Positions 1-64,000 of a DNA stretch of 64,000 nucleotides are shown in pieces. This DNA comes from Enterobacter phage fGh-Ecl02. The position numbers were made by a program, and so were the translations under genes. Where the stretch lies: the sequence record ON212266.1. One strand, given 5' to 3'. Positions within the stretch are counted from its first letter, which is position 1; every line of letters starts with the position of its first letter. The notes beneath the pieces are model-generated. The model searched no databases and was not told where the DNA came from. It saw nothing but the letters and a program-made list of their open reading frames with translations.

Positions 1-965
1 CTGGCGGTAATGGTCTTCGTCTTCAGTCTGATGACTTGGTAACTGGTGTTGGCGGTGGTGATGGTACTGCAATTACACGTGTAAACATCAGTAATGTAAC
101 AATCAAGAACTGCGAATCACACGGCATCCGTGCAAACTTTACAAACGGAAGCGTAACTGGGGTTTATATTGAGGCTTGTAACGCTGGCATTGCCATTGAA
201 GGTTCAAGCGATGTGGCGTATGACAACATCATAATCAAGAATTGCTCACAGCCAATCCTCTGCCGATATTATCCGGTAGTCTGCACACGCCTGCGATTTA
301 GTAATATCTTAATATCAGGCCACACAGATTGGGCCGTGTTCTTTTTGCGTAAGGATGGCTCCTCTCACACGGTAAATCTAGGGGATATTGAATTCGATGG
401 GTTGACAATCCACTGCACACAACCAGGTTCTAAAGCTGTTATGATTAACTGCGGGGCGAACTCAACAGCGACTTCAGACATCACTATGAAGAACGTGCGT
501 ATTGTTGGTGCATCCCCTGATACAGACGGAACAGCACTATGTCAGATTCATAATGCACGGCATATTGAAGTAGATAACTGGAACATTCGTGGTATTAATG
601 GTAAGCCTAGTTCTTATCTGTATGCGCAGGCATCACAGAGCCTGAACATAAACCGCCTTGTGGGTGTTCAGCCATTCGGTACGGTTGAGCGTCCTATTGA
701 ATGTGTTGGTGTGGCTGGTCATGTGAACATTGTCAACTGCTCGGTGCCTGTTACAACGAACGGAATACTTTATACAACTGTACCAGCTCACAGGTACGAG
801 CAGGGGAACCAGTTCTTCAACAGTGAACGGCCGCAAGCGTATCCGTTTACAAACGCAGGTACTTTACGCGGCGGCGATGTGAATACGTTAACAACGCCCC
901 AACTGGCAAACATAGTGGCTACGCTGATTAACGATATTAGCCTGGGCAAATTCGTAATCAGATAA
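1..965 (+). CDS. Tailspike protein, C-terminal part; 5' end lies upstream of the window. The frame is open from nt 3, so the listed start at 36 is not the real start.
   Basis: Open frame to the window edge. Repeated short beta-strand motifs (NISNVTIKNC, GVYIEACN, IIIKNC) typical of a right-handed beta-helix / pectin-lyase fold. Confidence 0.6.
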   Translation, partial: GGNGLRLQSDDLVTGVGGGDGTAITRVNISNVTIKNCESHGIRANFTNGSVTGVYIEACNAGIAIEGSSDVAYDNIIIKNCSQPILCRYYPVVCTRLRFSNILISGHTDWAVFFLRKDGSSHTVNLGDIEFDGLTIHCTQPGSKAVMINCGANSTATSDITMKNVRIVGASPDTDGTALCQIHNARHIEVDNWNIRGINGKPSSYLYAQASQSLNINRLVGVQPFGTVERPIECVGVAGHVNIVNCSVPVTTNGILYTTVPAHRYEQGNQFFNSERPQAYPFTNAGTLRGGDVNTLTTPQLANIVATLINDISLGKFVIR

Positions 966-999
966 AACAAGTGGGTAGTCCTGCGACTCCTTATCCATT

Positions 1000-1036
1000 C
1001 ACTAAATACCCCATATTGGCAAATCCTCTATGGGGT
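1000..1036 (+). promoter_or_regulatory. Late-promoter-like box CACTAAATACC plus leader hairpin
   Basis: Box at 1000-1010. Hairpin ACCCCATA..TATGGGGT at 1008-1036 overlaps the first ATG. Confidence 0.45.
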
Positions 1037-3708
1037 ATCTTCAAATGACCAGAAACGTCGAGAGCATCTTTGGAGCGGTCGTAACAGCTCCGCACCAGAT
1101 TCCATACACTTATACCGCAACGGGTGGAGAGACGTTTATCTCCCTCCCTTTCTACCCTGTCACTGGTATAGTCACAATCAACGGTGGTATGCAAGTTCCG
1201 TTAGACAACTTTGAAATCGATGGAAATACGTTGAATCTCGGGTGCGCATTATCCAAAGGTGACGTTGTGTTCTGTCTGTTTGATAAGATTCTGTCTCCAG
1301 AAGATTATAAAACCGGGATTCGAATCTATAAGTTTCAGGCTATAGGAGGTGAAACCGAGTTCACTCCTGATTACACATCTTATGGAGTCCAATCTCTTTA
1401 TATCGGTGGTGAGTACAAAACACCCGAAATTGAATATTCCTATGACAGCACGACAGGGAAAGTGTCTTTACAAACTGCGCTGACTGCAGGCGTTTGGGTA
1501 GTCGCTGAAATGTCTGTTAAACAACCGAATATCAGTCCGTTGTTTGACCGAAGTATTCAAGAAATCGCCCGTTCAGCTAATGTAAGAGATTCTGAAGTAA
1601 TCCTCAGCACGGATACTACTCAGCCCCTTAATGGTAAAAAGATTATCTTCGATGCAGCTTCTCAGAAAATTTATGGCCTGCCTTCATTACCGACCAATGT
1701 CTATATTAGTTCTGTGTCTAATGGTCAGTTAACCTACAGCCCGGGTAACATTACCGTAGATTTGATGGAAGTTCCTAATTCTGGTGCTAGTCTCAGAGAA
1801 GACCTGAGTAAGCCTGATGGTAGCAAGCTCATTGGTTCATGCCCCAATATTGCAGTACTGCGAACAATTGAGCCTACCTATGCTGAACAACGCATTTACG
1901 TAGAAGCACATACTGAAGGTATGTCTGCAACCAATGCAGGTGATTTGGGTGGTGGTTACTTTGTATATAAACCATCTGTTACATCAGCAGATGACAATGG
2001 TATGACTATTGTTACTGCATCCGGCAAGCGTTGGGTACGTGATTTACGTGGTAGCACCGAAGTTACCCCATCTATGTTTGGTGCGTGGATGGATGCTCCT
2101 TATATTGATGGGAGCACTATTCAGGGTACACCTTACCCTAAAGCACCGAGTATGGGGGCTGCTGACCTGTCCGGTGTGCATAATGATGGGGATGCTTTGC
2201 AGGCAACTTACTCGTATGCTGTAGCTAATGGGTTGAATATTAAAATTACCCAGCCAATGTATATTGGTGATACACAGATAGATATCAGTGATGCACGTTG
2301 GACAGGTAAATCTCTATCCATTACGGGTCTTGGTCAGAGACAAAGTATTATTTATACATCAGGTAAGGGTGGATTCATCTCTACCAGATGGGGGCATAAT
2401 ATTACTATTGGTCGCCTCTCTTTCCGTAATGCTGATTCTGATTACGTAGGTAGCCCTCTTGTTATTAGTTCATTCGACTTAAGTAATGGCATAGGTGGTG
2501 GTGGTAAGACATTTAATGTGCATGACGTGGACTTTTACCACTATAAGTTCGCTTTGCCTATGGCTTGCTTTGTCAGTGTTATGACCAATTTGTATGCATA
2601 TGACTGTACCTATGGTTTTGGTATCAATGGAAGCACTAGTACGGATATGTCATCTATTTGGGCACACCATTGTGACATTGGCTTTTTATGGGGAGCTGCC
2701 ATTAATCGTACTACATACGAGCCAGCCAGTAATGGAATGCCTGTTATGTATGTTGCTACCAGCAATATTGCAGCAGATGGTTGTATTTTACCTCATAAAT
2801 TTTATGGAGATATTCGTAGCCTTTCCTTCTCTGGCTTTGGTATTGAAGGGATAAATGGTCCAGTGGCATTAGACTTCTCGCAATTAGCTTCTCCTGCTGC
2901 ACAAACAACAATCGTATTCAGAGATGTTTCTTGTTGGATTCAGTCTAAAATGAATACTGGTGTAACTCATTTTATTGAGTTGCCTGCTAATGAGTACCAG
3001 GCTGGTAGGATTATTTTTGACAGTGGTTACGTTAACTCTGACTATGCTATCAAATTGATGGAGAATACCACTTCTCCAAGTAACCAGTATGTTGGGCGTA
3101 GTGTTACATTAAATAGTAATTTTGAATTTTTAAAAGTTAGCGATGGTTCCTACACAATATCTACATATAACCGTGGCAACCTTTACCGGGGCAGGGTATA
3201 TGGAGAAGATATTGTACAAGGTCGTAACTCGTACACGGGTACTACTTTGTCAGCAATCCATTCTAATAGTAATTCCTTCTTCAGAAGTGTTGACCACAAG
3301 GAAGCTACTGTACTGGTTCCATGGAACAGGGCTTTAGATATATTCCTTTGTGCTGTAGGGGAAGAGACTAAAATTCCGGATGGTTGCTTCGTTGCAGGAC
3401 GTGCAGATATCATTCCAGTTAACAAAAATGGTTTGGCTGGTACTGAATCAGGGGGCAGTATTCTGTTTGGGCTATCCGGTAGCACACAGGAAAATGTAGC
3501 CTCTGGTGCAGTTTGGTCCAATATGATTGCTGGTGATAAATCCCTTTCCGGGGTAACTGTAACCAAACTGGTACGTGATGGTAAAACATTTGTCAGAATT
3601 GCATTACCTACAGCAAGCCTAGTAAATGCAATCGTTCATCTGTCTGTATCCTACTGTGGTTTTGCACATTACTACGACAAGCGTTGGGAAGTAAAACCAT
3701 TAAGCTAA
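1030..3708 (+). CDS. Tailspike / receptor-binding protein (892 aa) with beta-helix repeats. Alternative start at ATG 1045, downstream of a leader hairpin.
   Basis: Long ORF with glycine/asparagine-rich repeats of the pectate-lyase type. N-terminal region plausibly the baseplate-attachment domain. Preceded by a late-promoter-like box at 1000-1010. Confidence 0.7.
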   Translation: MGYLQMTRNVESIFGAVVTAPHQIPYTYTATGGETFISLPFYPVTGIVTINGGMQVPLDNFEIDGNTLNLGCALSKGDVVFCLFDKILSPEDYKTGIRIYKFQAIGGETEFTPDYTSYGVQSLYIGGEYKTPEIEYSYDSTTGKVSLQTALTAGVWVVAEMSVKQPNISPLFDRSIQEIARSANVRDSEVILSTDTTQPLNGKKIIFDAASQKIYGLPSLPTNVYISSVSNGQLTYSPGNITVDLMEVPNSGASLREDLSKPDGSKLIGSCPNIAVLRTIEPTYAEQRIYVEAHTEGMSATNAGDLGGGYFVYKPSVTSADDNGMTIVTASGKRWVRDLRGSTEVTPSMFGAWMDAPYIDGSTIQGTPYPKAPSMGAADLSGVHNDGDALQATYSYAVANGLNIKITQPMYIGDTQIDISDARWTGKSLSITGLGQRQSIIYTSGKGGFISTRWGHNITIGRLSFRNADSDYVGSPLVISSFDLSNGIGGGGKTFNVHDVDFYHYKFALPMACFVSVMTNLYAYDCTYGFGINGSTSTDMSSIWAHHCDIGFLWGAAINRTTYEPASNGMPVMYVATSNIAADGCILPHKFYGDIRSLSFSGFGIEGINGPVALDFSQLASPAAQTTIVFRDVSCWIQSKMNTGVTHFIELPANEYQAGRIIFDSGYVNSDYAIKLMENTTSPSNQYVGRSVTLNSNFEFLKVSDGSYTISTYNRGNLYRGRVYGEDIVQGRNSYTGTTLSAIHSNSNSFFRSVDHKEATVLVPWNRALDIFLCAVGEETKIPDGCFVAGRADIIPVNKNGLAGTESGGSILFGLSGSTQENVASGAVWSNMIAGDKSLSGVTVTKLVRDGKTFVRIALPTASLVNAIVHLSVSYCGFAHYYDKRWEVKPLS

Positions 3709-3717
3709 TCAACTACT

Positions 3718-3743
3718 CCCCACCCCCATAAGGGGGTGGTTTA
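3718..3743 (+). terminator. Rho-independent terminator after the 892-aa tailspike gene
   Basis: CCACCCCC-ATAA-GGGGGTGG followed by TTT. Confidence 0.6.
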
Positions 3744-3765
3744 CTAGAAAAACAAAGAGGTTGTT

Positions 3766-6399
3766 ATGAACGAGATGTTCTCACAAGGTGGTAAAGGCTC
3801 CACTGGTATTCTTACCAACAAGCAAGCCATTGCCCGTAAGTTTGGTGTTAAGCAGAATGAAGTAGTCTACTTTTCTGTAGGTGTAGACTTGGGTGGTTAC
3901 AAAGTCATTTATGATAAGTCTACCCAGCGTGCTTACTCATTACCTGTACTTCCGGTAGGAACCACTGCAGTAAGTCTTAATGAACAGGCAGAACTTATTC
4001 ATTCTAATGGGTCTATTGACTTAGGTCAGTTAGCTGTCGAACGTGGTGAGTATGTAACCCTCCCTTACTCATTTACTACTGGAGCCACGGTTAATGTAAA
4101 GAATGAGTTATTAACTCATGAAAGTAATCAATATTACTGGGATGGTTCTCTTCCTAAAGAAGTTGCCCCCAATTCTACCCCAGCTACTGCTGGTGGATTA
4201 GGTGCTACCAAATGGTCCCAAAAATCAAGCCAGGATAATAAGACTCCGGTTTCATTTACTCAGTTTGGTGCAGTAGGTGATGGTGTAACTAACGATGTGC
4301 AGGCTGTTGCTGCTGCATTCGCTTATGCTTATGCCAATAATTTACCGGTAGAGCAACACAGTGGTACTTTCCTGCTAGATGGTGGAACTTATCTTGATAT
4401 CAAAAACCTTCAGACAGATTTAACAGGTTGTGTATTGAAACCCTCTGCCTCGTGGACTGGGCAGATAGTCATTACACAGGGAGATGCACCTATTACACAC
4501 GGTGCAGGTTCTGCTGTAGTTAATGCTATGAATACTAATAATAATGCAAGTCGAGCAGTTGGTAGCACTGTATTTAATGGATTAGCTTCTAATACTGACC
4601 TGAATGGTTGTTATATTAAAGTATCTACTTCTCAGCCGATGTTTACTTTCAGGGATACTATCTATACCCGTAAGGATCTTAACCGTGTATACAACAGAGG
4701 TAATATTGAAAACCCTCTTCGTTACGGTATTGGTAATAACGTTACTGAGGTTTTTGCACTTAAGATTCGCAAGGATGTACAGACAGTCAAAGGTCTTACT
4801 ATTGATGAGAGCCTGTCTCGTAACTACAGGATAGTCTTTATTAATAATGCAACCCGTGTGCGTTTATTGAATACCTCATTCATTAATGCACCAATTACGC
4901 AGGACTACAGTACTTCACGTATTGAAGTATCTAACTCATATGATGTAATTATTGATGGGTTATTTACACCTGCTGTTGTGGACTCCTTCACATCTTCCGG
5001 TGACATCTATTCATACACTCTGGGTTTTGGTGAGAGCATGAATATACAGGTTAAGAATGCCACAGGTAACGGAGAAGGTTGGGGAGCAACTGGTTCTAAT
5101 GACTGTGCAAACATTTCCTTTACTAACTGTGACCTTAGTCGCATAGATTTCCATAGACCATTTCAGGGATTCCTTCGGGTTAACAAATGCAATGTTGGTC
5201 GGTATGGGGTAGTTGCATCTGGCATTGGGGATTTGATTATAGACGATGTGGTATTCAACGGCTCTACCGATACACTTGGTTCCATCATAGCGACTCGTCC
5301 TGACGCTGGGGGGTTCTTTGATGGTGACCTCTATATGACCAATGTGACAATCGCAGGTCGCCGTAGTGCACCTCTCTCTACACTAATTTTTGGTTACTCT
5401 GATGAAGGTCAGGGGCCGGTATCAGGTTCCCCAATTACCAGTACTTTGTTTAACAACATTGTTATTCGAGATTTGAAGTTGGGGGATGGTTTCTATGAAC
5501 AGGCATTCTCTACATTGATTTCCTGTTCTCGTGATTCCCAGTTACTATTCCCTCGTTCAATAACAATAGATGGATACAGTTTAGGTACTTTACCTAAGTC
5601 TTCTGGTATTGGCCTCAATATAGACTTCTCTCGTTTCAAGGAACTCTATACTGGAATGACTAACAGTGAACATCCGGTTACTGGAAGAAAGACTACAGAT
5701 ATTGTACTGAATAATATTCAGGTTCCTTACCTGTCTATTACCTCAGCATCGTATCGTCACAACCCTCATGTTACTGCTCGTAATGTTCGCCACATACTAG
5801 GAGATGAAGCACCTACCTTGTTTGAGACGAACCAACGTGGTAGTTACTACTTTGAGGATTGCTCCTTAGAACAAATCAAACTGTACTCTGGTAATAATCC
5901 AAATGGTCTGGTTAGTGTACGTATGCGTGGTGGTAAACTGCATCAGCCTGTTGCTGCTACTATGCCAATATTTGGTGAAGTAACCCATGACATTGTTCTG
6001 GATGGGGTAAATCTGATATGTAACTTTACTGGGCAGGATACTACCTACCCAATAACCCGGGCTATTCTGGCAAGAGCACTGGTTCAGGATTGTATTTACT
6101 GGGACGTATCTGGAACTCGCTTAAATAGCCTGCCTATTAATAACCAGACCGGTGTATCTGTTACATCCACCGTATCGGTACGTGCTGGACAAAAGATGAC
6201 TGTATCTTCTGGTTACTCTGCCAGCAGCAACTATACAAGGAATCATATTACTGCTTTGTGGGAAACGGACTGTAAGCAGATTGTTCCTTTAGATACTGGT
6301 ACTAATATTGTTATTAAATACTCAGTTACTGGTAATAGGGTTACTCAAATGGTGTTAACTGCACCAGCATCTAATGATATTCGTGAGTTAGCCATCTAA
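3766..6399 (+). CDS. Tailspike / depolymerase-like protein (877 aa)
   Basis: Beta-helix-type repeats, distinct N-terminal anchor domain. Good SD (AAGAGG) 8 nt upstream. Follows the terminator at 3718-3743. Confidence 0.7.
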   Translation: MNEMFSQGGKGSTGILTNKQAIARKFGVKQNEVVYFSVGVDLGGYKVIYDKSTQRAYSLPVLPVGTTAVSLNEQAELIHSNGSIDLGQLAVERGEYVTLPYSFTTGATVNVKNELLTHESNQYYWDGSLPKEVAPNSTPATAGGLGATKWSQKSSQDNKTPVSFTQFGAVGDGVTNDVQAVAAAFAYAYANNLPVEQHSGTFLLDGGTYLDIKNLQTDLTGCVLKPSASWTGQIVITQGDAPITHGAGSAVVNAMNTNNNASRAVGSTVFNGLASNTDLNGCYIKVSTSQPMFTFRDTIYTRKDLNRVYNRGNIENPLRYGIGNNVTEVFALKIRKDVQTVKGLTIDESLSRNYRIVFINNATRVRLLNTSFINAPITQDYSTSRIEVSNSYDVIIDGLFTPAVVDSFTSSGDIYSYTLGFGESMNIQVKNATGNGEGWGATGSNDCANISFTNCDLSRIDFHRPFQGFLRVNKCNVGRYGVVASGIGDLIIDDVVFNGSTDTLGSIIATRPDAGGFFDGDLYMTNVTIAGRRSAPLSTLIFGYSDEGQGPVSGSPITSTLFNNIVIRDLKLGDGFYEQAFSTLISCSRDSQLLFPRSITIDGYSLGTLPKSSGIGLNIDFSRFKELYTGMTNSEHPVTGRKTTDIVLNNIQVPYLSITSASYRHNPHVTARNVRHILGDEAPTLFETNQRGSYYFEDCSLEQIKLYSGNNPNGLVSVRMRGGKLHQPVAATMPIFGEVTHDIVLDGVNLICNFTGQDTTYPITRAILARALVQDCIYWDVSGTRLNSLPINNQTGVSVTSTVSVRAGQKMTVSSGYSASSNYTRNHITALWETDCKQIVPLDTGTNIVIKYSVTGNRVTQMVLTAPASNDIRELAI

Positions 6400-6403
6400 A
6401 GGA

Positions 6404-6430
6404 AAATCCCCCTTAATTGGGGGCTTTTCT
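6404..6430 (+). terminator. Rho-independent terminator after the 877-aa tailspike gene
   Basis: CCCCC-TTAATT-GGGGG followed by CTTTTCTT. Confidence 0.6.
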
Positions 6431-6778
6431 TATATAGAATTTACTGTCTGCATTACCCTAACCGATACTGCTGTTAGGGTGATTACTTGTCCTGAGATAT
6501 AAACATACCCAATTGAATACCATCTATCATGAATGGGTCAGTTGAACCAAGTGTGTAAGTAGCCAATACGTTATCCCTATTAGAGATGTCCGTACCTTGT
6601 ACCTTAACACTAGCATCTGAACCCACTACTGTAGTTCCATTGGTTCGTCTTGTTTGCGTTCTTCACTCTCTTGCTGTACCAGCACAAATGGCGGAGGTCT
6701 TGAATCCATGACCATAACCACAGAAAGATAATCAAAGACCCTTCGGGCTTATTTCTTTCTATTCCTCGGTTGGCTGTA

Positions 6779-6798
6779 TACTAAATATCTCTATAATG
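6779..6798 (+). promoter_or_regulatory. Late-promoter-like box ACTAAATATC plus TATAAT upstream of the 1612-aa gene
   Basis: tatACTAAATATCtcTATAATgg, 24 nt before the ATG. Confidence 0.4.
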
Positions 6799-6821
6799 GC
6801 ACCTATCGATGGAGCATCAAA

Positions 6822-9800
6822 ATGCAAGAAATGAACCTCAACCGCCGCCCATACTGGGATGATTGGAATCCAGAGAAGCGTTTTTCGCGCATCCTATTCC
6901 GTCCGGCACCTATCAAAGTTCAGACTCGTGAACTGAACCAGATGCAGACCATCTTCCAGGATCAACTGGAGAAACTTGGCAACCATCTGTTCAAAGACGG
7001 TTCAATGGTTATCCCCGGCGGCCTAACGATCACCAACACTGCTGTGTCCATGAAGTTCACTCTGGCTGGTGGTAGTGAGTTCACTGATCTGGAAGGTATC
7101 TCCGAACTCTATGTTCTGGGCAAGGACAACAATGCGAAAGCACGCGTCCTGTCCTTGGAACGTTATCCAGCTGAGCCAGATACAATGTATGCCATCTTAG
7201 AGATGACTGAAAGTGGTAGTTCAGACGGTTTCGAAGCTGGCGATAATCTATACTTCAACACCTATGACGTGAACGATAACTTCATCCGTGTCGGCTATGG
7301 CGTGGCCGATACTGTTGGCGGTTCGATTGTCGCTCGCATGACAAAGGGTGTTTATTTCGTTCGTGGTATGTTCCTGGATGTTGAACCAACCACTTTGATC
7401 GTAGACAACGCATCGAACTCTACATCTCACCGCATTGGTTTCAAAGTTACAGAAACAATCGTGACCGAAGCAGAAGATGAAAGTCTGTTCTCCAATGCTC
7501 AGGGTACTCCGAACTCTAAAGCCCCTGGTGCGCATCGCCTGCGCGTCGACCTCGTGTTGTCTCGCTACGGTTATGATGAAGAAGTGGCCGACTTCGTTGA
7601 ACTGGCGAAGGTGAAAGACGGTCGCATTCAGTCCATGGTCACCCAGTCAACGTACAACATCCTCGAAGACGCCATGGCTCAGCGTACCTATGAGACCAAT
7701 GGTGACTACAACGTCTCTACTCACCAGATCGACCTGCGCGAACATCTGAAAGAGAACAACAACGGCGGCGTTTACACTCCGGCTGAAGGTGGTGATGAAA
7801 GCAAATTCGTGGCTGTTATGAAGCCAGGCATTTCCTACGTTCGCGGTCGTCGTATCGAAAACCTCGGCGAAGAGCTGGTCATAATTGACAAAGCCCGTGA
7901 CACTGATATCCTGAACAACAACCCTGTGGCTGTTTCGACTGGCAACTATCTGGTGTCCAAGAACTCCAAAGGGGTTCCGGTTGTCTCCCGCACAATCCGC
8001 TACAAGTTCCTGAACGCATCCAGCGATGTGCAGGCCACCGCCCTGCTGATTTCGGCAGAGCGCTCCGGTACTGAATTCCGTCTGTATATGCGCGACCTGG
8101 TTGTGACTGGGGACATGGGCACGGTGACCAAAGTCGCTTATGAAGAAAGCGGTACAACGATGTTCTCCTGCGAACTGGAGTCCAATCAGTTCAGTCAGAG
8201 TTCAGCAATTGACCTGATCTTCCCTCTGCCTGTATTTGGTGTGAAGACTCTAGCACCTACAGGCACCATCGACATCAACTACACTGTCCTGCGGTCAAAC
8301 AAGATCACGTTGAACGCCGCTGGTGCAGGCTCAATCTCCGCTCCTCTGGGTTACAGCTTCAGCCCTGAGTTTTCACTGTACTCCGCAGCGAAGGCAGATG
8401 GCACTGCAGCTCAGTTTGATATCTCTTCGGGACTGTCCCTGGCTGGTACTCCGGTTGGTTCAGCACTGCAGATTTCCCTGGGCGCGGGGTATGCCAACCA
8501 GTCTATCAACCTGTTGGCATTGATGGTCCGCACCACAGCGACGATCAAGACCAAGACTGTTACCGAAGCCACCGAGACTGTGACGTTTACGGCGGCGGCC
8601 AGCACACAACTTGGGAACCATGATGGATACAAGCTGATCAGCGTGAAGAACGCAAATGGCGCTGACGTCACCTCTAACTTCACTCTGGACGGTGGTCAAC
8701 GCGATGCGGCATACTACCTTTCTAACCTCATATCGTCCACTGGAGCCATTTCAGGGACGTTCACGGTGGTGTATCAGTATTTCGCTCACAGCTCTGGTGA
8801 TTTCTTCACAGCGGACTCCTATTCGTCCATCAACTACCCAGACATCCCGAACTATGTTTCATCCAGTTCTGGTACTGTGTATGGGTTGGCCGACAGTCTG
8901 GACTTCCGTCCCAAGATCACCAGCGGAGCGTCTGACACGGACATGGTTCGCCCGAATACCGCGATCATCCTAGATGCAGAGTACTATCTGCCTCGTATTG
9001 ATGCTGTGTATCTGGCAGACAACGGTGTGTTCAACGTTGCTCGTGGTGTGAGTTCCAACAACCTGGCTTCCCCTGCGATCCCAGACAACGGCATGCGCCT
9101 GTATGAATTGATGATCCCACCATACACGGCCAACATCGACGACATCCAGATTCGTACTATCGACAACCGCCGCTACACGATGCGCGATATCGGTAAACTG
9201 GAGACCCGTATCTCCAATGTCGAATATTACACCTCACTGTCTCAGCTGGAATCCTCGGCGATGTCACAACAGGTGTTCGATCCAATTACTGGCAACCCGC
9301 GCTTCAAGAACGGTATCGCAGCAGACCCGTTCAAAGACTTCCGTCTGATCGACGATTTGTCTGCAGACTGGGTGGGTTCAATCGACACTGACAATGGTCG
9401 CCTGCGCCCGTTTGTTCAGCAGAACGCGATTGACCTGACGCCAGTCGGTTGGAACAACGTTCAGGATGGCATGGTTGTGTGCAACTACACCCGTGAGATC
9501 TCTGTCCGCCAGGACTATGCAACCACGACCATCAACGTGAACCCGTATGCGGTGTTCAACTGGGAAGGATTCCTGAAACTGAACCCAACTACTGATTACT
9601 GGTTTGAGAACTACTATGTTACTCCACGTGTGATCAACGAAACGATCAACACCCGTGGTGCGATCAAAGAAGGTTCCGTGTATGGCACATGGCGTACTGT
9701 GTCCGTGTCTGAGCGTGTGTGGGAACCGCATGGTGCAGGTGGTGTATGGTGGGGCTATCGCTACCGCACGACTGTGTCTACCCGTGACGTCACCACGTAC

Positions 9801-11660
9801 ACGTACACCGACAAGACGACCACTACCCTGACTGGCGAGCAGATCGTTGAAACGCAGGTAATCCCATACATGCGCAAAACGAACATCAACTTCGAAGCCA
9901 CAGGTCTGCGTCCGTTCACTCGTGTGTATCCGTTCTTCTCTGGACGTGATGTGAGCGCGTACTGTACCCCAAACGGTGGTGTACTGGGTGGTGCGTTGAA
10001 CACTGATGCCAACGGCAACATCAAAGGTGTGTTTGCGGTTCCTCAGAACGAGACTATCAAGTTTAACACGGGTGACAACGTCTTCCGTCTGACTGACAGT
10101 CCTGTGGACAGCAAGTCTGCTGATGATACCCTGACCAATGCCGAGGCTGTTCATAAGTCCTTCGGCAAGAAACAGGGCATCCAGAAGACTTATGTCAACA
10201 CCCGCGTCCTGGGATACACTGCGACCAAGTCTACGGAAAACAAAACAGAGACGGTTGAAGTCGCGAAGTGGAAAGACCCGATTGCTCAATCCTTCATGGT
10301 TGCCACCAATATCGGCGGCGAATACATCGAAGGTATCGAAGTATTCTTCTCTACTAAGTCTCGCGATATTCCAATCACTCTGGAAATCCGCGAGATGAGC
10401 AATGGTCTGCCAGCGACGACTGTCGTCACTCGTAAGACTCTGAATCCATCAGAAGTTTCCATCTCCACAGACTCTTCTGTGCCGACGATGTTCAAGTTTG
10501 ATTATCCTGTGTATCTACAGGCGCAAACCGAGTTCGCGATTGTTCTCTTGGCCAACACTCAAGATTACAATGCGTACATCGCAGAGATGGGCAAGAAGAA
10601 CTTGCTGACCAACGAGTTCATTGCCAAACAGCCGTACACTGGCGTGTTCTTCACATCTTCAAATGGTACGACCTGGACTCCAAACCAGACTGCCGATATG
10701 AAGTTCCGTGTGTATCGCTGTAACTTCTCCGCTGGTTCAAACATCGTGACCTTCGATGCTAAAGTCGGTCCGAAGATCCGCCCTCTGGGTCTGAATACCG
10801 TGAAATGTGTCAACGGTTCTTCAACTGTTACTGTGTACGCTCCGGGGCATGGCCTGACTGCGGGTGAAAGTGTTACTCTGTCTGGGTTGACGGGTGGTTG
10901 CGGTTTCACTCCTGAGCAACTGAACGCTCAACACACTGTGACTGATGCGACGTTCACGACGTTCAAATTCGTTCTGAGTTCCAACGCCGACTCCGACGGT
11001 CAGATTGGCGGTGAAGCGGCTTCTTTCCTAGGCAACTACTTGGTAGACATGTTCTACGCAAGCGTCACCAATTCAGCCCTGGAAGGATCTGTGTTGAAAC
11101 TGGAATACCGCTATCGCGATGCGACCTCCAACTCATTCTCTGATTGGGTCGAGTTCGAATCCGATACGGACGTGTCTCTGCCGACGGAAGGTATCTATCG
11201 TCAGGTGGGTGACTTCCAGGTTCGTGCAACCATGACTCGCAACGAGAGTAATGTCTACACGGCTCCAATGATCGACGGTGATGATTTCACTATCATCTTC
11301 AACACCTACGGTGTGGATCCGTTTGAAGATGTGTTCAGCTATGTGACCAAGGATATCGGATTCGATAACCCTTGCACCACTCTGAAACAATACTTCGGCG
11401 CGATGCTACCTTCTCAGTCTTCAATGACTGTACAGGTTAAACTGCTGCGCGCAGGTCAGGAGATGGATGACGTGGAATGGGAAACTGTGACACCGACATC
11501 CCCTCTGGTCAATGACGGTTCTGCATTCTTCGAATATGAGTATGACAAGACTGTAGCCAGTACCAATCCTTTCGTTGGCCTGAAGATCCGCCTGCTGGTC
11601 AGAGGCAACCGCATAGCACCGCCGTCATTCAAAGATTTCCGTTTGATTGCTCTGGCATAA
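6822..11660 (+). CDS. Large virion-associated protein (1612 aa), putative baseplate/tail-fibre scaffold component
   Basis: Single uninterrupted 4.8-kb ORF in the structural module. Preceded by a late-promoter-like box (ACTAAATATC) plus a TATAAT. No recognisable enzymatic motif. Confidence 0.5.
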   Translation: MQEMNLNRRPYWDDWNPEKRFSRILFRPAPIKVQTRELNQMQTIFQDQLEKLGNHLFKDGSMVIPGGLTITNTAVSMKFTLAGGSEFTDLEGISELYVLGKDNNAKARVLSLERYPAEPDTMYAILEMTESGSSDGFEAGDNLYFNTYDVNDNFIRVGYGVADTVGGSIVARMTKGVYFVRGMFLDVEPTTLIVDNASNSTSHRIGFKVTETIVTEAEDESLFSNAQGTPNSKAPGAHRLRVDLVLSRYGYDEEVADFVELAKVKDGRIQSMVTQSTYNILEDAMAQRTYETNGDYNVSTHQIDLREHLKENNNGGVYTPAEGGDESKFVAVMKPGISYVRGRRIENLGEELVIIDKARDTDILNNNPVAVSTGNYLVSKNSKGVPVVSRTIRYKFLNASSDVQATALLISAERSGTEFRLYMRDLVVTGDMGTVTKVAYEESGTTMFSCELESNQFSQSSAIDLIFPLPVFGVKTLAPTGTIDINYTVLRSNKITLNAAGAGSISAPLGYSFSPEFSLYSAAKADGTAAQFDISSGLSLAGTPVGSALQISLGAGYANQSINLLALMVRTTATIKTKTVTEATETVTFTAAASTQLGNHDGYKLISVKNANGADVTSNFTLDGGQRDAAYYLSNLISSTGAISGTFTVVYQYFAHSSGDFFTADSYSSINYPDIPNYVSSSSGTVYGLADSLDFRPKITSGASDTDMVRPNTAIILDAEYYLPRIDAVYLADNGVFNVARGVSSNNLASPAIPDNGMRLYELMIPPYTANIDDIQIRTIDNRRYTMRDIGKLETRISNVEYYTSLSQLESSAMSQQVFDPITGNPRFKNGIAADPFKDFRLIDDLSADWVGSIDTDNGRLRPFVQQNAIDLTPVGWNNVQDGMVVCNYTREISVRQDYATTTINVNPYAVFNWEGFLKLNPTTDYWFENYYVTPRVINETINTRGAIKEGSVYGTWRTVSVSERVWEPHGAGGVWWGYRYRTTVSTRDVTTYTYTDKTTTTLTGEQIVETQVIPYMRKTNINFEATGLRPFTRVYPFFSGRDVSAYCTPNGGVLGGALNTDANGNIKGVFAVPQNETIKFNTGDNVFRLTDSPVDSKSADDTLTNAEAVHKSFGKKQGIQKTYVNTRVLGYTATKSTENKTETVEVAKWKDPIAQSFMVATNIGGEYIEGIEVFFSTKSRDIPITLEIREMSNGLPATTVVTRKTLNPSEVSISTDSSVPTMFKFDYPVYLQAQTEFAIVLLANTQDYNAYIAEMGKKNLLTNEFIAKQPYTGVFFTSSNGTTWTPNQTADMKFRVYRCNFSAGSNIVTFDAKVGPKIRPLGLNTVKCVNGSSTVTVYAPGHGLTAGESVTLSGLTGGCGFTPEQLNAQHTVTDATFTTFKFVLSSNADSDGQIGGEAASFLGNYLVDMFYASVTNSALEGSVLKLEYRYRDATSNSFSDWVEFESDTDVSLPTEGIYRQVGDFQVRATMTRNESNVYTAPMIDGDDFTIIFNTYGVDPFEDVFSYVTKDIGFDNPCTTLKQYFGAMLPSQSSMTVQVKLLRAGQEMDDVEWETVTPTSPLVNDGSAFFEYEYDKTVASTNPFVGLKIRLLVRGNRIAPPSFKDFRLIALA

Positions 11661-11709
11661 GTAGTATTAACAAGGCGGGGTTGCCCCGCCATTAACAGAG
11701 GATATTATC

Positions 11710-11958
11710 ATGCGTGGTGTAAAAGTACAAGGGCATGCATCGATGATGAGAAGTAGCTCTTGCCCTGGGGCTATCATCTGCACAGACAATGCTGCCGGTT
11801 TGGCAGCACTGAACGCTCGTCGAAATCAGGAAGAAAAGGACAGAACTATTGCAGCGCAGGCAGCGCAAATAGATCAACTGACAGCGATGGTACAACTCAT
11901 GGCAGAACACCTCGGGATTGAACTCCCGTCAGGAGGCCAAGATGGCAACCCAAACTGA
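11710..11958 (+). CDS. Hypothetical small protein (82 aa)
   Basis: ORF with SD GAGGA 8 nt upstream, after a stable hairpin at 11672-11692. Confidence 0.4.
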   Translation: MRGVKVQGHASMMRSSSCPGAIICTDNAAGLAALNARRNQEEKDRTIAAQAAQIDQLTAMVQLMAEHLGIELPSGGQDGNPN

Positions 11959-12280
11959 CACTGTGATCGATGTGAAAGCGATCCTCACCGGGGTGCTGAC
12001 GGCGACGATAGTCTCTGTTGGCTCGGTTGTTTGGATGATGGGTAAATTTGAGAATCGCCTTGATGTGGTTGAGCGTGACTCCAACAAGGTCGACCTAATC
12101 CTCACCAAGGTGAACGATATGAATGAGAAGATTGCTGTGTTAAACACAGACGTTAACTACGTCAAGCAGAACGTTGCTGAGTTGAAACTCAATAGCAACA
12201 GTCTATCCGATGACGTTCGCACTTTACGTATCACCGTCGCTGATATCCAGAGCAACAAGGGGAATGGCAATGGCCGTTAA
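11942..12280 (+). CDS. Small membrane-anchored coiled-coil protein (112 aa)
   Basis: Strong SD AGGAGG. Hydrophobic helix (ILTGVLTATIVSVGSVVWMM) followed by a heptad-like coiled coil. Stop overlaps the gp13 start (ATGGCCGTTAA). Confidence 0.5.
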   Translation: MATQTDTVIDVKAILTGVLTATIVSVGSVVWMMGKFENRLDVVERDSNKVDLILTKVNDMNEKIAVLNTDVNYVKQNVAELKLNSNSLSDDVRTLRITVADIQSNKGNGNGR

Positions 12281-13022
12281 TTCTATTGTTGATCGTAAAG
12301 GATTTATGAATTACATTCTCAAGAAATTGGGGGCACCTGTAATTCAGATCAACCTTGACCCAACGCAAGTTTCGGATGCTGTAGACGATGCTCTACAGAA
12401 GTTTTGGGAGTATCATCGTGATGGCAGTCAGGACGCATTCTTTGTTCACCAGGTGACTGAAGAAACTATCACCAACGGTTACATCGAATTCCCCAAAGAC
12501 ATCGACGACGTGGTTGAAGTCATCGTTGGCCCTCCGATTGAATCGATCGGTAACTGGGCAACCCCTCAATGGCAGATGGCCCAAGCCATGTTGGTACCAA
12601 AGGCTGCCCTCGTTTCCATCCGCTTGGTCGACTATGTTTCAATGCAACAGCGTTTGTCTGACATCACCAGTGTACTGAACGTGAAGCGCACCTTCGTTTA
12701 CAAGAAATTCCAGCGCAAACTCTACCCACAATTCGCCCTGATAAAGGACGAGGTGTTGGCGTTCAAATGCTTCCAGAACATCGACCCAGAGGTTGAGGGT
12801 AATGAAGAAGCATGGAATGATATGTGGCTGAAGGCATATGCAACTGCGTTGGTCAAGCGCCGCTGGGCAGAAGTGCTCAAGAAGGCAAGAGGCATCCGTC
12901 TCCCTGGCGGTATCGAGCTGGATGGCGATAGTATGTTCAGTGAGGCTGAAGCGGAGATCGAGCGTTTAGAGGAAGAACTGCGCACTGGTCAGCAGTACCC
13001 TATCGACTTCTACATAGGGTAA
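12270..13022 (+). CDS. 13: Neck protein gp13 homologue
   Basis: Alignable to T4 gp13: KKLGAPVIQINLDPTQV..YHRDG versus RRLGAPIINVELTPDQI..YHFDG, and C-terminal LPGGIELDG versus LPGGVTIDG. Confidence 0.8.
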   Translation: MAVNSIVDRKGFMNYILKKLGAPVIQINLDPTQVSDAVDDALQKFWEYHRDGSQDAFFVHQVTEETITNGYIEFPKDIDDVVEVIVGPPIESIGNWATPQWQMAQAMLVPKAALVSIRLVDYVSMQQRLSDITSVLNVKRTFVYKKFQRKLYPQFALIKDEVLAFKCFQNIDPEVEGNEEAWNDMWLKAYATALVKRRWAEVLKKARGIRLPGGIELDGDSMFSEAEAEIERLEEELRTGQQYPIDFYIG

Positions 13023-13050
13023 GAGAAGGCGGGTTGCCCCGCCCTTCTTT
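13023..13050. terminator. Bidirectional hairpin between gp13 (+) and the minus-strand 70-aa gene
   Basis: AGAAGGCGGG-TTG-CCCCGCCCTTCT, T-run on the + side. Both convergent genes end against it. Confidence 0.55.
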
Positions 13051-13262
13051 TAGATTTTCAAATCCAGGTTTCCGTTGCCACTACCACGCAGCAGACCGTC
13101 TTCTGTCTTGTCTTTGGAGTTCCACCACTCAATGAAGTCTGTGCCGTCTACTTCTTTCACCAGACCGACGATGTCGTAATCACCACCTCCAATCTTGGCG
13201 TCCACACAGATGATTCGGACGCGACGACCGCTGCGAACTTCTTTGATGTCTTCCACTTGCAT
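13050..13262 (-). CDS. Hypothetical 70-aa protein on the opposite strand, between gp13 and gp14
   Basis: ATG with SD GAGGA (spacing 7) on the minus strand. Flanked by a bidirectional hairpin (13023-13050). Not a low-complexity antisense artefact. Confidence 0.5.
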   Translation of the reverse strand: MQVEDIKEVRSGRRVRIICVDAKIGGGDYDIVGLVKEVDGTDFIEWWNSKDKTEDGLLRGSGNGNLDLKI

Positions 13263-13289
13263 GAGCTATTCCTCAAAAGAATAAACTTC

Positions 13290-13318
13290 GACTAAATACC
13301 TTCAAAATTGAGGGTATC
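13290..13318 (+). promoter_or_regulatory. Late-promoter-like box plus leader hairpin upstream of gp14
   Basis: cgACTAAATACC then ATACCtTC..GAgGGTAT hairpin. Confidence 0.45.
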
Positions 13319-13321
13319 GAT

Positions 13322-13972
13322 ATGGCCACTTCTAAATATTTCAACGCCACCAATCACCAAGGCACACAGAAGCTGATTGAAGATTTGGTACAGGAAATGA
13401 TTGAGTTGCGCGGGATAGACATCAAGTATATACCCCGTTCCATCGTTGAAAAATTTCCTATCACCAACGATGCTAACCACAGATTCGACCAGGCGTTCGA
13501 CATCGAAGCGTACATGCAGGATTATCAGGGCTTCAACACCCAGATGTGGGAGAAGTTTGGGGGTATCCAATTACAAGACGAAGTGACGTTCTCTATCTCG
13601 CGCCGCCGATTTGCCGAGGTGATAGGCAACGGTGTTGGGATTGAACAACAACCTCAGGAAGGTGACCTGATCTATCTACCACTGGCGAACAAGATCTTCA
13701 AGGTCAACAACCCGAACAACGATGAAGACTTCATGCAATTTGGCAAATGGTATACATTCTCTCTGCCGTGCACGTTGTTCCAGTACGGCAACGAAAACTT
13801 CGATACGGGCGTTCCGGAGATCGACGATATTGACAAACGTCTGTCCATCTTGGACGAAGAGAACGAACCGGACGTGTACAAGGATTCTTCTCTACAGACT
13901 GACAATGCTTTAGCAGATGATCTTGAGAAGGGGCTTGCAACAGACAATATGAAGATCGACTTTGGAGAATAA
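13322..13972 (+). CDS. 14: Neck protein gp14 homologue
   Basis: EGDLIYLPLANKIFKV versus T4 gp14 EGDLIYFPMDNSLFEI. Late-promoter-like box and leader hairpin upstream. Confidence 0.8.
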   Translation: MATSKYFNATNHQGTQKLIEDLVQEMIELRGIDIKYIPRSIVEKFPITNDANHRFDQAFDIEAYMQDYQGFNTQMWEKFGGIQLQDEVTFSISRRRFAEVIGNGVGIEQQPQEGDLIYLPLANKIFKVNNPNNDEDFMQFGKWYTFSLPCTLFQYGNENFDTGVPEIDDIDKRLSILDEENEPDVYKDSSLQTDNALADDLEKGLATDNMKIDFGE

Positions 13973-13974
13973 TC

Positions 13975-14670
13975 ATGGCCAGACCATTTGAAAATTACTT
14001 CTACCATGATTCATTGATGAAATACATCAATCTGTTTGCCACCATTATGTCTGATCTGAAGGTGAACACAGAGCGTGGTCTTATGGAAGTCCCATTACAC
14101 ATGGCCATCGGGAGACGCAATGACCTCAACAGGAACGTGCCGTCCAACATGCTTCCATTTGCGACTTTCTCTTTTGGTCAGTTTGAGATCAACAAACAGG
14201 TGACGAAGACGTACCACAATCGACAATCGACACCAACAGCAGGGGCGAAGCAGCGAATCCCCCTGATTATCGATTTTGAGTACAATATCCGAACCAAGAA
14301 ATTGGTTGAGATGTTACAGGTGCTAGAGCAGGTTTATTCGGTATTCACCCCCTCTCTAGACTGTGGTATCAAGGACAACGATACACTACAGCAAGACCAG
14401 AAGATCAAGATCCAACTGGTCAGCCACCAGATGTCCGATAACTGGGAAGGGGATGCTTCTGATTCACCACACGTCGACTGCTCCTTCATGTTCCAGCTGA
14501 GCGGCTTCATCTACGGGTATGACTATTGGGTGGACAACGGTGGAGGCGGGGATCCTAACGGGATCAAAGAGATAATTATCGAAATGTCTAATGATTTGAA
14601 AACACCGTGGACGGAACTGCCGGAGTGGTTCCGTGTTGACAAAGACGGTGTACATCATCCTGGAGATTGA
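13975..14670 (+). CDS. 15: Tail sheath stabiliser/completion protein gp15 homologue
   Basis: N-terminal FxxYxxLMxDL pattern and position after gp14, as in T4. SD GGAGA. Confidence 0.75.
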   Translation: MARPFENYFYHDSLMKYINLFATIMSDLKVNTERGLMEVPLHMAIGRRNDLNRNVPSNMLPFATFSFGQFEINKQVTKTYHNRQSTPTAGAKQRIPLIIDFEYNIRTKKLVEMLQVLEQVYSVFTPSLDCGIKDNDTLQQDQKIKIQLVSHQMSDNWEGDASDSPHVDCSFMFQLSGFIYGYDYWVDNGGGGDPNGIKEIIIEMSNDLKTPWTELPEWFRVDKDGVHHPGD

Positions 14671-14672
14671 TT

Positions 14673-15380
14673 ATGAGTGCTATGTCAGAACGCCTATTAT
14701 CCACCCTCAGCGCTATCCAAGCGCGAGATGAGGTCGCTCAAGAAGTCATGGAGAAGACCTCGCCTGTGGCTGGAAAGGATTACGATCCGGATACAGGCGT
14801 GTGGTTGGGTGAAAAGCCTGTGGGGTATGAGCCTGTGGTGTTTCCTCCTTCATTGGACCCAGAAGAGCTGAAGCCCAAGGAATCTAAGGTTCCAGACTTC
14901 GAAGACACTGATGCCACCACCGACTACAAACGCATCCGTGACACAACTTATGCCATGCAGGAAGCCACGATGTTCATGATGGGACAGGCAGCCAAACTTG
15001 CGACGACGACTGAAGCACCCCGTGCTTTCACAGTCTTCAAAGAGTTGGGTGAACTCATGCGCGGTCTGAACAAAGACCTGATGGAGAACCAGAAAACCAT
15101 CAAGGCGGTCACGGGCGACAGAGAGCCGCCTCCTGGAGACGAAACAACCGTCGAGGTCACCACGTCCCCTGATGGCACAACCACGGTCAACGTCGGTAAA
15201 CAGGCCAGGTCTTCCCGTGATCTACTGAAGACCATCGAAGACGCCCGTAAACGTGCTGAAGAACGTGCTGCAGCGAAATCTGCGTCCAAAGGACCTGATC
15301 CCGAAGAAGATGTAATCGACGTTCAGGCGGAGCCGCAGCCGAAGGAAGAAGGTGAAGACAATGGCGTATCAGAAGCGTGA
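14673..15380 (+). CDS. 16: Terminase small subunit gp16 homologue
   Basis: Central segment (DTDATTDYKRIRDT..AAKLATTTEAPRAFTVFKEL) parallels T4 gp16 (DLEDDYGVVRRN..AAKIFLETAK..PRHMEVFATL). Sits immediately before the terminase large subunit. Confidence 0.7.
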   Translation: MSAMSERLLSTLSAIQARDEVAQEVMEKTSPVAGKDYDPDTGVWLGEKPVGYEPVVFPPSLDPEELKPKESKVPDFEDTDATTDYKRIRDTTYAMQEATMFMMGQAAKLATTTEAPRAFTVFKELGELMRGLNKDLMENQKTIKAVTGDREPPPGDETTVEVTTSPDGTTTVNVGKQARSSRDLLKTIEDARKRAEERAAAKSASKGPDPEEDVIDVQAEPQPKEEGEDNGVSEA

Positions 15381-17571
15381 TGTAGAATACGCCCCGCTCA
15401 AGACGGGGTTTCGGACAGAAGACGTCAGACTGCGTATGGACCAAACGTTCATGCGCAAGCCGTCTGTGCGCGCTCCTCGCGTGGAGTTGATGCTAACAGA
15501 TGAGCAGGAATCGGAGTTCGTCGAGTGTGCGATGGACGCCCATTACTTCGCCGCCAACTACTACAAGATAACGACCATCGATAAAGGCTTCATCCTCTTT
15601 GATATGCACGATTATCAGAAGCAGTTGTTCCATGACTTCCAGGACTATCGATTCAATGTGGTCGTCCAGGCTCGTCAGTCTGGGAAATGTGTAAAAGGTG
15701 ACACGCTTGTCACAGTTTACGATACTCTCAGTCAAGAGGAATTGATCCTGACTATAGGGGAGCTTCACAGTCGCTTCGAGGACGTCAACCACGCTGTGCC
15801 ACTGAATACCATTGGCAACCATGACAAGTTCGTGGACAGCCGCTTCGGCAAACGTTATTTTGTACAATCCGATAGTGGCTGGGTTCCGGTTATCGCAGCA
15901 CATAAGACGAAGAAATATGCGGAATTCGTTATTGTCACCGTTACCGGGCGGCGAATTAACGTGGCCGATGAACATATGTTCTTCACTCCGGAAATGAAGG
16001 AGATATTTGCCAAAGACCTGAATGCTGGGTCATACATCATGACGTCAGAAGGTCCAGAAGAAATTCGTGAGATTTGGCAGACTGGTGAAATGCATCACAT
16101 GTATGACCTACAGGTGAAATCTAGTGATCAGCGCTACTACACCAACGGCTTCCTCAGCCACAACACGACAGTCGTGGCAGCATTCCTTCTCTGGTATGCC
16201 ATGTTCCACTCTGACAAAGAGATAGCAGTACTGGCGAACAAAGAGAAGCAGGCGATTGAAATTCTAGATCGTATTCGCAAAGCATATCAAGATCTGCCAT
16301 TCTTCCTCCAACAGGGTTGTGAGAAGTTCGGTTCCACGCTGATCGAGTTCGAAAACGGATCAAAGATCTATGCTTACGCGACGTCTTCGGACTCCATCCG
16401 TGGTCGATCCGTATCGCTACTGTATGTGGATGAAGTGGCGTTCATCGAAAACGACTTTGAGTTCTGGGAGTCTACATTCCCGGCGATTGCATCTGCGGAT
16501 ACTTCACGTTGTATCCTGACCAGTACACCGAAAGGCCAGCGTGGATTGTTCTACGACATCGTCACCAAGGCGAATCCAGAACATCCACAATACAATGACT
16601 TCAAACTCACAGAGGTCCCATGGTATCGTGTTCCAACGTACACCAAAGATCCAAACTGGGAAACCAAGCAGAGAGCGAAGCTGGGTGATGCACGTTTCGA
16701 TCAGGAATTCGGTATCAAGTTCCGTGGTTCTGTGGGATCACTGATACCTTCCAAGTGTCTGGACAAGATGACATCGAAGCTGTATCAGGAGCCGAACGAG
16801 TTCACCAAGATTTACCACGACTACGATCCGAAGCGCATTTATATGGGTATCGCAGATACAGGCAAGGGCGTCGAGGGGGATTATTCTGTGCTGACCATTA
16901 TCGACATCACAGACTATCCTCACAAGATCGCAGCCAAGTATCGAAACAACACGATACCTCCAATGATGTATGCGTACACAATCGCCGATATGGGCGAGAA
17001 GTATGGAACGTGCCCGATGCTAGTCGAGACCAACAACGACGTGGGTGGTCAGGTAATCACAATTCTATATCAGGAAATTGAATATCCCGAGATCATATTC
17101 ACTACAACAGATACCAAGGGTACAGGCAAGAGAATCGGTGGTCGCCGCCCTGAGCCTGGTATCAATACCAACAAGAAGGTGCGCACAAACGGCTGTGCCA
17201 ACCTGAAAGCCCTGATTGAACGTGAAATGCTGGTGATAGATGACCAGGACACGATAGATGAACTCAGTACATTCGTATGGACTGGAACAAGGTATGAAGC
17301 CGATGATGGTTGTCATGATGACTGTGTAATGCCCCTCGTGTTGTATGCATGGGCGGTGAAACAAGAATGGTTTAGTGATCTCACCAATTCAAATATCTCT
17401 GTGGACATGAGAGGACGGTTGTCTGCGATGGAAGAATCTCAGATGCTACCATTTGGGGGTATGATGTCGACGCCAGATCCTCACTCTGTGGAGAACATCC
17501 CAGGGTTCGGTGGAATTCAGGTTTATGATGAACGCTCTGGTATGTCTATGGAAGAATGGCTGAGACGGTGA
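15361..17571 (+). CDS. 17: Terminase large subunit gp17 homologue, interrupted by a mini-intein in the Walker A motif
   Basis: Exteins give ARQSGK|TTVVAAFLLW, a P-loop. Downstream ATPase/nuclease regions are T4 gp17-like. 739 aa versus about 610 for T4 gp17. Confidence 0.9.
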   Translation: MAYQKRDVEYAPLKTGFRTEDVRLRMDQTFMRKPSVRAPRVELMLTDEQESEFVECAMDAHYFAANYYKITTIDKGFILFDMHDYQKQLFHDFQDYRFNVVVQARQSGKCVKGDTLVTVYDTLSQEELILTIGELHSRFEDVNHAVPLNTIGNHDKFVDSRFGKRYFVQSDSGWVPVIAAHKTKKYAEFVIVTVTGRRINVADEHMFFTPEMKEIFAKDLNAGSYIMTSEGPEEIREIWQTGEMHHMYDLQVKSSDQRYYTNGFLSHNTTVVAAFLLWYAMFHSDKEIAVLANKEKQAIEILDRIRKAYQDLPFFLQQGCEKFGSTLIEFENGSKIYAYATSSDSIRGRSVSLLYVDEVAFIENDFEFWESTFPAIASADTSRCILTSTPKGQRGLFYDIVTKANPEHPQYNDFKLTEVPWYRVPTYTKDPNWETKQRAKLGDARFDQEFGIKFRGSVGSLIPSKCLDKMTSKLYQEPNEFTKIYHDYDPKRIYMGIADTGKGVEGDYSVLTIIDITDYPHKIAAKYRNNTIPPMMYAYTIADMGEKYGTCPMLVETNNDVGGQVITILYQEIEYPEIIFTTTDTKGTGKRIGGRRPEPGINTNKKVRTNGCANLKALIEREMLVIDDQDTIDELSTFVWTGTRYEADDGCHDDCVMPLVLYAWAVKQEWFSDLTNSNISVDMRGRLSAMEESQMLPFGGMMSTPDPHSVENIPGFGGIQVYDERSGMSMEEWLRR
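15688..16164 (+). mobile_element. Mini-intein (159 aa) inside terminase gp17
   Basis: Begins with Cys (CVKGDTLV, block A), ends with ...FLSHN followed by a +1 Thr. Too short for a homing-endonuclease domain. Removing it restores GKT. Confidence 0.8.
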
Positions 17572-17582
17572 TCACTAAATAT
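17572..17582 (+). promoter_or_regulatory. Late-promoter-like box upstream of gp18
   Basis: tCACTAAATATC, about 40 nt before the ATG. Confidence 0.45.
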
Positions 17583-17623
17583 CTTTCAAATTGAGCGAAA
17601 CTCTACAGAGAAGGAATAAGATT

Positions 17624-19519
17624 ATGGCAACTCAAAGCTTCAGCGTTGCGCCGTCCGTACAGTGGACTGAGCGTGATGCCACGCTTCAGACGTCTCCATC
17701 CGTTGTTGTTCAGGGTGCGACTGTCGGCAAATTCCAATGGGGTGAAGCAGAACTCCCTGTGTTGGTCACTGGTGGCGAAACTGGTCTGGTGAAGAAATTC
17801 TTCAAGCCAAACGATGCAACTGCCACCGACTTCTTGGTGATTGCTGACTTCCTGTCTTACAGCTCTGTTGCATGGGTGACCCGTGTGGTCGGTCCGGCGG
17901 CACGCAACGCTGTAACCAAAGGTCAGACTGCAATCCTTATCCGCAACAAACTAGACTTCGAAACTGCGTCCCCATCTGCGTCTATTACCTGGACAGGCCG
18001 CTATGCTGGCTCTCTGGGTAACGACATTGCTGTGAACATCTGTGATGCTGCGCTGTTCCCGACCTGGGAATTCCGTAACAACTTCGCATATGCTCCGCAG
18101 GATGGCGAGTACCATATCGCCATCGTTGACAAAGTAGGTCGCATTACCGACTCTTCTGGCGCTGTTAGTCAGGTTGATCGTATCTCTGTATCCGGTACTG
18201 CCACCGCTGCTGGTTCCATCTCTGTTGCTGGTGAAGCCGTGGCGTACACTGACGCTGACACCCCGGCGACTCTGGCGACAAAGATCGGAACTGCGCTGAC
18301 GTCTCTGTCTGACGTGTATTCTTCTGTTGTCGTGAAGTCCAACACCGTCACCGTCACTCACAAAGCAATCGGTCCTCAGGCTGCGACTGCGATTGTTCCA
18401 GACGCGAATGGCCTGACTGCTACCGCTGCCGTCACCACTGTTGGTGCTTCCGGTACGATCATCGAGAAGTATGAACTGGTGCAGACCACTCAGGGTTCTA
18501 AGAAATCTGATGGATCCAATGCGTACTTCAAAGACGTGATCAACGGCACCTCAAATTGGGTGTACACCTTCGCCACTACCCTGGCTGCTGGTGTCATTGA
18601 ACTCGAAGGTGGTGTAGACGATTACACTGGGAACCGTGTTGCGGCTATCCAGGCACTGAACAACGCCGAAGCGTATGATGCCAAGCCAGTGTTCGGTTTC
18701 TGTGAAGAACTGATTGAGCAGCAGGCACTGATCGACCTGTCCACTGAGCGTAAAGACACAGTGTCCTTCGTGTCTCCTCTTCGCGATGCGGTCGTCGGAA
18801 ACCGTGGCCGTGAGATGGATGATGTTGTGGCCTGGCGTGAAAGCCTTGTTCGCGACTCCTCCTACTTCTTCATGGATGACAACTGGGCGTATGTGTACGA
18901 CAAGTACAACGACAAAATGCGTTGGATTCCGGCTTGTGGCGGCACCGCAGGTGTTTGGGCGCGAAGCATTGAAATCGCGGGTATCTACAAATCTCCGGCG
19001 TTCCACAACCGTGGTAAATACAACAACTATAATCGAATGGCGTGGTCTGCGTCTTCTGATGAGCGTGCTGTGCTATATCGCAACCAGATCAACAGCATCG
19101 TCACCTTCTCCAACGAAGGCATCGTGTTGTACGGCGACAAGACTGGCCTGACCCGCCCATCTGCGTTCGACCGCATCAACGTTCGTGGTCTGTTCATCAT
19201 GGCAGAACAGAACATCGCAGCCATCGCCAAATACTACCTTGGTGAGAACAACGATGCATTCACTCGTGGGTTGTTCAGCAACGCTGTCCGCCCATATATC
19301 CGCCAGTTGGCCAACATGGGCGCGATCTATGACGGGATGGTGAAGTGTGATGAGGACAACAACACCGCTGATGTTATCGCAGCCAACACCATGGTCGCGG
19401 GTATCTGGCTGAAACCAGAATACAGCATTAACTGGATATTTTTAGATTTCGCCGCCGTCCGCCCAGACATGGAGTTCTCCGAGATCGAATCCGGTGGTGG
19501 TATCGTTGCAGCCTCCTAA
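17624..19519 (+). CDS. 18: Tail sheath protein gp18 homologue
   Basis: N-terminal GKFQWGE and C-terminal DRINVRGLF..LFSNAVRPY match T4 gp18 (GKFQWGP.., DRINVRRLF). SD GAAGGA. Confidence 0.9.
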   Translation: MATQSFSVAPSVQWTERDATLQTSPSVVVQGATVGKFQWGEAELPVLVTGGETGLVKKFFKPNDATATDFLVIADFLSYSSVAWVTRVVGPAARNAVTKGQTAILIRNKLDFETASPSASITWTGRYAGSLGNDIAVNICDAALFPTWEFRNNFAYAPQDGEYHIAIVDKVGRITDSSGAVSQVDRISVSGTATAAGSISVAGEAVAYTDADTPATLATKIGTALTSLSDVYSSVVVKSNTVTVTHKAIGPQAATAIVPDANGLTATAAVTTVGASGTIIEKYELVQTTQGSKKSDGSNAYFKDVINGTSNWVYTFATTLAAGVIELEGGVDDYTGNRVAAIQALNNAEAYDAKPVFGFCEELIEQQALIDLSTERKDTVSFVSPLRDAVVGNRGREMDDVVAWRESLVRDSSYFFMDDNWAYVYDKYNDKMRWIPACGGTAGVWARSIEIAGIYKSPAFHNRGKYNNYNRMAWSASSDERAVLYRNQINSIVTFSNEGIVLYGDKTGLTRPSAFDRINVRGLFIMAEQNIAAIAKYYLGENNDAFTRGLFSNAVRPYIRQLANMGAIYDGMVKCDEDNNTADVIAANTMVAGIWLKPEYSINWIFLDFAAVRPDMEFSEIESGGGIVAAS

Positions 19520-19522
19520 CGC

Positions 19523-19547
19523 GCATGCCCTCTTCGGAGGGCATTTC
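19523..19547 (+). terminator. Terminator after the sheath gene
   Basis: ATGCCCTC-TTCG-GAGGGCAT followed by TTCAAT. Confidence 0.55.
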
Positions 19548-19600
19548 AATGGTCTCTCGCGGGTTAAAATGGAACGATTTTACTGAGAGAGAGCATCGAA

Positions 19601-20299
19601 ATGATCGGAAGTGTTTACAAAATTACAAATCTAGTCAATCAGAAAGCCCATATCGGTATCACCACAAGAGACCCAAGCCATAGGTGGTGGGAACATTGTA
19701 ACAGCGCTCGAAATGGTTCCGACTACGGTATCCATCAAGCTATTCGCAAGCACGGTGAAGAATCATTCTCGTTCCAAGTGATTGCCCAGACCAAGTCCAT
19801 AAAAGATCTTAAAGAATTAGAGATCATCCTGATCAAGCAGCATGACACCCACATGTCAACTCAGAAAGGGTACAACAAAACTTGGGGCGGTGATGGTGCA
19901 ACATTCACTGGCAAGACCGGCGCTATTGATGCATCGACCGGAGAGCGTATCGGCCTCGTAGACTGTGATGACCCTAGATGGTCGACAGGAGAGATAATAC
20001 ACTGCAAGGTCGGGGTCAAGCGTTCTTTCTCAAAGAGCCTGTCTGAATTCGCCAAAGCAAGAACCGGATCCAAGAACTCCAATGCCAAGCGATTCAAATT
20101 GGTATCTCCATCCGGCGAAGAATACGAAATCCACGGGAATTGTCGCGAATACGTGGAGAGGTTGGGACTTAAATATTCAGCACTCTATGATTACATCGAC
20201 AAGGGTATTCCAGTTCCACCACCGTCTGTGTATCATAGGAAAACTGCGACCACAGAGCGTTTGAATACGACGGGTTGGCAGCTAATTAGAATTGTGTAA
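19601..20299 (+). CDS. GIY-YIG homing endonuclease (Seg-like), free-standing, between gp18 and gp19
   Basis: N-terminal SVYKITN...KAHIGIT (GIY...YIG block) and a conserved Arg/Glu region. Own terminator upstream (19523-19547). Interrupts the otherwise adjacent 18-19 pair. Confidence 0.7.
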   Translation: MIGSVYKITNLVNQKAHIGITTRDPSHRWWEHCNSARNGSDYGIHQAIRKHGEESFSFQVIAQTKSIKDLKELEIILIKQHDTHMSTQKGYNKTWGGDGATFTGKTGAIDASTGERIGLVDCDDPRWSTGEIIHCKVGVKRSFSKSLSEFAKARTGSKNSNAKRFKLVSPSGEEYEIHGNCREYVERLGLKYSALYDYIDKGIPVPPPSVYHRKTATTERLNTTGWQLIRIV

Positions 20300-20319
20300 C
20301 TCTTTCTGGAGAATCTATA

Positions 20320-20853
20320 ATGGCTACAGTTAATGAATTCAGAGCAGCTATGTCACGCGGGGGCGGCGTTCAGCGCCAACACCGTTGGCGTGTGACTGTT
20401 AACTTCCCTTCCTTCGTGGCTGGAAGCGATACTATCCGTGATGTTTCGCTGTTGGCGGTGACCACAAATACCCCAACAGGCCAGCTCGGGGAAATACTCG
20501 TCCCATGGGGTGGTCGTGAACTTCCATTCCCAGGTGACCGCCGCTTCGAAGCGCTGCCTGTGACGTTCATCAACGTCGTGGACAACGCCCCGTACAACGC
20601 ATTCGAAGTCTGGCAGCAGTACATCAACGGCAGCAACAACAACCGTGCGTCTGCTAACCCAGATGATTATTTCCGTGATGTAATCATGGAACTGCTGGAT
20701 GCGAATGACAACGTCACCAAGACCTGGACCCTTCAGGGCACCTGGCCTCAGAACCTCGGTCAGCTGGAACTGGACATGTCTGCAATGGACTCTTATACTC
20801 AGTTCACTGTTGACCTGCGTTACTTCCAGGCCATTTCAGACAAGTCTCTCTAA
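20320..20853 (+). CDS. 19: Tail tube protein gp19 homologue
   Basis: C-terminus GTWPQNLGQLELD..TQFTVDLRYF versus T4 gp19 GLWPTNVGELQLD..QTFEVTLALDYW. Confidence 0.85.
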   Translation: MATVNEFRAAMSRGGGVQRQHRWRVTVNFPSFVAGSDTIRDVSLLAVTTNTPTGQLGEILVPWGGRELPFPGDRRFEALPVTFINVVDNAPYNAFEVWQQYINGSNNNRASANPDDYFRDVIMELLDANDNVTKTWTLQGTWPQNLGQLELDMSAMDSYTQFTVDLRYFQAISDKSL

Positions 20854-20919
20854 TGTCCTCAGTGCTGGGGGATCTTTATTCCCCCTCACTAATTACAAGA
20901 AAATGTTGAGGACTTAATC

Positions 20920-22614
20920 ATGGCATTCGGTAATGGTGCATTCGGAAATGGGTTCTTCGGCTTGTTCGGCAGAGGCGGCAAAGTAGAAGCGCCGATTGAT
21001 ACCGACAAGATGGTCACGAACCAAGAAGAGAAGTTGCTTTCAAAAGCGACTGTTGTTGCGCTGGACGATTCTCAGGATGGTTCCATCATCCTCCAGGGCG
21101 GCGCGAACACATTCAATTTCGTTGGTGTTGAGAATGAGTTGCTCAACGTCAAACAGCTGGTCGAAGAGTACCAGTCTATGGCTCAGCAGCCTGAGATTCG
21201 TAAGGCTGTGGATATCATTGTCAACGACATCGTCACCTGTGAAGAGGACGAGACTCCTGTAACCATCAACCTGGAAAAGGTAGATGGCATCACAAACGAA
21301 GTCAAAGAGAAGATCACTGACGCATTCAAAGAGATCATGCATCTCCTTGACTTTGACAACACGGCGTATCAGAAGATCCGCAAATGGTATATTGAAGGCC
21401 GTCAGGCATTCCACGTTGTAGTGGACCCGAAGAACAAGAAAGCGGGTATCGCCAAACTCATCATGATGGACTCACGCTGTATCCGTCCTGTGTACATCGT
21501 TCAAAAAGCGATGCGCGACGGTATCGAAGTCATCAATGACGTAAAACTTCAATACTACTACAACCCGAACTACAACCGCAACCAATTCACTGGCCAGTCC
21601 GGTACGTCTCAGAACTTCCAACCGTCACAGCAAGAGCTGGTGTTTGATGATGAGAGCATAGTGTATCTGGACAGTGGTGAAGAGCCTCTGGCGAATGGAG
21701 TTGTACCAAGCCTGCTGAACCCAGCTATCCGTCCCCTGAACAACCTTGTTACAACTGAAGATGCAACGGTGATCTATGCGATCACACGTGCTCCTGAGAA
21801 GCGAGCGTTCTATCTCGACGTGGGTACGCTGGGTAAGAAGTCGGCCGAAGAATACATGCAAGCCATGATGGGCAAATTCAAGAACCGTCTGGCGTATGAT
21901 CGCACCACTGGTAAGGTGGCTGGTAACACTCATTTGATGGGTATCGCTGAGGACTACTGGCTACCACGTCGCGAAGGACAGAACGCAACCGAGATCTCCA
22001 ACGTAGGCGGTGGCGACCAACTGGGTCAAATGGATCATGTGGTATACTTCCGCGAGAAGCTCTACGAGGCTCTGATGATCCCTAAGAGCCGCCTGCAAGA
22101 GGAAGGTTCCATCAACATCGGTGGTTCCAATCTTGCTGAAATTACACAGGAAGAATTGCGCTTCAACAAGTTCTGTGCGAGCCTGCGCCGTCGTTATTCT
22201 TCTGGTATCTTCCTGGAACTTCTGCGTCGCCAGCTGATATTGAAAGGCATTACAGATCAGGCTGACTGGAATGAGAAGATCAAGCCGTTCGTCAAGTTCG
22301 AATTCACTTCTGACAGCTTCATCCGTGAACAACAAGAGAACGAAATCTTGTCACAGCGTATGGCGGCTCTCGGTCAGATAGAACCATATATCGGCACCCT
22401 CTTCTCTATCGATTTTGCTCAACGCAATTTGCTGCGCATGTCCGATGAAGACATCAAAGATCAGCAAGAGAAGATCGAGAAAGAGAAGAAAGAAGGCAAA
22501 TACCCTGAAGTACAGGCAGATGAGTCCGGCGGCTTCGGCAGCGGGGAAGTCAGTCCACTGAAATTCAGACCTAACGTCATCCCAGCGACTAACCCTCCTG
22601 GTGGTGAAGAATAA
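20920..22614 (+). CDS. 20: Portal vertex protein gp20 homologue
   Basis: Extensive similarity to T4 gp20, e.g. EDYWLPRREGQNATEI and ITRAPEKRAFYLDVGT versus T4 EDYWLQRRDGKAVTEV and ITRAPDRRVWYVDTGN. Confidence 0.9.
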   Translation: MAFGNGAFGNGFFGLFGRGGKVEAPIDTDKMVTNQEEKLLSKATVVALDDSQDGSIILQGGANTFNFVGVENELLNVKQLVEEYQSMAQQPEIRKAVDIIVNDIVTCEEDETPVTINLEKVDGITNEVKEKITDAFKEIMHLLDFDNTAYQKIRKWYIEGRQAFHVVVDPKNKKAGIAKLIMMDSRCIRPVYIVQKAMRDGIEVINDVKLQYYYNPNYNRNQFTGQSGTSQNFQPSQQELVFDDESIVYLDSGEEPLANGVVPSLLNPAIRPLNNLVTTEDATVIYAITRAPEKRAFYLDVGTLGKKSAEEYMQAMMGKFKNRLAYDRTTGKVAGNTHLMGIAEDYWLPRREGQNATEISNVGGGDQLGQMDHVVYFREKLYEALMIPKSRLQEEGSINIGGSNLAEITQEELRFNKFCASLRRRYSSGIFLELLRRQLILKGITDQADWNEKIKPFVKFEFTSDSFIREQQENEILSQRMAALGQIEPYIGTLFSIDFAQRNLLRMSDEDIKDQQEKIEKEKKEGKYPEVQADESGGFGSGEVSPLKFRPNVIPATNPPGGEE

Positions 22615-22651
22615 TTCGACTAAGTATAGAAAACATTTAGAGGATATGAAC

Positions 22652-22822
22652 ATGGCTGCTATCGATCTGGTAAAAGCAATCATCGCTGGTGATACTGATG
22701 CCGCTGCTGCTGAATGCGAAATGGAGCTGTCCGCTCGCGCCCAAGAACTGGTCCAGCAGGGTACTGAATATGTCTTGAACTCCCTGAGCCAAGACATGGG
22801 TCCTTTCGGCGACGACCAGTAA
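22652..22822 (+). CDS. Small prohead core protein (gp67-like)
   Basis: 57-aa acidic protein right after the portal gene, as T4 gene 67 is. MAAIDLVKAIIAGD resembles T4 gp67 MEGLIEAIKSND. Confidence 0.5.
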   Translation: MAAIDLVKAIIAGDTDAAAAECEMELSARAQELVQQGTEYVLNSLSQDMGPFGDDQ

Positions 22823-22834
22823 GAGGAATGTATC

Positions 22835-23140
22835 ATGGAAATCGAAGAAGTTGCAACGTTCGCTGATTTCCTGGCTTCCCGCATGGATGAGCAGAAAGTC
22901 ATTGACAAGGTGAACGCAAAAGGCAAACGCCGTCGCCGTCTGCAGTGTGCTCCTGGTTTCAAACTGTCTGCGGATGGTTCCCGTTGTGAGGTGATGGTCG
23001 CCAGTGAGCGCCGTACCCGCAAGCTGGGCAACCGCAAGGCGATCCGAGCCAAGAAACGCATGGGTATGGGATACCAGCGCAAAATCGAGCGTCGTAAGAA
23101 AAAAGCAATGAAGTTCCGTCGTATGATGGGACTGAGTTAA
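22835..23140 (+). CDS. Basic prohead core protein (gp68-like)
   Basis: Very Arg/Lys-rich C-terminus. Positioned between the gp67-like gene and the prohead protease, as in T4. Confidence 0.45.
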   Translation: MEIEEVATFADFLASRMDEQKVIDKVNAKGKRRRRLQCAPGFKLSADGSRCEVMVASERRTRKLGNRKAIRAKKRMGMGYQRKIERRKKKAMKFRRMMGLS

Positions 23141-23147
23141 GGAGCGA

Positions 23148-23816
23148 ATGATGAAACTGTTGCGTGAGATCACTGCGATAGGGAAAGACCTTCAGATTGG
23201 TGAAGCGGCCACGGCTACTGGCGGCAAAGCCATGTACATCGAAGGTCCATTCGTGATGTGTAACCAGGTGAACCGTAATGGTCGCAACTACGATCTCCAA
23301 AAGGTGGGTATCCCTGCTGTCGAAGCATACGACAAAGAGTATATCCAGGATCGTCGTGCAATCGGTGAACTCAAGCATCCGGATTATCCTTTCCCCGATA
23401 TCGAACACGCTGCACTCAAAACCGAATCTTTGCGCTGGGAAGGCACCAACGCTATCGGTCGAGCGCGGATCCTGAATACACCGAAAGGTCAGATCATTCG
23501 TGCTCTGGCTGAAGCAGACTTCAACCTGGCCGTGTCTACACGTGGCCTTGGTGAGACCAAGTCAGTGAACGGCTATGATGACGTTCAACCCGGCTTTATG
23601 CTCACTGCTGTTGATGCAGTCGACCGTCCTTCTGGACAAGTTTGTTATGTAAAGGCTGTGAGCGAATCTGTGGAATGGCAGCTTGATGAATCTTCAGGAA
23701 TTTGGGTTCCTAAGGACATTAAGGGGCATGTGGTCGATTCATTGGTGAAAACCAATATTCAGTTAGAAGACGACTTCCTGCGCCGCCTCGATATCGCATT
23801 GAAACATCTGGGCTGA
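23148..23816 (+). CDS. 21: Prohead core protein/protease gp21 homologue
   Basis: YIEGPFV..VNRNGRNY..GELKHP..GRARI..VSTRGLG matches T4 gp21 YIEGIFM..VNRNKRLY..GELNHP..GRARV..VSSRGLG. Confidence 0.85.
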   Translation: MMKLLREITAIGKDLQIGEAATATGGKAMYIEGPFVMCNQVNRNGRNYDLQKVGIPAVEAYDKEYIQDRRAIGELKHPDYPFPDIEHAALKTESLRWEGTNAIGRARILNTPKGQIIRALAEADFNLAVSTRGLGETKSVNGYDDVQPGFMLTAVDAVDRPSGQVCYVKAVSESVEWQLDESSGIWVPKDIKGHVVDSLVKTNIQLEDDFLRRLDIALKHLG

Positions 23817-23825
23817 ATTCAGCCT

Positions 23826-23849
23826 CACTAAATACTGAAAATCGTTCAG
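23826..23849 (+). promoter_or_regulatory. Late-promoter-like box plus leader hairpin upstream of gp22
   Basis: CACTAAATAC then CTGAA-aatcg-TTCAG. Confidence 0.45.
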
Positions 23850-23861
23850 AAGGAAACAATC

Positions 23862-24713
23862 ATGAAACCTGAATTGCAAAAACTGTTTGAGGGCGTTAAC
23901 GGCCTCAGCACCGACTTCCTGGATAAAGTGTCTGGTCTGCTGGAATCTAAAGTAGAAGCCGCTCGCCTGACCGCTATTCAAGAAACTGAAAACGCTGCCA
24001 ACATTGAGCGCCTGCGTCTGGTTGAAGCTCATCAGGCTGAGATTGCTCAGCTGAAAGAGTCTCACTTGATGGAAATCGCGACGAAAGTCGATGGCTTCCT
24101 GAATGCTGTTGTAGAAGAGTGGGCTAACAAGAACGCTCCTGCAATCGATGCTCAGATCAAACGTGAAGCGGCTGAAAATCTGCTGACTGGCCTGACTGGT
24201 GTTCTGAAAGAAGCTGGTATCAACTTTGCCACTGACGAAAACGGCCAGATCGCTGCGCTGACTGCCCGCCTGGCCGAAGCAGAACAACGTGCTGCGATTG
24301 CCGAAAGCGAAAACCGTCAAATCAAAGAAGCCGCGAATGCGACTCTGCGTGACTCTGTGATTGCCCGTATCTGTGAAGGTATGGTCGACACCAAGAAAGC
24401 AACGGTTGTCAATCTGCTGGAAGCTGTGCAGTTCACCACCGAAAGCGAATTCGCTTCCCGCGTACACACCTTCCGCAACCTGGTAGAAGGTAAGTCCGTG
24501 AAGAAAGAAGGCGATGACGATGACGATGACTTCCAAGACAAAGTCGGCGGAAAAGACGGCGATGACGACAACAAAGATGTTAAAGCCGAAGGCAAAAAGC
24601 CTAAGAAAGAAGGCGATGAAGATGACGATGAAGATGAAACAGACAAAGAGCTGAAAGAATCTATCAAGCGTCAGTTGGCCGACTATAATCGTCGCTTCGG
24701 CATCAACGGCTAA
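23862..24713 (+). CDS. 22: Prohead core scaffold protein gp22 homologue
   Basis: Acidic, coiled-coil-rich protein with a poly-Asp/Glu tail, directly upstream of the major capsid gene. Late-promoter-like box at 23826-23835. Confidence 0.75.
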   Translation: MKPELQKLFEGVNGLSTDFLDKVSGLLESKVEAARLTAIQETENAANIERLRLVEAHQAEIAQLKESHLMEIATKVDGFLNAVVEEWANKNAPAIDAQIKREAAENLLTGLTGVLKEAGINFATDENGQIAALTARLAEAEQRAAIAESENRQIKEAANATLRDSVIARICEGMVDTKKATVVNLLEAVQFTTESEFASRVHTFRNLVEGKSVKKEGDDDDDDFQDKVGGKDGDDDNKDVKAEGKKPKKEGDEDDDEDETDKELKESIKRQLADYNRRFGING

Positions 24714-24804
24714 TTTTAGCAGCCACAGCCCTCGAAAGGGGGCTTGATTTTGAACTACTAAGTAATTTCAACTTAACTGAATATCAATGTAAGGAATGAC
24801 CATC

Positions 24805-26127
24805 ATGGCTAAGAAACTTGTTACCGAACAAATGCGCGAGCAGTGGCTGCCAGTTCTTCAGAAAGAATCTGAAAGCATCCAGCCGCTTTCTGCCGAAAAC
24901 GTTGCCGTCCGTCTGCTGCAAAACCAGGCTGAGTGGAACGCCAAAAACCTGGGCGAATCCGACGCTCCTGGCTCCGTGAACGCCTCTGTGGGCAAATGGC
25001 AGCCAGTCCTGATCGACATGGCCAAACGTCTGGCTCCGGTCAACATCGCGATGGACTTCTTCGGCGTTCAGCCGCTGTCTGGTCCTGACGGTCAGATCTT
25101 CGCACTGCGTGCTCGCCAAGGTGTTGCAGACGGTTCCAACACTGCACAGTCCCGTAAAGAACTGTTCATGCAGGAAGCTGATTCTGGCTATTCTGGTGAC
25201 GGCACTGCTCAGGCTGGCGACCCATCTGGCTTTACCCAGACTGAGATCGAAGGTTCCGGCGCTGCTACCACCACCATCGGTAAAGGCATGCCATCTACCG
25301 ACGCTGAACTGCTGGGCACCACCACCAACCCATGGGCACGTGTTGGTATCACCGTTCAGAAAGCAACCGTGACTGCGAAGTCTCGCGGCCTGTACGCTGA
25401 CTACAGCCACGAACTGCGCCAGGACATGATGGCGATCCACGGCGAAGACGTTGACAGCATCCTGTCCGACGTGATGGTAACTGAAATTCAGGCAGAGATG
25501 AACCGTGAGTTTATCCGCACCATGAACTTCAGCGCAGTACGCTTCAAAAAATTCGGCACCAACGGCATTGTAGATATCTCCACTGACATCTCCGGTCGTT
25601 GGGCGCTGGAAAAATGGAAGTACATGACTTTCATGCTGGAAGTTGAAGCGAACGGCATCGGTGTTGACACCCGTCGTGGTAAAGGCAACCGTGTTCTGTG
25701 CTCTCCGAACGTAGCATCCGCTCTGGCGATGTCCGGCATGCTAGATTATGCTCCGGCTCTGCAGGAAAACACCAAGCTGGCGATTGATCCGACTGGTCAG
25801 ACCTTCGCTGGTGTGCTGTCTAACGGTATGCGTGTCTACATCGACCCGTATGCAGTAGCAGAATACATCACCCTGGCATACAAAGGCGCAACCGCGCTGG
25901 ATGCTGGTATCTTCTTCGCCCCATACGTTCCGCTGGAGATGTACCGCACCCAGGGTGAAACCACCTTCGCTCCACGCATGGCGTTCAAGACACGCTACGG
26001 GATTTGTGCCAACCCGTTCGTTCAGATCCCAGCGAACCAGGATCCGCAGGTTTATGTGACTGCCGATGGTATCGCCCAGGACAGCAACGTGTATTTCCGC
26101 AAAGGGTTGATCAAAGGCCTGTTTTAA
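24805..26127 (+). CDS. 23: Major capsid protein gp23 homologue
   Basis: Long colinear similarity to T4 gp23: VQPLSGPDGQIFALRA, KSRGLYADYSHELRQDMMAIHG and KTRYGICANPF versus VQPMNSPTGQVFALRA, KSRQLKAAYSIELAQDLRAVHG and KTRYGIGINPF. Start chosen at the second ATG for SD spacing; the ORF opens at 24796. Confidence 0.95.
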   Translation: MAKKLVTEQMREQWLPVLQKESESIQPLSAENVAVRLLQNQAEWNAKNLGESDAPGSVNASVGKWQPVLIDMAKRLAPVNIAMDFFGVQPLSGPDGQIFALRARQGVADGSNTAQSRKELFMQEADSGYSGDGTAQAGDPSGFTQTEIEGSGAATTTIGKGMPSTDAELLGTTTNPWARVGITVQKATVTAKSRGLYADYSHELRQDMMAIHGEDVDSILSDVMVTEIQAEMNREFIRTMNFSAVRFKKFGTNGIVDISTDISGRWALEKWKYMTFMLEVEANGIGVDTRRGKGNRVLCSPNVASALAMSGMLDYAPALQENTKLAIDPTGQTFAGVLSNGMRVYIDPYAVAEYITLAYKGATALDAGIFFAPYVPLEMYRTQGETTFAPRMAFKTRYGICANPFVQIPANQDPQVYVTADGIAQDSNVYFRKGLIKGLF

Positions 26128-26155
26128 TAATTAAAACAATGGCTTACGTCCTAAC

Positions 26156-26181
26156 AAACCCCGCTTCGGCGGGGTTTTTAT
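26156..26181 (+). terminator. Strong rho-independent terminator after the major capsid gene
   Basis: CCCCGC-TTCG-GCGGGG followed by TTTTTATTT. Confidence 0.75.
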
Positions 26182-26231
26182 TTGTATAGAAAGTGTTTGG
26201 GGTTAATATTCTTCTATAAGGAGAATAGCGT

Positions 26232-27758
26232 ATGTACACCAAATCATGTAAAGTCTGCCACAAACAGTTCCAAAGCAAAATCAAAAATGCAGGAATCTGT
26301 AGCTTAGATTGTCGTAAATTCTATGACAACACCGTGCCGCGCATAAAGCCTGAAATGTTGGCAGACGCTCTGGTGATAACTGATGAAGAAGACTACAAAG
26401 AATTCATCAGAGAATATTTTTACATGAAAAATGGGAAACTGAATTACCAACTTCTTTCTTCCCCCCTTCTTGCGTCTTACCTGAATATGGATCCTCTCAA
26501 GTTTGCTAACTCCCACAATAAAGAGCAAAGTGTAAACGAACGGGTGTTGGTTTGGTTGTATGACTTACAACCAGGGAAGTGTCGGATGTGTGGCAGAAAA
26601 ACTTCATTGGACATAAAAAATTCTATCCCAGCATACAGACAGTATTGTTCCGAGTCTTGTTATGCCCAGTCTATGAAGAGAGGCGGTGAAGGCCGAAAAT
26701 CGTTAGACCATTCCATCAAAAGGAAATATGGCGTTCGTAATGTATTTCTTATCCCTTCTATACTGAAGGTCGCCAAAGAAAATAACGTAAAAACGTGTAT
26801 GGAAAAATACGGGGTTCCTCATGTGTTGTGCAATCCTGATATGTACAAGCACATCACCAAAGATCTTAATAACCAGTCCAAGGCAGAAAGGGAAATATGT
26901 GAATGGTTGGAGTCCGTAGGCGTTAAGCACACCACATCCGATTATTCTTTGATGAAAGGCTATGAATTTGAAGACGGTGGAACTCGGCGCCAGATCGACA
27001 TCTACTGTCCAGACCACAAACTGGCAATTGAATTTAACGGCCTGTACTGGCATAGTGAGATACACAAATATCGCCGTTATCATCTCGAAAAGACAGAGGC
27101 ATGTGAAGCACAAGGCGTTCAGCTGATACACATCTGGGAAGATGAGTGGCATAACAACCCAGAGATCGTGAAAGGGTTGCTGGCTGCCAAACTCGGGATC
27201 AAGAAGCCATCCGGGTACGCCCGTCAGTGTTATGTAGAGGAAGGTAAGAAGTCGGACATTCTAGAACTCCTGGCCTCTCAACACATACAGGGCACCATTC
27301 ATTCGGCCACGCATTACCTTCTCCTCAGAGATAAGAGAGACAACCGGGTTCGGGCTGTCATGACCTTTATCAAACGTGTGGTGAAGGGGGAACAGTGTAT
27401 GGAACTTACGAGGTTTGCCTCCGACGGCATTCACGGGGCGTTCTCTAAACTGCTGGCGTACTACAAGGAACATCTCTGGGATGGCGTGAAGACTTTCTCC
27501 TTTGGCGATAGGTGTGTTGTTAGTCGGTTGTCCAACATTTATCTTTCTCACGGGTTCGTCGAGGAAGAAATACAAGACCCGGATTACAAATATCACAAAC
27601 CAGGGACTCTCATGCGGGAGCACAAGTTTGGATTCAGAAAGGCAGACTTTGCTCAGATGGGCTATGACGTAGAAGGTAAGACAGAAGATCAGTTAGCAAC
27701 CGAAGCCGGGCTGGTCAGGATTTGGAATTGTGGACTGATCAAATATGTCTTGAACTAA
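26232..27758 (+). CDS. Modular nuclease: two zinc ribbons plus a Vsr-like (PD-(D/E)xK, DUF559-type) endonuclease domain. Putative homing-endonuclease-like gene.
   Basis: CxxCH..CxxxC and CRMCG..CSESC ribbons. QIDIYCPDHKLAIEFNGLYWHSE..GVQLIHIWEDE parallels Vsr RPDFVVDEYRCVIFTHGCFWHHH..WRVLIVWE. No similarity to gp24. Sits immediately 3' of gp23. Confidence 0.5.
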   Translation: MYTKSCKVCHKQFQSKIKNAGICSLDCRKFYDNTVPRIKPEMLADALVITDEEDYKEFIREYFYMKNGKLNYQLLSSPLLASYLNMDPLKFANSHNKEQSVNERVLVWLYDLQPGKCRMCGRKTSLDIKNSIPAYRQYCSESCYAQSMKRGGEGRKSLDHSIKRKYGVRNVFLIPSILKVAKENNVKTCMEKYGVPHVLCNPDMYKHITKDLNNQSKAEREICEWLESVGVKHTTSDYSLMKGYEFEDGGTRRQIDIYCPDHKLAIEFNGLYWHSEIHKYRRYHLEKTEACEAQGVQLIHIWEDEWHNNPEIVKGLLAAKLGIKKPSGYARQCYVEEGKKSDILELLASQHIQGTIHSATHYLLLRDKRDNRVRAVMTFIKRVVKGEQCMELTRFASDGIHGAFSKLLAYYKEHLWDGVKTFSFGDRCVVSRLSNIYLSHGFVEEEIQDPDYKYHKPGTLMREHKFGFRKADFAQMGYDVEGKTEDQLATEAGLVRIWNCGLIKYVLN

Positions 27759-27768
27759 AAGATCATTT

Positions 27769-27821
27769 CAATAACAGGGTGAGAGGTATTATTGCCCCGT
27801 CTATTAATCGAGGAAATCACA
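27769..27821 (+). repeat. Repeated leader cassette A (TTCAATAAC..GGTGAGAGGTATTATTGCCCCGTCTA)
   Basis: About 30 nt nearly identical to 28029-28082. Confidence 0.55.
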
Positions 27822-28022
27822 ATGAGCCTGAAAGAAGATTCTGTAAACACCACAGTCGCCAACTCCACCTTCCGTGAGTGGCACGACGTATTGTGTAAAG
27901 TCGCGAAAAGCCAGGGTGGTTCAGCCGCCGACGCCGACGCCTGGCGTGATGATTACGAAGCGGGCAAGACCCCGCGTCAGTCTTGGGAAGATGAATGGGG
28001 TTGGGAAGAACAAGAAGGATAA
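27822..28022 (+). CDS. Hypothetical acidic small protein (67 aa)
   Basis: ORF with SD GAGGA. Preceded by repeated cassette copy A (27769-27821). Confidence 0.4.
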   Translation: MSLKEDSVNTTVANSTFREWHDVLCKVAKSQGGSAADADAWRDDYEAGKTPRQSWEDEWGWEEQEG

Positions 28023-28028
28023 CAGTTT

Positions 28029-28082
28029 TCAATAACGGGGTGAGAGGTATTATTGCCCCGTCTACTATCCGAGGGTTGTATC
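28029..28082 (+). repeat. Repeated leader cassette B
   Basis: Same 30-nt core as copy A, 260 nt downstream. Confidence 0.55.
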
Positions 28083-28307
28083 ATGTACCTGAAAAAGACT
28101 GTGAAGAAGCCGAAAGGCGAAGTGATCGAAGTGTGCCTTATTGAGGCTTATGTTGACTCCTGGAATAACGAGCAGCGCTACTTCATGGTCAACACATTGG
28201 TGTATGTGCCAGCCTCTCACCTGAACCGTGATTTCATCACAACCGAGAACATCGTCCGCTGGGAGATTGCAACGCAGTCCGATATCGACGAACACAACAT
28301 TCTTTGA
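28083..28307 (+). CDS. Hypothetical small protein (75 aa)
   Basis: ORF preceded by repeated cassette copy B (28029-28082). Confidence 0.4.
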   Translation: MYLKKTVKKPKGEVIEVCLIEAYVDSWNNEQRYFMVNTLVYVPASHLNRDFITTENIVRWEIATQSDIDEHNIL

Positions 28308-28324
28308 AAGGAAGGATCTATATC

Positions 28325-28768
28325 ATGTCAAAAGAGAAATACATTTTCATCAGTCCTGCCACGAAGGAGTTCTTCATCTCTGACGTGAAAGACCGTGTTG
28401 AGAAGTTCCGCTACATGCGCAGCTATGGTCTGGCGTCTGGTGAGATCGATTACCAGTCCCTGGATAATGATCGCCAGGATCTGATTGATGACGGCTGGCG
28501 TTTGGTCCCATCCCCTCAGTATATCCATATCAAGCTGTACTACATGAAGGACAGCGGGAAGTATTATTCTGAAGGTGAACTCGTCCTCAATCGTGGAGAG
28601 GCTGAAGCTGAACCTGCTAAGTCCTGGATGGACACTATGGATAAAATCCGCTATCTGCTCGACTCAGGCAATTTGCCCGGTTTGGTTAAAGGTGCCCGGT
28701 ACGAGGTCTTCGTGACCGGAGAAGGGCATCCAGGTGGTTATCCACAACTGTTCCGCATTAACAACTGA
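28325..28768 (+). CDS. Hypothetical protein (148 aa)
   Basis: ORF with SD AAGGAAGGA and the TATATCATG start context. Confidence 0.5.
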   Translation: MSKEKYIFISPATKEFFISDVKDRVEKFRYMRSYGLASGEIDYQSLDNDRQDLIDDGWRLVPSPQYIHIKLYYMKDSGKYYSEGELVLNRGEAEAEPAKSWMDTMDKIRYLLDSGNLPGLVKGARYEVFVTGEGHPGGYPQLFRINN

Positions 28769-28776
28769 GGTCAAAC

Positions 28777-29013
28777 ATGATTATCAAAAAGATCGGCGCA
28801 AGTCCTCTCACTGGTACTATATTCCAGGGCAGGTTGAACACCAAAACCAGCATGTGGGTTGGTGAGAAGACCGACGTGACAGATGACTGCGTGGCGGCCA
28901 CGGCTGAACACTTGCGTCACATCAAGAAAGACTATTGCTTCCCAACAACGGATGGTAAGTTTCTGGTGCTGAGCGCCGAGGTTCACGACACCCTTCCTGA
29001 TCGCTTCAAATAA
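28777..29013 (+). CDS. Hypothetical protein (78 aa)
   Basis: ORF with SD TGAGGT, spacing 7. Confidence 0.45.
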   Translation: MIIKKIGASPLTGTIFQGRLNTKTSMWVGEKTDVTDDCVAATAEHLRHIKKDYCFPTTDGKFLVLSAEVHDTLPDRFK

Positions 29014-29015
29014 AT

Positions 29016-29116
29016 TTTAAATTTATTCAATAAAACGGGGTTTACTTCTTCAATAAACCCCGTATACTTCATTCCATAAGCAGCACAACACTGACTTGAA
29101 ATGAAGGAAATATATC
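29016..29116 (+). repeat. Early-promoter-like intergenic cassette, copy 1 (homologous to 62916-63015)
   Basis: TTCAATAAA + hairpin + GTTTACttcttcaata..(17 nt)..TATACTtcattccataagcag + acttgaa + AGGA..TATATCATG. Confidence 0.6.
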
Positions 29117-29446
29117 ATGACTTTTAAAGGCTTTGTAGCATTCGACGCAACCAAAACCAACGTGCTGAGCAACCCGCAGCTGGAAACCATCTCTGAAATG
29201 CGCCAGTGGGTGATGGGGATCACTGGCCATCAAACCAGAAAGGATCTTGAAGCGGAGTTCTATATCGAACCTGCTGAAGTCTTCTTCAATCGCCCTGAAG
29301 ATGAACCGTTCATCCGTCAAGACTTGGATGACAATGATATCACTCTCGCGGTCTTCTCTGAAGCAAAAGCGGCTATGATCGTGGACGGCCTGTGTGATGA
29401 GTCCTTCACATACGATGAATACTGCGATCAGTGTCAGGATCTGTGA
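29117..29446 (+). CDS. Hypothetical acidic protein (109 aa)
   Basis: ORF downstream of the early-promoter-like cassette at 29016-29116. Confidence 0.5.
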   Translation: MTFKGFVAFDATKTNVLSNPQLETISEMRQWVMGITGHQTRKDLEAEFYIEPAEVFFNRPEDEPFIRQDLDDNDITLAVFSEAKAAMIVDGLCDESFTYDEYCDQCQDL

Positions 29447-29515
29447 TTTGTTCTAAACCTTTGAACAGGGTATGTTAACCGCATACCCTATCCCCTACAA
29501 ATAGAGGACTTTACC

Positions 29516-29860
29516 ATGGCAGCAGACACCAAACTGAACAAATCCGTGGAGATCCCCCACATCGTCAAATTCGAAAAGCCGAGTGAGCGCAAGCCACGCA
29601 AAACGCGCCGCCTGGTCACCAAGCTGGATCTTCTGAAACAGAAGTTCGGCGACCACAGCGTGTTCACTCGCATTCGCAATGCAATAAAGGAAGGGCGAAC
29701 TGAGCTGGAGCTATATCGACCGAACGGTTCGACACGCGCATATCGGACCACTGACGGCTTACTGGAACTGATCCGCCTGAGCGGGATGACGATCGAACCT
29801 CGTTCGTCAGGCACTCCTCTGTGCTCCCTGTACGTAATCGGCAATCTTGGGGCGCTGTGA
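29516..29860 (+). CDS. Hypothetical basic protein (114 aa)
   Basis: ORF with SD AGAGGA. Confidence 0.5.
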   Translation: MAADTKLNKSVEIPHIVKFEKPSERKPRKTRRLVTKLDLLKQKFGDHSVFTRIRNAIKEGRTELELYRPNGSTRAYRTTDGLLELIRLSGMTIEPRSSGTPLCSLYVIGNLGAL

Positions 29861-29864
29861 TTCT

Positions 29865-30287
29865 ATGAAGAAGTATATCGTTCTCATTACGGGTTCCCGC
29901 TCAATCACCGAGCGGGATAAGGTATTCGCCAAGCTGGACGAACTCCTCGATCCTCATGAAGTCTATACGTTGATCGAGGGTGAGGCCACGGGTGTCGACA
30001 CGATTTGCCGTGATTGGGCTGAAATCAATTATGTTCATATCACTCCCATGCCGATCCCTCCGAGCTATTATGAAAAGTATGGGAAAGGGATGGGCAACAA
30101 ACGCAATCAGGACATGTTAGACAAGGCATTGGATCTCGTCAGGCAGACCAAGCTGGAAGTGTATCCGATTGCGATGTGGGATGGTTCGTCCACTGGCACC
30201 CTGGACATGATCAACCGTTGCAAGAAAGCTGGCCTCCCTGTGGATATCACTCTAATGGGTAAGCCGAAGACCAAGCGCCTTTTGTAA
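29865..30287 (+). CDS. DUF2493-type SLOG (DprA/LOG-like Rossmann) protein
   Basis: IVLITGSRS...DEL...LIEGEATGVDTICRDWAE...GNKRNQDML matches the phage DUF2493 signature (VTGSR..D..GgArGADxxAxxWA..RNxxM). Confidence 0.55.
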   Translation: MKKYIVLITGSRSITERDKVFAKLDELLDPHEVYTLIEGEATGVDTICRDWAEINYVHITPMPIPPSYYEKYGKGMGNKRNQDMLDKALDLVRQTKLEVYPIAMWDGSSTGTLDMINRCKKAGLPVDITLMGKPKTKRLL

Positions 30288-30326
30288 CATATCATAAATA
30301 ATTTGAGCACACAGCGGAGATACATC

Positions 30327-30497
30327 ATGTTTGTCGTCATCAATCTGTTCTGTTACATCTTCACGGCGTACTTCTTGGGCGCGGTAGGGATCGAGACCTA
30401 CAATGACCTGAAGGATGGGGAATACGCCAACCGAATGGTTTATGTCAAGAAGTTTGTTCGTAAGTTCTGGTCCAACTTCGTTTACAAACTACCATGA
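30327..30497 (+). CDS. Small membrane protein (56 aa)
   Basis: Hydrophobic N-terminus FVVINLFCYIFTAYFLGAV. SD GGAGA. Confidence 0.4.
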   Translation: MFVVINLFCYIFTAYFLGAVGIETYNDLKDGEYANRMVYVKKFVRKFWSNFVYKLP

Positions 30498-30498
30498 T

Positions 30499-30530
30499 CC
30501 CTAAATACCCCCATCATCCATGGGGGTATT
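30499..30530 (+). promoter_or_regulatory. Late-promoter-like box plus perfect 10-bp leader hairpin
   Basis: CCTAAATACC then ATACCCCCAT-catcc-ATGGGGGTAT. Confidence 0.45.
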
Positions 30531-30535
30531 TTCTT

Positions 30536-31264
30536 ATGAACGCACAGATCTATGACGCCCTATCGCAGGGCAACGCCTTTACCAATCCTCTCCCGTCCCT
30601 CAGCAGCGCCTCAAAGGGGTTAATCACCAGTGGTAAGGCGACTACAGCGTCACTGGCTAACACCGGAAATACGCAGATTCAGGAAGCGCTGACGGCAGGT
30701 GGGTTGACTACAGCCAAACTCAACGAATCTACAGCAATGTTCAACTCAGCCAACGACAGCATCACTGCTTTGAACAACTATGGCGACCAGTCAGTGAACG
30801 AGGCATATTCCCGCATCGGTACATCTGTGTCATATAAGTCCGCCCTGAAGTCTATAGGTAGAGAACCGAACAACTGTGATCTGATCAATAATGCATTTGG
30901 GGTTATTCAGAACCTCGGCAAACAGTGGATCAACACCATGCAAAGTGTTCTCACAACTATCACAAACAAGATGAATGAGCTGGCTGAGTTGGTAGCTCAG
31001 GGTGTCAGTGCTGGTCTTGATGCTATTCGGGCACTGGCTGCTGAAGTTACTCAGGCCATCGACACTGCTGTCGCATCAGTAGCCTCTATTGCTCAAGACA
31101 TCACGAACGGTATTGCAGCAGAGTTAGCCCATATCCAAGACATGGTTGGTAAGTGTCTTAACTTCTCTTTCGCCAACGTGATCTCAGAGTGGGCGAAAGA
31201 TATCTGCGCCGGAGGTGTCATCAACAGCATCGGTTCCGATAATCTGAAGAACGCGCTGAAGTAA
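30536..31264 (+). CDS. Ala/Ser/Thr-rich hypothetical protein (242 aa), probably late-expressed
   Basis: Preceded by CCTAAATACC and a perfect 10-bp leader hairpin (30505-30530). Confidence 0.5.
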   Translation: MNAQIYDALSQGNAFTNPLPSLSSASKGLITSGKATTASLANTGNTQIQEALTAGGLTTAKLNESTAMFNSANDSITALNNYGDQSVNEAYSRIGTSVSYKSALKSIGREPNNCDLINNAFGVIQNLGKQWINTMQSVLTTITNKMNELAELVAQGVSAGLDAIRALAAEVTQAIDTAVASVASIAQDITNGIAAELAHIQDMVGKCLNFSFANVISEWAKDICAGGVINSIGSDNLKNALK

Positions 31265-31672
31265 TCAGTGCTCCCGCGCCGGAAGAACTCCCACTGGTTC
31301 GATGCCATCCAACAGCAGGGAGTTCACACCCACATTACTCAGTCTGATCAAGATCGTTCCCCCTGGGTTAACTTCAAAGATACTCATCCCATTTCCAACC
31401 GCGTCGTTGTTAACGAACACACCCTGAGTTGCGATTCGTACTGGTTTATCTGAGTCATTCATGATCTTGAACGTCACGATTATATCTGATGTTGTATCCA
31501 GTCGCCCAACCATGTGTTGCTTCAGCTTGGCATGGAATGATGGGTTAAAGGTGATAATGATGCTGTTGTTCTGAGAGTAATAAATACTTGCTGATAGGTA
31601 TGGAATCTTCCCTTCATCGCCATGCCGCAGGAGAGGAATTGTGGTCTTCCAGTATGGCTTGAGGGTGCTCAT
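31265..31672 (-). CDS. Hypothetical protein (135 aa) on the opposite strand. Weak resemblance to the dUTPase/dCTP-deaminase beta-barrel fold.
   Basis: Minus-strand ATG at 31670-31672. IIVTFKIMNDSDKPVRIATQGVFV loosely resembles dUTPase motifs III-IV (V.L.N.s..p..I..GdRIAQL). Stop abuts the stop of the 30536-31264 gene. Confidence 0.35.
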   Translation of the reverse strand: MSTLKPYWKTTIPLLRHGDEGKIPYLSASIYYSQNNSIIITFNPSFHAKLKQHMVGRLDTTSDIIVTFKIMNDSDKPVRIATQGVFVNNDAVGNGMSIFEVNPGGTILIRLSNVGVNSLLLDGIEPVGVLPAREH

Positions 31673-31943
31673 GTTCTCATCAAAGCAACCTAAAGGTACG
31701 AGCTTCTGGAAGGGCTGGAACTCTTGCACGATGATGTCCAGCATACCCTTGTTACAAGTGGGAACGCTGGCCGACAACGTCACAGGTACAGTGCGCACTT
31801 CTGGGTTCCAGAGTTCGGAAACAGAAATTATTGGCGTGACAAAGATGCGACAGCTCGTAAACAAGAGCATCGAGCATGCCAACAACAATCTACTGATCCC
31901 GCGCATCAGGGTCACAAAATATCTCCACAGCAAAGGTGCTATT

Positions 31944-32444
31944 ATGTCCAACGTACAATTCAAGAACGAAAACCCTAATTTCGCGGCGTCCGATAAGTGG
32001 CGTCTGACTATCGGAGACCTTGTACTCCTAACCCGTAACATCCACGACTTCAGTATACCAGGAGTGTACTCCGAAGGCATCGATGGTCCGTCTCCTGGTG
32101 ACGTACTGGTTTCTATACCTTCAGAGCGTTTAACCTATGATCCCGTCGTATTTACTTTCGTTATAGACGAGGACTGGAAATCATGGTTACAGATCCACCA
32201 ATGGATTACCAGCAACGTCGGCAAGGATTTGCCTGTCAGCAAGGACATTACCATTGAATTGCTGGATAACCTCAACCGACCGATTGGCCTCACTCTCGTG
32301 CTGGAGGAAGCCCGCCCGACTGCTTTGGACAACGTACTGGTGGACGTAGACGCGGCTGTACCTCAGCTAGTGACGACAGTGACCTTCAAGTTCCAACAGC
32401 TGGTTCCACTATCTGTTGGGAAGGCGATTGATTCTAATCCATGA
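31944..32444 (+). CDS. Hypothetical protein (166 aa)
   Basis: SD AAAGGTG. The longer table ORF from 31641 is rejected because its N-terminal part mirrors the minus-strand gene. Confidence 0.45.
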   Translation: MSNVQFKNENPNFAASDKWRLTIGDLVLLTRNIHDFSIPGVYSEGIDGPSPGDVLVSIPSERLTYDPVVFTFVIDEDWKSWLQIHQWITSNVGKDLPVSKDITIELLDNLNRPIGLTLVLEEARPTALDNVLVDVDAAVPQLVTTVTFKFQQLVPLSVGKAIDSNP

Positions 32445-32486
32445 AATGCGGTATAATTCTATGACATTGACAAGCTGGGATATTTT

Positions 32487-32939
32487 ATGAAAGAACAACT
32501 ACAGACAATGGCCACCGAGGACATCATGAACGAACTGGAGCCACTGATCACAGTGGACCCAGAAGACATGAACCTTGACCAGATCTCACTGAAAATTGGG
32601 CGCTCTTGGATGGCTGTACAGCGGCATTATCTGCGCGAGGGACGTTATCTTGAATTTCTCAACGGGCGCTTCCGCCAAATCGATCTCTATCTGCGCCGCT
32701 ACTATGCAGGGGAGTTACCCCCTAACATCTACGCAGATCGCCCCCTGAAGGTTCGCCCCCTGAAGTCTGACCTAGATACATGGGTCAAAGCAGACGATGA
32801 CTATGTGGAGTTGTCTGTTCTGTTACAAGAACAAAAAGCAAAAGTCAAGTTCATAGAGACTTGTTTGGATCGCCTGAACAAACTGGGATACGAAGTGAAA
32901 AATGCTATTGAATGGAGAAAGTATCTCGATGGTGTATAA
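32487..32939 (+). CDS. Putative recombination mediator UvsY-like protein
   Basis: Size, predicted helicity and LYLRRYYAGE / DRLNKLGYEVKNAIEW resemble T4 UvsY (LDYYSGRGDG..IKSRGFAIKHIQDM). Lies next to uvsW, as in T4-type genomes. Confidence 0.45.
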   Translation: MKEQLQTMATEDIMNELEPLITVDPEDMNLDQISLKIGRSWMAVQRHYLREGRYLEFLNGRFRQIDLYLRRYYAGELPPNIYADRPLKVRPLKSDLDTWVKADDDYVELSVLLQEQKAKVKFIETCLDRLNKLGYEVKNAIEWRKYLDGV

Positions 32940-32954
32940 CAAGGATCACACATA

Positions 32955-33701
32955 ATGGCATCTCTCCAGGATCTACGCAAGCTGAATGACTTCGAAAACC
33001 GTCATTACACATTCCAGCAGTACGAACTTCCTTACAAGGAACTGGAGTGTGTGACGACGGAAAACGGTCGTCATTATGTATCGCCGACTGGTGTCAAGCT
33101 GACATCCGTCACGACTATGCTGGGGCGTACTGGTGATCATGAATGGCTTGAGGCTTGGAGGAAGAAGCTAGGTGCAGAGGCCGCCGACCTTGAGACCATG
33201 CGTTGCGCTGACCGAGGGGAGAAGCTGCACCTTGCGTGCGAACTGTATTTGAAGAACCGCCCAATGAAAGAAGTGTTGGAAGCGGCTGGCGAATACATGT
33301 TCATGTTCAAGCAGCTGTTCCCTTACCTGAACAAGATGACAAAGATCTATGCTCAGGAGATCCCATTATATAGCGAGGTGCTTGGTCTTGCAGGTCGAGT
33401 AGACCTTATCGGGATTTATGAGGGTAAACCTGCTATCATCGACTTCAAGACATCGAACACCATGAAGACGCGGGGCATGATCGAGGATTACAGTATCCAG
33501 CTGTGCTTATATTCGGTCATGTTCCAGCAGATGTTCGGCGTCAAGATCACCCGCCTCATCAACGTGATTGCCAACGAGTCTTCCCCTCTACCAACCGTAA
33601 TTGAGTTCAACCGTGATGACATTCTGACAAAGATGTTTGAGCGTGTTCGTCTGTATCATCGCATGGATAAAGAACAAAACGGAGTCTGGCCAGATCACTA
33701 A
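32955..33701 (+). CDS. PD-(D/E)xK nuclease (RecB/Cas4/YqaJ-like)
   Basis: GRVDLIGI..AIIDFKTS (D..ExK) followed by QLCLYSVMF (the QxxxY motif of RecB-family nucleases). Confidence 0.6.
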   Translation: MASLQDLRKLNDFENRHYTFQQYELPYKELECVTTENGRHYVSPTGVKLTSVTTMLGRTGDHEWLEAWRKKLGAEAADLETMRCADRGEKLHLACELYLKNRPMKEVLEAAGEYMFMFKQLFPYLNKMTKIYAQEIPLYSEVLGLAGRVDLIGIYEGKPAIIDFKTSNTMKTRGMIEDYSIQLCLYSVMFQQMFGVKITRLINVIANESSPLPTVIEFNRDDILTKMFERVRLYHRMDKEQNGVWPDH

Positions 33702-33706
33702 ATACC
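33696..33706 (+). promoter_or_regulatory. Late-promoter-like box upstream of uvsW
   Basis: CACTAAATACC, 25 nt before the ATG. Confidence 0.4.
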
Positions 33707-33729
33707 CCATAATTCTTGGGAGATTTTGT

Positions 33730-35238
33730 ATGGCAGACATCCAGATTGTTAAGGTTAACGAAGTCCGCATGCGTTGCATCGCAGATCTTTCTATCAGGGA
33801 AGAACTGAATGACTACTTCAAATTCGAAGACCCGAACTTCGTTCCCAACCCCTTCTCTAAATGGGACGGGGTTGTTCGCTTGTTCGCCAAGTCATCCGGC
33901 CTGATTGATATCGGCCTACTGTTTGAGGTGTTCAAGTTCTGCAAGAACAACAACTACACCATTGAACTGGATCCGGCTCTGAAGTACATTCAGGACATCC
34001 CAGATCAAGAAATCCATGACTTCATCGACAGTCTGCATCCAAAGATCCGCACCGAAAATCACGAATATATCGATGCCGAGACTCGTGACTACCAGTACGA
34101 CACCATCGCCAAGGCTATGCGTCAAACCAGATGCGTCTGTGAACTGGCTACGAGTGCCGGTAAGTCCTTTATTCTGTATGTCATGGCGCGGTACTACAGG
34201 CGACGCAGAGAAGCTCTCGAAAGTCCTCTGAAGACGCTTATCGTGGTGCCGTCAATCCACCTAGTCACTCAGCTGTACGACAACTTCGAAGAGTATGCGC
34301 ATGGCAGTGATTGGAAGCCCGTTGTTAACACCCAGCTGATTTTTGAGGGCGCGACAAAGGAGATCAGCAAACCAATCGTCATCAGTACATGGCAAGGCAT
34401 TCAAGATCAACCGAAGGAATGGTTCCACCAGTTCGGTGATATCGTGGTGGATGAAGTGCACACCTCCAAGTCTGAGAAACTGTCTTACATCCTAAACAAC
34501 TGCATCTATGCCGACCAGCGCCTGGGGGTTACAGGTACGCTGGCGAATACCAAAGTTGCCGGGCTTCAGGTGGTGGCTCACTTCGGGGCGTACCATAAGA
34601 TCATCACGGCTCGCGATCTTATCAATCTCGGGTACGCCACTGACATCAAAGTGAAGATGATTCAGCTGAAGCACACTCCGGCGGATGCTGTTGGTCTGGA
34701 CGGGGATTATTCCAAGGAAATAGAATACCTTATTACACACCAGTCCCGCAACGAACTGATCGCCAAGATGGCACTGAATCTGAAAGGAAACGTGGCCATC
34801 ATGTTCGAGCGTATTGATGGTCACATGATGGTCGTGTATGATATGCTGAGCGCAGTCAAGCCCAACGTGTTTGTCATCAACGGGGAAGTGAAGATCGAAG
34901 ACCGCCGCCGCATACAGAAAGCGATGGAGGATGGAGAGGACATCACCCTGTTGGCATCATACGGGACAATGCAGCAGGGAGTGTCGATCAAGAAGCTACA
35001 CCACCTTGTACTGGCACACCCGAGCAAGTCATATATCCGCGTCATACAGACATTGGGTCGTCTGATGCGTCAGCACTCCTCTAAGGACGTCGCGTGGATA
35101 TGGGACTTAGTGGATGATGCATCGTACAACGCCAGCACGAACCACGCTCTTAGGCACTCTCATGAGCGTTACAAGTTTTACCTGGCAGAGCGCCACCCTG
35201 TGGAGTTCATGAAGGTGGCGCTGGGTAATCACGATTAA
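33730..35238 (+). CDS. uvsW: UvsW-like SF2 helicase
   Basis: ELATSAGKSFI (motif I), IVVDEVHT (II), VTGT, ASYGTMQQGVSIKKLHHLVLAHPSKS and IQTLGRLMR align with T4 UvsW. Late-promoter-like box upstream. The table ORF starts earlier at 33637. Confidence 0.85.
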   Translation: MADIQIVKVNEVRMRCIADLSIREELNDYFKFEDPNFVPNPFSKWDGVVRLFAKSSGLIDIGLLFEVFKFCKNNNYTIELDPALKYIQDIPDQEIHDFIDSLHPKIRTENHEYIDAETRDYQYDTIAKAMRQTRCVCELATSAGKSFILYVMARYYRRRREALESPLKTLIVVPSIHLVTQLYDNFEEYAHGSDWKPVVNTQLIFEGATKEISKPIVISTWQGIQDQPKEWFHQFGDIVVDEVHTSKSEKLSYILNNCIYADQRLGVTGTLANTKVAGLQVVAHFGAYHKIITARDLINLGYATDIKVKMIQLKHTPADAVGLDGDYSKEIEYLITHQSRNELIAKMALNLKGNVAIMFERIDGHMMVVYDMLSAVKPNVFVINGEVKIEDRRRIQKAMEDGEDITLLASYGTMQQGVSIKKLHHLVLAHPSKSYIRVIQTLGRLMRQHSSKDVAWIWDLVDDASYNASTNHALRHSHERYKFYLAERHPVEFMKVALGNHD

Positions 35239-35606
35239 TCTTGATTCACATAGGCGGGGGTGGCCTCGCCTTCATCAGTTACTACACCGAACAATTTGTC
35301 CAGAGAAGCCAGACATTGTGAGTTCAGGTGTTCACTGATCGTATCCTTCAGCATTTGTTCACTACCCAATTTGAATGGCAGAACCTTCGCTTCGATGCCG
35401 TTTTCAAACGTCACAACACCGACATACAGACCAACTTTCAGGCCTGTCATCAACCCCAGAGGGACAAATCGCGGCTCCGATGGTAAGTTCTTGTCTGACG
35501 CCAGCTGTGTCAGATAAACTGGGGTGCCTGTGGTAAATTGATCTGTGGTGAGGTTGGCGTCTGGTTTACTACACCCAACTGCGTATAATCCTACGAACTG
35601 TTTCAT
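35235..35606 (-). CDS. Putative lipoprotein (123 aa) on the opposite strand. Stop codon overlaps the uvsW stop.
   Basis: N-terminal LYAVGC lipobox-like signal. Plausible SD (GAGAG) on the minus strand. Non-repetitive composition. Confidence 0.4.
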   Translation of the reverse strand: MKQFVGLYAVGCSKPDANLTTDQFTTGTPVYLTQLASDKNLPSEPRFVPLGLMTGLKVGLYVGVVTFENGIEAKVLPFKLGSEQMLKDTISEHLNSQCLASLDKLFGVVTDEGEATPAYVNQD

Positions 35607-35950
35607 ATATTACTCTCGTGTGTTGGTTAACATGACATACATATTATTTCGCGTGCATGTTTAGACCAAATAAATTAATTTTGCTGTTGAATAAAAACTG
35701 CTTTCTTGTTGAACAATAGCGTGGTATTATACGAGTTGTGAGCGTTAGCGAACAACGAGTATTTGTTTTATGAGCGAAGCGAATAGGATTAATAAAGATT
35801 ATTATCTTTAATAAAGTCCATAAATGCCGAAGGCATTTATTAATAACGCGTAGCGCAATTTGCCACTTGTTCTATAAGCAAAACACAGCGATACTAGATT
35901 GCGTCAAATATGACTTGAACCCCCCCACTATATTTTGAGGATACATACAA
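35607..35950. promoter_or_regulatory. AT-rich 340-bp non-coding region with several sigma70-like promoter candidates and a hairpin. Candidate early-promoter/origin region upstream of gene 45.
   Basis: No ORFs. TTGAAC..TATACG, TTGACTTGAAC..TATATT and hairpin AAATGCCGAAGGCATTT. Separates the recombination and replication modules. Confidence 0.4.
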
Positions 35951-36619
35951 ATGCAAGAGATCACTCTCTCCGAACGCACACTTCAGTTGCTGGCTAACTT
36001 TGAGACCATCAACCCATCTATCGTCCTGACACCAGGCAAGATGCTGCGCAGCATTAACGATTCGTCTACTGTTATCGCCGTGGCACAGATCGAAGAAGAC
36101 TTCCCGTTTGAGTTCCCGATTCTGGACCTGACCAAACTTCTGGCCATCCAGCGCCTACCTTCCTTCAAAGGTGCCAAAGCCGAATTCCATCAGGACTACA
36201 TCCTGTTGAAAGGCGAAAGCTCTCAGCTGCAATTCTGGCGTTCTGCTAAAGAACTCACGGTCGTCCCGGCTGATACTATTGAACTGCCGTCTGTTGACTT
36301 TGAAGCTATCATCACTCCAGAGAAGATGAAAGAACTGACCCGCGCCTGTTCTACCCTCGGACACAAGACTGTGCGCTTGGTTGCTCAGGGTGGCAAAACT
36401 CGCCTGGTTGCAACCACCACTACCTTGGATAACTCCAACAACTACACCGTTGAGCTGGGCGAAACCGCGCTGCCGGACTTCGTAATGCCGCTGGATGTTG
36501 CCAACCTGAAAATGATCGAAGGCAACTACACTCTGCGTGCCTGTGCTGATCTACAGATGGTGAACTTCCAATCATCCGACGCGACGATCAATTACTTCGT
36601 CGGCGCACAGATTGAGTAA
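35951..36619 (+). CDS. 45: Sliding clamp gp45 homologue
   Basis: TLQLLANFETINPSIVL versus T4 gp45 TALLKNFATINSGIML. Same 45-44-62-regA order as T4. Confidence 0.85.
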   Translation: MQEITLSERTLQLLANFETINPSIVLTPGKMLRSINDSSTVIAVAQIEEDFPFEFPILDLTKLLAIQRLPSFKGAKAEFHQDYILLKGESSQLQFWRSAKELTVVPADTIELPSVDFEAIITPEKMKELTRACSTLGHKTVRLVAQGGKTRLVATTTTLDNSNNYTVELGETALPDFVMPLDVANLKMIEGNYTLRACADLQMVNFQSSDATINYFVGAQIE

Positions 36620-36699
36620 TCAATCTCCAGCCTGATGCTATAATGTGTGGGCGGGGCGTTCCCCGCCTATTTGAAATGATTCTTCTACACGAGGCTGAA

Positions 36700-37689
36700 A
36701 TGTCTAATATCACTATCGTTTCCGACCAGTACGCATGGGAAAACAAGTACCGCCCTGACAACCTGGACGAGATTATCATCCCTCAAGACGTCCGCGCTAA
36801 AATCCATGGCTACATCACCAGCGGCAACGGCAACATCCCGTCTATGCTGTTCTACTCCCCTCAGCCTGGTACTGGCAAGACTACCTCCGCCCTGGCCGTG
36901 TGTAATGAAATCGGTTGTAAGCAACCACTGATGATCAACGCATCCCTGGACAACAGCATCGACGTTATCCGTGACCGCGTGATTCAGTATTCTACTGGTG
37001 TGAGCGTATTCGGCGGCCGCAAAGTTGTTATCCTTGACGAAGTAGAACGTCTGTCTATGGCGGCACAGGAGTCGCTGAAGGGTATTGTGGAGAAGGTCTC
37101 CAAGAACTGTTCATTCATCCTGACCACCAACGCCAAGCAACGTGTGAACGAACCTCTGCGCTCTCGTTGCCGTGAAATCGACTTTATCTGGAATGAGACC
37201 GAGGCTGATGAGGTAAAACTTCAGTTCATGCGCCGCTGTGCTGAAATCCTTCGCTGCGAAGGTGTTGAGTATGACCCTCCTGTGTTGGCTGCTATTGTCA
37301 AGCGCCATTTCCCCGATAACCGCCGCATCATGGGTGTTCTACAGGATAACGTCACCACTTACGGCAAGATCGACGAACGTGCACTGGCTGTGTTAAAATC
37401 GGCCGATATGGGCATGTTGGTGAATATGTTGAAGGATAATGACTGGGCTGGGATGAAGCAGTGGGTGACCGACAACCAGAACTATATCACTGAAGACTTC
37501 TATTCCCGCTTCTTCCAGTTCTGTGTACCACAGGATAAAGAGAAGCAAATGTTGGTTCAGAATGAGTCTATCCCTGATCTGGTATGCGTATGTGGTCAGT
37601 CTCAGATTGAACACCGTCAAGTCGGCGATGTCTGGCTGCATGCTGTGTTTTTCCTGACCAATGTCATGCTCAACATCAAGTGGAAGTGA
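36700..37689 (+). CDS. 44: Clamp loader large subunit gp44 homologue (AAA+)
   Basis: ENKYRPDNLDEIIIPQ, SPQPGTGKTTSA, VVILDEVER and SRCREIDF match T4 gp44 EQKYRPSTIDECILPA, SPSPGTGKTTVA, VIVIDEFDR and SRCRVITF. Confidence 0.9.
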   Translation: MSNITIVSDQYAWENKYRPDNLDEIIIPQDVRAKIHGYITSGNGNIPSMLFYSPQPGTGKTTSALAVCNEIGCKQPLMINASLDNSIDVIRDRVIQYSTGVSVFGGRKVVILDEVERLSMAAQESLKGIVEKVSKNCSFILTTNAKQRVNEPLRSRCREIDFIWNETEADEVKLQFMRRCAEILRCEGVEYDPPVLAAIVKRHFPDNRRIMGVLQDNVTTYGKIDERALAVLKSADMGMLVNMLKDNDWAGMKQWVTDNQNYITEDFYSRFFQFCVPQDKEKQMLVQNESIPDLVCVCGQSQIEHRQVGDVWLHAVFFLTNVMLNIKWK

Positions 37690-37693
37690 TATT

Positions 37694-38116
37694 ATGGCCG
37701 CTCTTGGATTGTTCGATTACCTGGCTGCTCTGAACAGCAGCAAAGAAAACCTTTTGCGGTCTGATGACCCAGAAGTGTTGAAAGGATTCGACCCGTTTAT
37801 GACGCGGCGTGGTTTAGCTCAGAGCAAAGACACTCTAGTGGCTGCGCAACAGATGAATAAGCTACATGCTATCACTCCATGGATGCAATGGTCATATGCC
37901 TTTTACACCATTCCGGCTCGGAAACGCTACGACAAATGGTCTAAGAAAGGTCCGATTGATCCTGACGTGAAGTTACTCTCCGAGTACTTCTACATCAGCA
38001 TGGAGAAGGCATCGGAGTACGTCCGTTTCTTGCCGAAGGAAGTCCTGGCCGAAATACGCGAGAAGATGAGACGCACTGAGCTGAACGCCAAAGCGAAACC
38101 GCGCAAGGCTAAGTAG
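37694..38116 (+). CDS. 62: Clamp loader small subunit gp62 homologue
   Basis: TIPARKRYDKWSKK versus T4 gp62 AVPRGKRYGKWAKL. Overlaps the gp44 stop. Confidence 0.7.
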   Translation: MAALGLFDYLAALNSSKENLLRSDDPEVLKGFDPFMTRRGLAQSKDTLVAAQQMNKLHAITPWMQWSYAFYTIPARKRYDKWSKKGPIDPDVKLLSEYFYISMEKASEYVRFLPKEVLAEIREKMRRTELNAKAKPRKAK

Positions 38117-38145
38117 TTCAAACTATTGTAAAAGGGGAATGAGTC

Positions 38146-38610
38146 ATGGCGCGTAATACGCTAGACATATTGAATATTTCAGCAGTCAACGATGAGGCCA
38201 GCATCGTTGACTGTATGGTTGAAGTTCAATTGAACCAAGATCGGCCAGGTATATTCCTGGGGATCAAGGAAACACTGAGTCGAATTGGGGTAAACACGCG
38301 CCAAGAGCCGAATACTCTGTATCAGACTTGCCATATTCTTCATAAGTGTGGCAAGTATTATATCGTCCACTTTAAGCATCTATTTATGCTGGACGGGCAT
38401 TACAACGGATTTAACCGCGAAGATGTCCTGAGGATGAACCGAATCATCAAGCTGCTGGAGCAGTGGAACATGGTGAAGGTCATTCATCCTGAGCAGGTCA
38501 CCGAAGCCGCCGATATGTCTCGCATTAAAGTGGTTAAACACGATCAGGTTCCTGAATGGAAGCTGGTTCCAAAATACATCATCCGGCCTACGAAGGCAAA
38601 AAGCGAATAA
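38146..38610 (+). CDS. regA: Translational repressor RegA homologue
   Basis: LYQTCHILHKCGKYYIVHFKHLFMLDG and EWKLVPKYIIRP versus T4 RegA LYQSCHILQKKGLYYIVHFKEMLRMDG and EWKLVPKYTIGN. Confidence 0.85.
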   Translation: MARNTLDILNISAVNDEASIVDCMVEVQLNQDRPGIFLGIKETLSRIGVNTRQEPNTLYQTCHILHKCGKYYIVHFKHLFMLDGHYNGFNREDVLRMNRIIKLLEQWNMVKVIHPEQVTEAADMSRIKVVKHDQVPEWKLVPKYIIRPTKAKSE

Positions 38611-38626
38611 CTGGAGTCGCTAAATC

Positions 38627-39499
38627 ATGACAACTACATTTTCTAAGAACGTGAATCTGAATCTGGCTTTCGGTAATGCAAAGGGCGACGTCACATCGCC
38701 CGACTTTGGCAAGATCCGCAATCAGGCGAAACTGGTGCTGGAAGAAACCCGTGAACTGCTGGAAGCGGCGTATTTCGACCACGAGGTGAAAATTGAGTTC
38801 ACTGCATCTCCGCGAGTCCTGAAAGAACCCGTTGTTGTCGACATCAAAGACATTATGCGCCAGATCATGGATGCCCAGGGTGACATCACAACAGTCAACG
38901 ACGGCGTGGCTCATATTGCTGGTTTCGACGGTGACGAATGCCTACAGCGCGTGTATGCCTCTAACATGAGCAAGTTCATTCGTAATGAAGGTGAAGTTGT
39001 GCCTGCACTGGATTACTACTACAACAAAGGCTTCCCACGCGAAAGTCTACGCATCGAAGGGGAATTCCCTCAGGCGTGCATCAAAGTGGTAGACACCATC
39101 ACCGTCGACGGCAAAGAATACCCGGCTGGCAAGTTCCTGAAGAACATGGCAACCTTCAAAGAGCCTGACTTCTCTGATATGTTGACCGCCGAGCCTAAGC
39201 GCCAGATCACCGAAATCATTCTGACAGGTACGGCTACCCCAGGTCGACTCGGATGCAACGAACATGCTGGTGTTGCCTACGCGCCGTTCGATTTTATTGA
39301 CGAGATCGTGGGATACACCAAGATGGGCTTCCAGGCGTTCTCTGGCGAAACAGTCGAGAGCTACATTCCTGTGTTTGTTTTCAATGAAGATAACTTTCCA
39401 ACTCTACCGTTGATCTGGGGTGAATGGAAAGCCAACGTCCGTATCTATGTGGCCAGCCCAGTGCAATCATCTATAACCCAACTGACCCGTATCGATTAA
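38627..39499 (+). CDS. Hypothetical protein (290 aa). N-terminal helical segment faintly MazG/NTP-pyrophosphatase-like.
   Basis: ORF occupying the position where T4 has gene 43. KLVLEETRELLEAAYF is the only suggestive motif. Confidence 0.5.
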   Translation: MTTTFSKNVNLNLAFGNAKGDVTSPDFGKIRNQAKLVLEETRELLEAAYFDHEVKIEFTASPRVLKEPVVVDIKDIMRQIMDAQGDITTVNDGVAHIAGFDGDECLQRVYASNMSKFIRNEGEVVPALDYYYNKGFPRESLRIEGEFPQACIKVVDTITVDGKEYPAGKFLKNMATFKEPDFSDMLTAEPKRQITEIILTGTATPGRLGCNEHAGVAYAPFDFIDEIVGYTKMGFQAFSGETVESYIPVFVFNEDNFPTLPLIWGEWKANVRIYVASPVQSSITQLTRID

Positions 39500-39567
39500 G
39501 ATATACGGTTATTCACTAAACAACAGAGGCTATAATGGCCTCTGTTTTCGTATTCTAAGAGGATACC

Positions 39568-40791
39568 ATGAAAGATAAACCATATGACATCCCATATTGC
39601 GGTGTCCGTGAAACCAAAATCAAATCAGCCCATCCTATGTTAAGTTCATTCCACCGCCAGCTGGCATATGAATGGATGAGGGATCGTTATGCGATACATG
39701 TCAAGAAGGACGTGCAATGTCTTCCAGCGCCATGGACGGATAATCCGGTATTACGCCAAGTCAAGTTTTGTAACGTGCGGAGAGAGCACGATAGACAGTC
39801 TCGAAATTTGATCAATAATATCATCCTCAATCAGGATCTCACGCTATCTGACAAAATGTTCAACTGTGTATTGTTCCGCATGTACAACATGTGGGAACCT
39901 ATACAGGCTTTGGGTGGTCCATGGACGATCGAAGAATTCGGAAACATAAATCTTGAATGGTGTCGAAATGTTCTTCAGGAATTCGAATCTAAAGGTGGCA
40001 AAGTTTTCACCAATGCGTTTAATACAGGCGGTCTGAAACAATGCCTGGCTTTCCCCGAACTAGTTGTCAACCACAAGGAGCAGTGCTTCGGTGGGATGAT
40101 GGTGAATCTGATCTGTAAAGACGGTTCAACCCAGAACATGGATTACAAGAAAGCCAAGGCCATCGCTGAAGCAGAGCCGGACTTCTACACCATCGAAGGT
40201 TGGGAACCGTACATGCCAATGCGTGTCATCCGCTCCCTGAAGGCATTCGTCAACAAACACCCTCATTACTTTGATCGCCTCAGGGAATTTAGCCGTCCCG
40301 ACTCTGTTTACCAGGCGATGTATGACGACATTGAGGGGCTTGGACCATTCTTGGCATACCAGATTTGGGTTGATTTTACGTACATCGATGAATATCCATT
40401 CAGTGAAAACCACTTCACTATCGCTGGTCCCGGTTGCCGTGCTGGTATCGATCTGTTATTTTTGGACAAGGACGGCATGACGCATGAAGAATGCATATTC
40501 TGGGTTCGTGATCATCAAGATCAATTGTTCGCTCAGTATGGGTATAAACGTAATGAATTTTGGTCGGCAGAAGAACCGGAAGATCGTTGCATGAATGTTA
40601 TGCAGCTGGAGAACATGTTCTGTGAACTTCAGAAATATACCCGCTGCGTTGAGGCGGTGATGCGCGGGGAGAAACCTCGAGGAAAGGTGGGGTATGACGG
40701 GAATGGCAGTGCGTATAAGCAACGTTGTGATGAAGTCGTGCTCAAACGTGGTTCCGTCAATTTGCTGGACCGTTTGAAGAAACCTGAATAA
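39568..40791 (+). CDS. Hypothetical protein (407 aa)
   Basis: Long ORF with good SD. No motif recognisable by eye. Confidence 0.5.
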   Translation: MKDKPYDIPYCGVRETKIKSAHPMLSSFHRQLAYEWMRDRYAIHVKKDVQCLPAPWTDNPVLRQVKFCNVRREHDRQSRNLINNIILNQDLTLSDKMFNCVLFRMYNMWEPIQALGGPWTIEEFGNINLEWCRNVLQEFESKGGKVFTNAFNTGGLKQCLAFPELVVNHKEQCFGGMMVNLICKDGSTQNMDYKKAKAIAEAEPDFYTIEGWEPYMPMRVIRSLKAFVNKHPHYFDRLREFSRPDSVYQAMYDDIEGLGPFLAYQIWVDFTYIDEYPFSENHFTIAGPGCRAGIDLLFLDKDGMTHEECIFWVRDHQDQLFAQYGYKRNEFWSAEEPEDRCMNVMQLENMFCELQKYTRCVEAVMRGEKPRGKVGYDGNGSAYKQRCDEVVLKRGSVNLLDRLKKPE

Positions 40792-40905
40792 AGATTCCCT
40801 TTACTTCGTTCTTCAATAACTCAATCCAGCGTATATTAACCTCACTTAAACGAAGCGCCCTGACAAACGGGGCGCACATTTGAACTGAAACAGGAAGACT
40901 ACATC

Positions 40906-42924
40906 ATGTCAGAATTTAAGCCCTTCGCAGTAGCTGTCAACAATAACGTGCTGGCCATGTCAGCAACTGGTCTGTTCATGACCAACATCGATAAAGATGC
41001 TCTGTGGGATCTGTATCTGTCTTCTTTCCCTGCTGGCACTAACCCGCTTTATCGTGAGCGTACCGAGCACGACTGTACCTGCTGTAAACAATTCATCCGT
41101 AATATCGGCGGTGTGGTCACCATCGACTCCGACCTGAACGTGATCTCTATCTGGGATAACATTCAGCTGGGTAACGAATACGACGTTGTCGCTTCGGCGC
41201 TGTCAGCGTATGTTAAGCAGCACGCAATCGTCGACGTGTACTTCAACGACACCAAGAAAGTTGGTGTTGAGTCGAATCACGAAATGAAAGACGGTATTGT
41301 CCGCACCTACAACCACTTCCACACCGACCTGCTGGGCAGCTATGTTCTGCGGGCAGATACCATCGCTTCTAAGAAGGGTGAAATCCGCCAGGCGATTGAA
41401 GTGTTTGAGCGCGGCCTGCGTGAACTGTCTCTGGAATCGGCTGAAATCGTTCTTGAATTGATTGACCAGAATTCTCTGTATCGCGGTGAAGAGCACAAAG
41501 CGGCAGTGCAGGCGTTCGTGGTGAACAAGACCCTGTACGAACAAACTGCAGAAGAGAAACGCGCTCTGTGGGCTTGGCGCACTGGCTACCGTGCAAACGG
41601 TCATACCCCTCACGGCATTCGTAATACCGTGATTGGCTCTCTGCTGGTAGACCTCAATGAAGGTCGTGATCTGGAAACCGCCGTGAAGTCCTTTGAAGCC
41701 AAAGTCGCTCCGACGAACTACAAGCGCCCAACCGCGCTGGTCACGAAGTCCATGATTGAAAACGCGCAGAAAGAAGTCGAAGCGCTGGGTCTGACCGATT
41801 CACTGGGTCGCCGTTATGCCGTGTATGACGATCTGACCATCAACAACGTTCTGTTCGCCGATCTGGCAGTTCAGAAGAAGATGGACCCGTTTGCTCAGCT
41901 GGCGTCTGAAGTGAAGACTCCGACCAAGTCCCTGGACAAGGTTGAAGAGATCACGATCGACGACTTCCTGACCAACGTGTTGCCAAAGGCGCATTCCCTG
42001 GAAGTACTGGTCGAAAACTCTCACATTGGCAACCTGATGTCCCTGATCGCTCCGGCTACCGCAGGCGCTCCTAACCTGTTCAAGTGGAACAACGGCTTCA
42101 GCTGGTCGTACAATGGCGAAGTGGCCGACTCCATCAAAGAGCGCGTGAAGACCGCAGGCGGTAATGTCGACAGTTTCCTCCGTGTGTCACTGGCTTGGCA
42201 TAACAACGACGACCTGGATCTGAGCATGAACGATCCTCTTCACAACCACGTATATTTTCGCAACCGTCGTTCGTCAACTGGCGCAACTCTGGACATCGAT
42301 ATGAACGGTATGGATGGGATTGATCCAAACCGCCGTCCGGTGGAGAACATCTTCTTCAGCGATGAACGCAAGCTGCGTGACGGGAATTATGAGTTCTATG
42401 TCACCAACTTCAACAAGCGTGAAACCTGTGACGTTGGTTTCGAAATCGAAGTTGAATACAAAGGCCAGACTAAGCGCTTCTCACACCCTGGCCTGGGTAA
42501 CAAAGATCGCACGTTGGCTGTTGTGGTTCAGGTTCGCGCTGGTCAGGTGGTCAACATCAGTTCTACCCTGAAAGACGACGCTCGCTCTCAGGAAATCTGG
42601 GGCATCAAGACCTCCGTCTTCCAGAAGGTACAGCTGGTTCTGAACTCACCAAACCATTGGGACGGCGAGCAGACTGGCAACAAGCACGTGTTCTTCATCC
42701 TGGAAGGTTGCGCCAACCCTGTCGGCACCCGTGGTTTCTATAACGAATATCTGAAGCCGGAACTTGATAAACACCGCAAGGTTTTTGAAATGTTAGGTGG
42801 TAAGATTAAAGTACAGCCAAGCACTGAGCAGCTGTCCGGTCTGGGCTTCTCTACCACCCAACGCAACCACGTGTTCGTGAAGGTGAGCGGCTCTTTCAAC
42901 CGCACTGTGAAAGTTGTGTTCTAA
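40906..42924 (+). CDS. Hypothetical protein (672 aa)
   Basis: Long ORF with no Walker A and no family-B polymerase motifs (no YGDTDS). Contains NHFHTD (a possible HxD metal triad). Confidence 0.5.
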   Translation: MSEFKPFAVAVNNNVLAMSATGLFMTNIDKDALWDLYLSSFPAGTNPLYRERTEHDCTCCKQFIRNIGGVVTIDSDLNVISIWDNIQLGNEYDVVASALSAYVKQHAIVDVYFNDTKKVGVESNHEMKDGIVRTYNHFHTDLLGSYVLRADTIASKKGEIRQAIEVFERGLRELSLESAEIVLELIDQNSLYRGEEHKAAVQAFVVNKTLYEQTAEEKRALWAWRTGYRANGHTPHGIRNTVIGSLLVDLNEGRDLETAVKSFEAKVAPTNYKRPTALVTKSMIENAQKEVEALGLTDSLGRRYAVYDDLTINNVLFADLAVQKKMDPFAQLASEVKTPTKSLDKVEEITIDDFLTNVLPKAHSLEVLVENSHIGNLMSLIAPATAGAPNLFKWNNGFSWSYNGEVADSIKERVKTAGGNVDSFLRVSLAWHNNDDLDLSMNDPLHNHVYFRNRRSSTGATLDIDMNGMDGIDPNRRPVENIFFSDERKLRDGNYEFYVTNFNKRETCDVGFEIEVEYKGQTKRFSHPGLGNKDRTLAVVVQVRAGQVVNISSTLKDDARSQEIWGIKTSVFQKVQLVLNSPNHWDGEQTGNKHVFFILEGCANPVGTRGFYNEYLKPELDKHRKVFEMLGGKIKVQPSTEQLSGLGFSTTQRNHVFVKVSGSFNRTVKVVF

Positions 42925-42968
42925 ACCTGATTTGAAATTGTGACCCATTCATCATTGAGGATAGTAAA

Positions 42969-43340
42969 ATGTTTGATAAAGCAACCCGTATGAAACTGCG
43001 CTTCGAGTCTAACAAAGGCCTGTTGTCTGTTGAGCAGGTCTGGGACCTGAGCCTGACTGCCCTGAACGAAATGGCGAAAGGTCTGAGCCGCCAGGTGAAA
43101 GCAGCAGAAACCGATGAAGAAGATTTCATTGGCACCAAAAGTAACGTTGACTCCGAACTGCAGCTGCGCTTCGACGTTGTCAAGCACATCATCGGCGTTA
43201 AGCTGAAAGAACGTGACGACAGCAGAGACGCGGCAGAGCGTAAGGCGAACAACCAGATTATCCTGGAGCTGATCCAGCGTAAGAAACAGCAAGAGCTGGA
43301 AAGCAAATCTGTTGAAGAACTGGAAGCGCTGCTGAAATAA
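42969..43340 (+). CDS. Coiled-coil hypothetical protein (123 aa)
   Basis: SD GAGGA. Strong terminator downstream (43364-43390). Confidence 0.5.
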   Translation: MFDKATRMKLRFESNKGLLSVEQVWDLSLTALNEMAKGLSRQVKAAETDEEDFIGTKSNVDSELQLRFDVVKHIIGVKLKERDDSRDAAERKANNQIILELIQRKKQQELESKSVEELEALLK

Positions 43341-43363
43341 CCCTGTTGGCCTCGGCCTGAGCA

Positions 43364-43390
43364 ACCCCGCCATGTGCGGGGTTTCTTTTG
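43364..43390 (+). terminator. Rho-independent terminator
   Basis: CCCCGC-CATGT-GCGGGG followed by TTTCTTTTG. Confidence 0.65.
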
Positions 43391-43400
43391 GACAAAGAAT

Positions 43401-43811
43401 ATGAAACCTGTTATATGTGATTACTGTGGCCTCCCAGCCGAATTCGTCGGTGGTGATGTTCTCTACCCTCATCGCCCTGACCTCCGCAATCTGAAGTTCT
43501 GGGTGTGCACTCCATGTGATGCCCGTGTCGGTTGCCATGCCCATGGCGACGGCAGACAACCTTTGGGAAGGATGGCGAATGCCGCTCTCCGTGCTGCTAA
43601 GCAGGAAGCCCATAGATCGTTTGACCCATTGTGGAAAAGCGGAGAGAGGAGCAGGAGCGACGCTTACAGTTGGCTGGCGCATAAGCTGGGGATAAAGAAG
43701 CGTGAGTGTCATATTGGCTTGTTCGATATCGACATGTGCCGTAAAGTAGTTGTTGTCTGTCAACAATACGAGGTACATATCAATGTCAAAGGAAATACAA
43801 GAAGCGTTTGA
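43401..43811 (+). CDS. Zinc-finger-containing protein of the DUF3268-like phage family
   Basis: CDYCGLPAEFVGG..LYP + CTPCDARVGCHAHG + LGRMANAALRAAKQEAHRSFDPLW + HIGLFDIDMCRKV matches that family's signature. Confidence 0.55.
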   Translation: MKPVICDYCGLPAEFVGGDVLYPHRPDLRNLKFWVCTPCDARVGCHAHGDGRQPLGRMANAALRAAKQEAHRSFDPLWKSGERSRSDAYSWLAHKLGIKKRECHIGLFDIDMCRKVVVVCQQYEVHINVKGNTRSV

Positions 43812-44088
43812 GAATCTAACTCAGGCGCTCACCAACTGCAACCGTCTCAACTATTGCAACGACCCATTGCAAAAGCTGAAGTCCCTGGTAGAATCAGAAC
43901 TGGCTAAACTGGCCGAATACAACGCCATCCAAGAAGACGTGGTGTTCATGTCGGACACGGTCGTAGACACCCTTCCGCGCGAAGTGTACAATGTATTGGG
44001 TCGCATCGCAAAGGTGGGTTTCCGTGAACCACAAGACGCCAAACCCACCCCCGAAATTCTTACATCCATCGTTGACTCGTTTAAGTGA
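43783..44088 (+). CDS. Hypothetical protein (101 aa)
   Basis: ORF overlapping the previous stop. Confidence 0.4.
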   Translation: MSKEIQEAFENLTQALTNCNRLNYCNDPLQKLKSLVESELAKLAEYNAIQEDVVFMSDTVVDTLPREVYNVLGRIAKVGFREPQDAKPTPEILTSIVDSFK

Positions 44089-44095
44089 GACCACC

Positions 44096-44329
44096 ATGTC
44101 TAAAGAGATTATTTTTACCGGGGCGGCGCTTGACACCATGTATGCCCTGTACAATCGTGGTCCACTGAGCATTGGCGATATCCCGTCTAAGTCAGGTCTG
44201 GACTTCCTGTTGCGACATAAGCTGGTTGTGGCTGTGGTAGTCAGGGGTGAAACGCAATACGCCGGGTCGATGGCCATGGCTTCCCACTACAAACGTCAGA
44301 CATGGAAGGGCGCTTCCTCCAAATCCTGA
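44096..44329 (+). CDS. Hypothetical protein (77 aa)
   Basis: ORF immediately downstream of the previous gene. Confidence 0.4.
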   Translation: MSKEIIFTGAALDTMYALYNRGPLSIGDIPSKSGLDFLLRHKLVVAVVVRGETQYAGSMAMASHYKRQTWKGASSKS

Positions 44330-44434
44330 GTTTGTCAAAACCTTTTCAATATCAATAACGTCCAGCGTAAATGCTGGGCGTTTCAATTAGCAGTACATGG
44401 TATAATGGGACTGCTGACGAATACGAGGTGTATC

Positions 44435-44797
44435 ATGTCTGTGAAGATGAAAGGTGCTGAGTTCAAAACCTATTATCACGATGACCAATATTGGGTACAA
44501 GACGCCTGGCACGAAGATCACGTCATCAAAGTGAATGGCGAATATGTCGAAGATGTAATCGACGATGAGATCCCTAACGATGCTGATGTCGTGATCGAGT
44601 CTGGAGTTGTCTATATTCCGTCTCAAACTGATAGCGGTCGTGTTGAAAAGGAAGTGTCGCTTGTTACTCACTTCAAGAACTGGCGCAAGCAGAACAAATT
44701 CTCCTTCATCGTCGTGACGGTGGAGAAGGACAAGGTCGCCGATGTTCGCCAAGCCCTGCGGTCGATCCCTGGCGTTACTGAAGTCAAGGGCGGCTGA
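44435..44797 (+). CDS. Hypothetical protein (120 aa)
   Basis: SD GAGGTG, start context GTATCATG. Confidence 0.45.
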   Translation: MSVKMKGAEFKTYYHDDQYWVQDAWHEDHVIKVNGEYVEDVIDDEIPNDADVVIESGVVYIPSQTDSGRVEKEVSLVTHFKNWRKQNKFSFIVVTVEKDKVADVRQALRSIPGVTEVKGG

Positions 44798-44798
44798 T

Positions 44799-44969
44799 AT
44801 GGCCAAACCATTTGAACGTGTGGGCGTCGACAACCTCGACCGCCGCTTTAGCCCATCGGAAACGCTGATGAGTCAGATTGAACTCAATCGCGACTTCCTT
44901 GAATATATGCTGGTCAAGCCGGAAGGTGAGGCCGAAGACAACCCTGAAGAAGGCAATAACGATGATTGA
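44799..44969 (+). CDS. Small acidic protein (56 aa)
   Basis: ATG 1 nt after the previous stop. Its own stop overlaps the next start (ATGATTGA). Confidence 0.35.
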   Translation: MAKPFERVGVDNLDRRFSPSETLMSQIELNRDFLEYMLVKPEGEAEDNPEEGNNDD

Positions 44970-47163
44970 ATCATTAGAATTTAAGAATGCGGTTGCGACT
45001 GCTGCCCCGTCCAACCATGTAATCGTTGTAGACATTTCCGGCTCGATGTACCGTGCGCTCCCTGAAGTCCGTAAGCACCTGAAGGAGAACCTGCCTTCCT
45101 TGGTGAAGCCAGAAGACACTGTGAGTGTTCTATACTTCTCATCCAAAGGCGACTTTGGCACTGTGTTCGCTGGCCGTCAGATCAATGCAGCATCCGACCT
45201 GAGCGAAATCAACAATCTAATTGACCGCTTCCTGAAACCGTCTGGTTGCACTGGCTTTGTTGAGCCGTTGAAACTGGCGATGGACACTGCTCGTGGCCTG
45301 AAGAAGCCTGGCTATGTCAACAACCTGGCGTTCATGACTGACGGGTATGACAACTGCTGGCGTACCAACGAAATTCTACTGGTTGCTGAGACCCTGCCAT
45401 TTGCTTTCGATAACATTACATTTATCGAATACGGCTGGCACTGTAACCGTGAACTGCTGGCGCAGATGGCCGAACACTCTGGTGCTACTCACGTGTTTGC
45501 CGAAGGTCAGACCGAATACCAGACCGAACTGGAAAACGTGCTGAAGTCATCAGTACCGAAGGTGGTTGTTGATGTGCCTCTGCTATACACCCACGCTATC
45601 TATGTTGAAAACGGCGTAGCAACTGTGCTGGCGGTACAGCCGGATGAAGACCATCCTATCGGCCACGTGAGCATCCCTGAGAGCGTCACCAAGCTGTGGG
45701 TTGTAAACCCTAACATGATCGACCAGATGGATAGCCTGACGGAAATCCAGGCGGCATACGTGCTGGCGTTCTACGGTGTACACACTATGGACGCAGATCT
45801 GGTTTGGGCTGCGCTGAAGAAGACTGGCGACGTTCGCTTCATCAAACAGTACAGCAACTGCTTCACCAAGCAGGACTACTCCAACATCAAGAACGATCTG
45901 GTACAGGCGATTGTTGACGACCAGCTGCGTGGTGTTGACGGTATTGACTATGACCTGGTTCCGGCCGAAGACGCGACCACCGTCGTTGATGTGCTGACGT
46001 ACCTGGCTGAAGCTGGTGTGCCTGTTGCTACCAAGCATCCGATGTTCTCCTATAAGAGTATCGGGCGCGGTACTGTGCAGAAAACCGACGACACCGAAGA
46101 CAAGCTGGCAGAACAGATCGCGAATGCTCAGTCCAAAGAAGAGCGTAAAGCCCTGGCTCTCAAGCTGGCAGAACACGAAGAGTGGAACCCGACGTTCGAA
46201 CCTACCAACGACCTGGGTGTTGTGCCAATCAGCGATTTGGTCTATAACTCCGAGCGCCCGAACATCAGTGTGCGCACTATTCAGCATGGTACTGTGACTG
46301 TCCCTGAGTTCGCACAGAAGAAGTTTGGTCTGCCTGAAGAACTGGATACTTTCCAGTGGCGCAACTACACCATCGTCAAAGACGGTATCATTAACGTGAA
46401 GACTCTGCCGTTCAAGGCTGATATCGAAGTTGTACAGAAGCTGATCGAAATGGGTGTCCACGTGTTTGGTGGTCCGGAAGTGTTTGTCCTGAACCTGGAA
46501 AGCGTACCGCTGGTCAACCGCGCCATGGTCAAGAACATCAGTGCTGCTCAGTTCTTTGCGGATAATGTCCGTCTGGAAGCCCTGAAAGGCAAGCAGAAGG
46601 TGCTGAAGTTCTATCGAGACGCCCTGGTTGGTAAGGGTAACGCCAAAGGCCTGGCAGTACAGTACGGCGCTGAGGCGGCCGAGTTCCTGTCCTCCTACGG
46701 CATCCGCGATTACGGCTTCTCACCGAAGACTGAGACCAAAGAGTCTACCGACTTCTACATGAGCCGTGAGCTGAACGTTAAGATTGCCGGGGCGTCTTCC
46801 CTACCGAGCATCGCGACAGTACAGAAGAAGATTGCTGAGAACAAGAAACTCAATGCGGGTGACTTGTTCATCGCCAATGCGCTGAAGGAGTACGATGCAT
46901 TCGTGAAGTCTCCTATGATCACTGCCGTGCCTGAAGCCTTACAGAAACAGCTGATCGAAAACTGGATCGACGCTGCTGCCAAGGCGGCCATCACCGAAGT
47001 CCGTGCCCTGAACAAGACACTGTCTAAAGTGGTGTATGGTATCGTTGCTGGCCACGGCTGGTTCACCGACCTCGACCTGGAAGAGTCCACCATGGAAGTT
47101 GAAGTGGATGGCGTGAAGTACAAGGTCACTGCCGAACTGACAGAGAAAGAAATCAAAATCTAA
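44962..47163 (+). CDS. von Willebrand factor A (vWA) domain protein (733 aa)
   Basis: VVDISGSM...S...TDG reproduces the MIDAS DxSxS..T..D motif at the N-terminus, followed by a long C-terminal region. Strong terminator at 47169-47193. Confidence 0.65.
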   Translation: MIESLEFKNAVATAAPSNHVIVVDISGSMYRALPEVRKHLKENLPSLVKPEDTVSVLYFSSKGDFGTVFAGRQINAASDLSEINNLIDRFLKPSGCTGFVEPLKLAMDTARGLKKPGYVNNLAFMTDGYDNCWRTNEILLVAETLPFAFDNITFIEYGWHCNRELLAQMAEHSGATHVFAEGQTEYQTELENVLKSSVPKVVVDVPLLYTHAIYVENGVATVLAVQPDEDHPIGHVSIPESVTKLWVVNPNMIDQMDSLTEIQAAYVLAFYGVHTMDADLVWAALKKTGDVRFIKQYSNCFTKQDYSNIKNDLVQAIVDDQLRGVDGIDYDLVPAEDATTVVDVLTYLAEAGVPVATKHPMFSYKSIGRGTVQKTDDTEDKLAEQIANAQSKEERKALALKLAEHEEWNPTFEPTNDLGVVPISDLVYNSERPNISVRTIQHGTVTVPEFAQKKFGLPEELDTFQWRNYTIVKDGIINVKTLPFKADIEVVQKLIEMGVHVFGGPEVFVLNLESVPLVNRAMVKNISAAQFFADNVRLEALKGKQKVLKFYRDALVGKGNAKGLAVQYGAEAAEFLSSYGIRDYGFSPKTETKESTDFYMSRELNVKIAGASSLPSIATVQKKIAENKKLNAGDLFIANALKEYDAFVKSPMITAVPEALQKQLIENWIDAAAKAAITEVRALNKTLSKVVYGIVAGHGWFTDLDLEESTMEVEVDGVKYKVTAELTEKEIKI

Positions 47164-47168
47164 TCCAA

Positions 47169-47193
47169 CGGGCGGGGCAACCCGCCTTTCTTT
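47169..47193 (+). terminator. Rho-independent terminator after the vWA gene
   Basis: GGCGGG-GCAA-CCCGCC followed by TTTCTTT. Confidence 0.7.
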
Positions 47194-47205
47194 GGGAGAA
47201 GTAGC

Positions 47206-47529
47206 ATGAGCAGTAAACCAACATATGTTGAAGTCATGCGTCATCTGGCTCAGTACGCCACTGACAATCTGAATATGGATCTGTGGCGTGACGATGACAA
47301 GCGCAAATTGCTGGACGACGTGGCATCTCAGAACGAGGACGCCCTGGACAAGCTGGCTGGCCTCCGTACCAAGAAAGACCTCGGTGGTGACGAACTGGAT
47401 GCCATCGAAATCGTAATGGAACTAGAAGAAGAGTTTCAGGTCGAAATCGACGACGGGTGGCTAGGTAGTAAAGGCGATGACCCGACCATGGGTGAACTCG
47501 CTGAACTCGTGGTTGCCCTGCGCAAATAA
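47206..47529 (+). CDS. Acyl-carrier-protein-like protein with Glu in place of the phosphopantetheinyl-Ser
   Basis: DLGGDELDAIEIVMELEEEFQVEI versus E. coli ACP [24 protein letters not shown]. Extra 50-aa N-terminal extension. Terminator at 47533-47561. Confidence 0.6.
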   Translation: MSSKPTYVEVMRHLAQYATDNLNMDLWRDDDKRKLLDDVASQNEDALDKLAGLRTKKDLGGDELDAIEIVMELEEEFQVEIDDGWLGSKGDDPTMGELAELVVALRK

Positions 47530-47532
47530 CAG

Positions 47533-47561
47533 AAGTCCCCAACAAACGTTGGGGATTTTTA
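47533..47561 (+). terminator. Rho-independent terminator after the ACP-like gene
   Basis: TCCCCAAC-AAAC-GTTGGGGA followed by TTTTTAC. Confidence 0.7.
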
Positions 47562-47652
47562 CTTTTAGGGGGTTTACTTCCTCTAAGGAATGTCCTATTA
47601 TTCAATAACTGGCGAACGATGGGTTCACCGGGTTGAAAGGTAAGATTATATC

Positions 47653-47892
47653 ATGAAGAACAAAATGGTCGAAACTTCAGTAGAGATTGATCGCAATTGG
47701 GGATTGCTCCGCGCTAAAGGGTTCCGTCGTGTGTATGCGACCAAAGAAGTCTACGCACAGCGTCGTGACGTTATCATCAGCAAGAAAGGCAAAGAGTGGG
47801 TTGCTGAAGAAGTTGATGTCGAGACAGGCATCGTAGGAAAGGTAAAGGCCAAGGCCGTGATCCTCTTCGCTCTTCTGAAGCACATCAGTTAA
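47653..47892 (+). CDS. Hypothetical protein (79 aa)
   Basis: ORF with AAAGG SD and the TATATCATG start context. Confidence 0.4.
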   Translation: MKNKMVETSVEIDRNWGLLRAKGFRRVYATKEVYAQRRDVIISKKGKEWVAEEVDVETGIVGKVKAKAVILFALLKHIS

Positions 47893-47951
47893 TTCTATAA
47901 CTTTGGGCGGGGTATGATTACCCCGTCTATTTGAAATGCAGGAACTATACC

Positions 47952-48458
47952 ATGACCGATCAACAAATTCAAGATTTATTTTACCTCGTCCATGATAAGT
48001 CCCACATCATGCGCCCCGGTACTGTTTCCCCTGCCGTCCGTGATCTGGTGCAAGAATTGCGCGAACCGCAGACGACCACACTTTATCGCGGGCTGCCTAA
48101 AGAGGACGTTGCGCGTTTAGAGATGATGTTTGAACGAGGCGACATGTTCCAGACATGGGATTCTTGTCTTAGCTTCAGTGAACTGAAGCATGTGGCCAAA
48201 AAATTTTCTAAATCGTACGGGACCAAAGCTGTTGCCCGCATTTGTTACAAACATCGAATCGGACTCCCGGAAGGGCTTAACGTCTATGGTTCTCTAGAAA
48301 AATTTGTGAACAAAGGCGATGAATCAGAAATGGATATGCTGGACTTGGCGTCCATGGAGAAAGAATGGATATTCTGCCAGCCTCGCGTCATACCAGTTTC
48401 AAGAAAAATGGCAACAGACGGGACGATGGTTTTTACCGTATCACTTGTTACCCTATAA
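47952..48458 (+). CDS. Hypothetical protein (168 aa)
   Basis: ORF after a hairpin cassette (47907-47930). Confidence 0.45.
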   Translation: MTDQQIQDLFYLVHDKSHIMRPGTVSPAVRDLVQELREPQTTTLYRGLPKEDVARLEMMFERGDMFQTWDSCLSFSELKHVAKKFSKSYGTKAVARICYKHRIGLPEGLNVYGSLEKFVNKGDESEMDMLDLASMEKEWIFCQPRVIPVSRKMATDGTMVFTVSLVTL

Positions 48459-48510
48459 ACCCACGGCGGGGTATGATTACCCCGCCCATTTGAAACCAAG
48501 AGACTATATC

Positions 48511-48885
48511 ATGAAAAAGTTAATCCTCGCTGTTGCCCTGCTGGGCGCTTCCTTTGCTGCTGTTTCCGCCCCTCCTGTCATCACCGGAGTGTCTACCAAC
48601 GGTGTTTATGCTTTCAAGGCGTATGGCCAAGACCTCGTTCTGTATAAGAACGGGAAGATGATTGAGCGCTGCGTATCAGACGACGTGAATCGTGGGATCG
48701 ACAATCAGGGTAGCCCATACGTCCTGGACATCTATTCCTGCTCCAACGGGACGAAGTCCTTTGGCGTCAAAACCTTTGGCAACGTCGCCGACGGTGGCTG
48801 GGGCTTCATGTTCGAAACCCGCAACCACCACCCGGTCAAGACCATGCAAGAAGAGTTCTTGATCTCTGTCGGGGGTACGTTATGA
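48511..48885 (+). CDS. Secreted small protein (cleavable signal peptide)
   Basis: MKKLILAVALLGASFAAVSA|PP has the n-h-c structure of a Sec signal peptide. Confidence 0.55.
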   Translation: MKKLILAVALLGASFAAVSAPPVITGVSTNGVYAFKAYGQDLVLYKNGKMIERCVSDDVNRGIDNQGSPYVLDIYSCSNGTKSFGVKTFGNVADGGWGFMFETRNHHPVKTMQEEFLISVGGTL

Positions 48886-49169
48886 CACCATCCGAGAGAA
48901 GTTCTATCAAGGAGATGATCAGAGACAAGGCGTGTGTTGGCCATACTCAGTCAGAGAACATCTTGCGCCTGATGGTAATAAAGAACGATATCGATAACAG
49001 CCGATTCCAATCAGCGCTCTACGGGCTTCTCGAGTTCGTTCTCCGCCAGGCTGATCTTGGTCCTGTCGGTACTCTTGATGATCTAACCAAGCTGTTGAAC
49101 ACGGGCGGGGAAACTTTCGACACCGCTCGTATCCTGATTGACGGTGGACCTGAAGAAGACGAGGTATAA
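48882..49169 (+). CDS. Hypothetical protein (95 aa)
   Basis: ORF overlapping the previous stop (ATGA). Confidence 0.4.
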   Translation: MTPSERSSIKEMIRDKACVGHTQSENILRLMVIKNDIDNSRFQSALYGLLEFVLRQADLGPVGTLDDLTKLLNTGGETFDTARILIDGGPEEDEV

Positions 49170-49170
49170 T

Positions 49171-49329
49171 TTGGATAAAGAATTAGTTTGGGAAATTGTG
49201 AAGGGTGTCCTAGTAATAATCGCGGTGGTTTTCATCTTGGGTGGGAACTTCTTCTATTGGTTATTCCGATCCGACCAGAAACGTCGCGAACGCAAGGAGA
49301 AAGAGAGAAAGGATCGATGGATGCGCTAA
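49171..49329 (+). CDS. Small membrane protein (about 52 aa from a TTG start; 63 aa if the ATG at 49138 is used)
   Basis: Transmembrane segment VLVIIAVVFILGGNFFYWLF and basic C-tail. SD GAGGT 6 nt before the TTG. Confidence 0.3.
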   Translation: MDKELVWEIVKGVLVIIAVVFILGGNFFYWLFRSDQKRRERKEKERKDRWMR

Positions 49330-49361
49330 CTAAGGGATAACCCTATATCCCGAGGTGTGTC

Positions 49362-49811
49362 ATGTTCCTTACATCTTTTATTGACTGGTTGAACATCATT
49401 AACGGCCTGAGGATTCCTGTTGGGAACCTCGGGCTTTCTCGTTCTTCTATGCCGCAAATCGATGCCGACAAACAAGAAGATTTTCACAAATATCTTGAAG
49501 ACAACGGCGTGTCCATAGATGCTGTGCAAGTGCCCATCAAAATGCTTCGTCTTACCCAGAACGAAATCAATAAAATGAAGGTCTGGAAGATTATGAAGCA
49601 GATCAGAAATAAGAAACCTATGGGTCGAGTTTGGGTGTCTTCTGACAATTACGTTGTTGACGGTTCTCACCGATTTGTCGCTGCGTTGAACATGGACGGC
49701 AAACAGCGCATGAAGGTCTACAAAGTTGATTTGCCAGCGATGGAATTTGTTAAACTCGCTAAACAGTTTCAGGGTGTGCGATACAGAACGGTCAGCGATA
49801 CCCGTTTCTGA
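49362..49811 (+). CDS. ParB-like nuclease-domain protein
   Basis: IKMLRLTQNEIN...VVDGSHRFVAALNMDGKQRMKVY resembles the ParB N-terminal domain pattern (I..L.P.Q.R ... aGeRRwRAa..aG...ipaiV). Confidence 0.5.
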   Translation: MFLTSFIDWLNIINGLRIPVGNLGLSRSSMPQIDADKQEDFHKYLEDNGVSIDAVQVPIKMLRLTQNEINKMKVWKIMKQIRNKKPMGRVWVSSDNYVVDGSHRFVAALNMDGKQRMKVYKVDLPAMEFVKLAKQFQGVRYRTVSDTRF

Positions 49812-49890
49812 ATACGATAGTTTATTGAATCCCTTTACTCAACATGGTGAGCCGCCTATCATTTCATCCAATGAAATAAGGAGAATCACC

Positions 49891-50577
49891 ATGAAACGTT
49901 TAATCCTCGGGGTCGTGCTGGCTGGTCTGGCATTACCCGCCGCTGCCAAGCTGAACTCCACAGGTGATAAACTGTGGTCCGATCTTTCCTATTGTGCTGG
50001 GTTCTCCCAGGCGGTTGCCATCGACAAGTCTGGTTCCATAGAGAACTTCGCTGAACTCTGGAACACAGGCAACGTCTCCACTGCTGTCGTCAATGCCGGA
50101 ATTGAGTTCAACCGTTACAAACAGGGAGCCTATAACCTCAAGGGCTACCTCAATGACGACGAATTTAACCGTGGAGGCATGGAGGCTGGCGATTTAATCA
50201 TGACTGGCCGAATGGGCACCCAAGGCCGAATGACAGTCAGACAGTGCCGTTCGCTCCCTTCTCCGGCATTACAGAAGGGTGTGCAGATAGGCCGCCGACA
50301 CCTGAACCTTATCAACGATGGTAACCAGTGCATCAAAGTATTCGAATACAGCGCTACGCAGACCTCTGATCGCGTCCTGAAGAAGGAATGGCGCACCCGC
50401 GCTCTTGGTCTCAGAGCCTGGCTGGTTGAGAACGATTATTATTTTGAGGATCGTGTTCAGAACGGTCTGAAAGACCTGGCCACGAATCTGAGCGTGAACC
50501 TTGATGATCCCCGCATGTCGCGCGAACTCCAGCAGACTCGTGTTGACTGCGACAATATGATGAAGGAGAACGAGTGA
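49891..50577 (+). CDS. Secreted/periplasmic protein (228 aa, signal peptide)
   Basis: MKRLILGVVLAGLALPAAA|K signal peptide. SD AAGGAGA. Confidence 0.55.
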   Translation: MKRLILGVVLAGLALPAAAKLNSTGDKLWSDLSYCAGFSQAVAIDKSGSIENFAELWNTGNVSTAVVNAGIEFNRYKQGAYNLKGYLNDDEFNRGGMEAGDLIMTGRMGTQGRMTVRQCRSLPSPALQKGVQIGRRHLNLINDGNQCIKVFEYSATQTSDRVLKKEWRTRALGLRAWLVENDYYFEDRVQNGLKDLATNLSVNLDDPRMSRELQQTRVDCDNMMKENE

Positions 50578-50903
50578 TGAAATGTAAAATCCTGCTCTTG
50601 TTGGTACTGATAGCCGGGTGTGTAAACGCCACGCCACCGTCCAAACTGAACACATGTGTGGCATGGATGGAGACGTATCAGCAGTTCCACCCAGATGACA
50701 AAGATACATCTATCCTCCTGTCTGACTTCGAGGGAGAGCTGAAGCGCCTTGATCTGTTCAGTGTTGATCAGATAGAGAATGCACTGGACCTTCCCATGAT
50801 GCTGACTGCGGCTGACAACAGTCCACAAACGAAGAAAGACCTGATGTATTGCCGGGGGATTGCCCAGGACTTTGTCGGATTTCAAAATAAAGTTTCGGGT
50901 TAA
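50577..50903 (+). CDS. Lipoprotein (108 aa)
   Basis: MKCKILLLLVLIAGC has a lipobox (LIAG|C). Start overlaps the previous stop (TGATG). Confidence 0.55.
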   Translation: MKCKILLLLVLIAGCVNATPPSKLNTCVAWMETYQQFHPDDKDTSILLSDFEGELKRLDLFSVDQIENALDLPMMLTAADNSPQTKKDLMYCRGIAQDFVGFQNKVSG

Positions 50904-50942
50904 AATTTAGCCCTACAATGTGAACTGAAGGAATACACTGTG

Positions 50943-51809
50943 ATGCTCCTGACCAAAACAATCGCTGCGGCGATTATCGAAAAGAATAAGGCTTTTGCCC
51001 CCAACGCAGCCAAAGTTATGTTGGTACACGAAGACGCTCGCGTGATCTTCGCCGAGAAGTTCGAGATGGGCGCGAAGTTCTGGTATGCCGACAACTTACG
51101 TGAGAGCAAACTTCAGGGTATCATCCACAAACTGACTCTGGTGGCCAAGCGTAATGACCAGGGTGACTGGGTCGGCGTTTCTGACTTCAGTACGAAGATC
51201 ACCCCAAAGGCTCCGCTTTCTCGTCAAGAGCGCATTCTGAAAGCCCAGGAAAAGCTGCGTGCGGCTCGGAGTACCCCAAAGGCGAAACCAGATGCAAGCC
51301 CTGTCATCAAGCCAGCGGTTGTTCCTAAGTCCAAATACCTCCCGCCCGTGAGTCAAAAGGCTGTGAAGCAATTGGTTGAGAAGCGCAAGGGTGATGTTGT
51401 GATGAAGTCTGACTCTTCAGTGGAGTCGTTCAAGCCGGATCCAGCAGAAGTACAGGCGCTGGCAGAAAAGGTAAAGAATTCACAATTCATTTCCCTGCGT
51501 GAACTTGAACCGCCTACTCGCCGTCGTATCGCCAACGAGCTGTTTGTGTCGTTCAGGTCGGATGGCAAGATCGTCCTGTGCAAAGCCTTGCGTGACATCA
51601 TTCCGTGGACCACGTTGAACATGATGGTCACTCGCGACTTCAAGCGTTTTGGTATCATGCAAGGCAAGGACTACAACGTCAACCAGAGCGGGACTTATGT
51701 TAATCGCGCCATGTGTGACAAACTGACCTTCCCAGAAGATACCGGAACGATCCGTGTCGTTCTGAATTGGGACGACAAGCTGAACATGTATGTTGGCGAT
51801 TTCCAATAA
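50943..51809 (+). CDS. Hypothetical protein (288 aa)
   Basis: ORF with SD AAGGA. Lys/Pro-rich linker in the middle. Confidence 0.5.
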   Translation: MLLTKTIAAAIIEKNKAFAPNAAKVMLVHEDARVIFAEKFEMGAKFWYADNLRESKLQGIIHKLTLVAKRNDQGDWVGVSDFSTKITPKAPLSRQERILKAQEKLRAARSTPKAKPDASPVIKPAVVPKSKYLPPVSQKAVKQLVEKRKGDVVMKSDSSVESFKPDPAEVQALAEKVKNSQFISLRELEPPTRRRIANELFVSFRSDGKIVLCKALRDIIPWTTLNMMVTRDFKRFGIMQGKDYNVNQSGTYVNRAMCDKLTFPEDTGTIRVVLNWDDKLNMYVGDFQ

Positions 51810-51855
51810 TCAATAACCTCGGGCGGCTTATCATAAAGCTGCCCTTTCATTTGAG

Positions 51856-52528
51856 TGACTATATCATGGAAAAACTTTATTCTATTATCGTCGGTCCTGA
51901 TCCTGACGGATTATTCTTCGCCCCGTTGTCTTATATTGCCCACGCCCGTATCGGTAGCCATTACGCATATTGCACACGTGGCCACGACGGTTCCAATGTC
52001 CTCCATTATAGCCGCCTGAACGATTTCCTGGCACTTCAACCAGAAGATGTTGTGCTGGCGCGTCGCGTGTTCATCGACTTCAACGCGATGCACAACAACG
52101 AAATCGACGCTCGCTATCATGCCATGCGTTCTATGGAAGGGGGAGACTGCATTTATCGTATCGACCATTTTAGTGAGTTTACCGAATGTATTGATTGGTT
52201 TATCTCTGATAAAGTGATGGGTGAAAGAATCGTCACAACTCCGTGGGCACATGCGGAACAACTTCGTGTGTCTACCGATGCGTACAAAGAAGTCGACAAT
52301 CTGTGCAACAAGTTCCGCATCTCGGTGACCTGTAATCAAGACCTGGGCGAAGAGATACAATGGACAGCTGAGTCTCCTCATTTCAGTGGCCTGGTGATGA
52401 CGGCCAAAACCCGTTCCCGTGCTGTTGTCCAGTTAGTACTCTGGGCGTTCTACCAGCGCACCCCGTTCTCATACATGGGACAGAAAGAGATTGATGAACT
52501 CCTGAAGTCTCACGCGGTGGAGGTGTAA
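51856..52528 (+). CDS. Hypothetical protein (224 aa)
   Basis: ORF after a hairpin cassette, with the TATATCATG start context. Confidence 0.5.
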
Positions 52529-52529
52529 T

Positions 52530-52970
52530 ATGGCTGGTGTATGGTGTGATGTCTTGCTGGTTCGTTACAGCGTAAATGGGTGTGTTCAAGTGCGTTCCGC
52601 CTTCTATCCAGTACCGTTCTCCTCTGGTGGTCTTACAGCTCAGAGGGTGTTAAGTATCGAAGCAGAACTGAACGCGAAGACATATATCGGCGATACACAA
52701 GTGTTGGGATACGATCTTCTGAACGAAATGTTGATCGATGAAGATAAGGTAGAAACCATTATTGTTAGCCGTCAAGAAATGGAGGTCTTGATGAAACCGG
52801 AAGGCACCGAAAAGACTGAAGTTCAAACGGTGTCTGTGCCTGTCACACCAACACAGGAACGCCTTGATGCCATTGCTGGATTATTCACGTATGGATTTTG
52901 TGATGATCGCATGGCTCGTGGTATCTATGCCGCCGCACTGGGCGTTGAGAAACAAACGGAGCAAATATGA
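52530..52970 (+). CDS. Hypothetical protein (146 aa)
   Basis: SD GGAGGTG. Start 1 nt after the previous stop. Confidence 0.45.
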   Translation: MAGVWCDVLLVRYSVNGCVQVRSAFYPVPFSSGGLTAQRVLSIEAELNAKTYIGDTQVLGYDLLNEMLIDEDKVETIIVSRQEMEVLMKPEGTEKTEVQTVSVPVTPTQERLDAIAGLFTYGFCDDRMARGIYAAALGVEKQTEQI

Positions 52971-53095
52971 GCACAAAGACTGTAATCGTGGTGAAAGGCT
53001 ATTAATTCCGCTTTATTCAATAAAATTTGTTAGTTAAACTGTAGTCCTCTTGTAGTGAACATGAAAGTAAACATTAACCCAACGGAGAAATCCAG

Positions 53096-53374
53096 ATGAA
53101 TCGTACTGAATTTGTTGCCCACATTGCTTCGACCCAGAATATCACCAAAGGCGAAGCGGAGAAAGTAGTGGCATCCTTTATCGACGGTGTTAAAACTGCA
53201 GTTGCTGCAGGCGCATCTGTACAGCTGGTCGGCTTCGGTGCGTTCGAAGTGAAACACCAAGAAGCGCGTGAAGGTCGCAACCCTCTGAACGGCCAGACCA
53301 TTCAGATCGCGGCGAAAAACGTTGTGAAATTCAAAGTGGGCGAAGGTCTGAAGAACGCTGCCAACGGCAAGTAA
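53096..53374 (+). CDS. HU/IHF-family DNA-binding protein
   Basis: MNRTEFVAHIA..QLVGFGAFEVKHQEAREGRNPLNGQTIQIAAKNVVKFKVGEGLK matches bacterial HU ([51 protein letters not shown]). Strong terminator follows. Confidence 0.8.
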   Translation: MNRTEFVAHIASTQNITKGEAEKVVASFIDGVKTAVAAGASVQLVGFGAFEVKHQEAREGRNPLNGQTIQIAAKNVVKFKVGEGLKNAANGK

Positions 53375-53424
53375 TTCTATCTGACGCGCGGCCAGGCTCT
53401 GCAATCAGGGCATGGCAAAAGAGA

Positions 53425-53453
53425 AAGCCGGAGTACAATGCTCCGGCTTTTTC
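53425..53453 (+). terminator. Strong rho-independent terminator after the HU gene
   Basis: AGCCGGAG-TACAATG-CTCCGGCT followed by TTTTTCG. Confidence 0.75.
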
Positions 53454-53502
53454 GTTCTTGGGGATCGGGTAAACTATAGGCGAATCCCATAGGAGGAAGA
53501 AA

Positions 53503-55221
53503 GTGACAGCATTCAACCAATATACCAAGGCGCTTGACGGCGTCGGACCAGTCAGCATAGACCGCATCAAGTCTCTTGCCACTGAGTTCTTCCCGTATGA
53601 CACCGCCAACCCCGGCCAGATGGAATGCATCGTTGAAGCCATTGATGCCCTTGTGAATAAGAAATTCAAACACGTGATCATCGAGGCTCCGACTGGTGTG
53701 GGTAAATCCCTCATTGGCACAACCATCCATAACGTTCTTCGCCATCTGGTTCTTGAGCACAACCCGTATGGTCAGTTCCGCACGTCTATCACGACGCCGA
53801 CCAAAGGTTTGCAGGATCAGTATGCAGCAGAGAAAGCCGTGGCAATAGACATCCTGAAGGGCAAGAAGAACTACCGTTGCCACATCAGTCCCGACCTATA
53901 CTACAACGCCATTCAGTGCCGTATGGCATGCCGTGATGGCCACTGTAGTAAGAATCGTTGCCCATATGTTCAGGCGCGTCGACAGTGGACCGACGTCTCC
54001 TCCCTGCGCTGCACCAACGCCGCCATGATGGTGGAGATGTGTACGACGATTTGTATGAAGCCGGAAAACCGTGCCGATATGCTGATCCTTGACGAGTGTC
54101 ATAAAATGCCCTCTACGCTCCTAGAGCATACTATCATGGAATACAACATAAAGGCTGTGGAAGGGTTACTTACGATCCCCGAGGGAGTGCCTATCGTGGA
54201 GACCATCAAGGATATCATCATCCGCACAGAGAACTATGAATTGGGCAAGCTGTATTCCCTGTCTGGTGAGATGCATGCGATATTTGATGAACTACACGGC
54301 AAGGTTGAAGCCCTGTTGGAAACTCTTGAGGAACTGGTAGAGGACGAGCGCCTGACTGAAGCCCAGGTGATGAAGCTGTCTGATATTATTGATAATCTTC
54401 ACAACCTCAGCGACTACTGTGGTATCATGGGGCAGACCAACGCCAGCACTTTCATCGTACAGGAGAAGGACAAGGGTATGATTCAGTTCAAGCCTGTCAT
54501 CGCCTCTGATGTATCCCAGTTCGGCCTGTTCCGCAAGGGTGACTACCACGTTCACATGTCGGCTACCATTTGTGGGATTGACTCGTACGCCCGGTCACTG
54601 GGTATCCGCGAGGGTGAGTACCACAAGATACAGATCGGCAACCCTATCCCGATTGAGAACCGGAAAGTCAACTACATGCCCATCATGAAGATGACAGCGA
54701 ACATGGGTGACTACGAGATGAAGAAGCTGGCTGAATACGTGGATGAAATTATCGCGTTCCACCCTGGGCAGTCTGGCATCATTCACACAGTCAGTTATGA
54801 CCGCGCCCTGGCTCTACAAAAGTTCAGTAAGTACCGGAATATGATTCACGTTCCTCGTACCCGTAAGGCTCTGATGGACATCATGGAACATGCGTTCAGG
54901 ACGAAGACGCCTTGTGTCATCGCCAGTCCGGCCATGGAAGAGGGGTATGACTTCAAAGGCGATTATAGTCGATTTCAGATCTTGATCAAGGTGCCATACG
55001 ATTACCTTGGTGATCCTCTGGTGGCCCACGTCAACAGTGTGGACCCATCGGCGTACTTCAGGATGGCGGTACTGCGTATCGTTCAGATGTGTGGGCGTTC
55101 GGTCAGGGGCGTGAATGACTGGGCTGCGACGTACATCCTTGATTCTTCTTTTGAATCACTGATGATGCGCAACCCAGAGTTCTTCCCCGCTTGGTTCACT
55201 GATGCCGTGTTTGAGGTTTAG
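53503..55221 (+). CDS. DinG/Rad3(XPD)-like SF2 helicase with Fe-S cluster cysteines
   Basis: GTG start with SD AGGAGG. IIEAPTGVGKSL (motif I), ILDECHKM (DEAH box). Four Cys in CRMACRDGHCSKNRCPY between motifs I and II. Confidence 0.7.
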   Translation: MTAFNQYTKALDGVGPVSIDRIKSLATEFFPYDTANPGQMECIVEAIDALVNKKFKHVIIEAPTGVGKSLIGTTIHNVLRHLVLEHNPYGQFRTSITTPTKGLQDQYAAEKAVAIDILKGKKNYRCHISPDLYYNAIQCRMACRDGHCSKNRCPYVQARRQWTDVSSLRCTNAAMMVEMCTTICMKPENRADMLILDECHKMPSTLLEHTIMEYNIKAVEGLLTIPEGVPIVETIKDIIIRTENYELGKLYSLSGEMHAIFDELHGKVEALLETLEELVEDERLTEAQVMKLSDIIDNLHNLSDYCGIMGQTNASTFIVQEKDKGMIQFKPVIASDVSQFGLFRKGDYHVHMSATICGIDSYARSLGIREGEYHKIQIGNPIPIENRKVNYMPIMKMTANMGDYEMKKLAEYVDEIIAFHPGQSGIIHTVSYDRALALQKFSKYRNMIHVPRTRKALMDIMEHAFRTKTPCVIASPAMEEGYDFKGDYSRFQILIKVPYDYLGDPLVAHVNSVDPSAYFRMAVLRIVQMCGRSVRGVNDWAATYILDSSFESLMMRNPEFFPAWFTDAVFEV

Positions 55222-55985
55222 TAACCCGCAACGAAGGACAGATGGCACTTGACATTCGGTTCCAACGACGTCACAGAAACCGTCATATTGTCCGTATCTT
55301 GGCTGAAGTCAATGGTGGCGAGAGGTTTGGTCTGAATATGGTTGTATACACTGTAGATCAGATCCTCGCCACGATACCCTACCTTCCCGTCTGTGTCTTG
55401 CCAATGACCCAGTGTCTCATCGTAGACATGCACTCTGAACTCGATCATATGGAAGAGTGCCTTGGGGATGTCCTTGAGTACGCTGGTGCCAACCACGGGA
55501 ATCTCTATGCTGGAATCATTGGAGTTCCCTTCATAGACCGAAGCCCATGCAAAGGTAGGATCACCCCCAGCAACAGGGGTTCGCTTCCAGTATTGGAATT
55601 CTGGGTTGCCTGAAGCGTTCTTCTGAAGTAGAATGACCTCACCACCTTTGAAGTTCGAAGTATCGATGTCGCCTCGCTGAAGTTCATCTGCTGGAGATCC
55701 AATAAATTTCCAACCTTCGCGATCCAGTAAAGACTTATAATAGTCGGTGAACACGTTGCTGTCTTCTGCATCGTTGATGGCATCTTTGAGACCTTGGCCT
55801 GTCACCATCTCGTTGAGCTTCAACCACATGTTCTTGACAGCAGAAGCTGCTGCGACTTGTCCAGCAGTCCCACCTGCAGCATAATCATAGATGATATCTT
55901 CTGACTTGATAGCATCATAGATAGAGAGGAGCAATTGCTCAATCTGCGGGGCGGTGAGACTGAAACGATATGCGCGGGGTGCCAT
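55218..55985 (-). CDS. Hypothetical protein (255 aa) on the opposite strand
   Basis: Minus-strand ATG 55983-55985 with SD AAGAGGA (spacing 8). The longer table ORF to 56144 has no SD. Divergent from the RNase H gene. Confidence 0.5.
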   Translation of the reverse strand: MAPRAYRFSLTAPQIEQLLLSIYDAIKSEDIIYDYAAGGTAGQVAAASAVKNMWLKLNEMVTGQGLKDAINDAEDSNVFTDYYKSLLDREGWKFIGSPADELQRGDIDTSNFKGGEVILLQKNASGNPEFQYWKRTPVAGGDPTFAWASVYEGNSNDSSIEIPVVGTSVLKDIPKALFHMIEFRVHVYDETLGHWQDTDGKVGYRGEDLIYSVYNHIQTKPLATIDFSQDTDNMTVSVTSLEPNVKCHLSFVAGY

Positions 55986-56030
55986 AGTTTCATTCCTCTT
56001 TCTATAAAACCAGTTTGGGATATTTATATC

Positions 56031-56558
56031 ATGATAGAAATTTATTCTGACGGGGGTTCTAACCCGAAGACCAACCAGGCCGCAGGCTGGGCATTTGTCA
56101 TCAGGCCAATAACGGGTATGCAATGGAAGGTGTTCTTCGGCCATCTACCTCCCCCGTCCACTAACAATATCGCCGAGTTGTTGGGTGTGACCAACGCATT
56201 GAAGCTGCTGTGGGCATTCTCAGGAAAGGGTGAGCGCAGAATACCAAAGGCAACAATTTGGTCTGACAGCCAATATGCCATCAAGAGTGTCACCGAATGG
56301 CGAACGAAGTGGGAGTATCAGGGTTTCCCAGAAAAGAACGTTGAACTCATCAAAGAACTGTTCAGAATCTATGATCTCGTTTGTTCAATTTGTGATGTTG
56401 AACTAAAATGGGTTAAGGGTCATGCGGGGCACGAAGGCAACGAACTTGCCGATGACTGGGCCACAGCAGCCAAAAACGACAGCAACTTCCTGATTGAGAA
56501 TGACAAGATCTCGGTGAAGAAGGTTGTTGGATCTTTTGATGAATTTATCGGTATCTGA
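56031..56558 (+). CDS. rnhA: Ribonuclease HI (RnhA-type)
   Basis: IEIYSDGGS..TNNIAELLGVTNALK..IWSDSQYAI..WVKGHAGHEGNELADDWA reproduces the RNase H catalytic D-E-D-D motifs. Confidence 0.8.
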   Translation: MIEIYSDGGSNPKTNQAAGWAFVIRPITGMQWKVFFGHLPPPSTNNIAELLGVTNALKLLWAFSGKGERRIPKATIWSDSQYAIKSVTEWRTKWEYQGFPEKNVELIKELFRIYDLVCSICDVELKWVKGHAGHEGNELADDWATAAKNDSNFLIENDKISVKKVVGSFDEFIGI

Positions 56559-56569
56559 GGGCTATCATA

Positions 56570-57361
56570 ATGGGAATGAACTTCGTGGACAGAGGGGAGA
56601 ATGTCGTCAAATATTTCACAGACGAAGATAACGAGCGTGTCATCAGCATCCTGCGTGATTGGATCCCTGCTCGTAAGAAGGCTCTGGCTGAAGGCACCAG
56701 GCTTCCAAAGATCCCCAACTATGTTGCTCTACAGGTCCAGCGCATCATCACCAAGATGAGCACCCGCTACAACTATCGCGACTATCCCTTCCGTGAAGAC
56801 ATGGTCTCTGAAGCAATAGTCAACATATTGCGCTACCTCCACACATTTGACGTCGAACACATTGGAAAGAAAGGGAAGATCAACTTCTTCTCTTGGGTGA
56901 CCATGTGTGCTGATCGATCATTCGCTCGTAAACTGAATATCGAAGAAGAACACACGTACATCAAATTGCGCTCATTTGAAGAGGCGGGTGGGTTCGCAGG
57001 CCTGGCAGACGATCCCGACTTCAAACAAGAGATCTTTGTTGACGCGACAGGGATTGGCATGGACTTCCGTGAACGTATCGGTAACTTTGAGAACAAAAAG
57101 GACGCTCAAAGGCAGAAGGAACGAGAGAAGGTGGAGGCAGCTCGTCTCGCAGAATCGAATAAAAAGATTGCGAAAGGCATACTTCAATACATGGCGCAGG
57201 CTAAGAATACGGTAACAGCGCAGGCCGAAGACAATTCAGATCAGGACTTCGGCAAAACCCAATTCAATCTGGAAGATGATATCTGTGCGATGGAACCAGA
57301 TTGGGAAGCCCTCAAACAAAGATTAGAAGAACGGGAGAAAAAGAACAATGGCGATTGCTAA
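56570..57361 (+). CDS. 55: Late sigma factor gp55 homologue with a C-terminal extension
   Basis: RYNYRDYPFREDMVSEAIVNILRYLHTFDVEH..FFSWVTMCADRSFARKL parallels T4 gp55 [52 protein letters not shown]. 263 aa versus 185 in T4. Confidence 0.7.
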   Translation: MGMNFVDRGENVVKYFTDEDNERVISILRDWIPARKKALAEGTRLPKIPNYVALQVQRIITKMSTRYNYRDYPFREDMVSEAIVNILRYLHTFDVEHIGKKGKINFFSWVTMCADRSFARKLNIEEEHTYIKLRSFEEAGGFAGLADDPDFKQEIFVDATGIGMDFRERIGNFENKKDAQRQKEREKVEAARLAESNKKIAKGILQYMAQAKNTVTAQAEDNSDQDFGKTQFNLEDDICAMEPDWEALKQRLEEREKKNNGDC

Positions 57362-58463
57362 AATTGGCGATCTGCATATCGGGAGCCGTAATGGTTCTCG
57401 ATACGTTCGCGACTTCATCAAGAACTATCTCATCAATTATTTCATTCCTGAACTTGCCGACTCTGATATCAAAGAGGTCTGGCAGTTCGGTGATATGTTT
57501 GATGTCCGCAAATTCATGTACGGTCGTGACAAAGACTGGCTGAAGGATGAACTCACTCCTGCGCTGAAAGCCGCTGGTATCAAGTGGAACGGCATCGTGG
57601 GCAACCATGACATCACCCTGGAAGAGTCCAACCGCATCAACTGGCCGTCCTATCTGAATGAACTCGATCCTGATGTCTACTGCTATTACAGCGAGCCGAC
57701 CGAGGTGATGATCGAGGGTGTCAAGACTCTGTTGTTGCCTTGGATCAACAAGGAGAACTATGATGCGTCTATTAAAGCGATACAAGATACAGACGCCGAG
57801 TACTGTTTTGCGCATCTGGAGCTGGCGGGGTTCAAAATGTACCAGTCTTCTACTTGTGATCACGGTCAGATAGACGTTGCGCTGCTTTCCAAGTTTACCA
57901 GGGTCGACACGGGCCATTTCCATACCCGTTCGATGGAAGGTAACATTCAATATATTGGGACTCCGTATCACCTGAACTGGGAAGACTACAAAGACGGCAC
58001 CAATCGTGGCTTCTATGTGGACGACATGCGCGGCGGTGAGGTCTTTATCCCGAACGCCGAGAATCAGACGCTGTTCCGCTATGTGGAATATGATTACACC
58101 AAGTTGTCCTCCGATGAAGAAGGCAATTGGATAGACCCGGAATGGTTGAACACAGGCTTGGGTATTGAAGGGCAAATCGTTAAGGTTATTGTACAGAACC
58201 GCGACAATGCTAAGCATTATGAAAAGTTCTGTGATGCCATGAAGCGCTGCAAGTGCATTGACTACAACTTCATCGACCGGACGATTACTGTTGCTGCCGA
58301 GAAGGTTGAGGTCACCGAAGAGATGGTGGCAACCGATGCGGTGGAAGTCCTAAAGAAGGATATCCGCGCCGGGAACAACATCCAGCGCCCTGAAAACGTC
58401 TGCAAGCTGGCAGAGCACTTCTACAACGCTGCCCAACAACGCCTGAATACACTGGATGCATAA
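57348..58463 (+). CDS. 47: Recombination nuclease gp47 (Mre11/SbcD-like)
   Basis: KIGDLHIG..QFGDMFD..GIVGNHD..GHFH match T4 gp47 NLGDWHLG..QYGDIFD..TIVGNHD..GHFH. Confidence 0.85.
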   Translation: MAIAKIGDLHIGSRNGSRYVRDFIKNYLINYFIPELADSDIKEVWQFGDMFDVRKFMYGRDKDWLKDELTPALKAAGIKWNGIVGNHDITLEESNRINWPSYLNELDPDVYCYYSEPTEVMIEGVKTLLLPWINKENYDASIKAIQDTDAEYCFAHLELAGFKMYQSSTCDHGQIDVALLSKFTRVDTGHFHTRSMEGNIQYIGTPYHLNWEDYKDGTNRGFYVDDMRGGEVFIPNAENQTLFRYVEYDYTKLSSDEEGNWIDPEWLNTGLGIEGQIVKVIVQNRDNAKHYEKFCDAMKRCKCIDYNFIDRTITVAAEKVEVTEEMVATDAVEVLKKDIRAGNNIQRPENVCKLAEHFYNAAQQRLNTLDA

Positions 58464-58464
58464 C

Positions 58465-60801
58465 ATGACTCAAAGTACAGATATCCTGGCCAAATTTGGC
58501 AATCTTTTGAAGGAAGCTGACGCCCCGGTAGAGGTGGAAGTCCCATTTGAAGTGCGTGATAACGTTACGCACAAACTAACTTTCCGCAAAGGCCGCGCTA
58601 AAAACTTCCGTTCCATCGGCAATCAGTTCATGGAGATTGATTATCAGCGCAACCCAGCCACCCTTGTCACGTCTGATGACAACGGCGCGGGTAAATCCAC
58701 GATGTTGGTATGGCTGCTGTTCTTCGTACTGTACAACACCACGTACAGTAAGAAGGAGAAGAAGGCAGGCCTGGTTAACTCACAAAGCCGCAAGGAATGT
58801 GTGGGTGAGGTAGAGTTTGCCTGTCGTGGTAGTGAATGGAAAGTTCGCCGGGGCATCAAGCCCGACTTTGTTGAAGTCTACCAGATGGTAGACGGTAAGT
58901 GGTTGCAGATAGATAACGAAGCAGCCAAGGCCGACATGAACAAGTACATCGTGAACCTCATCGGTGTAGACCAGAAGATGTTTGAGAACTCTCTGGTGCT
59001 GGGTAAAGAGAAGTTCATTCCGTTTACGGAGATGTACACTGCCGACCGTCGCGCCATGGTGGAGACAATTTGGGACTTGGGCTTCTTCAGCCTGATGAAC
59101 GAAGATGTCAAGGCCGCCATCAAAAAGGCAAATGCAACTCTGGACTCCATATCTAACGAATGCGCACTGAAGGTTATTGACCACACCAACAAGAAGACGC
59201 AGCTTCAGCAGATCGAACAATCCAACGCCCTGATCCAACAGCAGTCGGCCGATATCCTTGTACAGCAACAGGAAGCCCTGAATTCCCTAGATGCTGACAT
59301 CGCTTCCCAGAACGAAGAGCGCACCCGCCTCACTGCGGTTGAGTTCGAAGCCACCCAGGAAATGAAGACGGTGGAAAGCCGCCTGCATGATGAATCAATG
59401 GTGGAGATCGAGGCTATCAAGAAAGACTTTGATGCCAAGATCCAGGCGGTGAAGAATGCCGCTCAGGAAAAGGCCGATGATTATGAGCGTATCGAAGTGT
59501 CTATTGCGGAGCATGATCTTCAGGTCTTGCGTGACCGTGCCTTTACAGTGGCCGAAAGCAAGAACACTCTGATCACCGAGCGCAACACAAACCTGGACGC
59601 CCTGAACGCTGCTATCCAGCGCCGCCAGCAGGGTGAGAACTTCCGCATCAAGTTCCAGACCGAAATGGATGGACATCAGTCGGCCATCAAGCGCTTCCAC
59701 GACATGGGGACTTGTCCAACATGCACCCAACTGGTGTCCGACGATACCAAGGCACGTATTGAAAGCGAGTACAATCCTCAGATTCAGGAACTGCAATCGA
59801 AGTTAGATCAACTGGACAAAGTTACCGCCGATATCAATGTCCTGATCGATGATCACAAGGCTCAGGACGATAAGTTGGTTGCTGACATTGCTGTGTTGGA
59901 TGCTGAATTGGATGCAATGCGCAAGCAGGCCGACGAAATCGTTGACAACATCAAGCAGCTGCGCCGTGATATTCAGGGGTTCCATGACGCCGCCACGATT
60001 GAATGCAACTCCCTGAACCGTGAATGCCAACAGAAGATCCTTGACATCCGCAAGGCGCTGAATGTTCGTTTTGAAGATATCACTGCGTCGCTGCAACAGA
60101 CGCGAGAGAATGCCGTCAGCGGGATTAAAGCCGTCGATGATAAGATCGCCGAGCTGAAAGCTCGTCGTGCTCCTCTCGTGGCGTCTATTGCCGATCTGGA
60201 GCGCAAACTGGCTGTACAACCAACACCCACCACCGACCTAGAGAACTCTATCACTGTGTTGGAGGGTGAACTAGAGGATCTATACCAGCGCCGCGAGGAT
60301 GCCGACCAGGAACTCCAGGACTTACAGCACCTGCTGTTCTTCTTGAAAGATGACCAGACCAAGGCGCGTATCATCGCCCTGTATCTGCCATTCCTCAATA
60401 GCAAGATCAACGAGTATCTTGAAGCCCTCAACATGTTCTTGGACATCGTTGTTGACGATACCTTTGAGATCACCATGAGCGCAGCAGGTCGCAAAGGACA
60501 GAGTATATTCTCCCTGTCTACTGGCCAGCGCAGTCGTCTGAACCTGGCGGTGACATTAGCTCTGCGCGATGTAGCTAACCTCAAGGCGTCTGTACAATGT
60601 AACCTGTTCGTTCTGGACGAGATCCTTGAGAACATGAGCGAGCGCGGGGTGCAGGAATCGGTTGAGATGTTGAAGCATAAGTTCGGCGGGAACAACCTGT
60701 TTGTTATTAGCCAGCGCGAACAGGAGTTCCAAGAATACTTCCAACACAACATTCGCTACGGCCTGCGAAACGGCCTGACTGAAGTTATCAAGAAGGATTG
60801 A
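58465..60801 (+). CDS. 46: Recombination ATPase gp46 (Rad50/SbcC-like)
   Basis: N-terminal Walker A DNGAGKSTMLVWLLFF, long coiled coil with a CPTC zinc hook, C-terminal LFVLDEILE (Walker B / D-loop). The table ORF starts at 58456, overlapping the gp47 stop. Confidence 0.85.
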   Translation: MTQSTDILAKFGNLLKEADAPVEVEVPFEVRDNVTHKLTFRKGRAKNFRSIGNQFMEIDYQRNPATLVTSDDNGAGKSTMLVWLLFFVLYNTTYSKKEKKAGLVNSQSRKECVGEVEFACRGSEWKVRRGIKPDFVEVYQMVDGKWLQIDNEAAKADMNKYIVNLIGVDQKMFENSLVLGKEKFIPFTEMYTADRRAMVETIWDLGFFSLMNEDVKAAIKKANATLDSISNECALKVIDHTNKKTQLQQIEQSNALIQQQSADILVQQQEALNSLDADIASQNEERTRLTAVEFEATQEMKTVESRLHDESMVEIEAIKKDFDAKIQAVKNAAQEKADDYERIEVSIAEHDLQVLRDRAFTVAESKNTLITERNTNLDALNAAIQRRQQGENFRIKFQTEMDGHQSAIKRFHDMGTCPTCTQLVSDDTKARIESEYNPQIQELQSKLDQLDKVTADINVLIDDHKAQDDKLVADIAVLDAELDAMRKQADEIVDNIKQLRRDIQGFHDAATIECNSLNRECQQKILDIRKALNVRFEDITASLQQTRENAVSGIKAVDDKIAELKARRAPLVASIADLERKLAVQPTPTTDLENSITVLEGELEDLYQRREDADQELQDLQHLLFFLKDDQTKARIIALYLPFLNSKINEYLEALNMFLDIVVDDTFEITMSAAGRKGQSIFSLSTGQRSRLNLAVTLALRDVANLKASVQCNLFVLDEILENMSERGVQESVEMLKHKFGGNNLFVISQREQEFQEYFQHNIRYGLRNGLTEVIKKD

Positions 60802-60803
60802 TC

Positions 60804-60968
60804 ATGAACTACGAACAAATTAAACTCGCAATACTGATCTTTGCATGCATCATTGACATCGTTGCATTTTCTCGTGAAGTCGAAAGGAAAAACTACCTGA
60901 AATCACTGGGATATCTCGGGTTCTCTGTCTGGTTCTGTTATCTACTTGCAGGTCAAATCCTGAAATGA
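60804..60968 (+). CDS. Small membrane protein (54 aa), absent from the ORF table because it is under 60 aa
   Basis: ATG 3 nt after the gp46 stop. Two hydrophobic segments. Stop overlaps the next start (ATGA). Confidence 0.35.
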   Translation: MNYEQIKLAILIFACIIDIVAFSREVERKNYLKSLGYLGFSVWFCYLLAGQILK

Positions 60969-61294
60969 AAGTCGTACACTTCAAGAAGGAGCCATATGAC
61001 GTCTACATTGGTCGGCCTGGTAAATGGGGGAACCCGTTTGAGGTCAAAGACCATGGACGAGGCGTCTGTATCGAACTGTTTGAGGACGTCCTGTATGTGC
61101 GCCTGATTGAAGGGGATATCACTGAGGATGAACTCCTTGATCTTGACGGGAAGGTATTGGGGTGCTGGTGTAAGCCGCGCCCCTGCCACGGAGATGTTTA
61201 CGTCAAAGTCGTCGGGCGTATTAAACTATTCCGCAAGCTGGGTAAATCCTTTACCGAACATCTGAGACAAACGTATGTCAGAAAACAAAGATGA
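60965..61294 (+). CDS. DUF4326-family protein
   Basis: YIGRPGKWGNPF...GCWCKPRPCHGDV is the characteristic signature of that phage-associated family. Confidence 0.55.
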   Translation: MKVVHFKKEPYDVYIGRPGKWGNPFEVKDHGRGVCIELFEDVLYVRLIEGDITEDELLDLDGKVLGCWCKPRPCHGDVYVKVVGRIKLFRKLGKSFTEHLRQTYVRKQR

Positions 61295-61559
61295 AATTCA
61301 GGAATCCTGTGACATTGCTGTGGAGATATGGAATCGCAGGAATCCTCATTACCAAGTAACCGTCACTCCGAATCGTTATCTTGAGCAGGGCGGCCTGATT
61401 GTGGTTGATGCTGTACTCGCTTTCAACAAGTACCAAGATATGCAGATCCTGGACGGCAACTTTACCGTCGCGACCAAGACGGCATGGGATGACCCTCTAC
61501 AGTTCGTCTATGGCTGGCTGGAGTGTATCGAGGAATCCTACCACCTCATCTACGAATGA
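61275..61559 (+). CDS. Hypothetical protein (94 aa)
   Basis: ORF overlapping the previous gene by 20 nt. Terminator hairpin downstream (61566-61598). Confidence 0.4.
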   Translation: MSENKDEIQESCDIAVEIWNRRNPHYQVTVTPNRYLEQGGLIVVDAVLAFNKYQDMQILDGNFTVATKTAWDDPLQFVYGWLECIEESYHLIYE

Positions 61560-61565
61560 GGCTGA

Positions 61566-61598
61566 AGGGCACTAAATACCACGTGCCCTTTATCTTTT
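61566..61598 (+). promoter_or_regulatory. Terminator hairpin whose loop carries the late-promoter-like box
   Basis: AAGGGCAC-taaataccac-GTGCCCTT followed by TATCTTTT. Box ACTAAATACC in the loop. Confidence 0.4.
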
Positions 61599-61656
61599 AA
61601 CCCCTGTCAGGAGGCTCAAGCGAGCTGCAAGTCGACAAAACATAAGGAACGCCATC

Positions 61657-62271
61657 ATGACGATGACAACGTTGAAGGCCATGGCCTTGTCCGTGACCTT
61701 TACCATTGCCAGCGGGAATGTGCACGCTTCCCAAAGTACCACCCAATGTGATTATAATTTCTCCGAGCAACAACTTAATACGTTGGCAACCGCCTATCAC
61801 GTAGGCAAGACACAAGACCTTGGTTACACCCTGGCTGCCATATCCTGGCGAGAGAGCCGCGCTGGTGAAGATGTAGTGTCAATGCGATACGATCTCAAGG
61901 CGGCCAACATGGGAGCCTTTCAGAACAAGGTGAAGACAGTTGGTGATCGCGAAGGTTGTAAGAATCGCAAGTGCTATGCCAATGTCGCCATAAAGTTGCT
62001 GACCGACCAAGAATATGCCGCGCAAGCCGCCCTCGATGAGATGCAGTTCTGGCTGACCTATCACAATCAGAATATCCGCAAATCCCTCTCCTCTTACAAT
62101 GCTGGCTTCGCCCGTAATCCCGCATCGAACGCTTATGCTGCCGACGTCGTGAAGAAAGCTAAATATCTTCAGAAATGTGTGTCTTTCGAAGGCCGGACCA
62201 TCTCCGAGGTAGATCCTCAGGTGATCGCCATGAACAAGCACACAATAGAGAAACTGAAGAGGACAAGATAA
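61657..62271 (+). CDS. Secreted protein with a possible lytic-transglycosylase (SLT-like) motif
   Basis: Signal peptide MTMTTLKAMALSVTFTIASGNVHA. AISWRESRAG resembles the SLT catalytic ES motif. Late-promoter-like box lies in the upstream terminator loop. Confidence 0.4.
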   Translation: MTMTTLKAMALSVTFTIASGNVHASQSTTQCDYNFSEQQLNTLATAYHVGKTQDLGYTLAAISWRESRAGEDVVSMRYDLKAANMGAFQNKVKTVGDREGCKNRKCYANVAIKLLTDQEYAAQAALDEMQFWLTYHNQNIRKSLSSYNAGFARNPASNAYAADVVKKAKYLQKCVSFEGRTISEVDPQVIAMNKHTIEKLKRTR

Positions 62272-62909
62272 TGAACATCACTCCATCTCAGGCCGGATAT
62301 GAACATATCTTGGTCTTCATTGCTCTACAGGGTGCGAAGGAAGGCATCATCGTATCCGAGTACTCAGGCACGGTTCGCCTTGCCGATTATGTCGCACCAG
62401 AGGCATTTATCAAGAAGTGTATTGACGCATGGTGCCTCTATGCCCTCGGCACGTATCCTGCTCCTCCTGATGGCGAGCTGTTGTTTACTGTGCCGACTCC
62501 GGCTGCTGGCGATACGGACGCGATCTTTGCCGATATGCTGGCCAAGGGGTATCTGGTTTATGACATCACCCACGATGTCTACTCCTTTACTTCGCTGAAC
62601 ACCGTGTTTGGATTCACCATCACATCTGAAGCCAACATCCCTGACTGGGGTATCTTGGCATGGGGTGTTGACGGCCTGGGTGCAACCTACGCATCGTCTG
62701 ACGTCGGTGCAGTTCTGATTGATGAGGGTGTCACCATGGAGCAGTACCTTGCCCAGTTCCCTCAGCACAATATCACAGGCAGCGACATCATTTTGGTCCA
62801 GCCTGGCGCTATCGCTCTCCCCCGTTTGGTGGGTGGATGGAATCCTCGGCTGAAGGATATCATCGCAGGTATTCGATCCCACATTCCGGTTGTGAATCCG
62901 ACGCCGTAA
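62271..62909 (+). CDS. Hypothetical protein (212 aa)
   Basis: Start overlaps the previous stop (TAATG). The table ORF starts at 62175. Confidence 0.45.
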   Translation: MNITPSQAGYEHILVFIALQGAKEGIIVSEYSGTVRLADYVAPEAFIKKCIDAWCLYALGTYPAPPDGELLFTVPTPAAGDTDAIFADMLAKGYLVYDITHDVYSFTSLNTVFGFTITSEANIPDWGILAWGVDGLGATYASSDVGAVLIDEGVTMEQYLAQFPQHNITGSDIILVQPGAIALPRLVGGWNPRLKDIIAGIRSHIPVVNPTP

Positions 62910-62915
62910 AAATAA

Positions 62916-63015
62916 TTCAATAAAAGGGGCTTTGCCCCTTTACTTCTTCAATATCCTTCCCTATACTTCATTCCATAAGCAGTACGACACCAACTTGAAT
63001 AGCAGGAACTATATC
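62916..63015 (+). repeat. Early-promoter-like intergenic cassette, copy 2
   Basis: Near-identical blocks tacttcttcaata and tatacttcattccataagcag(t/c)ac and the same TTTACT-N17-TATACT geometry as copy 1. Confidence 0.6.
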
Positions 63016-63351
63016 ATGACACAACTCAAGAACTTCACCGCCGATGACATGTTTGCCTTCCAGGGTGCTGAGCACTTTGCTGACGGCTCCGTACCTCGCA
63101 TCTACTACTTCTCCGACGAAGAAATGGAAGATTTCTTCTCCCTGATGGAAAAGGACTACGAACCAGACGACTTCGTTTATATCATCCATCACGCTGAAGG
63201 ACTGACCTTGGGTTGGACGGCCAACAATGAACCAGAAGAAGTAAACTTCCCTGAAGGTATCATGTCAGAGCGCGTCGAATATCTACTGGAAGCCCTGGAC
63301 CCCCACACCCTCCCGCTCTGGGCGATGTCTGTAGCCCAAGTTCAAAAATAA
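63016..63351 (+). CDS. Hypothetical acidic protein (111 aa)
   Basis: Preceded by early-promoter-like cassette copy 2 (62916-63015). Confidence 0.45.
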   Translation: MTQLKNFTADDMFAFQGAEHFADGSVPRIYYFSDEEMEDFFSLMEKDYEPDDFVYIIHHAEGLTLGWTANNEPEEVNFPEGIMSERVEYLLEALDPHTLPLWAMSVAQVQK

Positions 63352-63426
63352 GATAAGGGGGCTGACGCTCCCTTTTGGTTTCGCTAATTAGAAGAAACCG
63401 CCATTAATTCAATCAGGAGATATAAA

Positions 63427-64000
63427 ATGTCAAAGCTAAGTTTCCTCCAGTTCATGCAGGAAAGAGATCAGTTGGACGAAGCGTTCAACTCCGCTCCGTA
63501 TGAGCTGACCATGGGTAAGAAGAACGCAGGCGATGTGTTCTTCACCTTCGTCGACGAAGATGAAAAGGAATACCGCATTCAGTTCTATACTCCTCAGGGG
63601 CTGGGTAAGAGTGTTCGTCAGGTTTTCATCGGCCAGAAGCGCGGCTCCGTCTATCCTGACGCCATCGCTCGCTTCAAGAACCCAATGCGCGTTATCGCTT
63701 CCATGATCGAAGCGACCAAACAATTCATGGCGACTCCTCTGGGCAAGACCATCGATGGCTTTGCTGTCAACTTCTCTAAGAAAGCGCTGGATCGTGGGAT
63801 GACCCTGATCCCGAAAATCATCCGCCAATCCGGCCTGAAGCAGAAACTGAATGTCATGGACCTGACCTACGCGCCTGTCCCTGACCGTGGTTATGTGTGG
63901 CTGGTACGCAAGGGTAAAGATCCGGCTCAGGTATTTGACGGTCCGAAGATGCAGGGCATCACCTGGGATGATCCAGATAAGGTCGGCGACGTTCCGGTTC
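63427..64000 (+). CDS. Hypothetical protein, 3' end beyond the window; missing from the ORF table for lack of a stop
   Basis: SD AGGAGA 7 nt upstream of the ATG. 191 codons with no stop and codon usage typical of the window. The table's minus-strand ORFs at 63436-63857 are its antisense. Confidence 0.5.
   Translation, partial: MSKLSFLQFMQERDQLDEAFNSAPYELTMGKKNAGDVFFTFVDEDEKEYRIQFYTPQGLGKSVRQVFIGQKRGSVYPDAIARFKNPMRVIASMIEATKQFMATPLGKTIDGFAVNFSKKALDRGMTLIPKIIRQSGLKQKLNVMDLTYAPVPDRGYVWLVRKGKDPAQVFDGPKMQGITWDDPDKVGDVPV

Follow-up and report, generated by a model that had tools for sequence, protein, structure and literature searches.

A known late-promoter box in an Agtrevirus-like phage, with overlapping hairpins predicted to hide ribosome-binding sites on read-through RNA

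The 64,000-nt stretch of Enterobacter phage fGh-Ecl02 DNA (record ON212266.1) that was analysed here, called the window below, belongs to an Agtrevirus-like Ackermannviridae phage with 97.5% identity to Escherichia phage AV101. Two late-transcription factors are encoded in it (Table 1). The gp55 homologue that the original prediction had placed at 56570 is confirmed by the PHROG match of ORF 56570-57358, and the AV101 orthologue of this reading frame is annotated Gp55. The second is the gp45 sliding clamp, a co-activator of T4-type late transcription. A gp33 gene is annotated in AV101, outside the region that matches the window.

A recurrent box precedes many of the late-type genes. Exact matches to the 11-mer CACTAAATAYC are present at 1000, 17573, 33696 and 61570 in the window, where 0.07 matches are expected, and no shuffled sequence reached four; copies with one mismatch lie at 6779, 13290, 23826 and 30499, and allowing two mismatches brings no enrichment of the 11-mer in the window (31 found, 23.9 expected). 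The positions first given for these boxes hold except for that at 17572, which should read 17573, and the CACTAATTAC variant placed at 20883 lies at 20887. The 7-mer CTAAATA occurs ten times on the + strand of the window and never on the - strand. Eight of the ten copies fall in the mere 7.4% of the window that is non-coding, which shows that coding and non-coding DNA do not carry the box at equal frequency; each of the eight is no more than 95 nt upstream of a start codon, and for seven copies a + strand start follows within 60 nt (binomial p 5.8e-7). The two copies in coding sequence are at 13332 and 62159. The distance from the start of the box to the ATG is 32–51 nt, with the exception of the box at 61570, which is 87 nt before the ATG at 61657.

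The AV101 genome contains 18 copies of CTAAATA, and we used its 15 intergenic sites for a flank profile in which positions -12 to -6 are fixed by the search itself. Position -5 is C or T at 14 of these sites (C at 10) and -4 is C at 13; no conserved column was seen near -35 or upstream of -13, except for a weak G at -17. No conservation of the leading CA was seen across the 15 sites, and the 11-mer consensus, of which it had been made a part, was therefore over-specified at its 5' end. Judged by sequence, the true consensus CTAAATA(C/T)C is the published Viunalikevirus (ViI-like)/Ackermannviridae motif CTAAATAcCcc, and the box is therefore not new. The original description of that motif is reportedly that of Adriaenssens et al. 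in Arch Virol in 2012. CTAAATAcCcc is listed as a regulatory motif of this phage group and quoted for phage EspM4VN (PMC7283392); its sequence is that of the core in the window, which is often followed by CC, and the numbers per genome are comparable.

This box very probably serves as the -10 element of late promoters that depend on gp55. We read it in this way because it is like the T4 box TATAAATA, a resemblance pointed out earlier and upheld here (CTAAATA agrees at six of the eight T4 positions, -11 to -6); because it is strand-specific and intergenic; because it lies upstream of the tailspike, VriC, gp14, gp18, gp22, UvsW and other late-type genes; because it is kept at orthologous positions in related genomes, other genera included; and because the phage has gp55 and gp45, and AV101 has gp33. 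In T4 the late promoter TATAAATA is recognised by gp55 together with gp33 and gp45 (Geiduschek and Kassavetis 2010, PMC2988020); its box occupies -13 to -6, with a preponderance of AT immediately downstream (PMC2988020). Both systems share a single -10-type A/T box, without a -35 element, upstream of structural or late genes, and homologues of gp55, gp33 (known from AV101) and gp45. They differ in that the box in the window has C for A at -12 and no fixed base at -13, and in that the bases just downstream are C-rich (-5 C/T, -4 C) where those of T4 are AT-rich; the profile of the 15 AV101 sites shows no AT-rich segment directly after the box, and this run is often CCCC.

Table 1. Boxes, hairpins and late-transcription factor genes in the window.
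Feature	Coordinates	Strand	Downstream gene (ATG)	Remarks
Box CTAAATACC	1002..1010	+	tailspike (1045)	predicted +1 ~1014
Tailspike hairpin ATACCCCATA / TATGGGGTAT	1006..1038	+	tailspike	-17.1 kcal/mol, z -4.2; 5' arm overlaps box
Box CTAAATATC	6781..6789	+	VriC (6822)	without local hairpin
Box CTAAATACC	13292..13300	+	gp14 (13322)	present in 19/19 related loci
gp14 hairpin TACCTTCA / TGAGGGTA	13297..13316	+	gp14	-11.4 kcal/mol, z -2.9
Box CTAAATATC	17575..17583	+	gp18 tail sheath (17624)	without hairpin
Variant box CTAATTA	20889..20895	+	gp20 portal (20920)	kept in all loci
Box CTAAATACT	23828..23836	+	gp22 scaffold (23862)	
Box CTAAATACC	30501..30509	+	DUF7217	
DUF7217 12-bp hairpin AAATACCCCCAT / ATGGGGGTATTT	30503..30531	+	DUF7217	-19.1 kcal/mol, z -3.6
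Possible variant box CAAAATA	31915..31921	+	gp3-like tail gene (31944)	weak candidate
Box CTAAATACC	33698..33706	+	UvsW (33730)	
gp45 sliding clamp gene	35951..36619	+		PHROG 223, E 1.1e-64
gp55-type late sigma factor gene	56570..57361	+		PHROG 234 'late sigma transcription factor', E 5.6e-52
Intrinsic terminator GAAGGGCAC-loop-GTGCCCTTT + TATCTTTT	61564..61599	+	(61657)	box 61572-61580 in loop
CTAAATATC	62159..62167	+		within 3' end of Vs.1/SLT-like gene, ~110 nt before next annotated start

Five hairpins had been proposed beside the box. Those of the tailspike, gp14 and DUF7217 genes are significant; the gp22 stem at 23836-23850 (5 bp, -3.2 kcal/mol, z +0.2) is no better than shuffled sequence, and the structure at 61564-61591 is a terminator. 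The 5' arm of each significant hairpin starts in the AAATA part of the box (box position 3-6), and the stems are preserved with loops that range from 4 to 17 nt. At the tailspike loci the stem is kept and the loop varies, and the box itself is kept in 16 related loci although the upstream sequence differs; the 3' arm holds the sole sequence resembling a Shine-Dalgarno (SD) element, GGGG at 1032-1035, 9 nt before the ATG. The gp14 hairpin sequesters the SD GAGGG (13310-13314) with a predicted pairing probability, P(SD paired), of 0.88, and it is unchanged in 14 of 19 related loci and absent or much weaker in the other five. The DUF7217 hairpin has its 5' arm within the box and the SD GGGGG (30522-30526; P(SD paired) 0.99) in its 3' arm; it is followed by TCTT, is weakly terminator-like and is kept in nine loci, including loci with the TTTAAATACC form of the box. 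Orthologous stems are mostly identical across genera, and true covariation between them is therefore small. The evidence for selection on the hairpins comes mostly from comparing paralogous sites.

The hairpins were first taken to stand at the extreme 5' end of the late mRNAs, where they would protect them from 5'-end-dependent decay in the manner of the ompA stem-loop. They are real and adjoin the box, and 5' stem-loops are a known stabilising device, but their arms begin at 1006, 13297 and 30503, inside the boxes at 1002-1008, 13292-13298 and 30501-30507, and no transcript can begin upstream of its own -10 element. Spacing by analogy with T4 puts the predicted +1 at about 1014, 13304 and 30513, on the last bases of each hairpin's 5' arm; late transcripts would therefore lack that arm, and only RNA begun further upstream could form the hairpins. 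When folded from the predicted +1, the leaders show almost no structure (-0.3 to -5.7 kcal/mol in nine of ten, and -10.7 kcal/mol for the long 61584 leader), and no 5'-terminal stem was found among the predicted late leaders. The ompA stabiliser must sit a few nt from the mRNA 5' end, whereas these hairpins have their 5' arm upstream of the predicted start, and all that is shared is a stem-loop near the start of the leader. We consider such a stabilising role very improbable. The original prediction expected +1 to lie 6-8 nt downstream of the box, which conflicts with its own claim for the hairpins.

The 3' arm of every promoter hairpin falls on the SD, at 2-9 nt from the ATG, and P(SD paired) is 0.79-0.99 for the genes starting at 1045, 13322 and 30536. 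Its median is 0.75 for box genes and 0.37 for 65 other genes (Mann-Whitney p 0.002), or 0.75 and 0.53 when 110-nt windows are folded (p 0.003); strong SD hairpins were found at four of six box genes, compared with two of the 65 others. At all 15 unselected intergenic sites taken together, the 5' arms pair better with their own leader (mean -9.4 kcal/mol) than with those of other sites (-5.9 kcal/mol), and none of 50,000 permutations reached the observed value. The same design is present in AV101 beyond the window, at 3500, 146320 and 149906 (two further tailspike genes are among these three), at 72026 (TTAAATACCTCTGCA...TGTGGAGGTATTT) and at 13977 (TATAAATATCCTCGC...GCGAGGATATT). For the tailspike gene, P(SD paired) is predicted to be about 0.80 on read-through RNA and 0.47 on the late transcript; for four of ten box-associated genes (gp18, gp22, gp3-like and SLT/Vs.1) little or no release of the SD is predicted in late transcripts. 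Palindromes that overlap promoters might also be DNA operators, through which a dimeric protein of phage or host origin would repress or activate the late promoter, and there is a precedent in the autorepression of I-TevI at its own T4 late promoter (PMC2988022). The spacing of the half-sites, however, varies from 4 to 17 nt, and the arms differ by site (ACCCCAT, ACCTTCA, ACCTCTGCA, ATCCTCGC) yet each matches its own partner, which fits RNA pairing and not one DNA-binding protein; operators are thus a highly unlikely explanation.

Most likely, then, the hairpins are not 5' caps but serve, as in phage T4, to mask the ribosome-binding site on RNA that reads through from upstream. Ribosome-binding-site-sequestering hairpins that contain a late promoter are known for T4 e (lysozyme), soc, 49, I-TevI and segB and for Aeh1 mobE (PMC3014915, PMC2988022). 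As in the e/soc type, the late promoter here lies in the DNA for the hairpin's 5' strand and the SD or AUG in its 3' strand; that folding silences the long transcripts and that the 5' strand is missing from late ones is, for the present phage, a predicted likeness. In contrast to the e/soc type, the -10 box itself is in the stem, the conserved C run is predicted to act as an anti-SD, and the predicted design recurs at about seven genes per genome, including three of the four AV101 tailspike genes. A link between box and hairpin is absent from PMC7283392, and we found no paper in the literature that describes one.

By inspection, the terminator at 61564-61591 has a 9-bp stem and the T-rich tail TATCTTTT; the predicted loop, which holds the box, measures 10 nt, more than the 3-8 nt expected of an intrinsic terminator. 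The stem is kept in 11 of 12 related loci, and AV101 has a second terminator with the box in its loop, at 75461. These two cases lend weight to the idea that the hairpins are mainly terminators or 3'-end stabilisers of the upstream genes, with promoter overlap saving space and SD cover incidental, as do the 5-nt loop, GC-rich core and UAUUUUCUU tail of 30503-31 and the likeness of the A-rich box and T-rich 3' end to a terminator's A-tract and U-tract. A simple terminator scan nevertheless flags none of the three promoter hairpins, the 12-17 nt loops of the tailspike sites and the poor T runs (TATCTTCAA, TATCGAT) are atypical, and the constant position of the 3' arm on the SD speaks against mere incidental cover; we think this explanation rather unlikely. 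A terminator role and an SD-masking role are compatible with each other. A terminator acting on the opposite strand, where the box complement TATTTAG would serve as the T-rich tail and antisense transcription into the late clusters would be stopped, is scarcely credible: the scan does flag a minus-strand structure at 33721-33705 (tail TATTTAGTGA), but this sole case is weak, most sites have no minus-strand promoters or genes downstream, and the constant presence of the SD in the 3' arm would be left unexplained.

Masking of the ribosome-binding site can be placed in the following model. Host RNA polymerase carrying the phage gp55-type sigma would read CTAAATA(C/T)C as a late -10 element. At about one third of the box promoters, the box's 3' half would join with the C-rich bases that follow to make the 5' arm of a hairpin whose 3' arm is the SD region of the downstream gene. 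Late transcription would start where the 5' arm ends, about 6 nt beyond the box's final A. On RNA begun further upstream the hairpin would form and the ribosome-binding site would be hidden, possibly with some termination as well at 30503-30531; transcripts from the late promoter would lack the 5' arm and leave the site open. At 61564-61591 transcripts from upstream would stop, and late transcripts would start inside the terminator and escape it, because the box is in the loop and the predicted +1 (~61584) falls in the 3' arm. We give this whole model, with its gp55-read box, its masking hairpins and its terminator escape, a little better than an even chance; within it, we infer where +1 lies, that gp55 is needed, that read-through RNA exists and that translation is affected. 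No terminator was found between the gene upstream of the tailspike box (which ends at 965) and 1006. An early-type TTCAATA promoter is present at 29026/29049, upstream of the unit that ends at 30497, and the DUF7217 gene follows this early-type transcription unit. Transcription from upstream of the gp14 and tailspike genes is probably late as well or has already ended before them, and thus silencing of early read-through as in T4 fits clearly only the DUF7217 gene.

The 'cCcc' of the published consensus resembles an anti-Shine-Dalgarno sequence. It is conceivable, though we would sooner doubt it, that the Ackermannviridae box does a second job at the level of RNA, with selection having kept its 3' half and the C run as a built-in anti-SD that gates late-gene translation. 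If so, a sizeable share of late genes, including most tailspikes, would be translatable only from transcripts of their own promoters, promoter choice would be a genome-wide translational gate, and the late promoters of this lineage would be C-rich, where those of T4 are AT-rich, for this reason. Since the box is already known, finding it again adds only correct late-promoter annotation in this phage. The useful result is the hairpins, a predicted T4-style control, used repeatedly in a phage family, that restricts translation of a gene to its own late transcript. Ackermannviridae phages find wide use in biocontrol and, once engineered, as reporter phages, and a tailspike swap or a reporter inserted downstream of these promoters could disrupt or inherit the gate unknowingly. 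No mapped transcript 5' ends for any Ackermannviridae phage were found in the literature searched, and the analysis supplies concrete and cheap predictions for the first such map.

Start codons were corrected for two genes, to 61657 and to 30536, the latter being the conserved start of the DUF7217 gene in place of the annotated 30494. The VriC box overlaps a sigma-70-like TTGGCT-16-TATAAT at 6770-6797, and the UvsW leader has only a weak CCCC/GGGA pairing with the SD. The copy of CTAAATATC at 62159 is either an internal promoter or due to chance. In Kuttervirus, the counterpart of the 61570 terminator has the variant CTAATTA instead of the box. Finally, at gp20, GTCCTCA (20855-20861), upstream of the variant box, is complementary to the SD TGAGGAC (20907-20913).

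Annotation of Escherichia phage AV101 (Ackermannviridae, Aglimvirinae) was transferred to the window by tblastn; in a megablast search with positions 12000-30000 this phage was 97.5% identical, and 296 related records were found, from phages of Salmonella, Klebsiella, Escherichia, Dickeya and others. Nearly all mapped genes lie on the + strand, in the order tailspike genes; VriC, gp13 to gp23 and small genes; the DUF7217 gene, a gp3-like gene, UvsY and UvsW; gp45/44/62, regA and many small genes; helicase, RNase H, gp55, gp47/46 and the Vs.1/SLT-like gene. Two AV101 genes (nicotinamide phosphoribosyltransferase, ribose-phosphate pyrophosphokinase) and one small ORF are missing from the window at 44329-44962, and an in-frame stop at 32442-32444 ends the gp3-like tail gene three codons before its AV101 orthologue. 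A gp55 homologue had been proposed at 56570, and ORF 56570-57358 matches PHROG 234, "late sigma transcription factor" (E 5.6e-52); it was recognised by PHROGs alone and not by Pfam or PDB sequence searches. PHROGs also assigns ORF 35951-36616 to the sliding clamp family, and gp33 is also present in AV101.

The original prediction placed a late-promoter box, CACTAAATAYC, upstream of structural genes, and as an observation this largely holds. The window holds four exact matches to this 11-mer against 0.07 expected, and one-mismatch copies are present where they had been placed, bar small coordinate slips (17572 should read 17573, and 20883 should read 20887); the enrichment in the window is lost once two mismatches are allowed. 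All ten copies of the core, CTAAATA, are on the + strand, with none on the - strand; seven lie at most 60 nt before a start codon (p 5.8e-7). Although 92.6% of the window is coding, eight of the ten copies are non-coding, so the box is not equally frequent inside coding sequence. The AV101 genome has 18 copies, 15 of them intergenic and upstream of genes, chiefly structural; these sites include three of the four tailspike genes, VriC, gp14, gp18, gp22, the baseplate genes gp48 and gp6, the DUF7217 gene and UvsW, which in T4 is a late gene. In an alignment of the 15 sites, position -5 after CTAAATA is C or T and position -4 is C, position -13 shows only a weak preference for A, and nothing is conserved near -35; the leading CA of the proposed box therefore lies outside the signal. 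Other genera keep the box at the orthologous positions, including those where the bases immediately before it differ, and CTAATTA is a recurrent variant, seen in every genus at the gp20 site and also in the Kuttervirus counterpart of site 61570. The major capsid gene gp23 has no canonical CTAAATA upstream but two conserved candidates for a variant box, ACTAAGTAAT and AACTGAATATC; the entire 91-nt upstream region (24714-24804) is nearly invariant across genera. CTAAGTA is also found upstream of a small gene at 22652.

We judge the late-promoter reading of the box to be very probably right, but the motif is not new, as CTAAATAcCcc has already been published for this phage group and reportedly traces to the 2012 Arch Virol proposal of the genus Viunalikevirus. 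It is quoted in PMC7283392, and the earlier CBA120 and AG3 papers had not yet identified it. The late promoters predicted in the AG3 paper (TATAAATA, one mismatch) lie at other sites. In that paper the VriC box region appears as a sigma-70 promoter, and the supplement names the orthologous site early promoter Porf206; a sigma-70-like promoter (TTGGCT, 16 nt, TATAAT; 10/12 matches) does overlap the late box upstream of VriC, at 6770-6797. Literature searches on Kuttervirus and Ackermannviridae for transcriptomes or TSS data returned nothing relevant, and no transcript 5'-end map for any Ackermannviridae phage was found in the literature searched.

Five of the boxes had been said to carry hairpins that would stand at the extreme 5' end of the late mRNAs. 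Each site was folded and compared with 300 dinucleotide-preserving shuffles. Three of the five hairpins are significant (see table); the one claimed at 23835-23849 (stem 23836-23850, -3.2 kcal/mol, z +0.2) is no stabler than shuffles, and that at 61564-61591 is a terminator with the box in its loop. At all three significant hairpins the 5' arm of the stem begins inside the box, in its AAATA part. Since the T4 late-promoter box spans -13 to -6 ("A(-13) in place of T"; PMC2988020), +1 is predicted at about 1014, 13304 and 30513, the last bases of each 5' arm; whatever the exact spacing, RNA from a promoter does not contain bases that precede that promoter's -10 element. Nine of the ten late leaders, when folded from the predicted +1, reach only -0.3 to -5.7 kcal/mol. 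The 5'-terminal interpretation of the hairpins is thus wrong in mechanism.

Hairpins at probable late-promoter boxes in the window, and arm pairs at AV101 sites outside it
Feature	Position	Energy (kcal/mol)	z	SD in 3' arm	SD position	Arm pair
Tailspike hairpin (ATG 1045)	1006-1038	-17.1	-4.2	GGGG	1032-1035	
gp14 hairpin (ATG 13322)	13297-13316	-11.4	-2.9	GAGGG	13310-13314	
DUF7217 hairpin (ATG 30536)	30503-30531	-19.1	-3.6	GGGGG	30522-30526	
AV101 site	3500					ATACCCCA / TGGGGTAT
AV101 site	149906					ATACCCCTAGATG / CATTTAGGGGTAT
AV101 site	72026					ATACCTCTGCA / TGTGGAGGTAT
AV101 site	13977					ATATCCTCGC / GCGAGGATAT

The sole Shine-Dalgarno (SD)-like sequence before each of the three genes is the hairpin's 3' arm, 7-9 nt from the ATG, and pairing extends past the SD into TAT, which plays no role in ribosome binding. 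In equal 54-nt windows, the median probability that the SD zone is paired is 0.75 for genes with a box upstream and 0.37 for the 65 other window genes (p 0.002), a difference that persists in 110-nt windows (0.75 versus 0.53, p 0.003); strong SD-covering hairpins are found at 4/6 box genes and 2/65 others (54-nt windows). For six of the ten box genes the predicted late transcript frees the SD. The anti-SD segment of gp20 and VriC is upstream of the box and not within it. For gp20 this segment, GTCCTCA (20855-20861, upstream of the variant box), is the exact complement of the SD region TGAGGAC (20907-20913), and the long-range helix gives the SD a pairing probability of 0.89 in read-through RNA begun upstream of the promoter and 0.40 in the late transcript. 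Among related gp20 loci, AACGTT pairs as an alternative segment in some.

Stems are constant, and loop length spans 4-17 nt, with differences from genus to genus; the gp14 hairpin is missing or much weaker in 5 of 19 related loci. Covariation sought among orthologous stems was almost absent because the stems are nearly invariant (one G-U to G-C change was seen, at the third tailspike site), and we therefore turned to paralogous sites and a swap test. Beyond the window the same design recurs in AV101 with different arm sequences, each matching its own partner. Such site-to-site differences in arm sequence and spacing also make it unlikely that the inverted repeats are operators for a protein. 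A first swap test was limited to sites picked for their hairpins and hence biased; with all 15 intergenic sites, unselected, every 5' arm paired more strongly with the leader it belongs to (mean -9.4 kcal/mol) than with the leaders of other sites (mean -5.9 kcal/mol), and the observed value was reached in none of 50,000 permutations.

In T4 e, soc, 49, I-TevI and segB and in Aeh1 mobE, a hairpin sequesters the SD, and the late promoter lies in the DNA that specifies the hairpin's 5' strand; read-through RNA of the early and middle periods is silent, and translation takes place from late RNA (PMC3014915, PMC2988022). The hairpins described here, with a late promoter within the 5'-arm DNA and the SD in the 3' arm as predicted from sequence, are likely a fresh instance of this device. 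Read-through RNA would fold the hairpin and hide the SD, and the late transcript, without the 5' arm, would leave it open. Silencing of upstream read-through fits the DUF7217 gene well as a rationale; the gene comes after a run of small genes that is itself preceded by an early-type TTCAATA motif. The fit is weaker for the tailspike genes and gp14, where upstream transcription is probably itself late or already terminated; there, we speculate, the gate would bind translation to each gene's own promoter.

The annotated DUF7217 start at 30494, which would make the box coding, was rejected because that ATG is missing in most related genomes, and ATG 30536 and its SD are conserved. Two start codons are probably misannotated in relatives, this one (30536, not 30494) and that of the Vs.1/SLT-like gene (61657, not TTG 61783); with ATG 61657 as the start, the protein has a signal-peptide-like N-terminus, MTMTTLKAMALSVTFTIASGNVHA.

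The structure at 61564-61591 is an intrinsic terminator, a GC-rich 9-bp stem followed by TATCTTTT, and 11 of 12 related loci keep it. Termination as the only function suits 61564-61599 and perhaps 30503-30531, but the three promoter hairpins all went unflagged in a terminator scan, and those at tailspike genes have long loops. For the idea that the hairpins are antisense terminators there was a single weak match, at 33721-33705 on the minus strand. The 65-nt leader between the terminator at 61564-61591, with its box, and ATG 61657 (61592-61656) shows almost no variation across genera, less than non-coding DNA typically does here, and has a small hairpin (GCTC-AAGC-GAGC) and a palindrome (GTCGAC) without an Rfam match; the whole window, scanned against Rfam at gathering thresholds, gave zero matches.

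GC-rich terminator-like hairpins at 39522-39546, 47906-47927, 48465-48486 and 51821-51844 have a -10-like hexamer (TATAAT, TATGAT, TTATCAT) in the loop, a promoter-in-terminator-loop layout like that of the late box at 61564-61591, and (C/T)ATTTGAAA comes after two of the four. TTCAATA(A/T) is found on the + strand in intergenic DNA upstream of small genes at 27767, 28028, 29026, 29049, 40812, 44345, 47601, 53016, 62916 and 62947, and it matches the other published motif of the group, TTCAAT[N14]TATAAT, presumably an early promoter. Finally, the start-codon context CTATA(T/C)C-ATG is common to several small genes (28318, 47945, 48504, 51859 and 63009).

Follow-up and report, generated by a model that had tools for sequence, protein, structure and literature searches.

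The large terminase gene (terL) of the phage examined here, an Agtrevirus-like member of the Ackermannviridae (the ViI/CBA120-like phages), very probably encodes a T4-type large terminase subunit (TerL) whose Walker A loop is interrupted by a functional mini-intein of class 1. We assign this reading, which draws on sequence comparison and structure prediction, a probability of about 0.93. The finding is not new in kind. Such an intein has been reported for ViI/CBA120-like phages since 2013: publications of 2013 and 2019 annotate it in the Salmonella phages Marshall and Maynard, and it is noted for Klebsiella phage Magnus (PMC3853055, PMC3868846, PMC6763660), and the RefSeq annotation for Marshall reads "intein from Cys110 to Asn268." To this we add a chimeric allele in our window (the whole 64-kb stretch of DNA that was analyzed), a patchy distribution on the extein tree, endonucleases encoded out of frame in larger relatives, and a split version in phage Atu_ph07.

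The locus is laid out as follows:

14667..15380, + strand: terS, small terminase subunit (Pfam DNA_Packaging, PF11053, 29.2 bits, above the cutoff)
15361..17571, + strand: terL precursor coding sequence, 736 aa, 84.6 kDa; stop codon TGA at 17569-17571
15361..15687, + strand: N-extein, 109 aa, ending ...VVQARQSGK; aligns with gp17 residues 85-166 (ending ...SRQLGK)
15670..15687, + strand: N-terminal part of Walker A (A-R-Q-S-G-K), with the invariant Lys as the -1 residue, from alignment with T4 gp17 (...SRQLGK)
15688..16164, + strand: predicted class 1 mini-intein, 159 aa, 18.3 kDa, without an endonuclease domain; supported by PF14890, TIGR01445, a family profile and a structural model
16165..17568, + strand: C-extein, 468 aa, with the remainder of the ATPase domain (including the Walker B-like LLYVDE) and the nuclease domain; aligns with gp17 residues 166-564

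What kind of protein is interrupted? The host gene is best read as encoding a T4-type TerL (Terminase_6, gp17-like), with a predicted N-terminal ATPase and a C-terminal RNase H-like nuclease. The spliced sequence scored 80.4 bits against Terminase_6N (PF03237) and 30.5 bits against Terminase_6C (PF17289) in Pfam, and the T4 and RB49 gp17 structures matched it at an E value of 1e-64 over residues 166-564; the kinship to gp17 proposed in the first-pass annotation is thus borne out. The start codon ATG at 15361 matches the start in all annotated relatives; an alternative GTG lies upstream at 15352 (ORF of 739 aa). terS overlaps the start of terL, and the gene order is the same in relatives. Every sampled Ackermannviridae record had terL at one locus only, in two pieces; no second terL, no second intein and no tRNAs were found within the 64-kb window. 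The computed masses are 84.6 kDa for the precursor, 66.4 kDa for spliced TerL and 18.3 kDa for the intein. The spliced product had been put at about 580 aa; counted from the ATG at 15361, it comes to 577 aa instead.

The position of the insert could be fixed to the base. Translation of 15688-16164 (+ strand) gives CVKGDTLV...GFLSHN, identical to the 159 aa quoted in the first-pass annotation; this segment lies inside one long ORF, corresponds to Cys110-Asn268 of the 736-aa precursor, and is flanked by ...VVQARQSGK and TTVVAAFLLW. In alignments to the T4 gp17 structures 3cpe and 3ezk, query residues 31-112 aligned up to ...SRQLGK, and the alignment restarted at query residue 271 with (K)TTVVA. 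Because the match breaks at the Lys and resumes at the Thr, the insert must lie exactly between these two residues of Walker A, and the P-loop of the exteins is continuous with that of gp17 across the site. Removal of the insert in silico leaves ARQSGKT and LLYVDE in TerL, and the Terminase_6N score, 63 bits with the insert in place, becomes 80 bits, in agreement with the earlier proposal that excision restores Walker A.

Several lines of evidence converge, far beyond chance, on the insert being a class 1 intein with a predicted HINT fold, as had been claimed. The single-sequence Pfam and TIGRFAM matches of the insert exceeded their cutoffs only narrowly (PF14890, Intein_splicing, 36.2 bits vs. 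35.8, E 6.8e-9 on the insert alone; TIGR01445, 25.9 bits vs. 24.5), and TIGR01443, the intein C-terminal region, fell under its cutoff (12.1 bits vs. 15.6). A homologue search with the intein alone returned only two proteins, as the entries of the database are whole proteins; the full-length TerL query was informative. The family alignment comprised 25 homologues with identities down to 26%. Its profile matched inteins in the PDB at 2.4e-12 (VidaL), 1.1e-11 (Cat-TerL) and 1.8e-11 (gp41-1). AlphaFold run on the single intein sequence gave an unusable model (pLDDT 31), which was replaced by an AF2 model from the 25-sequence alignment (pLDDT 94.6, pTM 0.87). This model shows a single HINT domain together with two short helices (residues 23-29 and 36-43). 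Foldseek returned 70 matches at E≤1e-3, and the best 50 of these 70, whose TM-scores reached 0.81, were inteins except for BIL2, a bacterial intein-like HINT domain. The best match (TM 0.76/0.83; Foldseek E 2.7e-11) was VidaL, whose host protein is presumably a terminase.

The residues expected of a splicing-competent intein were located as follows:

15688..15690, + strand: Cys1, block A nucleophile; invariant in 25/25, expected to carry out the N-S acyl shift
15754..15825, + strand: variable helical linker, intein residues ~23-46, with alignment gaps and insertions and the model's helices
15964..15975, + strand: block B, A93-D94-E95-H96; A93, D94 and H96 invariant
16099..16107, + strand: block F, M138-Y-D140, with the conserved Asp; M138 and D140 invariant
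16153..16164, + strand: block G, L156-S157-H158-N159; LSHN invariant, Asn159 predicted to cyclize with the penultimate His assisting
16165..16167, + strand: Thr+1, predicted transesterification nucleophile and Walker A Thr

All of the junction residues named in the first-pass annotation (Cys1, the terminal His-Asn and Thr+1) are present. C1, D94, H96, D140, H158 and N159 are invariant in all 25 intein homologues, the +1 residue is Thr, or rarely Ser, in every allele examined, and the intein contains one Cys only. Blocks A, F and G were thus recovered as anticipated; block B was recovered in part, for it keeps its His, but the usual Thr (T-x-x-H) is replaced by Ala93 throughout the family. The block aligns with "CAFNH" of VidaL, "CSDNH" of Cat and "CSEEH" of gp41-1; since Ala or Ser stands here in these relatives, which are active in experiments, the substitution appears compatible with splicing.

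A mini-intein spans some 130-200 aa and has no endonuclease domain between its splicing blocks. The 159-aa insert conforms to this description, as had been asserted: Pfam detected only intein/HINT families in frame and no homing endonuclease, the other frames of the insert held no conserved ORF and no endonuclease domain, and no endonuclease homologue was found elsewhere in the window. An antisense ORF of 160 aa (15493-15975, - strand) was considered as a hidden endonuclease and rejected, as it had no Pfam match and the limits of the open stretch vary in every relative. The larger relatives P0054 (447 aa) and P0060 (422 aa) contain in-frame filler without a recognizable domain; Pfam found no in-frame endonuclease in these intein relatives of 422-448 aa, and an HNH-NUMOD3 or DUF559-type endonuclease ORF is nested out of frame in the filler. 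Phage Atu_ph07 has a naturally split version of the intein. These large inserts and this split all fall in the linker region, which in relatives is the site of length variation, of nested endonuclease genes and of the natural split point.

How widely is the element distributed? It was found in about 280 deposited genomes, and all cultured Ackermannviridae genera that were sampled have it, among them that of the distant Vibrio phage VAP7; in six enterobacterial genera the insert is exactly 477 nt, in frame and without stop codons. Identity to the window copy is 78% for the inteins of Marshall and Vi01 and 97.5% for that of CBA120. Where dS was not saturated, dN/dS of the intein was 0.045-0.15, indicating purifying selection. 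Empty sites also exist. The syntenic metagenomic relatives P0015-P0019 read VQARQSGK/TTVVAAFLLW, and many others read RQSGK/TTVVAAF; in the close homologues extein identity is 73-84%, gene order is the same and the 159 aa are precisely absent, with 47-50 of 60 nt matching across the empty junction. It had been set out beforehand that homologous terminases might carry the same residues as an ordinary structural insertion; the precisely empty sites in close syntenic relatives counter that alternative. On a neighbor-joining extein tree, carriers and intein-free relatives interleave, yielding a patchy pattern of presence and absence.

The window allele itself is chimeric, with a patch drawn from a CBA120-type allele:

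15645..16089, + strand: recombination patch, 445 nt; the last ~14 N-extein codons and intein residues 1-134 are CBA120-type (Kuttervirus)

The sequence around this patch is Ag3-type (Agtrevirus). Informative sites were CBA120-like at 107 of 114 positions inside the patch vs. 113 of 966 outside, the maximum chi-square of 424 was reached by none of 300 permutations, and sliding-window identity gave the same picture. Against CBA120, dS was 0.29 for the intein and 1.24 for the N-extein. Between CBA120 and Vi01, the exteins are 99-100% identical, the inteins only 78.6%. Such alleles, despite having no endonuclease, might still be moving between Ackermannviridae genera by intein-centered gene conversion, perhaps driven in trans by free-standing HNH-NUMOD3 endonucleases of the family PHROG 655. 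In Limestonevirus, one member of this family immediately precedes terL; a second is nested, in another reading frame, within a large form of this intein from a distant phage. We regard this scenario as rather unlikely; if true, it would amount to "collaborative homing" of an intein that lost its own nuclease.

Comparison with known systems places the window intein among terminase inteins. The ViI-like TerL intein of Marshall and others is the same element, of 159 aa and with the same insertion point and junctions; the difference is at the level of the allele only, the window copy being recombinant (residues 1-134 CBA120-type, the rest Ag3-type). By profile (1e-11 to 2e-12) and fold, the closest solved relatives are the metagenomic inteins AceL-TerL and GOS-TerL, Cat (PDB 6dsl), which is the consensus of these two, and VidaL (PDB 6vgv), with which the window intein shares block B A/S-x-x-H, block F xYD and a C-terminus of the type YYTNGI(L/V)SHN; sequence identity is only ~19-26%. 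These four are split at an unusual point, 25-37 residues into the protein, which matches the position of the variable linker in the window intein. They are, however, naturally split, trans-splicing and Cys+1 (GOS-TerL is Ser1/Cys+1), whereas the window intein is contiguous, predicted to splice in cis, and Thr+1. AceL, GOS and Cat reside in large terminases (PMC11766414). The TerL1-a intein of mycobacteriophages, the "classic" P-loop insertion, likewise separates the invariant Lys of Walker A from the nucleophilic Thr in a large terminase (Kelley et al. 2016, PMC5050341), and for it, too, splicing was reasoned to be needed for the active site and the pentamer (PMC5050341). Its host is a terminase_1-family TerL and ours a T4-type terminase_6; among the terminase_6 TerLs of the mycobacteriophage survey, the C-motif (site f) was the sole position with inteins (PMC5050341). 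Actinobacteriophage inteins with an endonuclease in a different frame (bioRxiv 10.1101/2025.01.02.630785) resemble P0054 and P0060, the large relatives of the window intein; the window intein, unlike them, has no nested ORF and represents a minimal form.

From these data, a mechanism can be proposed. terL would be translated as an 84.6-kDa precursor in which an 18.3-kDa HINT domain separates Lys109 from the Walker A Thr, so that the ATP-binding loop could not form. Cys1 would then effect an N-S acyl shift, the thioester would be handed to the hydroxyl of Thr+1, Asn159 would cyclize with the help of His158 and release the intein, and an O-N shift would produce a normal peptide bond. This would yield the free intein together with a TerL of 66.4 kDa whose ARQSGKT loop is intact. 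The intein has no endonuclease of its own; it is inherited with the gene and has been lost or gained in some lineages. Alleles are at times exchanged between co-infecting relatives by homologous recombination, and the window copy records one such exchange. The position, homology, predicted fold, conserved catalytic residues, empty sites, purifying selection and recombination patch are direct results of the analysis; that the protein splices, and that its precursor is inactive, we infer. The interrupted P-loop, the one terL per sampled genome and the purifying selection together strongly suggest that packaging would depend on splicing. Our literature search located no splicing experiment on this or any Ackermannviridae TerL intein; five mycobacteriophage TerL inteins do splice in experiments (PMC5050341), as do AceL-TerL, GOS-TerL and Cat (PMC11766414).

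Might the intein instead have been domesticated as a regulator, its conditional splicing (by temperature, redox, time after infection or assembly state) gating the activity of the packaging ATPase? In that case the element would be fixed in cultured Ackermannviridae because it serves the phage, and not merely because precise loss is difficult. The presence of the intein in every cultured genus sampled, VAP7 included, is consistent with this proposal, as are the strong purifying selection in spite of the missing endonuclease and the active-site position, which Kelley et al. argue permits post-translational control (PMC5050341). However, any intein in an essential gene should be under purifying selection, since loss of splicing is lethal; the single Cys makes an internal disulfide redox trap impossible; and the interleaving of syntenic intein-free relatives with carriers on the extein tree implies that the intein is dispensable. 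We therefore consider regulation improbable.

Much less probable still is a HINT-like domain that never splices out (a degenerate intein, a BIL or a pretoxin-HINT domain), with TerL working while the domain stays in place. Some GenBank records do label the whole protein "pretoxin HINT domain protein," there is a weak PT-HINT match (E 0.0077), and the Thr of block B is absent. The PT-HINT score (PF07591), though, is 16.9 bits, under the cutoff of 27.7, whereas PF14890 and TIGR01445 pass. Pretoxin-HINT domains are expected at the C-terminal boundary of toxins, not within an enzyme's active site; we rejected the pretoxin-HINT/BIL label both on this score and on context, i.e., its location inside the Walker A motif of an essential enzyme. 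Moreover, such a domain would keep apart the Walker A Lys and Thr, which are required to be adjacent. Even between deeply diverged copies none of the splicing residues varies, Asn159 and the +1 nucleophile among them, precisely empty sites exist, and the closest solved relatives are splicing-active inteins. An artifact or an untranslated nucleic-acid-level element (a misassembly or an intron), for which we found no supporting point, is highly improbable: the insert is in frame, stop-free and of constant length (477 nt) in six genera, the ~280 genomes with it were sequenced independently, and its substitutions follow a protein-coding pattern with dN/dS well below 1. The mini-intein thus remains the preferred reading.

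This reading bears on annotation, phylogeny and the biology of packaging. Deposited genomes call the product a "hypothetical protein" or a "pretoxin HINT domain protein," so for annotation it is relevant that the gene is one terL with an intein inside it. Phylogenies often use terL as a marker; where an intein recombines independently of its host gene, as in this window, TerL trees will be distorted unless it is removed first. The intein is also a compact Cys1/Thr+1 relative, predicted to splice in cis, of TerL inteins already used in protein engineering. For the phages themselves, it would be a clean case of an essential motor that has no active site until protein splicing has taken place.

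The first-pass annotation had placed a 159-residue insert in the window's homologue of T4 gp17, the large terminase subunit (TerL), and both translation and alignment to gp17 confirm it:

14667-15380, terS, overlapping the start of terL
15688-16164 (+), insert in terL, 159 residues, CVKGDTLV...GFLSHN

A single long ORF spans the insert, reading ...VVQARQSGK upstream and TTVVAAFLLW downstream, and it matched T4/RB49 gp17 at E 1e-64 in a search of solved structures. Because this alignment breaks into two blocks (query 31-112, to ...SRQLGK, and from query 271, (K)TTVVA...), the insert is placed by sequence at the exact point where Lys meets Thr in the Walker A motif of gp17, the ATP-binding P-loop. 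Without the insert, Pfam Terminase_6N scored 80 bits instead of 63 and its match crossed the P-loop, bearing out the earlier expectation of a continuous motif. The start of terL is ambiguous: ORF calling places it at GTG 15352, the ATG equivalent to 15361 is the start in all annotated relatives, and a purine-rich stretch, GAAGGAAGAAG, lies upstream of both. With the start taken at ATG 15361, the computed precursor is 736 aa (84.6 kDa), the intein is Cys110-Asn268 (18.3 kDa), and the predicted spliced TerL is 577 aa (66.4 kDa); the product had been put at about 580 aa, a size now corrected.

Would homologous terminases carry the same residues as an ordinary structural insertion? Among the proteins returned by a search with full-length TerL, P0015-P0019 are 575-581 aa long, are 73-84% identical in the exteins, and have the junction VQARQSGK/TTVVAAFLLW. 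They derive from uncultured phages with Ackermannviridae gene order and intein-free terL (loci L011-L013, contigs of ~118 kb), and their genes are ordered as in the window: gp13, gp14, gp15, terS, terL, sheath, tube, portal. Across their empty site, 47-50 of 60 nt agree with the spliced junction of the window. These syntenic, precisely empty sites rule out a structural insertion and favor an intein. The nearest intein-free TerLs seen among cultured phages are those of Vibrio phages (~55% identity), and TerL is uninterrupted in T4-like phages and cyanophages. On the extein tree, the presence of the intein is patchy; the intein-free uncultured phages interleave with intein-carrying lineages, which implies several losses or gains.

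Profiles, invariant residues, and fold agree that the insert is an intein, as first proposed. The insert alone exceeded the cutoffs of Pfam Intein_splicing (36.2 vs. 35.8 bits) and TIGR01445 intein_Nterm (25.9 vs. 24.5 bits); it scored under those of the short C-terminal model TIGR01443 and of pretoxin-HINT, and the latter assignment was rejected. We aligned 25 homologous inserts from TerL proteins (identity down to 26%), and the residues shared by every member include C1, block B A93-D94-x-H96, block F M138-x-D140, and block G L156-S157-H158-N159. The resulting profile matched the solved inteins VidaL (2.4e-12), Cat (1.1e-11; a consensus of TerL inteins), and gp41-1 (1.8e-11), with CDC21, NrdJ-1, and Spl DnaX next in rank. 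An AlphaFold model from the alignment (pLDDT 94.6, pTM 0.87) gave 70 Foldseek matches in the PDB at E<=1e-3; the best 50 of the 70 were all intein/HINT folds, with VidaL at the top (E 2.7e-11, TM 0.76/0.83). The sole departure from intein motifs, an Ala for the block B Thr, is family-wide, and experimentally active relatives also have Ala or Ser at this position. We conclude that the P-loop of TerL carries a real class 1 mini-intein, almost certainly active in splicing.

The absence of a homing-endonuclease domain, also claimed at the outset, holds: Pfam and the AlphaFold model find only a HINT domain and two short helices. A 160-aa antisense ORF over the intein was dismissed, as it had no family match and its boundaries were not conserved. 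A search of the window found neither a homologue of the relatives' endonucleases nor another intein or terL. The variable region of the family lies at residues ~23-46, after block A and not between blocks B and F. There, relatives of 422-448 aa carry their additional sequence, an in-frame filler with no recognizable domain. In two large versions of the P-loop intein, those of P0054 (447 aa) and P0060 (422 aa), the filler is K/R/E/S-rich and an endonuclease ORF is nested in another reading frame, an architecture recently described for actinobacteriophage inteins (bioRxiv 10.1101/2025.01.02.630785). Limestoneviruses have a free-standing endonuclease gene immediately upstream of terL:

L015:1763-2689 (metagenomic), nested in the P0054 gene, HNH-NUMOD3, PHROG 655, E 1e-44
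L014:1871-2710 (metagenomic), nested in the P0060 gene, DUF559-type, MTES_1575-like
L005:1309-2187, Dickeya phage Ds16CZ (Limestonevirus), free-standing homing endonuclease, NUMOD3, PHROG 655, E 2e-58

The Ds16CZ enzyme, which shares 29% identity with the nested L015 endonuclease, is encoded between terS and terL, ~500 nt ahead of the intein site, and could drive local gene conversion; such an upstream PHROG 655 gene is absent from the window and the other genera.

Other relatives vary the arrangement. The terL of Agrobacterium jumbo phage Atu_ph07 comprises two ORFs (L010:2483-2854 and L010:2866-4674). The first ends ...GRQLGK/SVHKSTD...LVR*, resembling a 42-aa N-intein fragment beginning with Ser1; the second opens with a C-intein fragment, then ...LFYTNGILSHN/TTVAAAYLLW. 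The two ORFs apparently encode an intein with a natural, atypical split, homologous to the window's and at the same Walker A K/T site. In Campylobacter phage CP21 (L009:1994-3205), a homologous contiguous intein sits three residues upstream in the P-loop (PRQ/C...VLSHN/SSKST); the ORF's end (...RGFS/CLENTRVQV...) resembles the start of a second intein, broken over two annotated ORFs. In P0050, the P-loop intein is followed by another one downstream. P0058, the annotated TerL of Vibrio phage VP-1, has a GIY-YIG endonuclease domain (residues 506-589) after the ATPase domain, and no nuclease domain was detected in it; the GIY-YIG region is possibly a homing-endonuclease gene, fused or intervening.

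Sequence comparisons indicate separate histories for the intein and terL. With the intein of CBA120 (Kuttervirus) the window's copy shares 97.5% identity, and with that of Ag3 (Agtrevirus) only 76%, whereas the window's C-extein is 97.4% identical to Ag3 and 86% to CBA120. CBA120 and Vi01 mirror this pattern (exteins 99-100%, inteins 78.6%). The exchanged segment is:

15645-16089 (445 nt), CBA120/Kuttervirus-type recombination patch, last ~14 N-extein codons plus intein residues 1-134

Its surroundings are of Ag3/Agtrevirus type. CBA120-like informative sites number 107/114 in the patch vs. 113/966 outside, a contrast reached by 0/300 permutations. The right breakpoint (residue ~134) falls within the intein, which is therefore chimeric.

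Closely related terL genes occur in Salmonella phage vB_CECAV_050 and Escherichia phages LHE287, A221, and AV101 (95-96.5% identity) and in Shigella phage Ag3 (87%). The window's intein recurs in 309 phage records, which span all sampled Ackermannviridae genera (Kuttervirus, Agtrevirus, Limestonevirus, Taipeivirus, Miltonvirus, Vapseptimavirus). It was correctly recognized but is already known and annotated in this family: the Marshall RefSeq record gives an "intein from Cys110 to Asn268" with mat_peptide features, the interruption was stated in the Marshall and Maynard (2013; PMC3853055, PMC3868846) and Magnus (2019; PMC6763660) announcements, and insertion at the Lys/Thr junction of Walker A in TerL is, for Kelley et al. 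(PMC5050341), a "classic" P-loop intein site. Annotation is inconsistent across the family's deposited genomes; KM209228, KM209320, KJ716335, OR776998, and others label the intein-containing terL a "pretoxin HINT domain protein" or "hypothetical protein". The insertion is of a textbook type, and the recombination mosaic and the endonuclease link are modest side results.

Splicing of related TerL inteins has been seen experimentally (PMC5050341; PMC11766414), and we found no published splicing experiment on the window's own. The intein's dN/dS is 0.045-0.15 where dS is unsaturated. We infer from four observations that packaging by this terminase would depend on splicing: the intein interrupts the P-loop; each Ackermannviridae record sampled carries a single terL locus, which is in two pieces; selection on the intein is purifying; and ~280 viable isolates carry it.

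Follow-up and report, generated by a model that had tools for sequence, protein, structure and literature searches.

What are the short repeats in the intergenic gaps of this phage genome, and how do they relate to the turnover of its small genes? The window, the whole stretch of 64,000 nt analysed here (Enterobacter phage fGh-Ecl02, ON212266.1), comes from an Agtrevirus-like (ViI-like) coliphage of the Ackermannviridae, with 95-97% identity to phages A221, PC3 and AV101. A sequence-only reading had likened the repeats to the PeSLs of T4-type phages. We consider it probable that they are composite portable regulatory cassettes working like the PeSL/PmSL cassettes of those phages.

Repeated cassettes in the non-structural half

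The cassettes are short, near-identical and intergenic, and they were found in the non-structural half of the genome. Each occupies one intergenic gap and combines a GC-rich hairpin, a promoter and a standard translation-initiation leader, with the following predicted elements (all + strand):

C1, 27759-27821, +: upstream of a 66-aa gene; box TTCAATAA 27767-27774, N12, -10-like TATTAT 27787-27792 inside a degenerate hairpin; SD 27810-27815, ATG 27822
C2, 28023-28082, +: repeat of C1; box 28028-28035, hairpin 28035-28061 (ACGGGGTGA / TTGCCCCGT), TATTAT 28048-28053 in its loop; ATG 28083
Leader-only minimal copy, 28303-28324, +: TTTGAAAGGAAGGATCTATATC before ATG 28325, without promoter or hairpin
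C3, 29014-29116, +: AT-rich tract with box 29026-29033; hairpin 29035-29063; -35 GTTTAC 29040-29045 in 5′ arm, second box 29049-29056 in loop, -10 TATACT 29063-29068; 48-nt leader with TTGAAA 29096, SD 29103-29109, TATATC 29111-29116
C4, 36619-36699, +: degenerate box ATCAATCT 36619-36626, N12, TGn-TATAAT 36639-36644; hairpin 36649-36667, ATTTGAA 36669-36675; ATG 36700 (clamp-loader gene)
C5, 39500-39567, +: box-like TTCACTAA 39512-39519, N11, TATAAT 39531-39536 in loop of terminator hairpin 39522-39546, then T-tract; ATG 39568 (5-hmdU DNA kinase gene)
C6, 40792-40905, +: TTTACTTC 40800-40807, box 40812-40819, N12, TATATT 40832-40837; hairpin 40855-40875, ATTTGAA 40878-40884, SD, ACTACATC, ATG 40906
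C7, 44330-44434, +: boxes 44345-44358, hairpin 44362-44377, box-like TTCAATTA 44382-44389, N11 (8 nt + TGG), TATAAT 44401-44406 after TGG (TGGTATAAT 44398-44406); ATG 44435
C8, 47530-47652, +: terminator hairpin 47536-47555, -35 GTTTAC 47572-47577, -10 TATTAT 47596-47601, box 47601-47608, TTGAAA 47633, TATATC 47647-47652, ATG 47653
C9, 47893-47951, +: box TTCTATAA 47893-47900, N12, hairpin 47905-47927 with TATGAT 47913-47918 in loop; ATTTGAA 47929-47935, SD, TATACC, ATG 47952
C10, 48459-48510, +: repeat of C9; hairpin 48465-48486 with TATGAT 48472-48477; ATTTGAA 48488-48494, TATATC 48505-48510, ATG 48511
C11, 49812-49890, +: inverted box TTATTGAA 49822-49829, -35 TTTACT 49834-49839, N17, -10 TATCAT 49857-49862, SD, ATG 49891
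C12, 51809-51865, +: box ATCAATAA 51809-51816 overlapping stop codon, N12, hairpin 51821-51844 with TATCAT 51829-51834 in loop; ATTTGAG 51849-51855, TATATC 51860-51865, ATG 51866
C13, 52971-53095, +: upstream of HU/TF1-like gene; box 53016-53023 within palindrome TTATTCAATAA, N11, TAAACT 53035-53040, ATG 53096; without hairpin
C14, 62910-63015, +: repeat of C3; box 62916-62923, hairpin 62923-62941, -35 TTTACT 62939-62944, TTCAATAT 62947-62954, -10 TATACT 62962-62967; leader with TTGAAT 62995, SD, TATATC 63010-63015, ATG 63016

Both cassette pairs singled out by the sequence-only reading (27769/28029 and 29016/62916) hold up. C1 and C2 are 81% identical over 68 nt (27766-27833 vs 28027-28094), including a 38-nt core at 97%; C3 and C14 share 85% over 62 nt (29060-29121 vs 62959-63020) and a second block at 78% (29019-29050 vs 62909-62940). 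C9 and C10 are 84% identical (47906-47955 vs 48465-48514). Comparing the 30 intergenic regions with each other, as that reading had proposed, gave 13 pairs of at least 24 bits, against a mean of 0.16 (maximum 2) in 100 shuffles; the best pairs score 68, 50 and 46 bits, the shuffle maximum being 28. The motifs, too, are far commoner than expected: the TTCAATAA box occurs 11 times (2.07 expected; 11 reached in 0/100 shuffles), the start context TATATCATG seven times (0.41 expected), in agreement with the recurrent TATATC-ATG context noted earlier, and TTTACTTC seven times (1.59 expected). Generic sigma-70 and terminator consensus scans showed no enrichment over shuffles (32 vs 23.5 and 22 vs 20.1).

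Predicted promoter types, hairpins and leader

Two promoter types are predicted. The early type, (G/C)TTTAC-N17-TAT(A/T/C)(C/A)T, was found as TTTAC-N16-18-TATNNT at four sites, all intergenic and on the + strand (0.95 expected). The GTTTAC-N17-TATACT promoter attributed to both C3 and C14, with its -35 in a hairpin stem, is exact in C3, where the 5′ arm contains the -35, but C14 reads TTTACT-N17-TATACT, with a -35 that reaches into the 3′ arm.

The second type, found in most cassettes, has a -30 box, (T/A)TC(A/T)ATAA-N11-13-TAnnnT, at six to eight sites, its -10 often in a hairpin loop. Strict TTCAATAA-N11-13-TAnnnT occurs five times (0.08 expected) and the relaxed box with this spacing 11 times (0.95 expected). 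Intergenic + strand boxes start at eight positions (27767, 28028, 29026, 29049, 40812, 47601, 53016 and 62916). The reported recurrence stands, with some coordinates displaced: by 10 nt for 29016, 47591 and 53006, and by 1-4 nt for 27770, 28027 and 40816. The reported box-N12-TATnnT geometry is present at 27767, 28028 and 40812 and extends to 53016 (N11, TAAACT).

The six to eight box/-10 sites are positionally conserved across Agtrevirus, Kuttervirus (SH19), Limestonevirus (RC2014) and Taipeivirus (UPM2146). In these four genera box and -10 are fixed, while the spacer keeps its length and varies in sequence; at C6 this spacer is 11-12 nt long and occurs in at least five different sequences. 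The box at the C4 site of SH19 and UPM2146 is retained at N12-13 from the -10, and at the C1 site UPM2146 keeps TTCAATAA-N12-TATTAT without any hairpin. C2 is identical or nearly so in SH19 and RC2014. At C12 the -10 has the same spacing, as TATTAT in SH19 and TATAAT in UPM2146, and differing sequences maintain the stem in Ag3, RC2014, SH19 and UPM2146.

Cassette hairpins have fold energies between -12 and -19 kcal/mol (z between -3.6 and -5.5), and different sequences maintain their stems (e.g., GGGCGGCTT/AAGCTGCCC, GGGCGACTT/AGGTCGCCC and AGGGCGGTT/AACCGCCTT). All five hairpins previously noted with ATTTGAA are present (36649-36675, 40855-40884, 47905-47935, 48465-48494 and 51821-51855, the last with ATTTGAG), at -16 to -19 kcal/mol and z -3.6 to -5.1. 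In this genome the C1 hairpin is weak, at -7.3 kcal/mol (z -0.3), but relatives have it intact. The AG3 paper predicted orthologous hairpins to be rho-independent terminators, and GC-rich hairpins would terminate or attenuate upstream transcripts; several have weak U-tracts, such as CUAUUUGAAA, and these may attenuate or stabilise RNA instead of terminating. Where the -10 sits in the loop, the transcript would start in the 3′ arm without the 5′ arm, so the hairpin would stop read-through RNA only. This logic is not general, since in C6 the predicted start precedes the hairpin.

The shared leader consists of TTGAA, 5-9 nt, GGAA/GAGA, (C)TATATC and ATG. Across the genes, 19/74 start codons are directly preceded by ATC.

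Gene exchange at the cassettes

We inspected ten related genomes for indel junctions and gene content at the cassettes, a comparison that the earlier reading had also suggested, and small genes are gained, lost and swapped exactly there. Four cargo genes illustrate this:

27822-28022, +: 66 aa, PHROG 519, between C1 and C2; missing in both AV101 and RC2014
29117-29446, +: 109 aa, downstream of C3; shared by the window, AV101 and P46FS4 alone
47952-48458, +: 168 aa, between C9 and C10; matches RNA polymerase ADP-ribosylase (PHROG 832) weakly
63016-63351, +: 111 aa, PHROG 9866, downstream of C14

AV101 has a single chimeric C1/C2 cassette in place of the 66-aa gene. The C9/C10 locus exists in three states: the ART-like gene (window, AV101 and SH19), denV (P46FS4 and RC2014) or empty (A221, PC3, YX22, RPN242 and Ag3). 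One C9-left/C10-right chimera replaces the gene in A221, PC3 and YX22, switching in ATTTGAAA, and in RPN242, switching inside the hairpin. The empty state thus has two different switch points, although the TCT/CCC difference behind them could reflect two substitutions or gene conversion.

Direct repeats formed by the 3′ end of the cassette bracket two insertions: an extra 88-aa gene between C3 and the 109-aa gene in P46FS4 (24 nt, at 29096-29119) and an extra 91-aa gene at C14 in A221 and Ag3 (28 nt, at 62992-63019). A different 123-aa gene replaces 63016-63351 in P46FS4 and SH19. At C7, the downstream module comes in three alternatives, which part immediately past TTTCAATT (breakpoints 44388 and 44406), between box and -10, and each retains N11-TATAAT. 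The RPPK/NAMPT module carries its own box/-10 promoter with it, and the terminators in front differ by genus. Other junctions lie at 29016, 29096 and 29113 (C3), at 47565 (Ag3) and 47656 (P46FS4) in C8, and at 52978-53003 in C13, whose upstream gene varies among relatives; in Ag3 and P46FS4, homology begins at 27780, within C1. No paralogy was found among the genes downstream of repeated cassettes. Chimeric cassettes, bracketing repeats and non-paralogous downstream genes together support the modular shuffling proposed earlier.

Half of the distinct breakpoints (24/48) fall in intergenic gaps, which make up 8.2% of the region, and eight are at most 6 nt away from a start codon, positions that account for 1.8% of the region. 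Selection alone would bias indel boundaries towards intergenic DNA. Among the gaps, 11/14 with a box or early-type promoter contain breakpoints vs 4/15 of the others (Fisher p = 0.009, indicative only, as the classes were set after seeing the data). Some of the larger insertions, four or five, are seg-like homing endonucleases, a mechanism separate from cassette shuffling, and the breakpoints at 36700, 40701-40784 and ~49800 are due to them; in PC3 and YX22 the insertion point of such a gene coincides with the ATG downstream of C4, and in A221 a different upstream gene is joined to C11 at ~49800.

Proposed mechanism and known systems

From these features we infer that the cassettes act as promoters and terminators, where their transcripts start and by which pathway they recombine. 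Host RNA polymerase would use the cassette promoter, whether early-type or -30 box type. As one and the same 30-100-nt cassette precedes unrelated genes, homologous recombination between its copies, whether within a single genome or between co-infecting relatives, can delete, insert or exchange the intervening genes with expression unbroken. Candidate recombination genes, by orthologue annotation, are:

32487-32939, +: UvsY-like mediator
32955-33701, +: exonuclease
33730-35238, +: UvsW-like helicase
57348-60801, +: gp47/gp46-like recombination nuclease genes

The UvsY, UvsW and gp46/47 homologues and the exonuclease could act on short cassette homologies. Our literature search found no transcriptome paper for the Ackermannviridae, and a 2024 review is silent on promoters.

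Published PeSLs comprise a stop codon, an AT-rich tract, a GC stem-loop variably placed relative to -35/-10, an SD and an ATG (PMC2839356; PMC4122927); the anatomy and chimeric-junction logic of our cassettes match them, and the TTTAC-N16-18-TATnnT promoters resemble T4 early promoters. PeSLs, however, were described from T4-type phages, whereas the phage carrying these cassettes belongs to the Ackermannviridae and is not a strict T4-type phage; in this family no such cassettes have been reported so far. The likeness of the box to the MotA box of T4-type phages, suggested earlier, stands for geometry but not for box sequence, which differs, and both MotA and AsiA are absent from the phage. Such a MotA-like box, in a family that lacks MotA/AsiA, is a more novel lead than the PeSL-like reading itself.

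Repeated intergenic cassettes in an Ackermannviridae phage

The sequence-only reading had likened the repeats of this phage to those of T4-type phages. The label is only loosely right, as the best matches of the window and its layout of virion and replication genes indicate. A megablast search with 27000-34000 matched 272 phage records, and the best ones all belong to Ackermannviridae, subfamily Aglimvirinae; the match is 95-97% for the Escherichia phages A221, PC3/PH4 and AV101 and 91% for Shigella phage Ag3. Nearly all genes of the window are on the + strand. Virion genes (neck, terminase, sheath, tube, portal, capsid) occupy 1-26 kb, while 26-64 kb holds replication and recombination genes, including UvsY, UvsW, gp45, gp44/62, RegA, helicase, RNase H, gp55 and gp46/47, with small genes of unknown function scattered between them. 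The phage is ViI-like.

Several other features of this layout deserve mention. A 5-hmdU DNA kinase domain protein encoded at 39568-40791 (Pfam E 2.4e-83) implies hypermodified thymidine, in which case T-rich boxes and -10 elements would bear modified bases. An HU/TF1-like protein is encoded at 53096-53374 (Pfam E 6e-30). The 145-aa ORF at 43374-43811, a stretch unannotated in A221, carries a DUF3268 zinc-finger domain (Pfam E 2.7e-37), is kept in all ten relatives except RC2014 and is a possible nucleic-acid-binding candidate. For 61657-62271, the RegB label seems to lack support: the PhiSH19 orthologue is annotated as "RegB endoribonuclease family", but the one Pfam hit here, to SLT transglycosylase (E 4e-4), is below threshold, and PHROG 600 is a family of unknown function. 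Upstream of the sliding-clamp gene, a 500-nt non-coding region between divergent genes (35451-35950) contains AT-rich palindromes and several -10-like sites, and its 18-nt unit TTATTATCTTTAATAAAG is duplicated in A221, PC3 and YX22. It could serve either as an origin or as a region of divergent promoters.

Reading all intergenic regions and locating their parts exactly yielded about 14 cassettes, numbered C1-C14, each combining a hairpin, a predicted promoter and a ribosome-site leader. The repetition that had been noticed earlier is real and takes the form of three pairs:

27766-27833 and 28027-28094, cassettes C1 and C2, 81% identical
29060-29121 and 62959-63020, cassettes C3 and C14, 85% identical, with a further similar block at 29019-29050 and 62909-62940
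47906-47955 and 48465-48514, cassettes C9 and C10, 84% identical

Across 38-68 nt the copies are 81-97% identical, including positions free of consensus constraint, such as the leader and the loop flanks. We ruled out that the repeats are by-products of gene duplication, since the genes behind paired cassettes show no resemblance to one another.

Relative to dinucleotide-preserving shuffles, the individual motifs are enriched. The box TTCAATAA was found 11 times (2.07 expected); eight of these sites are intergenic, on the + strand and all between 27.7 and 63 kb, in a window of which only 8% is intergenic. The box sites listed earlier exist, with three coordinates 10 nt off and three off by 1-4 nt. 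The start-context motif TATATCATG occurs 7 times (0.41 expected), ATTTGAA 24 times (11.9 expected) and TTTACTTC 7 times (1.59 expected). A comparison of 30 intergenic regions, all against all, serving as the dot plot, returned 13 pairs of at least 24 bits, against 0.16 in shuffles, with best scores of 68, 50 and 46 bits and a shuffle maximum of 28; enrichment is thus higher than in shuffled intergenic sequence. Generic sigma-70 and terminator consensus scans gave no enrichment over shuffles, and phage-specific motifs alone were enriched. No Rfam family matched anywhere in the window, so neither the hairpins nor the leaders correspond to a known RNA element. An exact search of IMG/VR with the 16-mer TTTACTTCTTCAATAA was uninformative, its more than 120 hits being mostly unrelated AT-rich chance matches.

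All 14 cassettes span the gap from a stop codon to the next ATG and end in SD and ATG. The shared order is stop codon, A/T-rich box, GC-rich hairpin, -10-like hexamer, (C/T)ATTTGAA, SD, (C)TATATC and ATG, with two promoter types among the cassettes: an early-type promoter and a box about 30 nt upstream of the start (-30 box). Hairpin stability ranges from -12 to -19 kcal/mol (z -3.6 to -5.5), except in C1, where the hairpin of this genome is degenerate, and in C2 (-13 kcal/mol, z -1.5). The hairpin is not fixed in position relative to the promoter.

Table. Placement of the hairpin in individual cassettes
C3: 5' arm contains the -35
C14: 3' arm overlaps the -35
C2, C5, C9, C10, C12: -10 hexamer in the loop
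C8: upstream of the -35
C4, C6: downstream of the -10

With the -10 in the loop, a start 5-9 nt past it would fall in the 3' arm, and the resulting transcript would lack the hairpin; the hairpin would then halt read-through RNA only. C6 breaks this logic, its hairpin being downstream of the predicted start. In C12 the stem sequence changes among relatives and stem pairing is kept, as judged by inspection; a covariation count was dropped, as MAFFT shifted the hairpins of distant genera by one column. We also considered sequestration of the SD in read-through RNA by pairing of CUUCAUU (29066-29072) with AAUGAAG (29099-29105), and rejected it, the pairing not being kept in C14.

The leader, TTGAA...GGAA-CTATATC-ATG, keeps a fixed distance to the ATG and not to the -10; around inserted genes, it is this leader that is found in duplicate. 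In 19 of 74 genes, late ones included, ATC stands immediately before the start codon, with C at -1 in 34 and A at -3 in 46 of the 74; this is a strong initiation context throughout the genome. Since the ATC-ATG preference is genome-wide and extends to late genes, the leader is first of all a translation-initiation context. It would perhaps put unrelated cargo genes under common translational control, with the RegA homologue at 38146-38610 (Pfam E 2e-34) as candidate regulator.

Probable gene exchange at the cassettes

We aligned the window with seven close relatives as colinear chains and compared the junction sequences. The cargo genes, small genes next to or between cassettes, are the following:

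27822-28022, between C1 and C2
29117-29446, behind C3
47952-48458, between C9 and C10
63016-63351, behind C14

The cargo gene 47952-48458 is present in the window, AV101 and SH19. A221, PC3 and YX22 lack it and have a single cassette made of the left half of C9 and the right half of C10, with the switch within ATTTGAAA; in RPN242, which also lacks the gene, the switch point is inside the hairpin. In P46FS4 and RC2014 the same slot holds denV, with the same leader and even the first six coding bases (ATGACC) in common. Similarly, 27822-28022 is missing in AV101, where a single C1-left/C2-right chimera is found. Additional genes carry repeats at their edges: a 91-aa gene behind C14 in A221 and Ag3 is bracketed by a 28-nt repeat (..AGGAACTATATCATGA), and an 88-aa gene behind C3 in P46FS4 by a 24-nt repeat. 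A221, PC3, YX22 and RPN242 lack 29117-29446, the break being at 29113. At C7, three alternative downstream modules split directly after TTTCAATT, and N11-TATAAT is kept in each. The RPPK/NAMPT module, together with its box/-10 promoter, lies behind a different terminator in UPM2146.

The 168-aa product of 47952-48458 matches PHROG 832, "RNA polymerase ADP-ribosylase" (E 2.9e-14); this ART-like protein had no Pfam match and no PDB sequence match.

In a scripted tally, 24 of 48 distinct breakpoints lie in gaps that make up 8.2% of the region, and eight are no more than 6 nt away from a start codon, positions that amount to 1.8% of it. Breakpoints were found in 11 of 14 gaps with a box or early-type promoter, against 4 of 15 others (p = 0.009, with classes set post hoc). 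Taken together, the chimeric cassettes, the bracketing repeats, the tally and the unrelated downstream genes support the modular shuffling that the sequence-only reading had proposed, and the cassettes are probably composite regulatory units that act as exchange points for gene modules. In the relatives, we found no small cargo gene that had moved from one to the other of the two distant copies, C3 and C14; non-syntenic relatives were seen only for a seg-like endonuclease family and for the RPPK/NAMPT module.

It could be argued that these are ordinary regulatory signals only, with copies alike by shared consensus, indels intergenic because intragenic ones are lethal, and recombination between copies without a special role. 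ATC-ATG and A at -3 are indeed a genome-wide start context that includes late structural genes, the elements are strongly conserved across genera, as functional signals would be, and the other 24 of the 48 breakpoints lie outside intergenic gaps. However, the similarity of copies extends to consensus-free positions, loss of a flanked gene leaves an exact chimera of the left and right copies, 24-28-nt repeats bracket inserted genes, and breakpoints cluster within 6 nt of the ATG rather than throughout the gap. We therefore consider this account unlikely.

A second alternative is that homing endonuclease genes drive the differences in gene content through intergenic invasion and co-conversion of flanks, the cassettes being incidental landing places. 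The window has its own HNH/homing endonuclease gene at 26232-27758 (PHROG 3339, E 2e-127), adjoining C1/C2, and insertions of 226-309 aa in the relatives form one family of seg-like GIY-YIG/NUMOD3 homing endonucleases at different intergenic sites.

Table. Insertion sites of seg-like endonucleases, in window coordinates
36700: PC3, YX22
40701-40784: AV101, RPN242
about 49800: A221
56560: SH19

In the relatives' own coordinates, the genes lie at 10987-11667 (labelled L003), 25034-25963 on the minus strand (L004), 23217-24050 (L002) and about 34425-35147 (L129, oriented). RC2014 retains a 9-codon seg-like remnant upstream of the clamp-loader gene, and endonuclease diversity was noted in published Agtrevirus comparisons. 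The inserted seg-like modules again end in CTATATCATG. These endonucleases move by their own mechanism and explain part of the breakpoints. As a general explanation, homing is quite improbable: the small cargo (66, 88, 91, 109, 111, 123 and 168 aa, and denV) comprises no endonucleases and adjoins none, and its junctions consist of chimeric cassettes or of repeated cassette sequence, neither of which would be expected from homing.

Finally, the GGGG...CCCC hairpins might be sites of a dedicated site-specific recombinase, as in integron-like capture, instead of substrates for general homologous recombination. The stems are GC-rich and recurrent, the switch point of RPN242 is within a hairpin, and Arbiol et al. 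considered such an option for the promoter-early stem-loop cassettes (PeSLs) of T4-type phages (PMC2839356). Against this, neither an integrase nor a recombinase domain was found in the window ORFs tested, junctions are scattered over many places (box, hairpin, ATTTGAAA and SD-ATG), and the bracketing repeats are leader and not hairpin; we regard a dedicated recombinase as highly improbable. Exchange at composite cassettes is the reading that we retain.

As a separate observation, the terminator hairpin at 53424-53450, between the HU-like and helicase genes, has its loop in both orientations among close relatives (TACAATG and CATTGTA), and it seems that the whole palindrome flips.

Predicted promoters of the cassettes

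The early-type promoter, TTTAC-N16-18-TATNNT, has four sites (29041, 47573, 49834 and 62939), all intergenic and on the + strand, against 0.95 expected. They are located in C3, C8, C11 and C14, and AT-rich tracts lie at 29014-29034 and 62910-62924. The other cassettes have the putative -30 box, (T/A)TC(A/T)ATAA.

Combined with a -10, as TTCAATAA-N11-13-TAnnnT, the box occurs five times (0.08 expected), with four sites intergenic (27767, 28028, 40812 and 53016). The relaxed form, (T/A)TC(A/T)(A/C)TA(A/C), occurs 11 times (0.95 expected) and adds 39512, 47893 and 51809; by eye we added 36619 (ATCAATCT-N12-TGCTATAAT) and 44382 (TTCAATTA-N11, with TGG ahead of TATAAT). When DNA upstream of orthologous genes was compared across the homologous 40 kb of ten relatives from four genera, 5-8 box/-10 sites were at the same places in every genome. 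At C6 the box TTCAATAA and the -10, TAT(A/T)(T/A/C)T, are invariant while the 11-12-nt spacer takes the forms CTCAATCCAGCG, CTTTTTTCAACG, CTCTTTTCAACG, CTCTTTCAACG, ATCTTTTCAGCG and CTGTAATCGGGG. At C12 the -10 varies (TATCAT, TATTAT, TATAAT) and box and spacing are kept. In Taipeivirus UPM2146, the C1 site reads TTCAATAA-N12-TATTAT and has no hairpin. This conservation of box, spacing and -10 reads as the footprint of a bipartite promoter that would be independent of the hairpin.

Kutter et al. 2011 could not identify the early promoters of ViI-like phages and reported that MotA, AsiA, Alt and ModA are all missing from them. Pfam searches of 40 ORFs from the window, which covers 64 of about 155 kb, and of 7 ORFs inserted in relatives returned no MotA or AsiA domain and, as other obvious DNA-binding candidates for an activator, only the HU-like protein, the DUF3268 zinc-finger protein and RegA. 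We tentatively hypothesize that (T/A)TC(A/T)ATAA at -30 might define the pre-replicative class of promoters so far missing for ViI-like phages, and that host RNA polymerase would need a phage-encoded activator or sigma-remodelling factor unrelated to MotA/AsiA to read it; such a factor might possibly sense the hypermodified thymidines of the phage DNA. If so, Ackermannviridae evolved sigma appropriation, or an analogue, independently, and the cassettes would extend -30-box control to each newly gained gene. Among the findings, the presence of this box in a family that lacks MotA and AsiA has the best chance of representing new biology.

A competing account, which concerns the box and not the cassettes, is likewise a possibility that we hold below even chances. 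The box would be no activator site but either a weak sigma-70 -35 (nnTTCA, 16-nt spacer) with an AT-rich tract, or an operator for a phage DNA-binding protein, a repressor or timing protein such as the HU/TF1-like one. TTTTCA-16-TATTAT at 28026 is a 9/12 sigma-70 match in the consensus scan, and the sigma-70 promoters tentatively listed in the AG3 paper include three such box sites, e.g., TTttacttcttcaataactcacgTATAAT. Some box copies have another spacing to a -10 (N6-7 within the early-type promoters at 29049 and 62947), the copy at 47601 overlaps a predicted start, and those at 29026 and 62916 are upstream of the hairpin. Four box copies form the 11-nt palindrome TTATTCAATAA, and the HU-like gene itself is preceded by the best-conserved copy of TTCAATAA. 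On the other hand, the two bases that would complete the -35 vary (TT, AT, TC, TA, AA), the ATAA part is invariant although a -35 reading would put it in the spacer, and the 12 +/- 1 nt spacing to TAnnnT is fixed in four genera, as is typical of a promoter element.

A further class of boxes, (C)ACTAAATA(C/T)C, stands before virion and some other genes (1002, 6781, 13292, 17575, 23828, 30501, 33698 and 61572, + strand). CTAAATA has 10 occurrences, all on the + strand, against 4.3 expected, and several boxes of this type lie in hairpins (1006-1038, 30503-30531, 61565-61590). By sequence they look like gp55-type late promoters; the CBA120 paper stated that the late promoter of this phage family was unidentified.

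Relation to known systems

Single elements of the cassettes are partly known already, since the AG3 paper lists box sites among its promoters and places rho-independent terminators at the hairpins, without describing an organisation in cassettes. In the literature searched, we found no paper connecting PeSLs with Ackermannviridae and no Ackermannviridae transcriptome study, and a 2024 review of the family is silent on promoters and transcription.

The abstract of the 2012 "Viunalikevirus" paper by Adriaenssens et al. reportedly mentions "conserved regulatory sequences", and some of the motifs in the window may already have been described in that paper.

Until now, cassette-mediated modular shuffling had been documented for T4-type phages alone; the present results add a second family, whose members are large virulent phages in wide use for biocontrol and phage engineering. 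These results offer concrete testable junctions, such as the three-state locus at 47.9-48.5 kb (ART-like gene, denV or empty), and propose explicit early-type and -30-box motifs for a family in which, according to published work, neither early nor middle control signals had been identified. The long-open promoter question in phages lacking MotA, AsiA, Alt and ModA (Kutter et al. 2011) becomes directly testable. For engineering, the cassettes offer natural "landing pads" in Ackermannviridae phages, where payload genes would find expression signals in place, and they predict sites where engineered inserts may be lost via recombination.

Lambdoid morons and integron cassettes are similar in that single genes move with their own expression signals into intergenic sites. 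However, the flanking signals of morons are not the vehicle of mobility, and integrons require an integrase and attC sites, neither of which was seen in the window.

The sequence-only reading had also called the box MotA-box-like. Its geometry does equal that of T4 middle promoters (Hinton 2010, PMC2988021), in which an 8-9-bp box 12 +/- 1 bp upstream of TAnnnT takes the place of the -35; TGn is present at some window sites, and the sites precede replication and accessory genes, the clamp-loader gene among them. The sequence is another matter: the MotA box, (a/t)(a/t)(a/t)TGCTT(t/c)A, is unrelated to the window box, and T4 middle promoters need MotA and AsiA, neither of which has a domain in the window ORFs tested. 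The -30 box sites are therefore not T4 middle promoters but may work similarly. Similar, too, are the promoter-middle stem-loop cassettes (PmSLs) of vibriophage nt-1 (Comeau et al. 2014), which combine a stem-loop, a box at about -30 and a -10 (TATTAT) at middle-promoter distance; nt-1, however, has a TGCTT Mot box, whereas the window has (T/A)TC(A/T)ATAA in a phage family without MotA/AsiA.

PeSLs have been described in RB49/phi1, T4/PST and KVP40/nt-1 (Arbiol et al. 2010, PMC2839356; Comeau et al. 2014, PMC4122927). As in the window, where the sigma-70-like promoter is predicted for four cassettes, they consist of an intergenic AT-rich tract, a GC stem-loop in variable position that may overlap the -35 or -10, a sigma-70-like promoter, an SD and an ATG, and they occur in many copies, mostly among small accessory genes. 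The consensus of PST/T4 PeSLs, TTTACW-N17-TAYWAT (PMC4122927), is essentially the early-type promoter of the window. In both systems, one chimeric cassette replaces flanked ORFans in relatives (RB49 ORFan192 corresponds to one chimeric PeSL in phi1; PMC2839356), and the crossovers map either to the stretch from the -10 to the ATG or to the loop. The differences are that the family here is Ackermannviridae, that a -35/-10 promoter is present in only 4 of about 14 cassettes, most having the -30 box, and that a major site of homology is the leader they share (TTGAA...CTATATC-ATG). Experiments on PeSLs have demonstrated promoter activity, terminator activity and mini-circles; for the window cassettes, promoters and terminators are predicted. 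In both structure and comparative behaviour, the cassettes of this phage agree with PeSLs in all that computation can test, with the early-type promoter confined to four of them.
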